Counted from the first letter of the stretch, positions 1 through 64,000 are shown. The stretch is DNA of 64,000 nucleotides from Blepharisma stoltei ATCC 30299 (GCA_965603825.1 CBFDEM010000063.1:310001-374000); one strand, 5' to 3'. Notes: generated by a model from the sequence alone, not told the origin. Program-made: numbers and translations.

Positions 1-555
1 AAATACTTTATTTGCATTGCAGTGTTTTTGTTCGTATTTGAACTTTTCTTTGGAGCTTATGTAGGGTTTATTATTACTTTTCTTATTGCTTTATCGTCGT
101 GGGCAGTTGTTGGGTTGTGCTTTATTTTCAATGAAATGATAGGAGGACATACCACAGATATGAATGCAGTCAGTGGACTAAATTTCTTGATATCATGCTG
201 CATTGCAATAGAGTCAATAATTTATGTTACAGCTGAATTTTTGAATAAATTCGAACAAGCAAAGTCTCAAAAATCGCAAGCAAGCAGAGACCAAAATTCA
301 AAAATTGTGATTTCTCAGCTTAGTCCAATTCTGGTAGGCCAAATTCTTACCCAGTTAATAGGGATTATCCCGCTTGCTTGCTTCTCAAGTGATTTTTACA
401 GCCTCTATTTCTTTAGGATCTATCTTTTTGCTATGCTTTTAGGGCTGTTCTATGGGACTGTTTTGCAGCCTATAGTTCTTTCTTATCTTTTCCCTGTGAG
501 ATCGGCTTATACCTCACCTCCTCCTGTTGAAAAGGAACTTTTAATGAAGTCATAA
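1..555 (+). CDS. NPC1/patched-family (RND-like sterol transporter) C-terminal part, 5'-truncated by the window edge
   Basis: Open frame from base 1 to TAA at 553-555. Several TM helices ending YFFRIYLFAMLLGLFYGTVLQPIVLSY, which resembles the last NPC1 helix. C-terminal EKELL dileucine-like tail. Confidence 0.75.
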   Translation, partial: KYFICIAVFLFVFELFFGAYVGFIITFLIALSSWAVVGLCFIFNEMIGGHTTDMNAVSGLNFLISCCIAIESIIYVTAEFLNKFEQAKSQKSQASRDQNSKIVISQLSPILVGQILTQLIGIIPLACFSSDFYSLYFFRIYLFAMLLGLFYGTVLQPIVLSYLFPVRSAYTSPPPVEKELLMKS

Positions 556-642
556 TTATAACTAAATAATTATTATAGTAATATGGAGTGGCAATCTAAT
601 TTTTTTGCAATAAATTTAATATTAAAAAGTTGTTTTATAAAT

Positions 643-1389
643 ATGGAGCCTAGCTATTATGACAAGCAGCTTAACCTATTAAATGAAGGGAAAACCTATG
701 AATTTGCCCAGAATATTCTTAACAGAGCGAGAAGACTGATATCAAGAGGTCAGCATGCAGAAAGCATAGACATTGCTTTGAGAGCAGCTCTCGAGCTTCT
801 GAAAAGACAGACCATACCAAATGAGCTGCTTGATATTATTGTTCAGACCTCACAAAACTCTCCTCCAAATTCAGATTTAATTGAAGAAATCTATTCTCAT
901 TTATCAGCACCTAACGACATCGCATTTCTTAAAAAGCTCTGTAAGAATTGCCCAGATCCCAAAATTTATGCACTTATAGCAAGAGCATTAGACGATTCTG
1001 GCGACCTTGGAAAATCTCTATTATACTGAATTGGAGCTGGGAGTTACAGAGAAATCATCAGAATTTTACAAATTTTAATAGACAGAGGCTATCCAGGCGA
1101 AATTGATCTTTTTGTCTGCAGAACAGTTCTGATCCTTCTCTCCTTCAAGAATTTATCCTTAGCCCAGCATATTATTGGAGAATTTAAATACGTAGATACC
1201 CCTCTGCTAAACTTCACCAGATTTCTAATCCAAGCTCTCGACGTCAAAGAATTTTCACTTGTGGGAATCCTGAAAGAGAGATATGCGCCAACACTTCAAA
1301 GAGATCTGAATTTGATAAAATATTTAGAGCATGTAGAAAAGGCGTTTTCAGCAGAAGCTCCTAATTATATTCCTAATATTTTAGATTAG
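643..1389 (+). CDS. GET4: GET4/TRC35-like tail-anchored protein targeting factor (248 aa, one TGA=Trp)
   Basis: Reading through TGA at 1027-1029 gives GYPGEIDLFVCRTVL..KN..A...PLLNF..FL....ILKERYAPTLQRD...YL, the GET4 C-terminal pattern. Ends at TAG 1387-1389. ATG 643 preferred over 583 because it follows an AT-rich leader. Confidence 0.8.
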
Positions 1390-1548
1390 CTATAAATATA
1401 CAAAAATAGTCAATTATTTTTATAAATCAACGATTAAGTCTATATTGATAGGCAAAATAGGCTTATTATTTTAAATCATTTCAATATAAAAATTTGAGAG
1501 TTTTAATAGAAATTTGTAGTAACTATAGTTAAAAATTGTAGTAAGAAT

Positions 1549-2601
1549 ATGGCTGAGAGCTTGAAAATCACTATCACTAATAACCTCAAAAATGCTTTAG
1601 TCGAACGATATGAAGTGGCCAGCAAAGGACTAAGAGGCTCACGAAGAGATGAAAAAGATGGGATTTTAAAAATCGGACGAGGAATTTCCGATGAGTGGGG
1701 CAATGCAATTAATGACATTTGCTTGAGCTCAGATGATAGTGCTATTAGTAGAAAACACTGTGAGCTTGAGTACCAGTTTGGATTTAAAGGAACTATTCCT
1801 TTAAATTTCTTTAACTTCTTGCTTGCAAGGCTCCCCAAAAATGAGTCTAGATCAGTCTGATATAATTTGCCTATAGAAATTTGTATATTGATATTTGAAT
1901 TTTTTAAAGAGCCAACTGGCTTTTATGCTAAAGATTTAGGAAGCAAATTTGGAACATTTATTAGAATCGGTGACGAAGGCGTTGTTTTAAAGTCTAATTA
2001 TGGTTTCAGAATTGGCGAATCTGCAGAATTCTCTATACTTGAATGCCAATATACTCATATAGATTATACAGATCGCTTTTTCCGAGGAATCAGTCGAGGC
2101 GAAAAAGTTTTGATTCATCAAGACTACGTGCAATATGTTGATATGGATAGAAGCGATTACCCAGCTGATGAAAAACCTGGATTTCCCTATTTAGATATAA
2201 GAATTAAAGATGACTCGACAACTAAAGAAAGGTGATTTAAAGTTATAGCAACTGAAAAGAAATCAGTATTTACTATTGGGAGAAGCGAAGAAGCTGATAT
2301 GCCGATAGATCAGAGCAGCAAAATGGTATCAAGGATCCAATGTGTGCTGATATATAGCCTTAAAGACCAAGAATGAAGGCTCACTGATGGGGATGGGGCA
2401 AATAAAAGCTCTAATGGGACTTGGCTGAATCTTCAATATTACCAAGAGCAGAACCCATTAGGGACTCTGAAGCCGAAATCAATGAAATTAGCACTCCCAA
2501 ATAAGTGCGAAATGAGGATATCACAGCAGTTTTTAACGTTTGAGTTGACGAAGAATAATCATGATGCCAAAAAAGAGATAACCTTGAAAAAGAGGGTATA
2601 A
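1549..2601 (+). CDS. Dual FHA-domain protein (350 aa, three TGA=Trp)
   Basis: One frame through TGA at 1858, 2233 and 2374 to TAA 2599-2601. FHA1: IGR...ISRKH...DLGSKFGTF. FHA2: TIGR...VSRIQ...TDG..KSSNGTW. Confidence 0.8.
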
Positions 2602-2906
2602 TTTTAAAAATATCAAAAAATTCAGAAATTAGCCTCTAATTGGTTTTCAACAGTCAAAAATGATAATATTTTTCAGTTTAAAATACTTTTTTAGCCTATT
2701 TTAATTAAACTTTGACTCATTGCTACTCTCACTTCTAAATCCTTTTCTCTTCTGATGCCATTTTCTATAAATATTTACCCCCGATTAAATCCAAAAATAA
2801 AATGAATTTTTTGCTTCACTATTTAAATTGTATCTATTTGTGCCTCTTGTTTATAATAAACTAAATTAAAGAATAATTTCTCCTGACTTATGGTGGTTAA
2901 TAATAA

Positions 2907-5900
2907 ATGGTTGACTCGAAACTTAACCAGCCTCTTCTTGGTATTGAGCTGAGAGGAAAATCAAATGTAAGTGACGATTCGCCTATAGAAAAGCAGCCTT
3001 CAATTTCAAGCGGCTCTTTGGCTATTATGACGCACTTGGCAACTTCAGCTGTCATCAATAATCTTTCACAAGCAGGCCAGCAATTCAGTGACGAAATCAA
3101 AGAAATTAATGATCATTTAACATTATACCATCCAGAACAAGCTATTATTCTGGACTTCCAAGGGAAAATCGCCATAAGCGAAGACGAAAACTGGGCTTTT
3201 GGAACTGGGCCTGGAGGAAATCTTGAACTTGTTCATATACCTTCAAAAATGTACAAGTCATTTAAAGTGGTCCAAGGCAGAGAGCCTGTGACAAATCGCA
3301 TCTTCTTTTCCCTCACATCAAAAACTATAGAAACTGAGGGCACAAAAGCAACCTACATTTTAGCAGCAACAAACGAAGGAAAAATTATCAAAGTTTCAGC
3401 TGAAGGCTTAATAAATAAATACCATGAAGAAAGAAAAGAGGAGCCTAAGCCTAAGCCACAAGAAGAGAAAAAAGAAGCCCCACTTCCGAAGCCCATCTTC
3501 GTCCAGGCAGAAAAAGTCTATACTCACCACCAAAAAGCTGTGAGAAGCATCAAAAGCCCAAAAAACTCAAGTTTCGTCTATTCATCAGATGAAGACGGAA
3601 ATGTGTTTAGATTCAGAATTGATGTAGATGAAGAGCCAGAGCTCTTATTCAACAATCCAGATGGTGTAAGCACTATTGATATCAGCCAAGATGAAAAGCA
3701 TCTCATATGCGGAGGAAGAAACCTTTTGGTCAAAGTCTATAACTTGGAAACCAGAAGAGAAGAAACTGTGTTAGGTCCAATGTCTGATCCAATTTGGACA
3801 GTTAAATTTTCTCCAAAGAAAAATATAGCTGCAGGAACATTTAAAGGAGAAGTTAGGCTTTGGGAATGGGAAACCTGGAACCTCAAGCAGATTTTCCAAG
3901 GAAACGAAAAATCAGCAACTAGCATAGACTTCATTTATGATGAAGAGTACTTAATAACTACTTCTAATGATACTACAGTCAGAATTTGGAGTATGGCAAC
4001 AGGCGAGCCAAATGTCGTGCTGAGAAATCACAAAAGAGAAGTAATTGATCTTCATGTCAGAGGAAATAAATTTTATACTGTAGCCAGAGATAAAAGACTT
4101 TTAATATGGACACTTCCTCAATTGACTGATGAAGTTCGTTTTCCAGCCCATAATGGCGAAATCGTAAAACTTGCCTTCAGCCAAAAACACAGCCTGTATT
4201 TTTCATTTGCAGGAGATAGGAAGGTGATGGTATGGGACGCAACAAATAATAGCAAAGTGGCTGAATTAGCAGTTGAAGGATGGGGGTTATATATGAGTTT
4301 AACTCCTGACGAAGACTACGTAATCACATGCTCTAAGAACAAAAAGCTGGTCTTTTGGGAAATGCTGACTTGGACCCCTAAGTTTTATCAGATACCTGAC
4401 GGAAGCTCTGTATCGTGCATGAGGTTTAGTGCAGACGGAAGCTTGTTCCTTACTGGTGACGAAAAATTCAAGGTCAAAGTCATTAACTATGCCTCTCCTT
4501 CTGAGCTCCCAATAAAATGTGAGTTTCACACTCATCAAAACCAAATCACAGCACTTGCTATAAAGGATGACAACTCTATGGCGTTTTCAGGAAGTGAAGC
4601 TGGACATATAATTGCCCATGATTTAATAACTCTTGAAGAGTTTCCTATGCAAGGCCATACTGAAAGTGTGTCAGCAATAGAGGTAATCAGCTATAAAAAC
4701 TTATTGCTGTCCAGCTCATTCGATAAAGCAGTGAGACTATGGAGCATTGAGAAAAAACAGTGTATGAAAATAATTGAACACCACACTGACAGAGTTTGTG
4801 GACTCTACATCACAAAGGACAAAAACAACCTTTTCATCAACTGTCTTGATAAAACTATAACTTTGTGGGATCTTCACAGCTTGTCACTCATAACTTCATT
4901 TGATGTGAGTAGAGGGGGAAGATGCTTAGCTGTTTCTGCTGATGAAAAAATTATGTATATTTCTCAAGAAAAAGACTTATCTACAAGGGCAAATCCATTG
5001 CAGAGTAAATTCGGACTATTTGGCCCAGGGAAAAACTACTTTGCCTTTATGGGATATATTAAGTCTTTAATGAGAGAAGAAAAGACTAAATATATCGCAG
5101 ATCTTGATAAATGGACAGTTATGCCGAATAAGATAGCTCCTATGCATCTGTTTGCGTTCTATAACTTGCCAGGACATCTGAGAGAGTCTTTTGCAAGAAA
5201 CAGCACTTTCTTCCAGACTGCAAGTGGTGAAAACCCTCTTTCTTTAGCCTTAGTCAGGAAATTCACTGAATGCGTAAACACTATCTTGCTTGGATTTTGT
5301 AATAAAATTGCATTCAATCCTTATGAAGTTTCAATTGTTAGCAAGCATATAATTGACCTTAACAGGGGAGGATTCAAAGCATTGGATTCATTTTATCAAA
5401 ATTTGCTGACCCCAGCGAGAAGCTCATTTTTACCCAAGTTTTGTCTTAATACAGTAGCTTTGCCAGTTATTGTACAATCCCCAACTCCTTCAGTTCTGCC
5501 AGACAGCTTTGTCCCTATGGATCAGTATGCAAATGAAGGAATAGCCATTGCTTTCTTAAGAAGTCCTATTTCACTAAACACCATAGCTGGCTCAAAAGAA
5601 AGCATTGATTTCTTAGAAAGCTTATTGCAGTGTTCAAATAAAGAAGTTCTAAGGACCAAATTCATTAGCGTCTTACTAGAGCAAAAATGGAAGAATATCA
5701 GATATATTTTGATTACCCAAGCTTTATTCTTTATAACATATCTTGTCTTGCTATCAACCTATACCTTAGGCTACCTTTACGATAAAGAGTTTTTGGTGCC
5801 TGTTTTTACAATCAATCTTTTATTGCTAATGTACGAGATCTATCAAATGGTTGTATGCGGGTTTGGGTACTTTAAAGAAGTTTGGAACTATTTCGATATT

Positions 5901-6707
5901 TTCCGATGCGTATTAACAATAATTTACTCTTATCTAGTTTGGGATGACGACACAGGAGAAGTCACTCAAAGCCTCCTTGTCATTCTTACTTTAATTTCTT
6001 GGATAAGAGGCATCACATTTTTCAGCATTTTCGAGGACACCAGATACATGATTCAGCTACTCACAGAAGTCTTTATGGATATCAAATCTTTCTTGATGCT
6101 TCTGTTTTACTCCACTTTAGCTTTTGCCTTTGTTTTCATTTCGATAGAAGTCTCTAAGACGCCAGATTCTGATTTTGGAAGCTTCCTTTCAAATTCATAT
6201 TTGCTTGATTTAGGCGACTTTGGCACTGACTCTTTCTCAGGTCTGGAATGGGCAATTTTCTTTATTGCGTCAGTTATAAACCCTCTTGTCATGATGAACT
6301 TATTGATTTCCATTATTGGGGATACTTATGACAGAGTCCAAGAAGGCATTGTGATTGCTGATAAAATGGAGCTGATTGAGCTGATTCTGGAAGGAGAAAC
6401 ATTGTTGTTCTGGAGAAGAAATTTGACAGGAAACGTCTATTTGCAGATGCTGACTTATAATGAAGCGGAAGAAGAAGAAGGGTGGCTTGGAAAAGTCAGA
6501 GAAATTACTACTAGGATTGCAAGTATGGGAGAAACTTTGGATGAGAGTATTGAAAATCACGATAAACGCTTCGAAAAAATCGACCATGAGCTGGGAGTGC
6601 TTAAAGAGAGTTTGGATGAAAAAATCGCAGGACTTTCTCTTCAGATTAATACGAAGATGAAGTACTTGGAAGAAATCATTCTCAAGAGCATTGGACAAAG
6701 CTCTTAA
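2907..6707 (+). CDS. WD40-repeat + TRP-like 6TM cation channel, copy 1 (1266 aa)
   Basis: Many GH..WD-type repeats, an ankyrin-like helical segment (NPLSLAL...ECVNTIL), S1-S6 with WNYFD, pore LGDF, S6 NLLISIIGDTYDRV (TRPV/TRPA-like), and a C-terminal coiled coil. Confidence 0.85.
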   Translation: MVDSKLNQPLLGIELRGKSNVSDDSPIEKQPSISSGSLAIMTHLATSAVINNLSQAGQQFSDEIKEINDHLTLYHPEQAIILDFQGKIAISEDENWAFGTGPGGNLELVHIPSKMYKSFKVVQGREPVTNRIFFSLTSKTIETEGTKATYILAATNEGKIIKVSAEGLINKYHEERKEEPKPKPQEEKKEAPLPKPIFVQAEKVYTHHQKAVRSIKSPKNSSFVYSSDEDGNVFRFRIDVDEEPELLFNNPDGVSTIDISQDEKHLICGGRNLLVKVYNLETRREETVLGPMSDPIWTVKFSPKKNIAAGTFKGEVRLWEWETWNLKQIFQGNEKSATSIDFIYDEEYLITTSNDTTVRIWSMATGEPNVVLRNHKREVIDLHVRGNKFYTVARDKRLLIWTLPQLTDEVRFPAHNGEIVKLAFSQKHSLYFSFAGDRKVMVWDATNNSKVAELAVEGWGLYMSLTPDEDYVITCSKNKKLVFWEMLTWTPKFYQIPDGSSVSCMRFSADGSLFLTGDEKFKVKVINYASPSELPIKCEFHTHQNQITALAIKDDNSMAFSGSEAGHIIAHDLITLEEFPMQGHTESVSAIEVISYKNLLLSSSFDKAVRLWSIEKKQCMKIIEHHTDRVCGLYITKDKNNLFINCLDKTITLWDLHSLSLITSFDVSRGGRCLAVSADEKIMYISQEKDLSTRANPLQSKFGLFGPGKNYFAFMGYIKSLMREEKTKYIADLDKWTVMPNKIAPMHLFAFYNLPGHLRESFARNSTFFQTASGENPLSLALVRKFTECVNTILLGFCNKIAFNPYEVSIVSKHIIDLNRGGFKALDSFYQNLLTPARSSFLPKFCLNTVALPVIVQSPTPSVLPDSFVPMDQYANEGIAIAFLRSPISLNTIAGSKESIDFLESLLQCSNKEVLRTKFISVLLEQKWKNIRYILITQALFFITYLVLLSTYTLGYLYDKEFLVPVFTINLLLLMYEIYQMVVCGFGYFKEVWNYFDIFRCVLTIIYSYLVWDDDTGEVTQSLLVILTLISWIRGITFFSIFEDTRYMIQLLTEVFMDIKSFLMLLFYSTLAFAFVFISIEVSKTPDSDFGSFLSNSYLLDLGDFGTDSFSGLEWAIFFIASVINPLVMMNLLISIIGDTYDRVQEGIVIADKMELIELILEGETLLFWRRNLTGNVYLQMLTYNEAEEEEGWLGKVREITTRIASMGETLDESIENHDKRFEKIDHELGVLKESLDEKIAGLSLQINTKMKYLEEIILKSIGQSS

Positions 6708-6870
6708 TTTAAAGCTAAACTTTAAAATCGGATTAATATCGTAATATTTAATTTTCTGAATGATAAAAACTGAAAATATTATTTGATTTAAATTAAGATT
6801 AAACGACATATAAAGATGAGTAAATTAAAATTTTTTATTATGTCAAATCAAATGGCTGGTAAAATATAAT

Positions 6871-9800
6871 ATGGTTGAGTCAAATCTAAAAGAATTACTT
6901 CTCCCACAAGTAATTTCAGATAGCTTAAAGGCAATTGAAAACAATAATTCTTTAAATGACTCACAAAACCAAAATCAAACATTAAAATCTACTAAAAATG
7001 CTCAGTCAATTATTTTAGGACAGCTGGAAAAAGGTGATTTTGGTAACGAAATTAAAGCGATTAACCAAAAGCTAAAGCTATTCCACCCTGAAGAAATCAG
7101 TAATCCTTTTAGTTACAAGTTTATTTTAACAAAGGATAGAAAATATATAATTTCAGGGCAAAATGATGGAAAGATTGACATTATTGACTTAGAATCAAAA
7201 ACAACAAAAACACAAATTATTGGAAATGATGTTATAAATTGTTTGGCTATTGACAGCAGCGATTCATATTTATACATTCCAGCTCAAGACGGGCATATTA
7301 AAAAGATTATTCAATGGAATAATTTCAGCGAAGTTGCTGATTGGGAGGCTCATAAAGGGACAATTAAAGCCTTAAAGATTTCTAATGATGATAAGTGGAT
7401 ATTTTCTTGTGGAGAAGATGGAAAAATTATTAAAAATAATGCAGAAACAGGAGAATTAGGAGGAATTTTGTATTTGCATGAAGGATCGGCTAATTGCTTA
7501 GATATTAGCGCTGACGATGGTTTTTTAGTCAGTGGAGGAAATGATAGGTTTATAAAAATATTTGATTTACTAGCAGGAAAGGTAGAAGCTGTATTAGAGC
7601 CTATGAATAAGAGTGTTTGGTGCGTAAAAATCTCAAATAAAAAAATCATTGCAGGAGGATCTTTAGATGGCGAAATCCGTCTTTGGGAATGAGGCACCTG
7701 GGATGTCAAGCAAAGCTTAATTGGCCACAAAAAAGCATGCACTTCTATTCAATTTCTTAAAGGCGAAGATTATTTGCTATCAGGCAGTAATGATGGCTCA
7801 ATAAGAATATGAAATATTTTAACAGGATCTTCAGAGATTACCCTGAAAAATCACCGTAAAGAAGTTATTGACATTTGTGTGAGTAGCAATAAAATGTACT
7901 CAATCGGTAAAGATAACAAATTATTAATTTGGTCATTGCAAAAAACTAACGAATTATCAAGAATAAAAGCTCATGATGGAGAAATTCTTAAGCTTGCTTA
8001 TAGTGAAAAACATAGCGCATTGTTTTCTATGGGAAGGGATAACAAAATCATTGGGTGAAATTCCAGCGATTTTACCAAAATCTATGAATTTTCTATTAAA
8101 AAGTGGGCATTATTTATGTGCTTAGCCCCAGATGAAGATTATTTGGTATCAGCTTCAAAGGATAGATCAATAATTTTTATTGATATCGCAGATGGTAGTA
8201 CAATAGTCCATAATTTGGATGACAAATCTTGTGTGACAACACTTTTGTTTTCTGAAAATGGTAAATATCTTATCACTGGAGATGATAAATGCAAAGTAAA
8301 AGTATCAAAATATAAGTCTCCTCAGAAGATTAAGTTTAAATCGGAATATTCTTCTCATATTCACTCGATATCAAGTTTAGCAATAACAAGTAATAATACT
8401 TTACTTTTTTCAGGAAGCCAGTCAGGAGATATTTGGGTGCATGATCTGCATCAAAAAACTAATATTGCTGAGCTGAATGGCCATTCCGAAACTGTGTCAA
8501 AGATGAAAGTATCAAGAGATAGTAAGCACTTAATATCTATTTCATATGATAAATCAATCCGCATATGGAACATAGAAAAAAAATTCTGTGCAAGAGTTAT
8601 CAATCATCATTTAGAAAGAATTTATGACCTTTATTTATCCAAAGATGGGCAAGTCTTTTATACTCGGTCTTTAGATAGCACTATTGCTATATGAAGTTAT
8701 GAAAGCTTTTCACTTATCACTTCCTTTGAGTTCTTACAAGGAGGAAGAGCGCTTGAAGCTTCAGCTGACGAAAAGTTATTATATATTGCTGAAGGTGAAG
8801 AAATCACCTGCAAAAAAAGTCCTTTGTCAATTGGCATAGGACTTTATGGCCCAGGGAAAAATTATTACTCTTTCTTAGGATACATTAAAAGCATTTTAAG
8901 AGGTGACAAACCTAAGCATGTGCCTATTTTAGACAAATGGGTTATCATGCCTTATAAGATTAATGCTCTGCACTTATATGCTTATTTTAATATGCCAAAA
9001 CACCTTAAAGAAGCCATTTGTAAAGGATCTGCATCTTTTTATGAAACTTCTCAAGGAAAATCACCTATCAGCCTATGTTTGGAAAGGAATTTCACAGACT
9101 GTGTTAACTCAATATTGAACAGTTGCAAGAAAAAAATCCAAGAAAATCCTTACGAAATTGCATTAATCAGCAAAGATATAGTGAAATTAAACTTGAGAGG
9201 ATTTTCAGGGCTGCATAACTTTTATAAATGCATCTTTTATCCATCAAAAGCAGAGTATCTACCTAAGTTTTGTATTGAGTCGTCAAGTTTGCCAATTCTT
9301 CATTTATCTACCTGCCTTTCAGTTGTCCCAGCTTCATTTTTGAAAGAGGAACAATTTAGCAATGATGGGCAATCAATAGTATTTCTTGAAAGTGCCATTT
9401 ATTTAAATACAATTGCTGGATCTGCAGAAAGTTTAGAATTTTTAAATAGTTTAGTTGAGTCAAAAAATTCAGAAATTTTAAGAACTGATTTTATCAATGA
9501 ATTTATCAAGCAAAAATGGAAGAAAATATGGCCAATTTTATGTCTTCAAGGGTTTATCTATGCTTTATTCTTGATATTTTTATGTGTCCACTTGCTTTTC
9601 TATTTAAAAGATGGAACAATGCTGGCTCCTTTATTTGTAACTAACTTTTTCCTTCTATTATATGAGATTTATCAAATGGGGGTAAGCGGCTCTAGCTATT
9701 TGTCTGACTTATGGAATTATTGGGATGTGGCAAGATGCTTGTTGACGATTTTTTACCTTTATGTGGAATGGGGAGAGCCAACTGATGAAGGGATTAATAC

Positions 9801-10500
9801 ATTATCAACCTTTTTGTTTTTAGTTTCATGTATAAGAGGAGTGGCATATTTCAGACTTTTGCAGGAAACTAGATACATGATAGAGCTTTTGCAAGAAGTC
9901 ATCCTTGATATTCGTCCTTTTATTTTCCTTTATATTTATACAACTTTCTGCTTTGGAATGATTGTTACCTTGTTGACCAATGAGCACTCAGGTCTTTTCT
10001 ATGTTTTCTTAGGGACTTCTCATTTTTATAACTACAATAATTTCCAGTCAAGCGATTTTTTCCCATTCGAGTATGTTTTGATGCTTATTGTAGGACTGAT
10101 TAACCCTATTATTATGGCAAATTTATTGATTTCTATTATTGGGGATACATATGATAGGGTACAAGAAGGAATAACAATTGCAGACAGAAAAGAGTTAGTT
10201 AGACTGATTATAGAAGGGGAAACATTAATGTTTTGGAGAAGAGGGAGAACTGCAAAATATTTCATGCAAATGTGCTTGGCTGGAGAAAAAGAAGACGAAG
10301 ATGATGGCTGGCTTGGAAAAGTTAGAGAAATCACGTTGAAAATTAATAGGCTGGCATTGAACATTGAAGAAAACTTCGAAAATAACGAAAAAACGTTGAC
10401 TCAAAGCATAAAAATTAATGAAAAAATGAACGAAAAGATAAATCAAATGAACTCAAGAATGATGAACATAGAAAAGCTACTCATGAAAAACCAGAATTAG
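6871..10500 (+). CDS. WD40-repeat + TRP-like channel, copy 2 (1209 aa, four TGA=Trp)
   Basis: ORF pieces starting at 6871, 8116 and 8824 are in one frame. TGA at 7690, 7810, 8056 and 8692 each align with Trp in copy 1. Ends in TAG. Confidence 0.85.
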
Positions 10501-10558
10501 GGAGTTTTAATCTTAATTTAAGCTATTGAAAATACTCCATCATTAATTAAATGAACCC

Positions 10559-12406
10559 TTAATAGTTTGGCATCGCTTCTATATGCATATAGCAGTTTAT
10601 TAGCCATGAAGATGAGAGCTCATGCAACCCTTCTTTGTTTTCCACAATTTCTAATCCTTTTTCACTGACTTCAGCACCTAAAGCTGCAGCTAAGTGTTGA
10701 TAGACTTGAAGCTTTTTATAGGTGTAGCCGTCTTTTCCAAGTTTTTCAGAATATTTCTTGAAGCTGAGTTCAAATCCTTTTAGGATGGATTTCCTATGCT
10801 CTGTAAATTCATAAATCGCTGTTCTTTGAGATCCATTTTTCAAGAAATTCGCATAGGCAGCCTTAAGAGCTTGGCCAATAGAAAACAGGTTTGAAATTGC
10901 AGGAGGTTCACATATATATTTCATGTGATCTGAAATCCTATGATTTGCTAACTCAGAAGAATACACAAATGTTAATTTTGATGGCACTGTCAAAGGAAAG
11001 AATGGTATCACAGGCACACAAAATTCTGAATTTTTCCATATAAGTTGTTGATCATCTATTATAATTACCATTTCTGGGTTTACCTTTACATCTAACCTTC
11101 TTGAAATTTCTTCAATGGATTTCTGCGAAGTCACTGAATAATTTGCCTCACACGCAATAATTCTTCTCCCAAAATATTTCCCATCAGGATCAATCAATTG
11201 TAGCACTTTTTCTGCATAAGGCCTTATAGCATTTGTGTATAGATAAAGCTCGCAGAATTTAGAAATTTCTTTTAAAAAATTATCAAGTCCTGGCCTTCTA
11301 ATAATAGCAAGAGCTAGTTTATCGACTATTACTTGCTCATATATATATTGGCATTTTGTTTGGAGCTGTTTTAGTTCATTGCCTTCATGAGCTGAAACAA
11401 GCGTGTTGTCTAGGTCTAAAATGACTATGAATTTCTCAAGCTGGCCACGAATACTTTCTGTGTTAATCAGAAAATCAATACCTTTAGTGTGTAAAAATGG
11501 AATTATTCTGGGGTCTTTTTTCTTATTTTCTGTATTAGTTCTGGAGGATGGGATTTGGATTGGAAGAGTTGGGATCACATTTTCTTTGTCTGATTCAGGG
11601 ACCGTATACTCTGCAGCAAACAGGTGATTTTTATTTTCTTCTTCTATGGTAGCAATTTCTTGGAAGCTGCTTATTTCTTCTAAAATTTCTCCTTCTTCTT
11701 CCATTTCTTCTGACTCTTCAAATCACTCCTCAACTTCCCCAAGCCCACAATCAAACCCTCAGCTATTTTTCTTTATATCTTCTTCAAATTCATTAATTTT
11801 CTGCTGCTTTCTTATAAACAGCTCCTCTAAATTGTGCATTTCTCCGCTTCTTTCTCTTTTCAGCCCTTCTTTCCTCTTCTTTTTATCGTTTTTTTTCTTT
11901 TCCCTTTCTTCTCTTCTCAAACTAAACGCAATTGTCTTTGAATTTTTCACAAGTCCTTCCACTCTATTCATATGCACATTAATTCTAAATTCATCAATAA
12001 TTTCCTGATAAAAAATACATGATCTTCTATAATACAGCTCAGAAAAAATCTGAAGAATAATGGAGGCGGTATCAGGATCTTTATTTACAATAGGGTAAAG
12101 ATCCTGAGTGATTATGAAAATTATAGCTTTAAATTCTTTAAAAAGAGCTTTATTTGTGGAGAGGGCAGCGTAGTTGCGGTTTGAAATAAGATTGAACTTA
12201 GAAAGCCAAATTTTGGTAAACACGAAATTTGGGGAGAGGATATGGGAGAAAAAGAGATGGAGCTGGGAGTGGGTTAAGTCAGAATCAGGGCGTAAGAGCT
12301 CGGGATTGGTGATATTTAGGTTGGCTTGCTGAATTTCTAATATTTCATCGTCACTTTCGTTGTGGAAGCCACTGAAAAGATCTTTAGATGTACACTGCTG
12401 CAACAT
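10559..12406 (-). CDS. FCP1/CPL-type RNA polymerase II CTD phosphatase (615 aa, two TGA=Trp)
   Basis: ORFs 11759-12406 and 10559-11704 join in frame via NS-W-GFDCGLGEVEE-W-FEES. HAD motif VILDLDNTLV, RPGLDNFL, LYTNAIRPYA, IIIDD, and a BRCT-like ending (SSWLINC). Confidence 0.85.
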
Positions 12407-12511
12407 TTAATATTAGCAAGGGGGTTAGAAATATTTAAAAATATGACTTTAAGAGTCAGGAAGTTGCAGAGTTATTATTATTTTTGCCTTGGGATTTTAA
12501 TCCCATTACTT

Positions 12512-13051
12512 TTATCCTCTGTGTCTATCTCCATTTCTGAAACTGGCCAAAATTTCTGCAGTAGCAAATTTAAACATATTGTCAACATTCCATCCAGTTT
12601 TAGCTGAAGTTTCCAAATAAATCATTTTGATGATCATTTGCAAATTTTTAACCTTCTTCAAATAAAACTTTTCTTTCCTCTTCTCTATCAATTTTATTTC
12701 CAACCAAGGCTGCTACGACCGTTCTAGGAGTATTCACCATTGCTTCAGAAACCCAATTGTTCAGATTATCAAAGCTCTCTCTACTTGTGACGTCGTAGAC
12801 CATGAATACTGCTGTCGTACCTTTATAGTAAGATCTAGGAATCGGTCTGAATAATTCTTTGCAAGCAGCATCCCACAATTAAAATTTTATCCCTACTTCA
12901 TTAATATTGATAATTTTCATTCCAAGTTCAACGCCTATTGTCATTTCGTACTCTTCTGTGAATATATTCTCAACGTATCTCTGAAGAATACTTGACTTTC
13001 CAGCATGATTATCCCCTACAAAGATCCTTTGAATAGATAAGCATATGACAT
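12512..13051 (-). pseudogene. Rab2-like GTPase pseudogene
   Basis: Starts MSYAYLFK (Rab2 N-terminus), then a frameshift before IFVGDNHAGKS, an in-frame TAA just before LWD, DTAGQE degraded to DAACKE, and a second stop/frameshift after EEG. GNKID and ETSAK are retained. Confidence 0.85.
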
Positions 13052-14312
13052 TATTATTAATTTTGCAGAGCTATAATTTATTATATAAAAACTTATCTCA
13101 AATTTGAGCATGAGTTTAAAAATTCTAAAAGAAATCAGCTATTTAATAATCTGAAGTATAAAATTAATTCTTTGCTCAAGTCAAAACTTAATATGTGATA
13201 GAAATTCAATTTTTATTATTGTAAAGTAATAGTCAATAAAAGATGATTATTAGGTATTTCAAGCTATACCAAATTTTGAAAATTTTGAAGCATAAAATCC
13301 TTTATTTTATGAATGCATTTAATATAAGCTTCAAAATCTATTAAGTTATAATTTTTAGAACTTAATATAGTAAATTCATTAAACTATATCATTGAAAATT
13401 TCAGATTATTACGAAAATACTTAGCTTTATATAATCTTTTATTTCTTACGATAAAAGAATAAAAAATTATGTGGTGGATAGCAGTTATAAACTAGCGCGC
13501 TAGACGTCTCAGCATTAATTAAGTTTCGTAGGCCTTGCTATATAGATCATAAATAAAATATCATATAGGTTTAAGAAATTATCTTTTCTTATTTTCTCTT
13601 CGCTCATGGGATTTTATTTATATTGCATTACTGCCAGTATATATAATTTTGTCAAGTCTATAACATAATTCAGTGGTTTACAGAGGAATAAACTCCTAAT
13701 AAATTGTAAAAAAGTACAGCTGAAGTTTCATTTGATTCAGCGCTACCTTCTTGCCTTAACGGCTTGGCTTGATTTGGAAGACTATGGTTTTATGTGCATT
13801 GCTTGAGGCTGAGAGGCTATGCACATAGTCTATCGCTTTTTTTTATAAGATAAATGCAACCTTAAGAATGTATATATCTTTTAAAAGTAGTTATATTTTA
13901 TTAAACAACTTTACAATTTTATTCAGCATTTACATAATTATTATTCTTTTTTCTGTTGTACTTATTCGATTTGTATCATCAAAAAAATTGTCCAAATTGT
14001 TTAAATCATGCTTTTTCGGACTTTTTGACATTTTAATTTGGTTTGATTGTGAATTTTCATTTAAACTTCTTTTGGTAGCAATATACAATTCTTTTATTGA
14101 ATTTATAAATGGCCCAGTAGCTTGCACTACCACAAGACATGTAGTAAAACACATAATTAAATTGTCCATAATATCAATCCCAGCTTGCCCCAAATCAAAA
14201 AAATATGGAGTTAGGAGAAGAAAAATGATTGAAATTCCAAATTCAGTAATTATATTTGTAATTTGAATAACTCTATCTTCAAAAGGGCTATAGAACGCTA
14301 AAAAAATGCAAT

Positions 14313-14326
14313 CTATATAAAAATAC
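14313..14326 (-). other. Degenerate 14-nt intron in copy A (GTATTTTTATATAG)
   Basis: Same position as the 15-nt intron 2 of the four other full copies, but one base shorter. Confidence 0.65.
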
Positions 14327-14584
14327 GCATATTGCTGATACTGCATTAATTGTGAGTTGAGTTTGAGGAAAGTCATTTAAAAATATTTGAATAGAAATAA
14401 AAACTAATCGTCTTGCAAAAAAGAGAGAATAATATTGTGTACTCATAAATCCTGAATTATTTTTGAATTCATAATAAAGCGAGCTTCAAGGAGTTAATCA
14501 TTTCCTATTTCTTTTGTTTAATATTTTATTCAAGTTTTTGAAGCTAAAATATGCATGAGCAAAAGGAGTGAGGGCTATTAAGAT

Positions 14585-14599
14585 CTAAATTATTATTAC
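14585..14599 (-). other. 15-nt intron in copy A (GTAATAATAATTTAG)
   Basis: GT..AG, phase 0, terminal TAG in frame. Position conserved in five paralogs. Confidence 0.85.
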
Positions 14600-17500
14600 T
14601 ATACAAATTCAGCATAGAAAATAGTTTGTAGAATAAATTGAATCTTTAAGTATTTCATAATTTTCTGTACTCAAAATCCCTATTATAGAAGCGAAACCAA
14701 ATTCAAGATAGCTGACAATCCAAAAGCGTAAAAAAGTAGCAAACTTATATTCCTTAAATATTTTTTTAAATTTCTTTCCTATGTATCTCTGAGAGCATTT
14801 AGAAAAATAATAGACTAGAGGAGTCGCAATTATAATGCAGCACAGAACAGTTGCATCACTTCCAATATTTACAAATATCAAATAACTATCATATCCATAA
14901 TTACTTGCACGGGAATAGGGAGAATTGCTTTCATTCTCTTCAATAAATAGCAAAAACAAATTTGGGACAATGTTAAAATTATTCATTGATTTAAAAAATA
15001 CAGAAATTTTTTCTGTTATAGGATAGCTTGCATAAGGTATGTAGGCAAGGAGCTGAATAGTATTAAGCATAGTTCACAGGCTTGAAGGATTTAAACTAAA
15101 AATTGAAAAAATAGCTCCAAGCCCAACCAAAATTTTGATCCCTGCAGAAACCTGATTTTTAATCTCAATAATTTCCTCAGGCATTACATCAGAATTATAG
15201 AGGGTTCCAATTAAATATTTTTCAAGAAGCACACTGCCTGAAATTGATTGAATGCCCTCTAAATCTTTAAAAAGAACTGTAACTACTGTTTTTTTAAATT
15301 TTTTTATGCCGAAATCACATGATATTAAGAATGTTCTATTTGAAATATATGTTACTGATCATAAAGAAATTGTTTTATTATGAATTTGTACCAATATTTG
15401 AATGTCTGTTAAATTTTTTTTTAAGTCTTCACTAAAGCTTAAAGTGAGAGTGTTGATAGGGTTGACAGCAAGTGTAACATGGAATACACTTAAACATATT
15501 GACTTTTTTAACTGTTCTGGTGGGCAAAAACAGCTTCCAGACCTCAGCTCAGCATTTTTAACGCAGGATATGCATTTATCTTCATTTTCACATTGTGTGC
15601 AAAGATCAGGGCAGTCAAAACATGAATCATTAGCTTTAAACTGGTTTGCCTGGCAGATTTCACATGCCCCCAAGCTTGGATTTCAGCCAAGACCATAGTT
15701 GCATTTGCAACTTGTGATATTTGATGCATTAGATATGCATTCAAGGCAAGAGGTTGCAGCATAGTCAGTGCATGAATAGCATTTGGGATTATCACAAAGG
15801 TTGCAAAACTTGCTTGAATCTCTACAGCTTGAGCATTCATTACTGCATATGGAGCAATTATAGTATTGCGGTCCAATTCAATACTGGCTAATCAGGCAAT
15901 TCGATATACACATTCCATTAGTTAAGCACGCTTTGCAGCTTTCTGTGCATTTTCACGATGGTAGTGCAAGGGATGATATACTTTTTAATGAGTTATAGCC
16001 TTTAATATCATAAATAAATCCTTTAAAATAGCTAGAATACCCTAATGAATTTTTAGCCGCTCCTAATGTAAAAGTGACATCTATTTTGGTGTCTTCAAAA
16101 TAATCAAATCCTATGTTGGCTTGGTGATCTATGAGCCCATTCAAATAGAATGCAATTATAGTATATTTCAAATTTGTATACTCTGCTGCAATCGTAATGT
16201 GATTTCATTCATAAGAGCCAAGAGTTTGCAAATAAAAGAAATAATTTATGCTTGAAATGCTAAAGTTTAAAGAAATCTTTACAATACCTACTGCTAATTG
16301 GAGAGAGAAGATTTGGTTGTAGAGACTATCTTGCTTTGAGACAACTGTTCCAAAACCATTTTCTATGTTGATTCATATTGAAAAGGTAAAAGAATAGCCA
16401 AAACTAAGAACTGGGCTGCTATAACCAGGGTAAATAGGTAAATGCATTATTGAGTTTATTCCATTAAAATAAAATCCTCGATATGGAGCAGCTAATGGAT
16501 CAAACGGATCATAATCTGGGTAAAATTCAGGGCTGCTGCCAATTAGAGCTGGAATTTTACTTTTCTTATCATAAACCACTCCTTCTAGAGTGTCAAATGA
16601 AAGGTAGAAAATGAAAGTATCCTGCTCCTCGCATATTGACCCATTTTCTATAAAACCATCTGGACATTCAGTGATGCATCATCCTAAATACATATAGAAT
16701 CCAGGTGCACATACTAAACATCCCCCAGATGTTGATGATATACATGTTTTGCAGGTGAAATCACATAAAGTGCATTCTTCATTCACTAAATCCCAGTAAT
16801 ATCCATCATAGCATGCACAAACTGCTGCTAAAGACATATAAGTGTGCTCTCTACAAGTTATGCAAGTTGATGTATAGTCGTCACACACTAAGCAAATCAC
16901 ATCTTGGCACAAATTGCAATTTTTATCATGTCTAACGCAACCCCATCCGCATTGGGCTTGACATGAATTGCAGCTCAAGCCACTAGGATAAAATGGCAGA
17001 TCGCAATTTGGAATGCAATCATTTGATAATTCTATCGGACATAAAGAGCATCCCGAGCATGTCCCTGAAGTTATAATGCTAATAATAGGCTCATTAACAC
17101 TAAAAAATTTAACATCTCATAAAAAGCCTTTGTAAAGATTCGTACTAAGATCAGAGCCAGCACCAATGTTAATAGTGAAGGCTGAAGAAATATCCTGATA
17201 TCATGAGGATGCCAGATCAGAAGATATTTCGCTTGAAGAGTCAATATAAAACGAAATTTGTTGCTTTGGTGTCGGGCTTATAATACTTTTAGCAGCTATA
17301 AAATTCCAGGATCCTAAAGTAATTGATATAGTTGTAGTGGTATAAGAAACTGATGTTCCATCTTCTAATGTCATTGAAAAGCAAAGTTTCCCTAATGTCA
17401 GTGAAAATGTAATAAAATTTGTAGATAAGCTATCTTGTTTAGATATAATATATCCAATATCTAAAATTGGGTTGATTCATGCTGATATTGTAAATTCTGC

Positions 17501-18922
17501 TCCTAGAGTTAAAGATGGCGAATTGTCTTTTGATTTCATGAATGAAGTTCCTCTAAAATAATAACCTCTTAGGTTTGCAGCAAATGGATCTTCTAGATTA
17601 TAGAATGGGTAAAAACTATCATCATTTCCAGTTTGGAAAGCAACATTTCTTACTGAATCATAAACTATGTCTTTTATCTGGCTGAGTCTTAAGTTGAAAA
17701 CCAGTTCATTTGATAAATTGCATTGATTGCCACTTAAAATATATCCAGAAGGGCAAAACTTAAGACATACATTTGATAGCATAAGTAAGGAAGATCCACA
17801 TTGAATGCATTCAGTGAAAGATGGTCCAGAGCATGTAGAACAAATTGAGTGACAGAGATTGCATGTCTCTGTGTTTCCATTCCAATAAGCATTTTGATTG
17901 CATTGGCATGAATCTCCTACAAATCCCGCATTAGCTATACAGCTTAGGCACTTTTGTGTAAAAGATTTGCATGAATAGCATTCTTTTTCTCTGCAAAGTG
18001 TGCATGCTAGATTGCTTCTACACCCATTAGAGCATGATGTTTTGCATGGATCACATGTAGTGCTATCAGGATAATTTGCCAATGAGCAAGAGCTTGGACA
18101 GAAATCTCCAGCCGGGCAACTTGTGCAAGGGTTTGAAGTGCAAGTCGTAGTTGCTCAGTCGGAATTGGCATGAGTTTCATCATTATATATTTTTAAACTC
18201 CACAGGAATCCTTTGAAGCCAGTCCCTGACGCATTATCAAAGCCAATTAGCAGAGCTCCAGAAATACTATCTCTTAAGTATGTTTGAGATATTGAAGTCT
18301 TTGTAATAGCAAGCGATGAGTCTATATAACTATAAGAACTATAAGTCCCATCTGTATTAATTGATCCAGAAAATGACAGATAATGTCAATCAGCAAATAA
18401 ATTTTGTGAAATAGCTGCATTTAAAGATGATCCATCTTTGAGTAATAAATTGAGATTCGGGTAGCCACTGCTGTCGATTTTTACAACTAAATATTGAGAA
18501 GCTCCATTGTATTTTTAATTAAAACTCCCTGGCCTATAGCCTTAACCCAAAGCATGATAGAGAAATAAAGATTAAAAATTAAAGAGCTAGTCATATAACT
18601 TTGCCCAGTAAAAAATAGCCCTTCTGGTCATTTACATCAAGCACTGGATAAGTGTTTGTATTAATACTACCAACATTAAATCCTAATAAATTATCAAGCA
18701 CAATATAATCATCCAATTCTAAATCCACAATTAAACTATTCACTAAATCGCATTTATTTGTTATAGCATTTGAATTGAAACCGCTTGGACATTGTGTATC
18801 GCAGAGGACATTTAATAAGTAATATGAAGAAAAGCAGGCTGTGCATTGATAATAATGTGTTGATGAGCATAAAAAGCATCCAGCAAAACATGGAAAGCAA
18901 GAAAACCCATCAGCAGAAAGCA

Positions 18923-19060
18923 TATAATATTTTCTAATAAAATATTTAAATTAAATTTATAGTTTTAATATTTTTTAACAATAAGAAAATTATGTCTCGA
19001 TATTATGCAAACACTTATTGGCAAAAATATGATGATGATAAATTATTCAAACAGATTATA
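18923..19060. mobile_element. 130-bp AT-rich insertion flanked by a TATA direct repeat (IES- or MITE-like)
   Basis: TATA at 18923-18926 and 19057-19060. Removing 134 nt restores CNPGY-MLS(A)DGFSC as in copy B. Ends form an imperfect inverted repeat. Confidence 0.7.
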
Positions 19061-21811
19061 GCCTGGATTGCAAGTGCAAGGGCTCCCAGATGCATTAGGA
19101 ACGCATTGAGTGCAAAGGCCTGCTAAGAATCCTGTACATATACTGCAAAGCGGATCATTACAAACGTTGCAAGATCCACTTCTAACGCAATCGTTTGGGC
19201 AAGAATCGCAGTTTGTGATTGTAGCTCCGTTCATTCATTGAGTTAAAGAGCAAGTCCAAAGGCAATTAGCAACTGCCCCTGAGCCACATATTTGATCTGA
19301 GTATTGAGTATTAAAATTCGAGACAGCCAATTTCATAAAGTGAATTGATAAATGTACCCTATAAACTTGCTTGAAGAGTTTTGTCCCAAATATATTGAAT
19401 TACCTGCTGCATCTCTATATATATAATCAGTAGTTGTAATAGAAGTTTGTGGAGAGTTGTTTAAATAAGGGACGATTGTTGTTGATATGGTTGATGATGA
19501 AAATGAAACAACAAAAGCAATATAAGCTCAGCCTGTGCCTGATGAATTTAAAGCAGCAGTTGTTATTGGAGTAGTGGCTTCTAGTCTATTTTCTAATATA
19601 ATTGTTAGAGCACCGTTTGCAGATATTGCTATTTTATTATTTGGACTATTTCCCAATATATCTCCTGAGCCTGGCAATATTCAAATTCATATTTCGAGAG
19701 AGAAATTAAATGAAATGTAGACAGATGATGTTTGAAGATATGAGCCGCCATAAAAGTAAAGTCCTCGGTTTTTAGCAGGGAGTGGGTCTACAGCTTCAGG
19801 ACTAGTGAAAAAGTAGCAACTGCTTGAGCTTGTCCCTGTTGTAAACAAGCCATAAGCTCCGTAAAAATAATTTGCAAAATTTTGATCAATAACAGGTGTT
19901 GAAATAGGAGTACAAGAGCCAAATCCATACGGGCACTCTCTTAAGCAGATATTTGACACTAAAATATTTGGGGATACACATGTGGTGCATATAAAATTTA
20001 AAGATCCACTACAGTCGCTACATAAATTATCGCATTTCTCACAAGTTTTTGTGGAAGATACCCAATAAGCATTTGGACTACATTGGCAAACTCCTCCAAT
20101 GGGTTCCGCATTCGCAATACACGAAATACAAATTAAATTTGCTTCATCACAAGTAACACACAATTGCTGATAGCACATATTACAATAATCATTCGTAGCA
20201 CAGCTTCCCCTCATTAAAATTATTCCAGAAATTTTAGGAGCTTGGATAACAGGATGCAAGCTAACAATTAAATTCCCGCTAGAATAAGCATTGCTTATTA
20301 AGCAAAACCAAATGTTGAAGCATAAGCTGGCCCTCCACAATTCATTGCAAGGGCAACATTTGCAGCATCCAGGGAGTAACATATGACAATGCTCATGATG
20401 ATGATAGCTAGCAGTCTTACGTCATCAAACATTTTTTAATTTATTCTCCTTCTAAATTTTATGCGAAGTTACGATAATCATGATATCAAAAATAGAATTA
20501 AAGAATCTAATAATGTGAATTTTCAATTGATGAGACATTATTTCAATTCTTTTCAAAATAATTTAAATTTCTTTAAATTATTGGCAAAAATTTTTGCAAA
20601 ACAAAATTTGATTAAATTTGCTGTTGAATAAAATAATAAAAACTGGATCGGTACTATAGAACCTCGCATTCGCTAGATGGTTGCTCATCAAATTAAATAA
20701 GCTATAATATTTTTTTTGATTTCTTACTTACTCTTGAAGTTGAGACTGAGCTTATTTTCCTTTTGGCTTTTGAAGTAATTGTGAGGATTTTTTCATTTAA
20801 ATAGCTCAAAGTATACTTTTCTTTTAAGCTCTATTGATACTCTTTAATTTATCGAGAAAATGGATATTGACTTGATACGGAAATTGCCACACACTGCTAG
20901 AAATGGAATGTGAAAGCGTGCATGTGCTCTAGTTGGTTTTATCCCAATCGATATTTTATGGATTAGTTTAAGTAGGATTGCTTAATGATGCCTATGATGA
21001 TTTTCCAGAAAATGATGAAATTAAAAAAAACAATGATTATGATGTTTGGAGTGATGACGATAGAAGCTAATACTTTTTTGAAGAAAACATAAAGAAAGGA
21101 GATTTACTTAAATAAATAAGACTTCTGATAACAGCAAAAGATGAAAAGTACTTAATGATGGAGAATCGGCTTTTTCGGCAAAATTTACAAGGGAAATTTT
21201 AGACAAATTGTGATTAATTGCTCAAGTGATGGAACAACAGAATGAAGAAATGAGACGTTAGCTTTAATGAAGCTAATTAAACGACTGAAACAATTAAGAT
21301 ATGATTCTCGAATATATAGATATCTTAAATTTTATATTAGACTTAAACTCTACAGAAAATAAAATCAATTAGGCTCGATTTTTATCGGAAAATTGGAATT
21401 AAAAACAAATCCACAGAAAATTAAAATTAATATCAGGAGCAAATCTTATCAGAAATTTAGAATTCAGACTAGACTCAAGTTTATGTTATAGCTATACAAG
21501 GAAAAGAAAGACCTTTAAAAATAGGACCTCTTAGGGGGAAGTTGTCTTAATATTTCTCTAATTCTCTTTCTATTGCATCAATCTGTGCGCTTTAAATGCA
21601 GTATTGCTTTTAAAATTATTATTAACTCTTTAATTTCATAAGAATTCTAAAGATGAAGCAGAACTTTATCACTTACTTTTATTGTTTATTAATTATATAT
21701 AAGTTTGAATCCATATAAACTTTTGCTTAATTATCGCATTTATCATTAAAATTTTCAAAATTCATTTCTAGCAATATAGGTCTATTTATCACACTTTTCG
21801 AATTTTATTAT

Positions 21812-24800
21812 TTATTTTATGCTTTCACTGCTATTGTTTTCTGTTTCCTCCATATTTGTTCCAGCTGCACCATCAAAAAAATCGTTCAAGTTGTTTAAGT
21901 CTATTTTCTTGCTTTTTTGTTGTGCTTTGATTGGCTTGGGGTGTGAATTTTCAGCTAGAGTCTTTTTGATAGTGAAATATAATTCTTTAACCGAATTTAT
22001 AAATGGCCCAGTAGCTTGCGCTACCATAAGAGAAATAGTTAAATATATTATTAAGCTGTCCATTACTTCAATTCCTGCTGAACCCAAATCAAAAAAGTAT
22101 GGAGTTAGTAGCAGAAAAATGATTGAAATTCCAAATTCCGTAATTAAATTTGTAAATTGAATGACTTTATCTTCAAAAGGCTTATAAATCAAAACAAACA
22201 ATGCGATCTATATAAAAGTTACGCATAACGCTGAAACCGCATTAATTGTGAGTTGACTTTGCGGAAAATCATTTAAAAATATTTGGGTAATAACAAAAAT
22301 TAATCTCCTTGCAAAAAACAGAGAATAGTATTGAGTGCTGATAAAACCTGAATTATTTTTGAATTCATAATATAGTGAACTTCAAGGAGCTAATCATTTT
22401 CTATTTCTTTTGTTTAATATTTTGCTCAAGTTTTTAAAGCTAAAATACGCAAGGAGAAAAGGAATAATAGCTATAAGAGTCTAAATTATGGTTACAATAC
22501 AAATTCAACATAAAAAATAGTTTGTAGATTCAAGAGTACTTTCAAAGATTTTAAAATTATCGGTGCTCAAAATCCCGACTGTAGCAGCAAAGCCAAATTC
22601 AAGATAACTCACTATTATAAATCTCAAAAATGTGCTGAACTTATATTCATTAAATATTTTTTGAAATTTCTTTCCTATATATCTCTGAGAGCATTTAGAA
22701 AAGTAATATACTAGAGGAATGGCAACTATAATGCCGCATAGCGCTGTCGCATCATTTCCAATATTAGCAAGTATCAAGTAGCTATCATACCCATAGTTTC
22801 TTGCTCGATCATAAGGAGCATTACTTTCATTTTCATCAATAAAAAATAAAAACAAGTTTGGAACAATATTAAAATTATTCATAGATTTGAAAAATACTGA
22901 AATTTTTTCTGTAATAGGATAGCTTGCATATGGTATATAGGCAAGAAGTTGAATAGTGTTAATCATAGTCCATAAGCTAGAAGGATTTAGGCTAAATATT
23001 GATAAAATCACGCCTGATCCAACCAAAATTTTGATCCCTGCAGAAACTTGATTTTTAATCCCAGCAATTTCATCAGATTCGAATTCAGACTCATAAAGAG
23101 TACCAGATAAATATTTTTCAAGAAGCACACTACCTGAAATTGATTCAATATGTTCTGAATCATTAAAGTATAATGAAACTACTGCTTTTTGTAAAGATTT
23201 TCGACCAAAATCGCATGATATTAAAAATTCTTTATTTGAGATATAGGTTATTGATCATGATGGAATTGTATGATTTTGGATTTGTATCATTATTTGCTCG
23301 TTTGTTAAATTCTGTTTTAAGCCATCGCTAAAGCTTAATATGAGGGTGTTATTAGGATTAACCGTAAGTGTAGCATTAAAGGTGCTTAAGCATACCTTAT
23401 TTTCTAATCACCCTGTAGGACAAAGATCGCAGGTCTCTGTATTCTCATTTCATAAAGCATTCTGATTGCATTGGCATGAATCTCCTACAAATCCTGCATT
23501 TTTAATACAGCTTATGCATTTTTTGGAAAAAGATTTGCATGAATAGCACTCTTTTTCTCTGCACAGACGGCATGTCAGATCACTTCTGCATCCATTAAAG
23601 CATGATGCTTTACATGAGTTGCACAAAGAGCTACCTGGATAATTTGTCAATGAGCAAGAACTTGGACAAAAAACCCCACTTGGACAGTTTGGGCATACAT
23701 TAGTGGTACAAGTTGCAGAAGTCCATCCATTGTTTACATAAGTTTCATCGTTATAAATTTTTAGATTTCACAGAAAACCTTTGAAACCAATCCCAGATGA
23801 TTTATCAAAGCCAATCATGAGCACTCCAGAAATGCTATCTCTTAAATATGTTTTAGAAGCTGAAGTACTTGCCATGAGCAAGGCAGAATCTGCATATATA
23901 TTAGAGCTATATGCTCCATTTCCATTGATTTTCCCAGAAAATGACAAATAATGTCAATCAGACAGTAAATTTTGTGTAGCAATTGCATTGAGCGATGACC
24001 CATCTCTGAGCAATAAGTGAAGATTCTGATTGCCGTTTTCATCAATCTTAATTACTAAATATTGTGTAGCTCCATCGTATTTTTCAATTAAAATTCCTTG
24101 TTCAATGACCTTAACCCAGAGCATAATAGAAAAATAAGGGCTAAAAACTAAAGAACTGCTCATATAGCTTTGCCCAGTGAAATAATATCCACGGTTAATT
24201 GCAGGAATGGGATCATTTACGTCAAATGCTGGATATATATTTGTATTATTGTTTCCAACATTGAATCCATATAAAGTGTCAAGTACAATATAATCATCAA
24301 GTTCTAAATCAATGACTAAACTGTCCACTAAATCGCATTTATTTGTGGCAATGTTTTGACTATAGCCACTTGGGCATTGAGAGTCACATAGGATATTTAG
24401 CAAAAAGTATGAAGAATAGCAAGCAGCACATTGGTAATAATCAGTAGATGAGCATAAAGAGCATCCCGTAAAGCAGGCTAAGCAAGAAAAGCCATCTGAA
24501 GAAACAATATAACCACTGTTACAAACACAAGGAGTTCCAGATGCATTCGAAACACACATAGTGCATTTATTTGCATCAAAGCCAGTACAGACACTGCAAA
24601 GCGGATCATCACAAATATTGCAAGACCTACTTCTAGTGCATCCAAGATTGCAACTTGAATCACAATTTGTGCATGCTGCCGAATATCAGTATTTATTAAT
24701 ATCACATGTCCATAGGCATGCTGCTAATAGCCCAGACCCACAAATTTCATTTAATTGTGCAGAAAAGTCAAAAACTGCAACATTTCATAAATGGTATTTA

Positions 24801-27800
24801 TAAATGAATCCTGTAAAATATGAAGATAAACTGCCACCGATTTTTATTTTTTGGTTGGTTTGGTCTCTATATATAAGCTTATTAAAAGTTGCAGAGGCCT
24901 TTGAAACATTGTTTAAATAAATTATCAAAGTCGTTGACACAGAAGAATTGCTGAATGAACATGTAAATGATAAATATTTTCACATTGTGAAAGGAGTGTT
25001 TGACAGAGTTTCTGATGAAGTTGTTTCTGATGGACTTTCTAATGTAATTAATATAGAACCAGAGGAATCCAAAATAATTTGCGAATTTGATAAAACATGT
25101 CCTGAGGCAATTACATTAATTCAAAAACCCATTGAGAAACTATAGGAAAGATAAATGCTTACATTTGATATTAAATATTGGTTTCCGCTGAAATATAAAC
25201 CTCTTTGCTTCGCTGGAATAGGATCTGAAGACTCAGGCGAATTAAAAAATTGAAAAGAAGTTGCGCTTGTCCCAGTTGTAAAAATTCCATAAGTCCCTTG
25301 AAAGTTTCCAATAAATGATGCATCAATCACAGGTGTAAAAACTGCTGTGCACGGGCTTGAATATCCATAAGGACAATCTCTTAAGCAAGCATTATAAAGT
25401 AGATGATAAGATGGGCCGCACGATAAACACAAAAAATATTTATTTGTTTGGCACTGACTGCATAAATTATCACAGATTGCACATCCATCCAAGCTTTGGT
25501 CCCAAAATGTGTTACTATTGCAAATGCATGTGGTGCCTGAAATGCTTGCATTTGCTATACAGGATGTGCAAGGACCATCAAAAGTTGTGCATGCGAGACA
25601 TTCTTTGTCTTTGCACAGTCTGCAAGTGAGTGCTGATCTGCAGCCATATGGACATGAGCCTACACAAGAAACGCATGAGCTTGAATAAAACTGTCCAAAA
25701 GGACAATTATCAGGACATTTAAGCTCAGAAGGGCAAGCAGCACATCCAGGACATCCTGATGTTATTCATTCTTGCAATGCGTAGGTATTATCATTATAAA
25801 TTTTGAAACTTCATAGGAAACCAGTAAATCCTCCCGATAGCGTACTATCTTTTCCGATATAAAGCGAGCCATTGTCTTTCATATATGCAAATGAGCTAGA
25901 CAAGCTTGCGGATATATAAACTCCATCTATTGACAAATATAATGCAGTTTTGCCTGATGGTAGATCGCCAGTAAATGCTATATAATGCCACCCTGAATAA
26001 AGAATTGAAGAGGTGCTTGCATATATCGTAGTTAAATCTGAAAGTAGAATATTCATTTTGTGATTCCCAGATGAAAAATTGAAATAGGAAAATATTGTTG
26101 TTCCATCAAATTTCATAAATAAATATCCGTCAGCAAGTGGCTTTACCCAAACTAGTAATGAAAAATAAGGACTCATGATAAATGATGTAAGACTCATATA
26201 GTTGGCACCTGAAAAATAGTATCCTCTATAAATTGAAGGAATTGGGTCAGTTGTTTCCCAAGAAGGATATTTATTAGAATTTGATAATCCTACGGAAACT
26301 CCATTGACTGTGTCTAGCTGAATTAGATTTTGTAAAGAAATGTCCAAGGGATTTGACGTAGTTAAAATACAGGAATTGGTTGAAGTATCAGCTGTATAGC
26401 CTGAAGGGCAATAAGTGAGACATAATGCTTTTAGCAAATAATAGCCAGAAGAACAAGAGCTGCATTGATAATAAAGAAGTCCAGTACATGAAGCACATCC
26501 AGTAAAGCAAGGAACGCATGAAAACCCATCAGATGACACATATCAGCCAATGTTACATTTGCATGGACTCCCAGAAGCATTCAAAACACAATTAGTGCAT
26601 TTATTTGGATCAAATCCAGTGCAAATGCTACAAAGAGGATCATCACAAATATTACAAGAACCACTTCTTGTGCATCCAAGAGTGCAAGTTGATTCGCAAT
26701 TCTGGCATGTTGTTGAAAACTTATATTTATTAAGAGGGCATGCCCATAGACAAGTTGCTAATAACCCAGAGCCACAAATTTCATTGAGTTGCGTTGTAAA
26801 ATCAACAATTGCGACATTCCATAGCTGATATTTGTACATAAATCCTGTGAAATATGATGTCGAGCTGCCACCAAGTGTAATCTTTTGATTGGCAAGATCC
26901 CTATATATTAAAGCGTTAAACGTAGATGATGTTCCAGAGACATTATTTAGATAAATTGTCACTGTTGTTATTGCGGCTGTGGAGCTAGTAAATGAGCATG
27001 TAAATGATAAATACTTCCAAGTTGTAAATGACGAACCTAAAATTGTTTGCATTGATGTTATCTCTGATGGACTTTCTAGTGGTATTTTTATAGAGCCAGA
27101 GGAATCCACAGCAATTCTTGAATTTGTTAAAATATCCCCTGAACTAATTACGTAAGTCCAGAAGCCCATTGAAAAACTATGGGAAAGATAGATATTGACA
27201 TTTGATATCAAATATTGGCTCCCATTAAAATATAAGCCTCGTTTTTTGGCTGGAATGGGATCTACTGCTTCAGGTGTATTAAAGAACTGGAAAGAAGTGG
27301 CACTTATTCCAGTAGTGAAGATTCCGTAAACTCCTTGGAAATCTGTATTAAATGATTCATTTATAACAGGTGTAAAAATTGCTATGCATGGGCTTGCATA
27401 GCCATATGGGCAGCCTTTTAAGCAGACATTCCAAATAATAGAATATGTTGCAACACAAGATGTGCACATAAAATATTTATTTGTTTGACAGACGTTACAC
27501 AAATTATCACAGATTTGGCATCCATCTGAGCTCTGTTCCCAAAATGTATTAGCATTGCAAACACAGGTCGTTCCTGAGATATGAGCATTTGGTATACAAG
27601 AGGTGCAAGAGCCATCAAAAGTAGTGCAGGTAACACATTCTTTGTCTTTGCATAATCTACAGGTTGATGCTGATCTGCAGCCATAAGGACATGTGCCAGT
27701 ACAAGATACACACGAGCTAGAATAAAACTGCCCAAAAGGGCAATTATCAGGGCATATTAGCTCAGAAGGGCAAATAGAACACCCAGGGCATCCAGACGAT

Positions 27801-30307
27801 ATATATTCTTGTAGAGCATAAGTATCATCATTATAAATTTTAAAATTCCATAAAAATCCAGTAAAACCTCCTGTTGCTGTATTATCTTTGCCAATACAAA
27901 GATCACCAGCATCTTTAAAATAAGCAAAAGATGTAGAAGTAACAGGAGTTACTGTAATCATATTAATTATCCGAGTTAAAACAGTTTGCCCAGAAGAAAG
28001 ACCTCCAGTAATTGCTATATAATGTCACGTCGTAGTAATACTCGGCGTGGTAGTGATGCTAAGAGGTGTTGAGTCTGAGAGCAAAATATTTATTTTTGGG
28101 ATACCTGAAATAAAATTAATAGTAAAATATTTAGTGGTGCCATCAAATTTCATAAATAAATATCCATTGTTTAGCATTCTTATTCAAAATAGCAATGTAA
28201 AATACGGACTAATCGTAAATGATGCAAGACTCATGTAATTACTGCCTGAAAAATAGTAGCCTCTATATATCGAAGGTATAGGATCTGTTGCTTCCCAATT
28301 AGGGTACTTATTTGTGTTTGAAGAGCCTACAGTGACTCCATTGACCATGTCTAATTGAATTAAATTCTGAAGAGAAATGCTTAAAGGGTTAGATGAAGAT
28401 AGAGTGCAAGAATGGCCTGATGAATCAGCTGTGTATCCTGAGGGGCAATAAGTAAGACACATTGTTTTTAATAAATAATAGCTTGATAAGCAAGAACTGC
28501 ATTGATAATAAAGAGCTCCTGCACAAGTAGCGCACCCATTAAAGCATGGCACACAAGAAAAACCGTCAGTAGAAAGCATATAGCCAGGATTGCAAGCACA
28601 GGGACTTCCAGATGCATTAGAAACACATTGAGTGCAAAGTCCTGTCAAGAACCCTGTGCATATACTGCAAAGAGGATCAAAACATACATTGCAAGATCCG
28701 CTTCTGACACATCCACAAGGGCATGAGTCGCAGTTTGTGATTGTAGCTCCGTTCATTCATTGAGTTAAAGAGCAAGCCCAAAGGCAGCTAGCAACTGCCC
28801 CTGAGCCGCATATTTGATCTGAGTATTGAGTATTAAAATTTGAGACAGCTACATTTCATAAAGTGAATTGATAAATGTACCCTACAAACTTACTTAAAGA
28901 GTTTTGTCCCAAATATATTGAATTACCTGCTGCATCTCTATATATGTATTGAGTAGTTGTAATAGAAGTTTGTGGAGAGTTGTTTAAATAAGGGACGATT
29001 GTTGTTGATATGGTTGATGATGAAAATGAAGCAACAAAAGAAATATAAACTCAGCCTGAGTTCGATGGATTTAATGCAGCAGTTGTTATTGGAGTAGTGG
29101 CTTCGAGTCTATTTTCTAATATAATTGTTAGAGCACCGTTTGCAGATATTGCTATTTTATTATTTGGACTATTTCCCAATATATCTCCTGAGCCTGGTAA
29201 TATTCAAACTCATATTCCTAAAGAGAAATTGAATGAAACGTAGACAGATGAAGATTGAAGATATGAGCCGCCGTAAAAGTATAGTCCTCTGTTTTTAGCA
29301 GGGAGTGGATCTACAGCTTCAGGACTAGTGAAAAAGTAACATCTGCTTGAGCTTGTCCCTGTTGTAAACAAGCCATAAGCTCCGTAAAAATAATTTGCAA
29401 AATTTTGATCAATAACAGGTGTTGAAATAGGAGTACAAGAGCCAAATCCATACGGGCACTCTCTTAAGCAGATATTTGACACTAAAACATTTGGGGATAC
29501 ACATGTGGTGCATATAAAATTTAAAGATCCACTACAGTCGCTACATAAATTATCGCATTTCTCACAAGTTTTTGTGGAAGATACCCAATAAGCATTTGGA
29601 CTACATTGGCATGCTCCGCTGACAGCCTGCGCATTTGTAATGCAAGAAATGCATGCTAAATTTATACTATCACAAGTAACACAAATTTGCTGATAGCACA
29701 TATTACAATAATCATTCGTAGCACAGCTTCCCCTCATTAAAATTATACCAGAAATTTTGGGAGCTTGTATAACAGGATGCAAGCGAACAATTAAATTCCC
29801 GCTAGAGTAGGCATTGCTTATTAAATTGCCTGAAATATAGACACTTCCACTTGAAAGTGTAAACTCAACAAAAAGGTCATAAGCAGAATTAAATCCAGCA
29901 AGAGCGAATAAGTCTAAATTGCTTAATACAATGTAATCTCCTACTTTTACAGTAAAAACCCTGGAATTTATAGTTGTATAATAGATTTCAGCAAATTGAA
30001 GAATCAGGACATATGTTCCATCAATGCTCACTGGGATATCATATCCCCAGATTCCAGCCGCTACTCTTTCTGATTTGTAAATATAGCTATTAATTGTACG
30101 TGCAATTGGAAGAGAAGAAGTGTCGAAATATGTAGCCATGACCCCAGTATAGTAATAATTAGAATCTGGAGTATAAGTAAAGCCAAAAGTTGAGGTATAA
30201 GCAGCTCCACCTACATTCATTGCTAGAACTACATTGGCAGGATCAAGAGAGTAACTCAAGAGTATTCCTGTAAGGAAAATCATCAGCTTTCTTAAGTCTC
30301 AGAACAT
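21812..30307 (-). CDS. Giant lectin-module multipass membrane protein, copy B (about 2821 aa): SP - malectin - L1 - L2 - L3 - L2 - L3 - L4 - stalk - TM domain
   Basis: All listed ORF fragments lie in one frame joined by TGA=Trp plus two 15-nt introns. Malectin motif (AMNVGG..Y...IYKSER..GYDIPV..GTYVLILQFAEIY...RVF), LamG-like GYYF.G...F.GF(I/L)(W/Y) modules and CxxC repeats. Not every gap was checked codon by codon. Confidence 0.8.
22208..22222 (-). other. 15-nt intron in copy B (GTAACTTTTATATAG)
   Basis: GT..AG, phase 0, in-frame TAG, conserved position. Confidence 0.85.
22481..22495 (-). other. 15-nt intron in copy B (GTAACCATAATTTAG)
   Basis: GT..AG, phase 0, in-frame TAG, conserved position. 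Confidence 0.85.
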
Positions 30308-31092
30308 TTTATTTATTCTCCTCCTTAATTTGGTAGTAAAAATATCTGATTATAAAGCAAAAATAAGATTAAATTAAAATGAGATCGTCATTTAAATAGT
30401 CTTTAAAAATTGAGTTTATGATACTTTTTAGTCTTTATTTTTCAAAACTGATTTAGCTTGTCATTGGAATAGAATTGATTGTAAACCATTGAGTAGTTCA
30501 ATATTTAAGTTGCTGAGCAAAATTAGAAAGCTTACGTAGCTTATGTTGACTTCATCTGAAAAGAAGTATAATAATTATAAAAATTTTTATTTAAGCGAAG
30601 AATGTTTTTATTGGAGTGGTGAAGCACTTGAGTTAAGATGCGGGAATGAATTATACTCTAATCATAATTATTCTCTTTTTCATATACAATCTTGTAAATT
30701 TATAATTGTTTATTCCTGAAATCAGCATAGGAATAAAGTCTGAACCACATAATTTAAGTATTTACAAGACTAGGTTTTGGAGCCAAGATAAAGCAATGAT
30801 CATATGGCATTCTTTTATAGCCTATACTTAATAATTTACTTACTGAAATAAATTAATTATGCTTGTTTCTTTGAAATAATTATATTATGCGCTGCATAAT
30901 TATTTGATATTATCACTATTATTCAAAAGTTAAGTAATAAAAATTGCTGAATTTTCTAAAAAAGATGTGCATTAGGATTACTTCTGCTTATAGCATAAAT
31001 GATAATTAAAAAATATTTTATCTAAATTTTTACAGTTTAAAATAAATAATCTGAGAGGTTTAAGCTATATTTATATTTTGCTTAATGCAATA

Positions 31093-34000
31093 TTATTCAA
31101 CACTAAGATCTTGGCTTTGAGTATCTGTATATGCCAAATTTTGATTTTCCCTTACAAATGATGGAATTTCGTCATCAAATAATGTGTTCAAATTATTTAA
31201 ATCTATTCTTTTCGCCTTTTTTGCTAATTTTACTGGATTTGAGCGTAAATTGCGACCAACATTTCTTTTAACTAAATAGTACAGTTCTTTCAAAGCGTTA
31301 ATTAGCGGTGCAACAGATTGCATTAACATAAGAAATATAACAACTAGCATAATCACTCTGTCCATCACATCAAGTCCAGCTTGCCCAAGATCAAAAAAAT
31401 ATGGACTAATCAGAACAAAAGTAATGAAAATTCCAAATTCAGTAAATAAATTGGTTAGTTGTATAACACTATCTTCAAAAGGCTTATATAAAAGCAAAAA
31501 GAGGACAATCTACATAAGAAATACGGTTAATGATGCTACCGCATTGATTGTGAGCTGACTCTGAGGAAAATCATTTAAAAAGACTTGAACTGCGATAAAA
31601 ATAAGCCGCCTTATGAAAAATATAGTATAATACTGCGTGCTCACGAATCCTGAATCATTTTTGAATTCGTAGAATAAAGAGTTTCAAGGAATGAGCCATT
31701 TTTTGTTGTTTTTGTTTATAATTTTGCTCTTATTATTGAAGCTAAAATAAAATAGGAATAGAGGAGTGATAATTATGATGACCTAAGTTGATATTACGAT
31801 GAAAAATCAGCAGAGAAGATAATTAATAAGTTTAATAGGATTTTCAAAGCTTCCATAGTTTTCTACACTTAAAATGCCTATTATAGCTGCAAAACCAACC
31901 TCCAAATAATTTACTATTCATAATCGTATAAATGTACTAAATTTATATTCATCAAGCAATTTTTTGAATTTCTTTCCTAAAAACCTGTGAGAGCATTTAG
32001 AAAAATAATGTACAAAAGGAATCATTGCTATGAGGCCAAACAAAATAGTCAAATCAGTTCCCGCATTTACAAATATCAAGTCACTATCATATCCATATTT
32101 TTTTGCTCAATAATAAGGAGTATTACCCTGGCTTTCATCAATAAAATATAAAAATACGTTTGGAACGAAGCCGAAACCGTTCATTGATTTAAAAAACTCA
32201 GAAACTTTATCTGTTAAAGGGTAGTTTGCGTAAGATATGTAAGAGAGAAGCTGAATAGTATTAAGCATAGCTCATAGTCCAGAAGGGTTCGGGCTAAACA
32301 TTGCCAAAGAAACACTTGAGCCGACAAGAACTGTTGACCCAGAAGATACTTGATTTTTTATTTGAGTGACTTCTTGCTGCTCAGAGGTCATGTATGAATA
32401 AAGAGAGCCTGATAAATAGCTTTCATGAATTACTCCACCTGATATTGATGAAATTTCAGTTGGATCATTAAAATATACTGTAATTATTGTACCCTCTGAG
32501 ATTCCTCCATTAAAATCGCATGATATGAGATATTCTTTATTTGAAATACAAGTTACAGACCAAGATGATATCGTTTGATTATGAACTTGTATAAAAATCT
32601 GATCATAGCTTAATTTTTCCTGCAATATATCACTGAAGGATAGAACTAAAGTATTATTTTTGTTGACTATGAGAGAAACATTAAAAGGAACTAATACACA
32701 AGTTGTTGTTCCAATATATCCAGGAGAGCAAACACAGTCCCCTGATTTTAAGATTGCATTATTTATACACCATGTGCACTTAGTTTCGCTATCACATTGA
32801 GCACAAAGAGGAGGACAGTCATAGCAAGAGTCATTTGCTTTGTATTGCCATTGATGACACATCTCGCATATTCCTGAGCTCGAATTCCAAGCGAGATCAT
32901 TATCGCATAGGCAATTTGTTGTATTTGACGACCCAGATATGCATTCAAGGCAGGAGTCTGCAGTGTAATCAGAGCAAGATACACATTTAGGATTGTCACA
33001 AAGGCTACAAAATTTACTAGAATCTCTGCAGCTTGAGCATTCACTGCTACATTCGGAGCATTTATTATATTGTGGGCCAGCCCAGTACTGATTAATGAGA
33101 CAATTAGGAATGCAGACATCAGTTGTAAGGCATGCTTTACAATTTTCTGTACATTGTGCTGCAGGTAATGAGAGGGACGATATAATTTTTACTGAGTTAT
33201 ATCCCTTAATATCGTAAATAAACCCTTTAAAATAATTAGAATAGCCTGAAGAGCCTATTTCTGCTCCAAGTGTAAAAGTAAAGTCCGTTCTCGTATCCTT
33301 AAAGTAGTCAGATCCGAAATCAACCTGATGATCTTCAGCTCCATTTAAATAGAATGCCATTTTCGTATTTTTCAAATTTGTATATTCTGCAGAAAAAGCT
33401 ATATGATTTCATAAGTAAGATTCAAGACTTTGCAAATAAAAGAAATAGTTTAGTCCTGAACCTTTAAAGTTTAATGAAATCATTACAACCCCTGATACTA
33501 ATTGGAGAGAAAAGATTGGCTTATAGAGATTATCTTGTTTTGAGATAATCGTTCCAAAGCCACTCTCTATGTTAATTCATATCGAAAATGTAAATGAATA
33601 GCCAAAGCTGAGAACTGGAGTGCTGTAATTAGAGTAAATAGGCAAATGCATAATTGAGCTTACTCCATTGAAATAAAATCCTCTATTTGAGGCAGCTAAT
33701 GGATCAAATGGATCATAATCTGGATAAAACGCTGTACTATTCCCAGTTAATGCAGGAATGCTACTTTGTTTGTCAAAAACAACCCCATCCAGAGTATCAA
33801 AGGATAGGTAGAATATAAAAGGATCTTTTTCTAAACACACTGATCCACTCTCTATAAACCCATCTGGACACTTCGAAATACACCAGCCTAAATACATATA
33901 AAACCCAGATGCACAAACTATGCAATCTCCAGAAGTTGAAGATGTGCAATTTTTGCATGAATAATCACATAAATTGCATTCTTCATTAGTTAAATCCCAA

Positions 34001-37000
34001 TAGTATCCATCGATGCATACACAAACTGATGAAGATAAATAGGCATGATCTCTACAGGTTTTGCAAGCTGATGTATAGTCATCGCATTCTAAGCAAATTA
34101 CATCTTGACATAGGTTACAATTTTTATCATGTCTCACACATCCCCAAGTGCATTGAGCTTGGCATGAAGTGCAACTTGATCCATCTGGATAATATGGCAA
34201 ATCACAATTTGGGATGCATTCATTTGATAATTCTATCGGGCAAAATGAGCATCCTAAGCAAGTTCCTGAAGTCATCATACTACTAATTGGTTCATCAACA
34301 TTATAAATATTAATACTTCATAAAAATCCAGTATAAAAGTTTGTATTTGAGTTCGCATCAGCTCCAATGGCAATAGAAAACGATGAAGAAATATCTTGAT
34401 ATCATGAATCTACGAGATCTAAGTATATTTCATAGTTAGAGTCAACGTAAAATGAAATTTGTTGCTGAGGCATGGAACTTATTATGCTCTTAGTTGCAAT
34501 AAAATTCCAAGATCCTAAAGTGACTGATAAGCTGGTGCTTGCATATGAAAATGTTGTCCCATCTTGCAATTTAATAGAGAAATTAAGCTTTCCTGAAATC
34601 AGTGAAAAGACAATAAAATTTGAAAGTGAGCTGTCTTGTTTCGAAAATATGTAACCAGTGTCTAAAGCTGGATTTATTCATGCTGAAATAGTGAATTCTG
34701 TTCCAAAAGTTAAAGAGGGGGGACTATCAATTGATTTCATAAAGGAGGTTCCTCTAAAGTAGTATCCTCTCAGTTCTGTAGCGTATGGATCTTCGGGCGT
34801 ATAGAATGGGTAAAAGCTATTATCATTACCAGTTTGAAAGGCAACGTTTCCTACTGAGTCATAAACTGTATCCTTTATCTGGATGAGTCTTAAGCTGAAT
34901 ACTAAATCATTTGATAAATTGCATTGATTGCCAACTACAGAGTATCCAGAAGGACAAAATTCCAAGCAAATATTTGATAGCATAATCAAGGAAGTCCCAC
35001 ATTGGATGCATTCAGTAAAAGATGGTCCAGAGCATGTAGAACAAATCGTATGGCAAAGATCACATGTCTCTGCATTCCCGTTCCAATAAGCATTTTGGTT
35101 GCATTGGCATAAATCTTCTACAAATCCCGCATTTGCTATACAGCTTAAGCACTTATTTGAAAAAGATGTGCAGGAATAGCATTCTTTTTCACTGCAAAGT
35201 GTGCATGCTAGATTGCTTCTACACCCATTAGAGCATGATGTTTTGCATGGATCACATGTAGTGCTATCAGGATAATTTGCTAGCGAGCAAGAGCTTGGAC
35301 AGAAATCTCCAGCCGGGCAACTTGTGCAAGGGTTTGCAGTGCAAGTCGTAGTTGTTCAGTCGGAACTGGCATGAGTTTCATCATTATATATTTTTAAACT
35401 CCATAGGAATCCTTTGAAGCCAGTCTGTGACGCATTATCAAAGCCAATTTGAAAAATTCCAGAAACACTATCTCTTAAGTATGTTTGAGATAATGAAGTT
35501 TTTGTCATAGTAAGTGATGAATCTATATAACTATAAGAACTATAAGTCCCATCTGGATTAGTTGATCCGGAAAATGACAAGTAATGCCAATCAGCAAATA
35601 AATTTTGTGGTGTAGCTGCGTTAAGAGATGATCCGTCTTTAAGTAATAAATTGAGATTTGGATACCCGCTGCTATCAGTTTTAACAACTAAATATTGAGA
35701 AGATCCATTGTATTTTTCAATTAAAGCTCCCTGGTCTATGACCTTAACCCAAAGCATGATGGAGAAATAAGGACTCAAAATTAAAGAGCTAGTCATATGA
35801 CTTTGTCCAGTAAAATAGTATCCACGGCTAATTGAAGGAATGGGATCATTTGAATCAATAACTGGATAAGTATTTGTATTGCTACTTCCAACACTAAATC
35901 CTGATAAAGTGTCAAGCACTATATAATCATCCAGTTCTAAATCTACAACTAAACTGTTCACTAAGTCACATTCATTCGTGCCTGTATTTTGACTATAACC
36001 ACTTGGGCATTGAGTATCACATAGGAAATTAAAAAAATAATAAGAAGAGTCGCAAGCTGAGCATTGGTAATAATGTGATGATGAGCAAATAGAGCATCCA
36101 GTAAAGCAAGGCAAGCAAGAAAACCCATCTGGAGACAAGTAATAGTCTAAATCGCAACTACAAGGTGAGCCATGGGCATGTGAAACACAAGTAGTGCACT
36201 TATTTGTATCAAATCCAGTGCACACACTACAAAGGGGGTCATCACAAACATTACAAGATCCACTTCTCGTGCATCCCAAAGTACAAGTAGAATCACAACT
36301 CTGGCATGCTGCTGAATATCAGTATTTACTTATATCGCATCCCCATAGACAAGTAGCTAATAAACCAGATCCACAAATTCCATTGAGCTGTGTTGAAAAA
36401 TCAGAAATAGCAACATTTCAGAGTTGATATTTGTAGATAAAGCCTGTGAAATGCGATGATGAGCTGCCACCTATTTTGATTTGTTGATTAGCCTGATCTC
36501 TATAAATTAGAGTATTGTAAGTAGATGATGCAACAGAAACATTGTCGTTATGAACAGTTAAAGTAGTTATTACTGTCGGGTTGTCAAATGAACATGCAAA
36601 TGATAAGTATTTTCACATTGCAAAAGGAGTGCTTGACAATGTTTGTGATAAAGCTGCCTCTGATGGACTTTCTAATATAATTTTTATAGAGCCAGATGAC
36701 TCTACAGTAATTCTTGAATTAGACAAAATATCTCCTGAAGAAATTACATAAATCCAGAAACCCATCGAGAAACTATGTGAAAGATAAATATTAGTATTTG
36801 ACATTAAATATTGACTTCCATTGAAATATAAACCTCTTTGCTTTGCTGGAATTGGATCCACAGACTCAGGTGAATTAAAGAATTGATAAGAAGCTGTGCT
36901 AGCCCCAGTCGTAAAAACTGCATAAGTTCCTGTGAAGTCCCCATTAAAAGCTGCATCTATAACAGGTGAAGTGACTACTATGCATGGACTTGTAAATCCA

Positions 37001-38265
37001 TATGGGCAGGCTCTTAAACAAATATTTGAAATAAGATAATAGGATGAGCCACAAGATGAGCATAAATAATATTTGTTTGTTTGGCACTGGCTACATAAAT
37101 TGTCGCAGATTTGGCACCCATCAGAGCTTTGCTCCCAAAAAGCATTATTATTGCAGACACATGTCGTCCCTGAAAGGCTGGCGTTTGCTATGCAAGATGT
37201 GCAAGAACCATCAAAAGCTGTGCATGCGAGGCATTCTTTATCCTTGCATAGCCTGCAGGTAAGTGTTGATCTGCAGCCATAAGGGCACGAGCCTACACAA
37301 GAAACGCAAGAACTAGAATAAAACTGTCCAAATGGGCAACTATCGGGACATTTAAGCTCAGAAGGACAAGCAGTGCATCCAGGACATCCTGATGTTATTC
37401 ATTCTTGCGATGCGTAAGTATTATCGTTATAAATCTTCAAACTCCACAAAAATCCAGTGAATCCTCCTGATCCCGTGTTATCTTTTCCAATGTAAAGTGC
37501 TCCAAGATCTTTATAATATGCTGAGGAGGTAGAGGTAGCTGAAATTGATGTTCCTCCATCAATTGACTGAGTAAGAACAGTTTGTCCAGAAGCAATTCCG
37601 CCAGTAAACGCTATATAATGCCAGCTTGATAATAGGCTTGAAGATCCATTTATATTAACTGTAGTTGAATCTGAAAGCCGAATATTAATCGCAGAAATTC
37701 CTGAGGCAAAATTTGTGTAAAAGTATTTTGTAGTGCCATCGAATTTCATAAATAAATATCCATTATTAATAGGCTTTACTCAAATTACTAATGAAAAATA
37801 AGGGCTCATCGTAAATGATGTAAGAGTCATATAGTTGCTACCTGAAAAATAGTATCCCCTATAAATTGAAGGAACCGGATCTGTTGTTTCCCAAGTAGGG
37901 TATGTATTTGAGTTTGAAGATCCTACAGAAACTCCGCTTACTGTATCTAATTTAATTAAATTCTGTAGCGATAGACTTAAAGAGTTGGATGAAGATAGAG
38001 TGCATGAATGGCCTGATGAATCAGCAGTGTATCCTGAAGGGCAATAAGTAAGGCAAATTGTTTTTAACAAATAATAACCTGAAGAGCAAGAGCTGCATTG
38101 ATAATAAAGAGTTCCGGTACAAGAAGCACACCCAGTAAAGCATGCTACGCAAGAAGTCCCATCAGTAGAAGTCATATAACCACTACCACAAGACACAGGC
38201 CCTCCAGAATAGCACATGATTATGCTGGTCAAAATAATTAGAAATTGTCCAATTTTAATTCTCAT
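31093..38265 (-). CDS. Giant lectin-module multipass membrane protein, copy C (about 2380 aa): SP - L2 - L3 - L4 - L5 - L6 - stalk - TM domain, no malectin
   Basis: ORF fragments are all in one frame via TGA=Trp and two 15-nt introns. Signal peptide MRIKIGQFLIILTSIIMCYS runs directly into the Cys repeat before L2. Confidence 0.8.
31510..31524 (-). other. 15-nt intron in copy C (GTATTTCTTATGTAG)
   Basis: GT..AG, phase 0, in-frame TAG, conserved position. Confidence 0.85.
31783..31797 (-). other. 15-nt intron in copy C (GTAATATCAACTTAG)
   Basis: GT..AG, phase 0, in-frame TAG, conserved position. Confidence 0.85.
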
Positions 38266-39046
38266 TTTATATTTTAATTATCCCTCGAAATTTGGCGAAT
38301 AAATAGCAGTGATGATAATAATAAAAATGATGACGTATATATGAAATTAAATGTTCTATGTGGTTAAAAGATTTTTAAATCTTAGAGACCAAAAATATCA
38401 AATAATAATTGTATAGATTATGCTCTAATCTTGATTTTCTCCACAAAAAAATAAGCTGAAATAACGGAGATTGCATTATGGCATGCTAAAAAAATTGGAT
38501 TCTTTAATTAATGTATTTAAATTTAATCTATTGAGTTTGAAAGATCATTGCTGCTTTTATAATTTTATAAGTTAGTTGTGTAATTAATTATTTAAAAACT
38601 TCAACATATTTCGACTATTAACTCTTAAGTTAATTTTTTTAGCAGCCCACCTCACCACACCATTTTAAAATCATAGCAGTTCTTGTCTATCAGATGTTTA
38701 ATTTCTGAAGAACCTTAGATCCCATTAGTCTCTTGAGTCGTAATGGAGCTGAGAGCTCAGCCTTAGAATATGCTCCACCAAAGATTCTTCGCTCCTCAAA
38801 AGAACTTACTATATAAAGCCAACGTCTTCTTAGGCAGCAAGGATTAGATTCAGCATCTGTCTAATTAGCTATCCAATAGTCCATTTGAAAAGTCGAATTC
38901 AAACATTCTGATGATTTTCAAAATTAGCATTTTGGTATTATTATTCAAAGACTAAAATAAGATAACTTTAATTTTAAAATATTTAGCAATTAAGCTTAAT
39001 AATTATTTTTATCTTAAGAATAGCATTTCTTAATGTCAGCAATGAT

Positions 39047-39285
39047 CTAGTTTGGATTAGATATCTGTGTAAAATTTTGGTTTTCTCCAACATCTGCTAT
39101 AGTTTCATTGCCAAAAAAGTCTCCTAAATTGTTTAGATCTATCCTATTCGCTTTTTTCGCTAATTTTATTGGATTTGAGCGTACATCTTTTCCAAAATTT
39201 CTTTTAACTATATAGTAAAGCTCTTTAAAGGAGTTTATAATTGGCCCTGCAGATTGGGCCATCATAATTGATATAACTATACAAC
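39047..39285 (-). pseudogene. Remnant copy D: last TM helix and cytoplasmic tail only
   Basis: MMAQSAGPIINSFKELYY..RIDLNNLGDFFGNET is close to the copy F tail. The 3' flank (~38985-39046) also matches the copy F flank (~48795-48860). Confidence 0.85.
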
Positions 39286-39786
39286 ATTATTAGACTTTTA
39301 ATCTATAAAACATTATTTTTCGAGCGATTAAGCTAATAACTAAAATTAACTAACTAATAAGACTATTATACACTGTTAGCGGAGATCTTGACTTGGGGTA
39401 ACTGTGTGTGCAAATTGTATATTTTCTCCCATATTTGTCGGAGTCTTGTCCTCAAAAAAATCATTCAAATTGTTTAGATCTATTCTTTTTGTACTTTTTG
39501 ATAGTTTAACTGGGTTTGGGCGTAGATCTCGACCAAAATTTCTTTTGATTAGACTATATAATTCTTTTAAAGAATTTAAAAGCAGCCCAGCAGATTGTAC
39601 AATCATAAGGGATAAAACAAAAAGCATAATAACACAATCCATAGCATCAAGTGCAGTTGATCCGAGATCAAAAAAATATGGACTCAGAAGCATAAAAACA
39701 ATAGAAATGCCACATTCTGTTATCAAGTTTGTAGTCTGAATAATTGTGTCTTCGAAAGGCTTATATACAAATAGAAAAAGTGCGAT

Positions 39787-39801
39787 CTATATAAGAAATA
39801 C
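39787..39801 (-). other. 15-nt intron in copy E (GTATTTCTTATATAG)
   Basis: GT..AG, phase 0, in-frame TAG, conserved position. Confidence 0.85.
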
Positions 39802-40059
39802 ACATAATGATGCTACAGCATTTATTGTGAGCTGACTTTGAGGGAAATCATTTAGAAACACTTGGGTTGCGATAAAAATTAATCGTCTTATAAAAAACAA
39901 AGAATAATACTGTGTGCTGATAAATCCTAAATCATTTTTGAATTCATAATATAAAGAGTTTCAAGGAATTAGCCATTTTCTGTTTCTTTTGTTTATAATT
40001 TTGTTTAAATTTTTGAAGCTAAAATATGAATGAATTAGTGGGGTGATAATTATAATGAC

Positions 40060-40074
40060 CTAAATTAACTTTAC
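40060..40074 (-). other. 15-nt intron in copy E (GTAAAGTTAATTTAG)
   Basis: GT..AG, phase 0, in-frame TAG, conserved position. Confidence 0.85.
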
Positions 40075-43000
40075 AATGAAAGATCAGCAAAGAAGATAGT
40101 TCGTAAGCTTAATGGAATTTTCAAAATATCCAGAGTTTTCTACACTTAATATGCCAATTATAGCAGCGAAACCAACTTCTAGATAATTTAAGATCCAAAA
40201 CCGTAAAAATGTGCCAAATTTGTATTCATTACATATCTTGTTGAGTTTTTTCCCTACATATCTCTGAGAGCATTTAGATAAATAATATACCGGAGGAATA
40301 ATAGCTATAATAAAAAATAGAACTGTTAAATTATTTCCCACATTTACAAGTATTAAGTCACTATCATATCCATATTTTTTTGCCTGATAATAAGGAGTAT
40401 TGCCTTGATTTTCATCAACAAATAATAGAAATAAGTTCGGGACAATATTAAAATCATTCATTGACTTAAAAAATGCAGAAATTTTATCTGTCAAAGGGTA
40501 GTTTGCATAAGGTATGTAAGAGAGAAGCTGAATTGTGTTAAGCATGGTTCATAAGCCAGAAGGGTTTGGGCTGAACATTGCCAAAGCAATACTAGAGCCA
40601 ACCAAAATTTTTGCTCCTGAAGAAACTTGATTTTGAATTTTCGCAATTTCTTGCTGCTCAGAAGTCATTGCGGATTGATAAAGAGAGCCTGCTAAATAAT
40701 TATCGCGAATTACTCCACCAGATATTGAAATAACAGCAGTGTGATCTAAAAAATATACAGAAACTAATGTGCCCTTTGATATTCCTCCACCAAAATTGCA
40801 TGATATTAAATATTCGTTATTTGAAATGTAATCAACAGATCATGATGGTATTGTCTGATTATATGTGCAAGTTGTTGTCCCAATATATCCAGGAGAGCAA
40901 GAGCAGCTCCCTGATTGCAATGTGGCGTTATTTATACATCATGTGCACTTAGTTTCGTTATCACATTGAGCACAAAGAGGAGGACAGTCATAGCAAGAGT
41001 CATTTGCTTTGTATTGCCATTGATGACACATCTCGCATATTCCTGAGCTCGAATTCCAAGTAAGACCATAATCGCATTGGCAATTTGCTCTATTTGATGT
41101 TCCAGATATGCATTCAAGACAGGAGTCTGCAGTGTAATCAGAGCAAGATATACATTTAGGATTGTCACAAAGGTTGCAAAATTTACTAGAATCTTTGCAG
41201 CTTGAGCATTCAATACTACATTTGGAGCATTTATTATATTCTGGACCAACTCAGTACTGATTAATGAGACAATTAGGGATGCAGACACTAGTTGTAAGGC
41301 ATGCTTTACAATTTTCTGTACATTTTGCTGCAGGTAATGAGAGGGATAATATAATTTTTACTGAGTTATATCCCTTAATATCGTAAATAAACCCTTTAAA
41401 ATAATTAGAATAGCCCAAAGAACCTATTTCTGCTCCAAGTGTAAAAGTAAAGTCTGTTTTCGTATCCTTAAAATAGTCAGATCCGAAATCAACTTGATGA
41501 TCTGCGACTCCATTTAAATAGAATGCTATTTTCGTATTTTTCAAACTTGTATATTCTGTAGAAAAAGCAATATGATTTCATACGTAAGATTCAAGACTTT
41601 GCAAATAAAAGAAATAGTTCAGTCCTGAAGCTTTGAAGTTTAATGAAATCATTACAACCCCTGAAACCAATTGGAGAGAGAAGATTGGCTTATAGAGGTT
41701 ATCTTGTTTTGAGATAATCATTCCAAAGCTACTCTCTATGTTAATTCACATCGAAAATGTAAATGAATAGCCAAAGCTGAGAACTGGACTGCTGTAATTA
41801 GGGTAAATAGGTAAATGCATAATTGAGCTTACTCCATTGAAATAAAATCCTCGATATGAGGCAGCTAATGGATCAAATGGATCATAATCTGGATAAAACG
41901 CTGTACTATTGCCAGTTAATGCAGGAATGCTTCTTTTCTTATCAAAAACAACCCCTTCCAGAGTATCAAAAGACAGATAGAATATAAAAGGATCTTTTTC
42001 TAAGCACACTGATCCACTCTCTATAAACCCATCAGGACACTTTGATATACACCACCCTAAATACATATAAAACCCAGATGCGCAAACTATGCAATCTCCA
42101 GAAGTTGAAGATGTACAGGTTTTGCAAGTGTAATCGCATGAATCACATTTTTCATCCGCTAAATTCCAATAATACCCGTCATAGCATACACAGGCTGATG
42201 AAGATAAATAGGCATGCTCTCTACAAGTTATGCATGTCGATGCATAATCATCACACACTAAACAAATTACATCTTGACATAGGTTACAATTTTTATCATG
42301 TCTAACACAGCCCCAAGTGCATTGAGTTTGGCATGAAGTGCAACTTGATCCATCTGGATAATATAGCAAATCGCAGTTTGGGATGCATGCATTTGATAAT
42401 TCTATAGGGCAAAATGAGCATCCTGAGCAAGTTCCTGAAGTCATCATACTACTAAGTGGTTCATCAGCATTATAAATATTAATACTTCATAAAAATCCAG
42501 TATAAAAGTTTGTATTTGAAATTGTGTCAGCACCAATGGCAATAGAAAACGATGAAGAAATATCTTGATATCATGAATAAACTAGATCAGAGGATAATTC
42601 ATTAGAAGAGTCTATGTAAAAGGAAATAATTTGCTGCGGTGTGGAGCTTATAATACTTTTAACAGCAATAAAATTCCAAGATCCTAAATTAACTGATAAG
42701 CTAGTACTTGTGTATGAAACTGTTGTTCCACCTTTTAGTTTCATTGAAAAATTAAGTTTGCTAGAGATCAATGATAATGCAATAAAGGCTGAAGGTGAGT
42801 TGTCTTGTTTAGAGATTATGTATCCAGTATCTGATCTTGGGTTTATTCATGCTGAAATAGTGAATTCTGCTCCAAATGTTATGGATGGTGAAGCATCAAT
42901 TGATTTTATAAAGGAGGTTCCTCTAAAATAGTAACCTCTTAGTTTTGCAGCAAATGGATCTCCAGAATTATAGAACGGATAAAAACTATCATCATTACCA

Positions 43001-46000
43001 GTTTGAAAAGCAACGTTACCTACTGAGTCATAAACTGTGTCTTTTATCTGGTTAAATCTTAAATTAAATGCTAGGCCGTGAGATAGATTGCAATTATTGG
43101 CTCCTGAAACATATCCAGAAGGACAAAATTCCAAGCAAATGTTTGATAGCATAAACAAAGAAGTCCCACATTGAATGCATTCAGTGAAAGAAGGCCCTGT
43201 GCATGATGAACAAATGGAGTGGCAGAGATCGCAGGTTTCTGTGCTTCCATTCCAATAAGCATTTAGGTTGCATTGGCATGAATCTCCTACAAATCCCGCA
43301 TTTGTAATGCAGCTTAAGCACTTATTTGAAAAAGATGTGCAGGAATAGCATTCTTTTTCACTGCAAAGTGTGCATGCTAGATTGCTTCTACACCCATTAG
43401 AGCATGATGTTTTGCATGGATCACATGTAGTGCTATCAGGATAATTTGCTAGCGAGCAAGAGCTTGGACAGAAATCTCCAGCCGGGCAACTTGTGCAAGG
43501 GTTTGCAGTGCAAGTCGTAGTTGTTCAGTCGGAATTGGCATGAGTTTCATCATTATATATTTTTAAACTCCACAGGAATCCTTTGAAGCCAGTCTGTGAC
43601 GCATTATCAGAGCCAATTTGAAAAATTCCAGAAATATTATCTCTTAAGTATGTTTGAGATACTGAAGTCTTTGTCATAGCAAGTGATGAGTCTATATAAC
43701 TATAAGAACTATAAGTCCCATCTGCATTAATTGATCCAGAAAATGACAAGTAATGCCAATCAAAAAATAAATTTTGTGGAGTAGCCGCATTAAGAGATGA
43801 TCCATCTTTAAGTAATAAATTGAGATTTGAATCGCCGCTGCTGTCAATTTTAACAACTAAATATTGAGAAGCTCCATAGTATTTTTCAATTAAAAGTCCC
43901 TGATCAATAACCTTAACCCAAAGCATGATGGAGAAATAAGGACTAAAAATTAAAGAGCTAGTCATATGACTTTGTCCAGTGAAATAGTATCCACGGCTAA
44001 TTGAAGGAATGGGATCGTTTGAATCAATCACAGGATAAACATTTGTATTGAGATTTCCAACATTAAACCCTGATAAAGTGTCAAGCACTATATAATCATC
44101 CAATTCTAAATCTACAACTAAACTATTCACTAAGTCACATTTATTCGTGCCTGGATTTTGACTATAGCCACTTTGGCATTGTGTATCACATATGACATTT
44201 AAAAAATAATATGTAGAGTCGCAAGCCGAGCATTGGTAATAATGTGATGATGAACAAATAGAGCATCCAGTAAAGCAAGGCAAGCAAGAAAACCCATCTG
44301 GAGACAAGTAATAGTCTAAATCGCAACTACAAGGTGAGCCATGGGCATGTGAAACACAAGTAGTGCACTTATTTGTATCAAATCCAGCACACACACTACA
44401 AAGGGGGTCATCACAAACATTACAAGATCCACTTCTCGTGCATCCCAAAGTACAAGTAGAATCACAACTCTGGCATGCTGCTGAATATCAGTATTTACTT
44501 ATATCGCATCCCCATAGACAAGTAGCTAATAAGCCAGATCCACAAATTTCATCAAGCTGTGTTGAAAAATCAGAAATAGCAACATTTCAGAGTTGATATT
44601 TGTAGATAAACCCTGTAAAATACGATGATGAGCTGCCACCTATTTTGATTTTTTGATTAACGGTATCTCTATAAATTAGAGTATTGTAAGTAGATGATGC
44701 AACAGAAACATTATTATTATAAACAGTTAAAGTAGTTATTACTGTCGGGTTGTCAAATGAGCATGTAAATGATAAGTATTTTCACATTACAAAAGGTGTG
44801 CTTGACAGAGTTTTTGATAAAGCTGCCTCTGATGGACTTTCTAATATAATTTTTATAGAGCCAGATGACTCTAGAGTAATTCTTGAATTGGATAAAATAT
44901 CTCCTGAAGAAATTACATAAATCCAGAAACCTATCGAGAAGCTATGTGACAGATAAATATTAGTATTTGATATTAAATATTGACTTCCATTGAAATATAA
45001 ACCTCTTTGTTTTGCAGGGATAGGGTCTACTGTTTCAGGCAAGTTAAAAAATTGATAGGAGCTTGGATTTGTTCCAGTGGTAAAGATTGTATATGTACCT
45101 TGAAAATCGCTATTGAATTCTATATCTATCACAGGAGAAGTTATTGTCACACATGGACTCGTAAATCCATATGGGCAGGCTCTTAAACAAATATTTGAAA
45201 CAAGATAATAAGATCCACAAGATGTACACAAAAAATAATTATTTGTTTGGCATTGGCTGCATAAATTGTCACATATCATGCACCCATCCAAGCTTTGCTC
45301 CCAAAAAGCATTATTATTGCAAACACATGTGGTTCCTGAAATGCTTGCATTTGTTATACAGGATGTGCAAGGTCCATCAAAAGTTGTGCATGCCAGACAT
45401 TCTTTATCTTTGCATAGTCTGCAGGTGAGTGTTGATCTGCAACCATAAGGACATGAACCTACACAAGAAATACAGGAACTTGAATAATACTGCCCGAATG
45501 GACAACTATCAGGGCATTTAAGCTCAGAAGGGCAAGCAGTGCAGCCAGGGCAGCCTGAAGTTATTCACTCCTGAGATGCGTATGTATTGTCATTATAAAT
45601 TTTGAAGCTCCATATAAATCCAGTAAAACCTCCAGATGCTGTACTGTCTTTTCCAATGTAAAGTGTTCCGAGATCTTTATAATATGCTGAGGAGGCAGAA
45701 GTAGCTGATGTTGGAGTTCCTCCATCTATTGATCGGATAAGAACAGTATGTCCTGAAGTAAGTCCACCAGTAAATGCTATATAATGCCAACTTGAAGACA
45801 GGCTAGAAGAACTACTTATGCTAACTGAAGTCGAATCTGAAAGCCTAAGATTAATTCCAGATATTCCTGAGGCAAAATTTATATAAGAGTATATTGTGGT
45901 GCCATCAAATTTCATAAATAAATATCCATCACTAAGAGGCTTTACCCAGACTAGTAATGAGAAATATGGACTTATAGTGAATGATGCAAGACTCATATAA

Positions 46001-49000
46001 TTATTCCCTGAAAAATAGTATCCTCTATAAATTGAAGGGATTGGATCAGCTGTTTCTCATGTTGGGTATTCATTTGAGTTTGAAGATCCTACAGACAATC
46101 CGCTAACTGTATCTAATTGAATTAAATTTTGAAGTTAGACGCTTAAAGGATTGGATGCAGATAGAGTGCAAGAATGTCCTGAAGAATCTGCAGTATAGCC
46201 TGAAGGGCAATAAGTAAGACACATTGTTTTCAATAAATAATAGCTAGAGAAGCAAGAGCTGCAATGGTAATAAAGAGTCCCAGTGCAAGAAGCACATCCA
46301 GTAAAGCATGGTACACAAGAAAACCCATCAGTAGAAGCCACATAACCAGCATTGCAAGTGCAAGGAGTTCCAGACGCATTGGAAACACATTGTGTGCAAA
46401 GACCTGTTAAAAATCCTGTGCATACACTACAAAGAGGATCAAAGCAAACATCGCAAGAGACATTTCTGACACAACCATTTGTGCATGAATTGCAGTTTGT
46501 AGGTGTGGCTCCATCCATTCATTGAGATAAAGGACAAGTCCAAAGGCAGCTAGCTGTTGCTCCTGTGCCACATATTTGATCTGAATATTGTGTATTGAAA
46601 TTTGAGACAGCAACATTTCATAGAGTGAACTGATAAATATACCCTAAGAAATTGCTTGAAGAACTCTTGCCAAGGATTATTGCATTATTTGTTGCATCTC
46701 TGTATATATATTGATTAGTCGTAATAGAAGTTTTCGGCGAATTGTTCAAATACGGGACAATAGTTGTTGATAAAGTAGATGAAGAAAATGAGGTCGCAAA
46801 AGAAATGTAGACCCAGGCTGAGTTCGATGGATTTAAAGCTGCAGTTGTTACCGTTGTAGTGGCTTCTAGTCTATTCTCTAATATAATCGTTAGAACACCA
46901 TTTGCAGATATCGTTATTTTATACCCTGAGCTATTTGCTAAAATATCGCCTGAGCCTGATAGTATCCAAACCCAAAAACCAATTGAAAAATTAAGTGAAA
47001 TATAAACAGCTGATGATTGAAGGTACATGCCACTAGAAAAATAAAGTCCTCTACCTTTAGCTGGAATGGGATCTACTGTTTCTGGGGTATTAAAAAATTG
47101 ATAGCTGCTTGAGCTTGTTCCTGTTTTAAAAGGGCCATAAGTTCCTAAAAAATAATTAGCAAAGCTTTGATCAATGACAGCTGTAGAAACTGAAGTGCAA
47201 GGCGAGCCGAATCCATAAGGGCATGCTCTTAAACATACACTTGAAACTAGAACATTTGGAGATACGCAGGTTGTGCATAAAAAGTTCATTGAGCCAGAGC
47301 AAACGTTGCATAAATTGTCACATTTCTCACAGGTTCTCGTTGCATAAACTCAATAGGCATTTGAGCTGCATTGGCATGCCCCACTGACAGCTTGGGCATT
47401 GGCAATGCAAGTTGCGCATGTCAATGTTGGGTTATTGCACACAGCGCATCTATCTGTGTAGCATTGATTGCAATTGTCTGCTATAGCGCAATTTCCTCTT
47501 ATTAAAAGTATTCCAGCAATTTTTGCTAATTCTAAACTTGGAGTAAATCTGACATTAAGAATGCCGCCAGAAAATGCTCCAGAAATCAAATTTCCGCCAA
47601 TATAAACACTTCCACTTGTAAGTGTAAATTCTGTAAACAGGTCAAAAGCAGCATTATAGCTTGAAGCTGCCACTATGTCTAAATTTGAATAAACAACATA
47701 ACTTCCAATTTTTACTGTAAATTTTCTTTTTCCTGTTTGTGTGAAATAAATTTCAGAAAATTGAAGAATAAGCACATACGCCCCATCAGGACTGACTGGG
47801 ATATCATATCCTCAAGTTCCAGTTGCAACCCTTTCTGATTGATAAATATAGTCATTTACTGTGCGTGAAATAGCGAGAGATCCATCAAAATAAGCATTAG
47901 AGCCTGAAGTGTAATAGCTATCAGGAGAATATGCAAAGCCAAATGTCGAGGTATAAGCTCCACCACCTGCATTCATTGCTAAGACAACGGTAGAAGAGTC
48001 AAGAGAGTAGCATACGATTATTTCTATGAAAATAACCAGAAGCTGCTTAAAATCACCTAACATTTTTATATTATTTTAACTCTCTTAAAATTTGGATAAA
48101 CAATTGTAAGGATCAATTATAAAAATGGTGATGAAATAGATATGCAATGTGCAGCTAATTGAGAAATCTTTAATTTTGATTGACAAGCAATGAGAATTTT
48201 TCTTAAAAAATAAATTAAGGTATATAGTTTATATTGAGGGAGTGCAAAAGTGAAGATAAGATGGGTGAAATTTAGAAGATTGGAGCAAGAAAATATCTAG
48301 TATATTTTCTAAAGAAATTGGATTTTTTCTAGGCCTTGAGGCATGCCGCATGATTTAATCATATTCTTGAGGCAATTTATTTACAGTTCCCAAAAGCAAA
48401 AGTTTGATCAAAATTATCATAGCATAATGCTTCATAATTTGGTAATAATGAGCGAAGTAATTTATATCAATATTTCAACATTTCTTTATCTTTTTTACAC
48501 TAAAATTTATTTCTCTGTCTTTTTACTTGCTTCGAATAATTTATCTCCCTCAAATCACTATGAGAATTAAGTTCTTCTCATTTTATAATTCAAGTCTTCA
48601 ATAGAATTTTTAGTTTGAGAACCAAATTAGAGCTATAATGCGGCTTTAAGCTTATACTCTCTTCAAATTGAGGTCTATTAGTATAAATACGAGGCTGAAC
48701 CAATAAATGATTGGCTACACCATTAAAATTATTAAAATCTATAAGGTTTAGTAAGCTAAGGCGATATTATTGATACTTTTAATGTAAAGAAAATTAGCAA
48801 TTAAGCTTAATAATTATCTTTATCTTATGAATAGATTTTTATATGTTAGTCAGCAATGATCTAGTTTGGAGTAGATATCTGTGTAAAATGTTGGTTTTCT
48901 CCAACATTTGCTGTAGTTTCGTTGCCAAAAAAGTCTCCTAAATTGTTTAAATCTATCCTCTTCGTTTTTGTTGCTAATTTTATTGGATTTGAGCGTAAAT

Positions 49001-49259
49001 CTTTTCCAAAATTTCTTTTAACTGCATAATAAAGCTCTTTTAAGGAGTTTATGAATGGCCCTGCAGATTGGACCATCATAAGAGATACAACAAATATCAT
49101 AATTACACTGTCCATAGCATCAAGACCGCTTGAGCCAAGATCAAAAAAATATGGGCTGAGCAACATAAAAGTGATAGAAATTCCGCATTCTGTAATTAAG
49201 TTCGTAAGCTGAATAATCGTATCTTCAAAAGGCTTATACACAAATACAAACAGGGCAAT

Positions 49260-49274
49260 CTAATTAAAAATTAC
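49260..49274 (-). other. 15-nt intron in copy F (GTAATTTTTAATTAG)
   Basis: GT..AG, phase 0, in-frame TAG, conserved position. Confidence 0.85.
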
Positions 49275-49532
49275 ACATAAGGATGCTACTGTATTAATTG
49301 TAAGCTGACTCTGAGGATAATCAATTAAAAAAACTTGAACCGCGATAAAAATTAGCTGTCTGATAAAAAACAAAGTATAATATTGTGTACTCATAAACCC
49401 TAAATCGTTTTTAAACTCATAATACAAAGAATTTCAAGGAATTAGCCATTTTCTGTTTCTTTTGTTTATAATTTTGCTTATGTTTTTAAAACTAAAATAT
49501 GAATGAAGCAATGGAGTTATGATCATCACAAC

Positions 49533-49547
49533 CTAAATTAAACTTAC
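49533..49547 (-). other. 15-nt intron in copy F (GTAAGTTTAATTTAG)
   Basis: GT..AG, phase 0, in-frame TAG, conserved position. Confidence 0.85.
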
Positions 49548-52500
49548 AATGAAAAACCAGCAAAGAAGATAATTCGTGAGTTTGGTTGGGCTATCAAATA
49601 TTTCAGAGTTTTCTACGCTCAAAATGCCAATTATAGCTGCAAACCCTACCTCTAGATAATTTAAGATCCAAAATCGTAAAAATGTGCCAAATTTATAATC
49701 ATCGTATATTTTTTTTAGCTTCTTTCCTATTACTCTCTGAGAGCATTTAGATATATAATAAACTAGAGGAATCAGAGATATAAGACCAAATAAAATTGTC
49801 ACATCATTTCCAACATTTACAAGTATCAAGTCACTATCATATCCATACTTTTTTGCCTGATAATAAGGAGTATTCCCTTGATTTTCAGCAATAAATAATA
49901 AAAATAAATTTGGAACAAAATTGAAATCATTCATTGACTTAAAAAACGCAGAAATTTTATCTGTCAAAGGGTAATTAGCATACGGTATGTAAGAAAGAAG
50001 CTGAATAGTGTTTAGCATAGTCCATAAGCCAGAAGGATTAGGGTTAAACATTACAAGAGCAACACTAGAGCCAACCAAAATTTTTGCTCCTGAAGAAACT
50101 TGATTTTGAATTTTCGCAATTTCTTGCTGCTCAGAAGTCATTGCGGATTGATAAAGAGAGCCTGCTAAATAATTATCGCGAATTACTCCACCAGATATTG
50201 AAATAACAGCAGTGTGATCTAAAAAATATACAGAAACTAATGTGCCCTTTGATATTCCTCCACCAAAATTGCATGATATTAAATATTCGTTATTTGAAAT
50301 GTAATCAACAGATCATGATGGTATTGTCTGATTATATGTGCAAGTTGTTGTTCCAATATATCCAGGAGAACAAGTACAGCTCCCTGATTGCAATGTGGCG
50401 TTATTTATACATCATGTGCACTTAGTTTCGTTATCACATTGAGCACAAAGAGGAGGACAGTCATAGCAAGAGTCATTTGCTTTGTATTGCCATTGATGAC
50501 ACATCGCGCATATTCCTGAGCTCGAATTCCAAGCGAGACCATAATCGCATTGACAATTTGTTGTATTTGATGTTCCAGATATGCATTCAAGGCAGGAGTC
50601 TGCAGTGTAATCAGAGCAAGATGCACATTTAGGGTTGTCACAAAGGTTGCAAAATTTACTAGAATCTTTGCAGCTTGAGCATTCACTACTACATTTGGAG
50701 CATTTATTATATTCTGGACCAACCAAGTACTGATTAATCTGGCAATTAGGAATGCAAACACCAGTTGTAAGACATGCTTTACAATTTTCTGTACATTGTG
50801 CTGCAGGTAATGAGAGGGATGATATAATTTTTACTGAGTTATATCCCTTAATGTCGTAAATAAATCCTTTAAAATAATTAGAATAGCCCAAAGAACCTAT
50901 TTCTGCTCCAAGTGTAAAAGTGAAGTCTGTTTTCGTATCCTTAAAATAATCAGATCCGAAATCAACTTGATGATCTTCAGCTCCATTTAAATAGAATGCC
51001 ATTTTCGTATTTTTCAAACTCGTATATTCTGCAGAAAAAGCAATATGATTTCATAAGTAAGATTCAAGACTTTGCAAATAAAAGAAATAGTTTAGTCCTG
51101 GAGCTTTGAAGTTTAATGAAATCATTACAACCCCTGAAGCCAATTGGAGAGAGAAGATTGGCTTATAGAGGCTATCTTGCTTTGAGATAATCGTTCCAAA
51201 GCCACTCTCTATGTTAATTCATATTGAAAATGTAAATGAATATCCAAAGCTGAGAACTGGACTACTGTAATTAGGGTAAATAGGTAAATGCATAATTGAG
51301 CTTATTCCATTGAAATAGAATCCTCGATATGAGGCAGCTAATGGATCAAATGGATCATAATCTGGATAAAATGCAGTACTATTACCAGTTAATGCTGGTA
51401 TTTTGCTTTTTTGATCAAAAACTACTCCTTCTAGAGTATTAAAAGATAGATAGAATATAAAAGGATCCTTTTCCATACATAAGGATCCTTTTTCTATATA
51501 TCCATCTGGACACTTCGAGATGCATCAGCCTAAATACATGTAGAATCCAGAAGCGCAAATAATACAGTCTCCAGGAGCTGATGACGTGCAAGTTTTGCAA
51601 GTATAATCACATAAGGTGCATTCTTCATTTGCTGAATTTCAGTAATATCCATCATAGCATACGCAAGTTGATGAAGATAAATAGGCATGCTCTCTGCAAG
51701 TTATGCATGTCGACGCATAGTCATCACATATTAAGCAAATTACATCTTGGCATAAATTGCAGTTTTTATCAGGTCTCACACAGCCCCAAGTGCACTGAGC
51801 TTGGCATGAGGCACAACTGGAGCCAGCTGGATAATGTGATAAATCGCAGTTCGGAATGCATTCATTTGATAATTCTATAGGGCAAAATGAGCATCCTGAG
51901 CAAGTTCCTGAAGTCACCATACTACTAAGTGGTTCATCAATATTATAAATATTAATATTTCATAAAAACCCAGTATAAAAGTTTGTGTTTGAATTCGCAT
52001 CAGCTCCAATGGCAATAGAAAATGATGAAGAAATATCTTGATATCATGAAGCTGCGAGATCTAGGGATATTTCAGAGTAAGAATCAACATAAAATGAAAT
52101 TTTTTGCTGAGGCGTTGAGCTTATTATGCTCTTAACTGCAATAAAATTTCAAGATCCTAAAGTAACTGATAAACTGGTGCTTGCATATGAAACTGTTGTC
52201 CCATCTTGCAATTTAATCAAGAAATTAAGCTTTCCTGAAATCAGTGAAAATACAATAAAATTTGAAAGTGAGCTGTCATATTTAGAAAATATGTAACCAG
52301 TGTTTGAAGTTGGATTTATTCATGCTGCAATAGTGAATTCTGCTCCAAAAGTTAAGGAGGGGGGACTATCAATTGATTTCATGAAGGAGGTTCCTCTAAA
52401 ATAGTATCCTCTCAGTTCTGCAGCGTATGGGTCTTCGGCTGTATAAAATGGGTAAAAGTTATTATCATTACCAGTTTGAAAAGCAACGTTTCCTATTGAG

Positions 52501-55500
52501 TCATAAACTGTATCTTTTATCTGGCTGAGTCTTAAGCCGAATACTAAATCATTTGATAAGTTGCATTGATTACCAGCTACAGAGTATCCTGAAGGACAAA
52601 ATTCCAAGCAAATATTTGATAGCATAAACAATGAAGTCCCACATTGAATGCATTCAGTGAAAGATGGTCCAGAGCATATAGAGCAAATTGTGTGGCAAAG
52701 ATCACATGTCTCTGTGCTTCCATTCCAATAAGCATTTAGGTTGCATTGGCATGAATCTCCTACAAATCCCGCATTTGTTATACAGCTTAAGCACTTTTGT
52801 GTAAAAGATGTGCATTTATAGCATTCTTTTTCTCTGCAAAGTGTGCATGCTAGATTGCTTCTACACCCATTAGAGCATGATGTTTTGCATGGATCACATG
52901 CAGTGCTATCTGGATAATTCGTCAATGAGCAAGAGCTTGGACAGAAATCTCCAATCGGGCAACTTGTGCAAGGATTTGCAGTGCAAGTCGTAGTTGTTCA
53001 GTCGGAATTAGCATGAGTTTCATCATTATATATTTTTAAACTCCATAGGAATCCTTTGAAGCCAGTCTGTGGCGCATTATCAAAGCCAATAAGTAGCGTT
53101 CCAGTAATGCTGTCTCTTAGATAAGTTTTGGATATTGAAGTAACTGTTTTGAGAAGAAATGAGTCTATATAACTATAAGAACTATAAGTCCCATCTGCAT
53201 TAATTGATCCAGAAAATGACAAGTAATGCCAATCAAAAAATAAATTTTGTAGCGTAGCTGCGTTAAGAGATGATCCATCTTTAAGTAATAAATTGAAATT
53301 TGGATAGCCGCTGCTGTCAGTTTTAACAACTAAATATTGAGAAGCTCCATAGTATTTTTCAATTAAAACTCCCTGGTCAATAACCTTAACCCAAAGCATA
53401 ATAGAGAAATAAGGACTAAAAATTAAAGAGCTAGTCATGTGACTTTGTCCAGTGAAATAGTATCCACGGCTAATTGAAGGAATGGGATCGTTTGAATCAA
53501 TCACAGGATAAACATTTGTATTGAGGTTTCCAACATTAAACCCTGATAAAGTGTCAAGCACTATATAATCATCCAATTCTAAATCTACAACTAAACTATT
53601 CACTAAGTCACATTTATTCGTGCCTGTGTTTTGACTATAACCGGTTGGGCATTGTGTATCACATATAACATTTAAAAAATAATATGTTGAGTCGCAAGCC
53701 GAGCATTGGTTATAATGTGATGATGTGCAAATAGAGCATCCAGTAAAGCAAGGCAAGCAAGAAAACCCATCTGGAGATGAGTAATAATCTAAATCACAAC
53801 TGCAAGGCGAGCCATGGGCATGAGAAACACAAGTAGTGCACTTATTTGCATCAAATCCAGCACACACGCTGCAAAGGGGGTCATCACAAATATTACAAGA
53901 TCCACTTCTCGTGCATCCCAAAGTACAAGTAGAATCGCAACTATGGCATGCTGCTGAATATCAGTATTTACTTATATCGCATCCCCATAGGCAAGTAGCT
54001 AATAAGCCAGACCCACAAATTTCATTGAGCTGTGCTGAAAAATCAGAAATAGCAACATTCCAAAGTTGATATTTGTAGATAAACCCTGTGAAATACGATG
54101 ATGAGCTGCCACCTATTTTGATTTTTTGATTAACCTGATCTCTATAAATTAGAGTATTGTAAGTAGATGATGCAACAGAAACATTGTTATTATAAACAGT
54201 TAAAGTAGTTATTACTGTCGGATTGTCAAATGAACATGCAAATGATAAGTATTTTCACATAGTAAAAGGAGTGCTTGATAGTGTTTGTGATGAAGCTGTC
54301 TCTGATGGGCTTTCTAGTGTAATTTTTATAGAGCCAGATGACTCTACAGTAATTATTGAATTGGATAAAATATCTCCTGAAGAAATGACGTAAGTCCAGA
54401 AACCCATCGAGAAACTATGAGAAAGATAAATGTTATCACTTGATATTAAATATTGACTTCCTTTGAAATATAGACCTCTTTGTTTCGCGGGGATAGGATC
54501 CACTGCTTCAGGTGAGTTGAAGAACTGATAGAAGCTTGTGCTTGTCCCGGTAATAAAACCAGTATAAGTTCCTTGAAAGTCCCCATTGAATGTCGCATCG
54601 ATCACAGGCGAGGTGACTATTACACATGGACTTGTAAATCCATATGGGCAGGCTCTTAAACAAATATTTGAAACGAGATAATAAGATCCACAAGTTGTGC
54701 ATAAAAAATATTGGTTTGTTTGACATTGAGTGCATAAATTATCGCAGATTTGGCATCCGTCTGAGCTTTGTTCCCAAAAAGCATTATTATTGCAAACGCA
54801 CGTAGTCCCTGAAATACTGGCATTTGTTATGCAGGATGTGCAAGAACCATCAAAAGCTGTGCATGCTAGGCATTCTTTGTCTTTGCACAGTCTGCAGGTG
54901 AGTGTTGATCTGCAACCATAAGGACATGAACCTTCACAAGAAACACAAGAACTTGAATAAAACTGTCCAAATGGACAACTATCAGGACATTTAAGCTCAG
55001 AAGGGCACGCTGTGCATCCAGGACAGCCTGATGTTATTCATTCCTGAGATGTGTAGGTATTGTCATTATAAATTTTGAAACTTCATAAAAATCCAGTAAA
55101 ACCTCCAGATGCTGTACTGTCTTTTCCAATGTAAAGTGTTCCAAGATCTTTATAATATGCTGAGGAGGCAGAAGTAGTTGATGTTGGCGTTCCTCCATCT
55201 ATTGATCGGGTAAGAACAGTCTGTCCTGAAGTAAGTCCACCAGTAAATGCTATATAATGCCAACTTGAAGACAGACTTGGAGAGCTACTTATGCTAACTG
55301 AAGTCGAATCTGAAAGCCTAAGATTAATTCCAGATATTCCTGAGGCAAAATTTATATAAGAGTATTTTGTAGTACCATCGAATTTCATAAATAAATATCC
55401 ATCACTAAGAGGCTTTACTCAGATTAGTAATGAGAAATATGGACTTATAGTGAATGATGCAAGACTCATATAATTATTTCCTGAAAAATAGTATCCTCGA

Positions 55501-57192
55501 TAAATTGAAGGAATCGGATCTGTTACCTCCCAAGAAGGATATTTATTTGAATTTGAAGATCCTACAGACAATCCACTAACTGTATCTAATTGAATTAAAT
55601 TCTGAAGTGAAATACTTAAAGGATTTGACGCTGATAATGTGCAAGCATGGCCTGACGAATCAGCTGTATAACCAGTAGGACAATAAGTAAGACACATTGT
55701 TTTCAATAAATAATAGCTCGATGAAAAGCTGCTGTATTGATAATAAAGACCTCCAGTGCATGATGCACATCCTGTAAAGCATTGCACACAAGAAAACCCA
55801 TCAGTAGAAGCCACATATCCAGCATTGCAAGTGCAAGGAGTTCCAGACGCATTAGAAACACATTGTGTGCAAAGACCTGTTAAAAATCCTGTACATTTGC
55901 TGCAAAGAGGGTCAAAGCAAACATTGCACGATCCGCTTCTAACACACCCATTTGTGCATGAATTACAGTTTGTAGGAGTTGCTCCGTCCATCCATTGAGA
56001 CAAAGGGCAAGTCCAAAGGCAGTTTGCATATGATAGAGTGCCACAAATTTGATCTGAGTATTGAGTATTAAAGTTGGAGACTGCTGCATTTCATAGAGTG
56101 AATTGATAAATGTAGCCTAAAAAATTGGTTGACGAGCTTTTACCGAGAATTATTTTATTGTTTATTTCGTCTCTATATATGTATTGATTAGTGGTAATAG
56201 AAGTTTGTGGGGAATTGTTTAAATATGGGGTAATAGTGGTTGATATAGTTGATGAAGAAAATGAACTAGTAAAAGAAATATAGGCCCAAGCTAAGTTTGA
56301 TGGATTTAAAGCTGGAGTTGTTACTGTTGTAGTTGCTTCTAGTCTACTCTCTAATATAATAGTCAGAACACCATTCGCAGATATTGTTATTTTATTCTTT
56401 GTCAGAATATCTCCTGAGCCTGATAGTATTAAAACCCAAAAGCCAATTGAAAAATTAAGCGAAATGTAGACAGCAGATGCTTGAAGGTATGATCCACCAG
56501 AAAAATAAAGTCCTCTACTTTTAGCTGGAATTGGATCTACTGTTTCTGGGGTAATAAAAAATTGATAGCTACTTGAACTTGTTCCTGTTTGAAATAGGCC
56601 ATAAATTCCTAAAAAATAATTAGCAAAATTTTGATCAATGACAGCTGTAGATACTGAAGTGCAAGGCGAGCCGAATCCATAAGGGCATGCTCTTAAACAT
56701 ACACTTGAAACTAGAACATTTGGAGATACGCAGGTTGTGCATAAAAAGTTTATTGAGCCAGTACAAACATTGCATAAATTGTCACATTTATCACAGGTTC
56801 TCGTTGTATAAACCCAATAAGCATTTGTCCCACATGTGCATACACCACTAACTTTCTGCGCATTTGCAATACAAGTATTGCATGTCAATGTTGGGTTATT
56901 CCACACAGCGCATCTATCTGTGTAGCACTGGTTGCAATTGTCTGCTATAGCACAATTTCCCTTTATTAAAAGTAATCCAGCAATCTTAGCATTATCTATG
57001 ATTGGAATAAACCTGACATTAAGAACTCCGCCAGAAAATGCTCCAGAAATTAAATTTCCTCCAATATAAACATTTCCGCTTAAAAGTGTAAATTCAATAA
57101 ACACATCATAAGCTGCATTTTTGCCTGCGACAACAACTAAGTCCAAATTCGAATAAGCTGTATAGCTTCCAATGGCTATTGAGAATACTCTT

Positions 57193-57407
57193 TTTCCAGG
57201 CTTATGATTTTTGCTCCTGGGCATATTAATCGATCGGATTTATTAGCAATATTGATGTAGATTTTTCTAGAAATCATTTAATTGGAAAGCGTTATTTTAG
57301 CCAAGCAAAAGTTCTGAGAAAAAAGTTTTGACTAAATATTAACGAGATATTGACGAGATTATGTCTCCAAGTAAAAACTTTGACCAAAAGACCTTACATG
57401 TTTCCAG
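57193..57407. mobile_element. 201-bp insertion flanked by a 7-bp direct repeat TTTCCAG (putative target-site duplication)
   Basis: TTTCCAG at 57193-57199 and 57401-57407. Removing 208 nt gives AEIF-W-TVTGKRVF, matching copy E SEIYFTQTGKRKF. Confidence 0.75.
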
Positions 57408-58349
57408 TCACTGTTCAAAAAATTTCAGCAAATTCGAGAATCAGTACATAAGTCCCATCTGGACTCACTGGGATGTCATATCCTCAAGTTCCAGTCGAAA
57501 CCCTTTCTGATTGATAAATATAGCCATTTAGTGTTTGAGTAATTGTTTGAGATCCATCAAAATAGGAACTGCCTTGGGTATTATAAGTATCAGGGGAATA
57601 TGTAAAGCCATATGCTGAGACATAAGTAATGCCTCCTGTATTCATAGCTAAGACAACAGTAGTGGGATCAAGAGATAAGGATAGGATTATATTTATGAAA
57701 ATAATCAGAAGTTGCCAAAAACCAACTAGCATTTTTATATTATTAATATCTCTCTTAGAATTTGGATAAAAATTGCAGTGATCATGATGAAAAATGGTGA
57801 CACAATAGATTTACAGTTCTTCGCTGGTTTAGTGATTTATTTTAGTTATATCATGAAAAATATTTTTATAAATTATAAGAAAAAATATTATTATTACTTC
57901 CTAGTTAATAGGCTCACCAATAGAAATAACTTTTCTATAAGGCTATCTCTTAAAATGAAAATGTATATAATAAGATAACTCATAAATTTTAAAAGAAGAT
58001 TTATTAAACCATAAGCACAATAAATAAATCCAATTTTGATATCTAACCGCATCAATAAAACCGATAGCTGTGTATATTATAGAGAATAAAGATTTCTTCA
58101 TATGGAGTTCTCAGACTCAGAATTTGAGACCAAGGCGGCATAAAATTTCATGCACCTAGTATGATTTTTTATGAATTCTGACCTATCTCTCGAGCAAGAA
58201 AGCCCATTGAATTAATATAACTAGCCTATCCTATATTAATATTAATGTCCTAATCCTCACTTACGATACTAAACCTTGCTTATTCTACTGAAGTTATTAA
58301 CCTATTTCACTTAAAAAGCCAAACCAAATATTATCCAATAATTACTTAT

Positions 58350-59258
58350 TTAATAATCTCTTTTTCTCCCATAGCCTTCTCTATCATCTCTTCTACCATA
58401 ATCTCTTCTATCATAATTATCTTTTCTTCCATAACCTCTATCTTCTCTTTCAAAATCCCCATACCTATTTTCTCTTTCACTATCCCCATACCTATTTTCT
58501 CTTCCAGCAAAGTCTCTTTTTTCATATCTATCTCCACTGTCACGTCTCGGTAATTTTGATTTTGGCAGCGACGCGTTTACCACTAAAGCTCTCCCATCAA
58601 GCTCAACACCTGAAGAACTCAATGCTTTTTTGGCTTCTTCAGGAGCAGCAAACTCAATAAAGCCAAATCCTTTAGGTTTCCCTTCATAATCAGTCACAAT
58701 TTTTGAGGTGAGAACTTGTCCGTACTGCGAGAAATGCTGGGTAAGCATTTCGTTAGAAATTGTGTTGCTAATATTTGCGACAAATATTTTGCAGCTTACT
58801 GACTCGTTTTTCTCCCCAATCTTTGACACTCTGACCATTCTTCCCAGAAATTCTTTTCCACTTAACTGAAGGCCTGCTTTAGCTTTTTCAGCGTTTTCGA
58901 ATCTGACAAAGGCAAAACCTCTTGACTTTCCTTCGAGGTTTTTTGGAATTCTTACACCGACGACTCCTCCAGTATTTTTGAAAAATCCTTTTATGTCTTC
59001 TTCGGTAGCTGACCAGTCAACACCTCCAATGAAAAGATCGGTGTCTGGGTTGCTGAAAGAGGTTTGTGTAGCTTCTGATGTGGAGCTCTCAGAATTGTCC
59101 CCTGAGAAAGTATTGAATCTTCTAAAGGAAAAGGCAGAGAGCGGGGTTGCGAATTGGCGGCAGGCACTGAACACAAATGAGGGTTTGAAGAGGAGGGTTG
59201 AAGCCTTTTTCAATACTACAGCACGGCCGAGTTGTTTGGCATATGTGAACAGCACCAT
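58350..59258 (-). CDS. Two-RRM RNA-binding protein with probable mitochondrial presequence and R/D/Y/G-rich tail (302 aa)
   Basis: RNP2 LFIGGV and IFVANI, RNP1 RGFAFVRF and KGFGFIEF. Basic, Ser-rich, acid-free N-terminus from ATG 59258. Confidence 0.85.
   Translation of the reverse strand: MVLFTYAKQLGRAVVLKKASTLLFKPSFVFSACRQFATPLSAFSFRRFNTFSGDNSESSTSEATQTSFSNPDTDLFIGGVDWSATEEDIKGFFKNTGGVVGVRIPKNLEGKSRGFAFVRFENAEKAKAGLQLSGKEFLGRMVRVSKIGEKNESVSCKIFVANISNTISNEMLTQHFSQYGQVLTSKIVTDYEGKPKGFGFIEFAAPEEAKKALSSSGVELDGRALVVNASLPKSKLPRRDSGDRYEKRDFAGRENRYGDSERENRYGDFEREDRGYGRKDNYDRRDYGRRDDREGYGRKRDY
58443..58505 (-). repeat. 27-nt coding tandem repeat (RENRYGDxE, about 2.3 copies)
   Basis: ttctctttca(aa/ct)atccccatacctatt repeated in the tail of the RRM gene. 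Confidence 0.8.
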
Positions 59259-59625
59259 TTTATAAGCGCTCACCGCAAACCAGAAGAAATTTATTAACAA
59301 AATAAATTTTAATAGTAAAATTATTGAGCAGAGTAATGAGCGTAATGTGATGATAGCATTTTAAATTTATAATAATTATTGCTAGATTTTAGATTGAGAA
59401 ATATTGAATTTAGCTAATTCAACTTTTTGAAAAAAGAAAAGATACTTTGATTAATTTTTTGACTATCCACATGAATATCCATAAAATTCACAATACTTTG
59501 ACAAAAATGAGGTTTTTGGATAACTTATAAGAAATCTTATGTTTATTAGAAATATTAGAGTATTTATTTTTAAATAGATAAAGTTTAAAAAGTAATGCAA
59601 TTTTAATTTACAACTAAAAGGACGT

Positions 59626-61548
59626 TTATAATGCTCTTCCGTTTGCGAAGAATTCTCCTTCTCTATAAGCAATTTTTCCTCTAAGATAGGTAACTAAGAC
59701 TTTTCCTGCCAATCTTTCGCCCACAAAAGGAGACACAGAAGGATGTCTCATATACTGACAATTCTGCACATCAGTCTCATAAGGATTCCACACAAAAAAA
59801 TCCGCAAACTTTCCAACTGCTATGCTCCCTTTCACTTTCTCAATGCCTGCAATTTCTGCTGGTTTCATGCTTAAAATCTGTGCCAATTTCACAGCATCTT
59901 CTCTTGGGTCATTTCTAATAGCTCCATAGCAGCATTGTAAAGTAAGTCCAATGCTGCTTACTCCACTAACTGCTTTTTGAAAATCCCCATTACTGATATT
60001 CTTTAATGCAGGCTTGACTGGCTGATGATAAGATGTCACTGTGTCTATGCTTCCCATTCTCAGTAAATCCAATATAAGTTGCCTATTTTTTTCTTCTCTT
60101 ATAGGAGGATGTGCTTTAAATCTTGTATCACCATCTCTTATATGGTTCATTGAAAAGTGTATATAAATTCCGCAAGTCTCACATGTGAGTGATAGCTCTG
60201 GGCACTCAAGTTTGGCTTTTCGAACCGCGTAGACTGCATTTGCAGAGCTGACTGAGGAGATGTGGACTTTAACATTTGGAAAATTTTTTAATTCGGATAA
60301 AACGCTTTGGATTCCATTTGTTTCTCATTGCTGAGGAGAATTTGAAAGGAAAACTCGATAATCTGCTTGGTCTGGGTGCTCTATTTTTTCACAGTCTATT
60401 GGTGGAGGCCTCCACGAGTTTCTTCTTAATTCTGGGTTAACTGGCTTAATCTGTGTAGGTTTCAAAAAATTTTGTTCAAAATCCGGAGACCTAAAATTAT
60501 TAAAATTTGTTTGATTTATTGAAAATTTAGGAATTTCTGGGGTTTCTTGGGGGTTTTTAACTTCTGAGTTGTAAATGGTGTTTCCTGAATGTGAATAAGT
60601 GTTAATTTCTGCTTTAATTAAGCACTCAAAATTTTCGCTTTCTTTTTTGATTTTTCCTTCAAACTTCTTTTTTTCTTCAAGTTCGCCTTCACCACTTGAG
60701 CTTGACGAAGACGAGCTTGAAGAATCAGAAGAAGTCGGCGAAGATTCCTCAGGCAATGACGCTGCAAATAAAAGTGCAGCTGGCATTGTCCTGATTTTTC
60801 TTCTATCTAACCCGTATTGCCTAAAAGGTGAACTCATATAAAGGAATCTTTCTGAAGTTTTCTCAGGGTGTATAAAAAGTGGCTTCGGATATTGGCTGAC
60901 TTCTTGAAAAAGTAAAGGCAAGTTTTCAGTAGTAAAATACTTGAGGTCTCCAAAAGGAGGTATCATGTAAACTTTAAACCCTACAATACCTGAGCGAGAT
61001 AAGTTACTTATTTCACTGAGGCTATTAGGATCAATAAATGCTAAAAACCCAATATCACAATACAAATTTATATTGCTCAAGTTATTAAGCTTCATAAGAT
61101 AGTCATTTAATGTTGTTAATGTAGATCTTGCAAGAGAAGGAGATTCAATAACTGTAGTGACTCCTCCTGATATTGAAGCTTTAGTCCCTGACTCATAGCC
61201 TTCTCAATCTTCAATCATTGAAGGATTTACTGGGTTTTCACTGTCTAAAGCATCTCCTTCAAGCTCTGAACTGACTTCTTCGTTAAAACACGCATTTAAA
61301 TCAATTATGCCGGGGCTGATGTAAAGGTCTCCATAACTAATTCATGTGTATTCAGAGTAGCTGGGCATAATTTCTGGAATTTGAGAGGTGTCGAGTAATT
61401 CGATTATTTCCACAATATATTCATCCTTGATTAGGATGGCAGCTGGAATTGTTTTGGATCTTCTATGTTAATAATACCCTTCCAGAACTACGTTATTAGA
61501 ACAAATTGCCTTGAGAATTGGCTGATTATGCAAGTCGTTTTCGGCCAT
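59626..61548 (-). CDS. Allantoinase-like amidohydrolase-fold protein, probably catalytically inactive (about 635 aa, TGA=Trp, one intron)
   Basis: D-W-EGYESGTKASISGGVTTVIESP, GFKVYM, FIHPE, Q-W-E, LTCETC, DGDTRFKAHPPIRE, KGSIAVGKFADFFVWNP, SPFVGERLAGKVLVTYLRG. Confidence 0.85.
61463..61477 (-). other. 15-nt intron (GTATTATTAACATAG), phase 2, contains an in-frame TAA
   Basis: Removal restores VVLEG-RSKTIPAAILIKD. Confidence 0.85.
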
Positions 61549-61949
61549 ATTTTATAACTTTATTAAGCCATTTTGTAAGAGAAATAGAGGAGTTATCAGA
61601 AAAAAACTTTGGTAGAAAGGATTTTAAAAGAATAAAGAGATAGAGATATCAGCAAGCATATCAAGCAAGTGCTCGATGTGAAACGGTTTATTGAATTTAA
61701 AGCTGCTATAGCTATTTAGGTTTATAAAGACCGAAAGAATCAATATATTCATATAATAGGAAAACTAATTAAAATAGTGTTTATGGTGTTCAAAGATAGC
61801 TAAATTTAGATCTGATGAATGGTTTTATATAATTTATTAAAACGAAAAATATAATAAATTCCATAAAAAATGGATTTAAATATTTTTAGCCATTCTGAAT
61901 ATTTTATTGTTAATTTCTATTTCTTTAGGTTAATGATAAATTAGCATAC

Positions 61950-63069
61950 TTAGAAGCATTTGCGGTGAGCAATGCTAGCTCTTTCTTCATCATAATCAGC
62001 CTTGGTGATCCACATCTGTTGGAAGCTTGAAAGTGAGCAGAGAATTGACCCTTCAATCCAGACTGAGTATTTTCTTTCAGGTGGTGCAACAACTTTAATT
62101 TTCATACTTAGTGGTGCCTTTTCTACAAGTTCTTTTTTGAGTCTTTCAGCAATTCCTGGAAACATGGTAGACCCTCTATTCATGACAACGTTTCCGTATA
62201 AGTCACTTCAGATATCCTCGTCACATTTCATGATTGATTTATAAGTAGCCTCGCTCATGACGTCAATATCAAGCTCTAACAAGCTTGGCTGGAATAAAGC
62301 TTCTGGAACTTTAAATCTTTCACTTCCAAGTGTTACTGCACTTCCGTCAGGCATCTCGTAGTTCCTCTTGATTTCTGAAAAAGTTCTAGCTTTGTTGTTT
62401 CTTCTTTAAAGTCCAAAGCAACATAGCAGAGTTTCTCTTTGATATCTTTGACGATTTCGATTTCAGCTGAGCTGCGGCCTCTCTCAGTCATAAGACTAAC
62501 TAAATGCAAGGTCAAGTCACGACCGGCGAAGTCGGTTCTTTGAATTGCATGAGGCGGAACGTAGCCTTCTAAGATTGGGACGACGCTGGTGACTCCGTCG
62601 CCTAATCCACGACTATACCAGTTGTTCTGCAAGAGCTATATAATGCCAGCACAGCTTGGATGGCGACGTAGAAAGCAGGGATATTGAATTTTTCGAACAT
62701 GATTTCGGTCATCTTTTCTCTGTTGTTCTTAGGGTTCAGAGGAGGTTCAGTGATGAGGACTGGGTGCTCGTCAGTTGGAACTCTTAATTTGTTGAAGAAA
62801 GCATGATGCCAGATTCTTTCCATATCATCCCAATTAGTAGCAATGCCGTGCTCAATTGCATATTGAATATCGAGAATACCTCTATAAGCTTGTGCTTCAT
62901 TACAAATATAGACTTCTTTTTATTCAGTTGATTTAATGACTACAGGCACTATTGGGCGACCGCAAATGCTTGGGAAGATAGCTCTTGGACAATCGTCGCC
63001 GGCTCAACCAGTCTTACACATTCCTGAACCGTTGTCAATAACGATAGCTTGGAAGTTCTGATCCACCAT
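61950..63069 (-). pseudogene. Actin pseudogene
   Basis: Runs from MVDQNFQAIVIDNGSGMCK through [11 protein letters not shown] to HRKCF. Contains an in-frame TAA (~62921), a frameshift/stop at GIVVD* (~62602), a second frameshift (~62385) and a short deletion after TERG. Confidence 0.9.
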
Positions 63070-63157
63070 TTTAATTATATATTTCTATTTCTGTAAATCT
63101 TCTAATTTTTATAGAATCATATTTTTTAAAATCAATTTACAAGACTTAGGTTTTTAT

Positions 63158-63946
63158 TTATGCATAGCAATACTCATCTATTGTCTTCTTTTTATTAAAA
63201 ATGACTGTAGTCCCTTCAAATGCGAAAAATTCACTAAATCCCACATGATCTTCGTTTCCCCAATCATATGTATACCCTAATCCTGTCCATGGCGAATTAT
63301 CATAAATTTCTTCGTTTCTAAAAGATTTTTCAAATTTGTTACAAAGCCACTTAAAGTGCTCAGTGTTAATTTTCACTCACTTTTGCGATACCTGATCAAA
63401 TGATTCCGCGCAATACCAAGGACTATTATCGGTCTGATTAACCTGACCTTTCATTTGTATATCTAATTGGCACTCCTTATCAGAAATTTCAGGATCTGGG
63501 CATCCTCTGAAAATTTTCTTTAAATCTACATAAACCTCTATCATTCCTGTCATATCAGAGTCTGGGGGAAATCCTAAAGCTTGAATGACCCTTTTTGTTT
63601 TATAAAAAGTATACGTTTTACACTCTTCCTGCAAAAAAGGATACACAGTGAGCATTGTGTCTTCTTTAAGCTCAAATTTATCTCCAGAGTTATAAGGATA
63701 ATAATCTATCCGATCAGATATAACCATAAGTACATTTCCGTCCTTATCAAAAGTAAGATCAGAGTTATCAGTTTTAATTGCTACTAAATCTTTTACAATT
63801 TTTTCTTTTGTTGGCTCTTGGGCATCTGTTAAAGCATCAGCATAAGCTTTACAGTCTGGATCATCTTCACATTCCCCTGAAGGCTGCTGTATTTCTTCAA
63901 AAGCTACTGCAAATAAAAGAAAAATTCCTAATAAGAGTTTATTCAT
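63158..63946 (-). CDS. Secreted hypothetical protein with QALGFPP / FRGCPDPEI / PWTGLGYTYDW motifs (262 aa, one TGA=Trp)
   Basis: Signal peptide MNKLLLGIFLLFAVA. ORFs 63377-63946 and 63158-63376 join in frame via TGA. Confidence 0.8.
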
Positions 63947-64000
63947 ATTATTTATCTTTATTAATCTTTATAAGCAGTCTTTAGTAATCAAATCGTGATA

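Follow-up and report, generated by a model that had tools for sequence, protein, structure and literature searches.

A tandem array of giant malectin and Laminin_G_3 proteins in Blepharisma stoltei, with a putative Flc/Pkd2-type membrane domain

In the somatic genome of the ciliate Blepharisma stoltei, five giant genes follow one another head to tail on the minus strand, forming a tandem array at positions 13930-57732 of the window, the 64,000-nucleotide stretch of DNA analysed here. The array proteins comprise a signal peptide, a malectin domain (in genes B, D, and E), five to six modules each made up of a Laminin_G_3 (LamG_3) domain and Cys-rich repeats, an Ig-like stalk, a nine-helix domain, and a basic tail. 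With a probability of roughly 0.6, we consider these to be giant multi-pass proteins of orthogroup OG0000019 in which a glycan- or ligand-binding outer part is set on a membrane domain of the PF06011 branch, with the role of a transducing receptor. The N-terminal part, consisting of the malectin domain and six positionally distinct LamG_3/Cys-rich modules on the Ig-like stalk, would face the outside or a lumen and may recognise glycans or different surface ligands. As for the membrane domain, it would be more than an anchor and may pass Ca2+ or respond to force applied by the membrane or a ligand, in line with what reconstituted Pkd2 is reported to do. The proteins would thus act as receptors of the cell surface or food vacuole, and the array would evolve by birth and death, with module pairs also being gained and lost in frame. 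The analysis demonstrates the gene structures, the domains, the size of the family, its kinship in fold, and purifying selection; the role of the proteins is an inference.

The family itself is already listed, without a function, in the supplement of the B. stoltei genome paper. There OG0000019 is described (Singh et al., 2023, PNAS; PMC9942806) as having a C-terminal multi-pass domain and central Laminin_G_3 domains, with some members also bearing malectin at the N-terminus, and the array proteins fit this description in all three respects. The orthogroup is treated in one sentence, among clustered transmembrane families with "decayed remnants"; seven helices are reported by TMHMM, and the membrane-domain family and function are left unnamed (PMC9942806). 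Clustered genes and decayed copies are common to that account and to ours, whereas the helices number seven there and nine here. A search for papers with both "Blepharisma" and "malectin" in the main text found none. The sequence-only reading that preceded this analysis knew of no functional description of this architecture; none was found, but the architecture had already been noted as OG0000019.

Genetic code, introns, and the state of the five copies

When TAA and TAG are taken as the sole stop codons, an ORF scan finds minus-strand ORFs of 2,622, 2,164, 2,024 plus 646, and 2,568 codons along with two shorter ones, and the giant ORFs occur on the minus strand only. Under the standard code the array region is reduced to fragments. 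When the copies are aligned pairwise, in-frame TGA stands opposite a TGA or TGG of the paralogue at 108 of 137 positions, indicating that UGA encodes Trp. The earlier proposal that reading TGA as Trp uncovers hidden genes is therefore borne out. Each of the in-frame TAGs of the membrane domain lies within a 15-nt GTA..TAG intron. Two such introns are present per gene, at identical positions in B, C, D, and E, and the region holds 42 intron candidates of 15 nt, whereas at 14, 16, or 17 nt there are 13-16. The published B. stoltei genome is 41 Mbp in size, with UGA encoding Trp and introns mostly of 15 and 16 bp (PMC9942806). Our own-genome searches covered 41.46 Mb in 64 contigs. Gene sequences entered the searches as single exons and TGA-free pieces, with proteins P0155 and P0002 representing exon 1 of B and C, respectively; joined translations served solely to display the proteins, compute hydropathy, and compare codons.

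The array ends had been placed exactly, position 57732 being the first base of the ATG of gene E and position 13930 the last base of the stop codon of copy A. The five head-to-tail copies likewise hold, with the correction that they lie on the minus strand (as do all features given below) and that just two, B and C, are uninterrupted. Gene B (21812..30310) encodes a signal peptide, a full malectin domain, modules in the order M1-M2-M3-M2'-M3'-M4, the stalk, and the nine-helix domain. Gene C (31093..38265) encodes a signal peptide, modules 2-6, the stalk, and the nine-helix domain, and is without malectin and module 1. The remaining three of the five copies are broken. Gene D (39376..48063) has an architecture like that of E and is interrupted by one in-frame TAA (46135..46137), at a position where B and E both have Ser (SNPLSV* vs SNPLSIS). 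Gene E (48861..57732; copy F of the sequence-only reading) is defined by its ORF, introns, ATG, Pfam matches, and modules, and comprises a signal peptide, a split malectin, six LamG_3/Cys-rich modules, the stalk, the nine-helix domain, and the tail. An insertion at 57195..57402, made up of 201 bp and one copy of the 7-bp repeat CTGGAAA that flanks it, breaks the malectin domain of E and shifts the frame. This 201-bp insert was considered as a multi-copy MITE, which is ruled out for the somatic genome by its single occurrence there. Copy A (13930..about 20430) is decayed: the malectin core is gone, modules 2-3 are deleted, module 1 (19243-20451) lies in a different frame, frameshifts and an insert occupy 18515-19243, and the second intron measures 14 nt, after which the frame breaks within the membrane domain. 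The neighbouring genes, which encode a WD40 and Ion_trans protein, a NIF phosphatase, an RRM protein, and an amidohydrolase, are unrelated.

The interruption of A, D, and E, together with the decayed remnants reported in such clusters (PMC9942806), might suggest that the array as a whole is a decaying remnant without present function. We regard this as very improbable. Genes B and C run without interruption for 2,800 and 2,380 codons, respectively, with their introns intact, and a dN/dS of 0.16-0.19 holds even for D and E, suggesting that the defects in these two copies are recent.

The outer part: malectin and positional LamG_3 modules

The malectin domain (PF11721) of gene B (29744..30232) is matched in the Pfam scan at 108-112 bits against a cut-off of 23 bits, and is also recovered in the own-genome scan. 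Over its full length it aligns with Xenopus malectin (2k46; E 3e-21), and ANXUR1 is matched as well (E 1e-4). The own-genome scan further identifies a full malectin in D (47509-47988; 98.8 bits) and two halves in E, where the insert divides the domain into profile positions 1-90 and 89-163. Gene C gives no malectin match in the Pfam scan. Judged from sequence, the malectin fold is certain, whereas glycan binding by it is putative. The residues of Xenopus malectin that contact the glycan are Y67, E87, Y89, Y116, F117, and D186 (PMC13335976). Counted on the 2k46 alignment, Y67, E87, and Y116 are kept in B and Tyr stands at F117, while two of the six residues are replaced, Y89 by Val and D186 by Gln; judged by eye, the D186 position is occupied by Glu in D and by Asp in E. 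The full-length malectin fold is common to the array proteins, animal malectin, and the plant ANXUR and FERONIA kinases, and in plant malectin-like receptor kinases the malectin is outermost on a membrane receptor, as it would be in the array proteins. The array proteins differ in their output module, a multi-pass domain instead of the kinase of plants or the ER anchor of animals, and in the replacement of Y89 and D186 in B.

Laminin_G_3 (PF13385) is matched in the Pfam scan at 96 bits in three stretches of B and at 121 bits in five stretches of C. In the Cys-rich spacers the same scan places cEGF slightly above its cut-off and Furin-like_2 under its own. Thus the malectin, LamG, and Cys-rich repeat assignments of the sequence-only reading are confirmed. 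Its description of the CxxC repeats as furin-like holds in that Cys-rich repeats are present, but the furin-like match falls below cut-off and cEGF passes only just. It had also counted four to six modules of about 270-300 aa; by the motif DPxP..RGxYF, each of B, D, and E instead has six modules and C has five, with a period of about 340 aa.

The modules fall into six positional types, as seen in both a module tree and an identity matrix. Modules at equal positions are 66-93% identical across copies, and those at unequal positions 22-57%. From these sequence relationships the ancestral order would be malectin followed by M1 through M6, as kept in D and E. Gene C would have lost malectin and M1, and gene B would have duplicated the M2-M3 pair and lost M5-M6; the two copies of the pair in B are 69% identical.

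The nine-helix domain and its kinship to PF06011

The end of the Ig-like stalk, the nine-helix domain, and the tail occupy 21812..23254 in B (introns 22481-22495 and 22208-22222), where the domain is PF06011-like and the tail Lys-rich, 31093..32559 in C (introns 31783-31797 and 31510-31524), 39376..40839 in D (introns 40060-40074 and 39787-39801), and 48861..50312 in E (introns 49533-49547 and 49260-49274). The close paralogue P0001 was modelled twice with AlphaFold2, from about 44 homologues each time, with pLDDT values of 85.9 and 89.3. Taken with hydropathy, these models contain Cys-rich hairpins, a generic Ig-like sandwich that makes up the stalk, a single helix, a short sub-domain of helices, and more long helices. 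The model and the positive-inside rule support nine helices where about eight to nine had been proposed. The best-fitting topology, with the Lys/Arg-rich loop (KILNKRNRKW) and Lys-rich tail expected on the cytosolic side, has nine spans and is predicted to place the N-terminus out and the C-terminus in. An alignment of 45 homologues contains an invariant Arg, Arg, Pro, and Glu in the membrane domain.

Assignment of this domain to a family draws on its relatives. The membrane-domain pieces of the window match no Pfam family, giving chance rows only at E<=10, and P0001 has no PF06011 match. Among clear homologues, however, 19 of 45 membrane domains match PF06011 at E<=0.05, the best at 3e-8, while any other family is matched by at most one of the 45. 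Protein P0021 matches PF06011 with E 3e-4, and in the own-genome scan a locus on contig C43 that is weakly related to the family of the window scores above the PF06011 gathering score of 28.5 bits. Among named entries of the ESM Atlas, the model fits best in fold to a fungal "ML-like domain-containing" cluster, 98% of it PF06011 (TM 0.72 over 337 residues, rmsd 3.5, a comparison of one predicted model with another). Other neighbours in the Atlas have the same fold joined to Ephrin_rec_like, Chlam_PMP, or TIR_2 parts. The membrane domain thus appears, by sequence profile and modelled fold, to be a divergent relative of PF06011, the family of the fungal Flc proteins and Schizosaccharomyces pombe Pkd2. 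The likeness to an Flc/Pkd2-type "TRP" domain suggested earlier is accordingly upheld at the level of family and fold, but not by a PF06011 match in the pieces of the window itself.

PF14558 (ML-like TRP_N) is matched in none of the scans, and neither Ion_trans nor PKD_channel has a Pfam match in the pieces of the window or in the 45 homologues. A sequence profile run against PDB chains gave chance rows only, a Foldseek search of the PDB with the membrane domain had no hit with E under 0.3, and TRP or PKD2 chains are absent among the Foldseek and VIA matches. Hrd1 was set aside as a structural match, its best Z of 7.3 in the exhaustive VIA search being lower than the stated noise level for helical bundles. 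DGF-1 of Trypanosoma cruzi, at 0.80 in the Atlas feature search, was under the bar of 0.9 and was set aside. The PF06011 matches and the fungal-cluster fold, together with the lack of a solved TRP or polycystin match, favour an Flc/Pkd2-type domain over a six-helix TRP channel. Since no solved structure matches and the canonical TRP and polycystin channels are absent, a pore in this domain is putative.

The fungal PF06011 proteins, including Flc1-3 of S. cerevisiae, Pkd2 of S. pombe, TrpR of A. nidulans, and Flc1 of C. neoformans, resemble the array proteins in fold (TM 0.72) and in the Pfam matches of many homologues. Both groups have the N-terminus out, the C-terminus in, and a beta-sandwich directly before the first helix. 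The fungal proteins have a single small ML-like TRP_N domain, whereas the array proteins have at least 2,000 residues of malectin, LamG_3, and Cys-rich sequence on a generic Ig-like stalk, and unlike the fungal Flc/Pkd2 proteins the array sequences fall under the PF06011 Pfam threshold. Reconstituted S. pombe Pkd2 passes Ca2+ upon membrane stretch, with its N-terminus outside and its C-terminus inside (PMC9727806). Polycystin-1 and PKD1-like proteins also combine a giant modular adhesive outer part with a channel-related multi-pass domain, which is an analogy only: the polycystins have no sequence or fold relation to the array membrane domain, and the array proteins are without REJ or GPS.

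The relatives also bear on location. The array proteins could reside in internal membranes (ER, Golgi, food vacuole, or extrusome), with the lectin part lumenal and the membrane domain engaged in transport, as has been proposed for yeast Flc. Animal malectin is an ER lectin (PMC13335976), Flc1 is tied to flavin transport and Ca2+ homeostasis (PMC9600462), and Pkd2 has been located in both the ER and the plasma membrane (PMC11333956). Tandem expansion with a variable module count, however, is commoner in proteins that face the environment, and we hold a purely internal role to be rather unlikely.

Family spread, selection, and a possible receptor role

The first exon of the membrane domain has at least 73 matches genome-wide, in arrays on contigs C6, C61, and C63. 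About 16 genes of the B. stoltei genome combine malectin, LamG_3, and the membrane domain. The spacing from malectin to membrane domain spans 1.6-9 kb, indicating wide variation in module number. A profile of seven copies retrieves 1,180 cluster representatives at E<=0.001, the named relatives being from B. stoltei and Stentor coeruleus and the others metagenomic. The outer parts of these relatives contain LamG_3, TIG, PA14, or VSP-like repeats. In Stentor, SteCoe_15853, SteCoe_17901, and their paralogues share LamG_3, Cys-rich repeats, and the same membrane domain (E 4e-35); they are shorter, at 0.8-1.5 kaa, and show no malectin among the matches listed. In a word-based search of proteins of about 2,000-6,400 aa, the combination of malectin, LamG_3, and the membrane domain was found in B. 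stoltei only.

Codon comparisons show the array genes to be under purifying selection. Values of dN/dS are 0.16 for E vs D and 0.19 for E vs C, are similar in the outer and membrane parts, and range over 0.06-0.39 across all 150-codon windows. As every such window remains within that range, diversifying selection is ruled out. The description of the family as rapidly evolving is unsupported at the sequence level, given dN/dS values of 0.16-0.19 throughout and the 66-93% identity of same-position modules. Variation would arise instead by gain and loss of modules and of whole genes. Along the genes dS varies from 0.08 to 1.16, a range suggesting exchange between copies. The last exon of E is 69% identical to a copy on contig C6, compared with 63% to C and 56% to B, and the array is therefore not a recent local burst.

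A further explanation is that these are adhesive or coat proteins, in which the lectin-like outer part would serve as a surface coat or as glue to prey, substrate, or mate and the membrane domain would merely anchor it. The outer part is indeed very long and modular with Cys-rich spacers, and the TIG, PA14, and VSP-like outer parts of relatives are typical of adhesins. An anchor, however, needs one helix, and what is kept here, in more than 1,000 representatives and at a dN/dS of about 0.15, is a bundle of nine helices whose buried Arg and Glu are invariant. These buried residues, purifying selection, the very large size of the family, and the interchangeable outer parts make a plain anchor unlikely, and we give the adhesin explanation perhaps one chance in a handful. 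The most likely role is that of a lectin-type receptor with a transducing membrane domain, perhaps acting by ion flux. Counting against a receptor are the Y89V and D186Q replacements in the malectin of B and the breakage of three of the five copies. A bolder form of the receptor proposal is a new class of lectin- or force-gated receptor channels, in which multivalent binding of a glycan-bearing particle, prey, or mating partner would exert a pull on the Ig-like stalk, opening a Ca2+ path of the Flc/Pkd2 type; bolder still, one member might be the receptor for the glycoprotein gamone 1. This scheme is speculative and, as it stands, improbable. If true, it would provide heterotrich ciliates with a modular recognition system.

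Heterotrich ciliates recognise prey, their own kind (as in cannibal giants), and mates. To our knowledge no surface receptor for prey, kin, or mate recognition is known in these organisms. The gain from the present analysis is limited in that the family is already in the genome paper and its function is one that we infer. Even so, the family would offer a concrete candidate, in which lectin-type domains are joined to a domain whose sole tested relative, S. pombe Pkd2, passes Ca2+ on stretch. The PF06011 domain may, as this family suggests, serve protists generally as a platform for large outer parts, rather than being a fungal speciality.

Interruptions within two array copies

The two halves of copy A, a decayed member of the array, are joined by a junction (18515-19243) across which the reading frame changes three times and within which an AT-rich insert is present. 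Gene E, whose malectin domain is split, carries a 201-bp insert (57195-57402) flanked by a 7-bp repeat, CTGGAAA. This insert begins with GTAAGG, ends with AG, and occurs only once in the somatic genome; it might be a long intron of a rare kind, or germline DNA that was kept in the somatic genome.

Genes flanking the array

Upstream of the array lies a tandem pair of genes, 2907-6707 (+) and 6829-10500 (+). The first encodes a 1,266-aa product that combines WD40 propellers with Ion_trans (PF00520), the latter scoring 35.7 bits. For the second, the single piece that gives matches reveals WD40 alone. The remaining flanking genes (10559-12406 (-) and 58257-61467 (-)) are ordinary, encoding a NIF-type phosphatase, an RRM protein, and an amidohydrolase.

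Larger arrays and a relative with a polycystin-1-like domain set

Elsewhere in the B. stoltei genome (G000), two larger arrays comprise members of the same nine-helix membrane-domain family. Contig C6:60000-140000 holds approximately 13 copies, most of them with malectin, and contig C61:12000-292000 approximately 35 copies, as counted by the membrane domain, at 35-40% identity. The outer part of the array proteins is related to P0160, a B. stoltei protein of 2,243 aa encoded outside the window, which combines GPS (PF01825) and REJ (PF02010) domains with LamG_3. This domain set, found in the same organism as the array, resembles that of polycystin-1.
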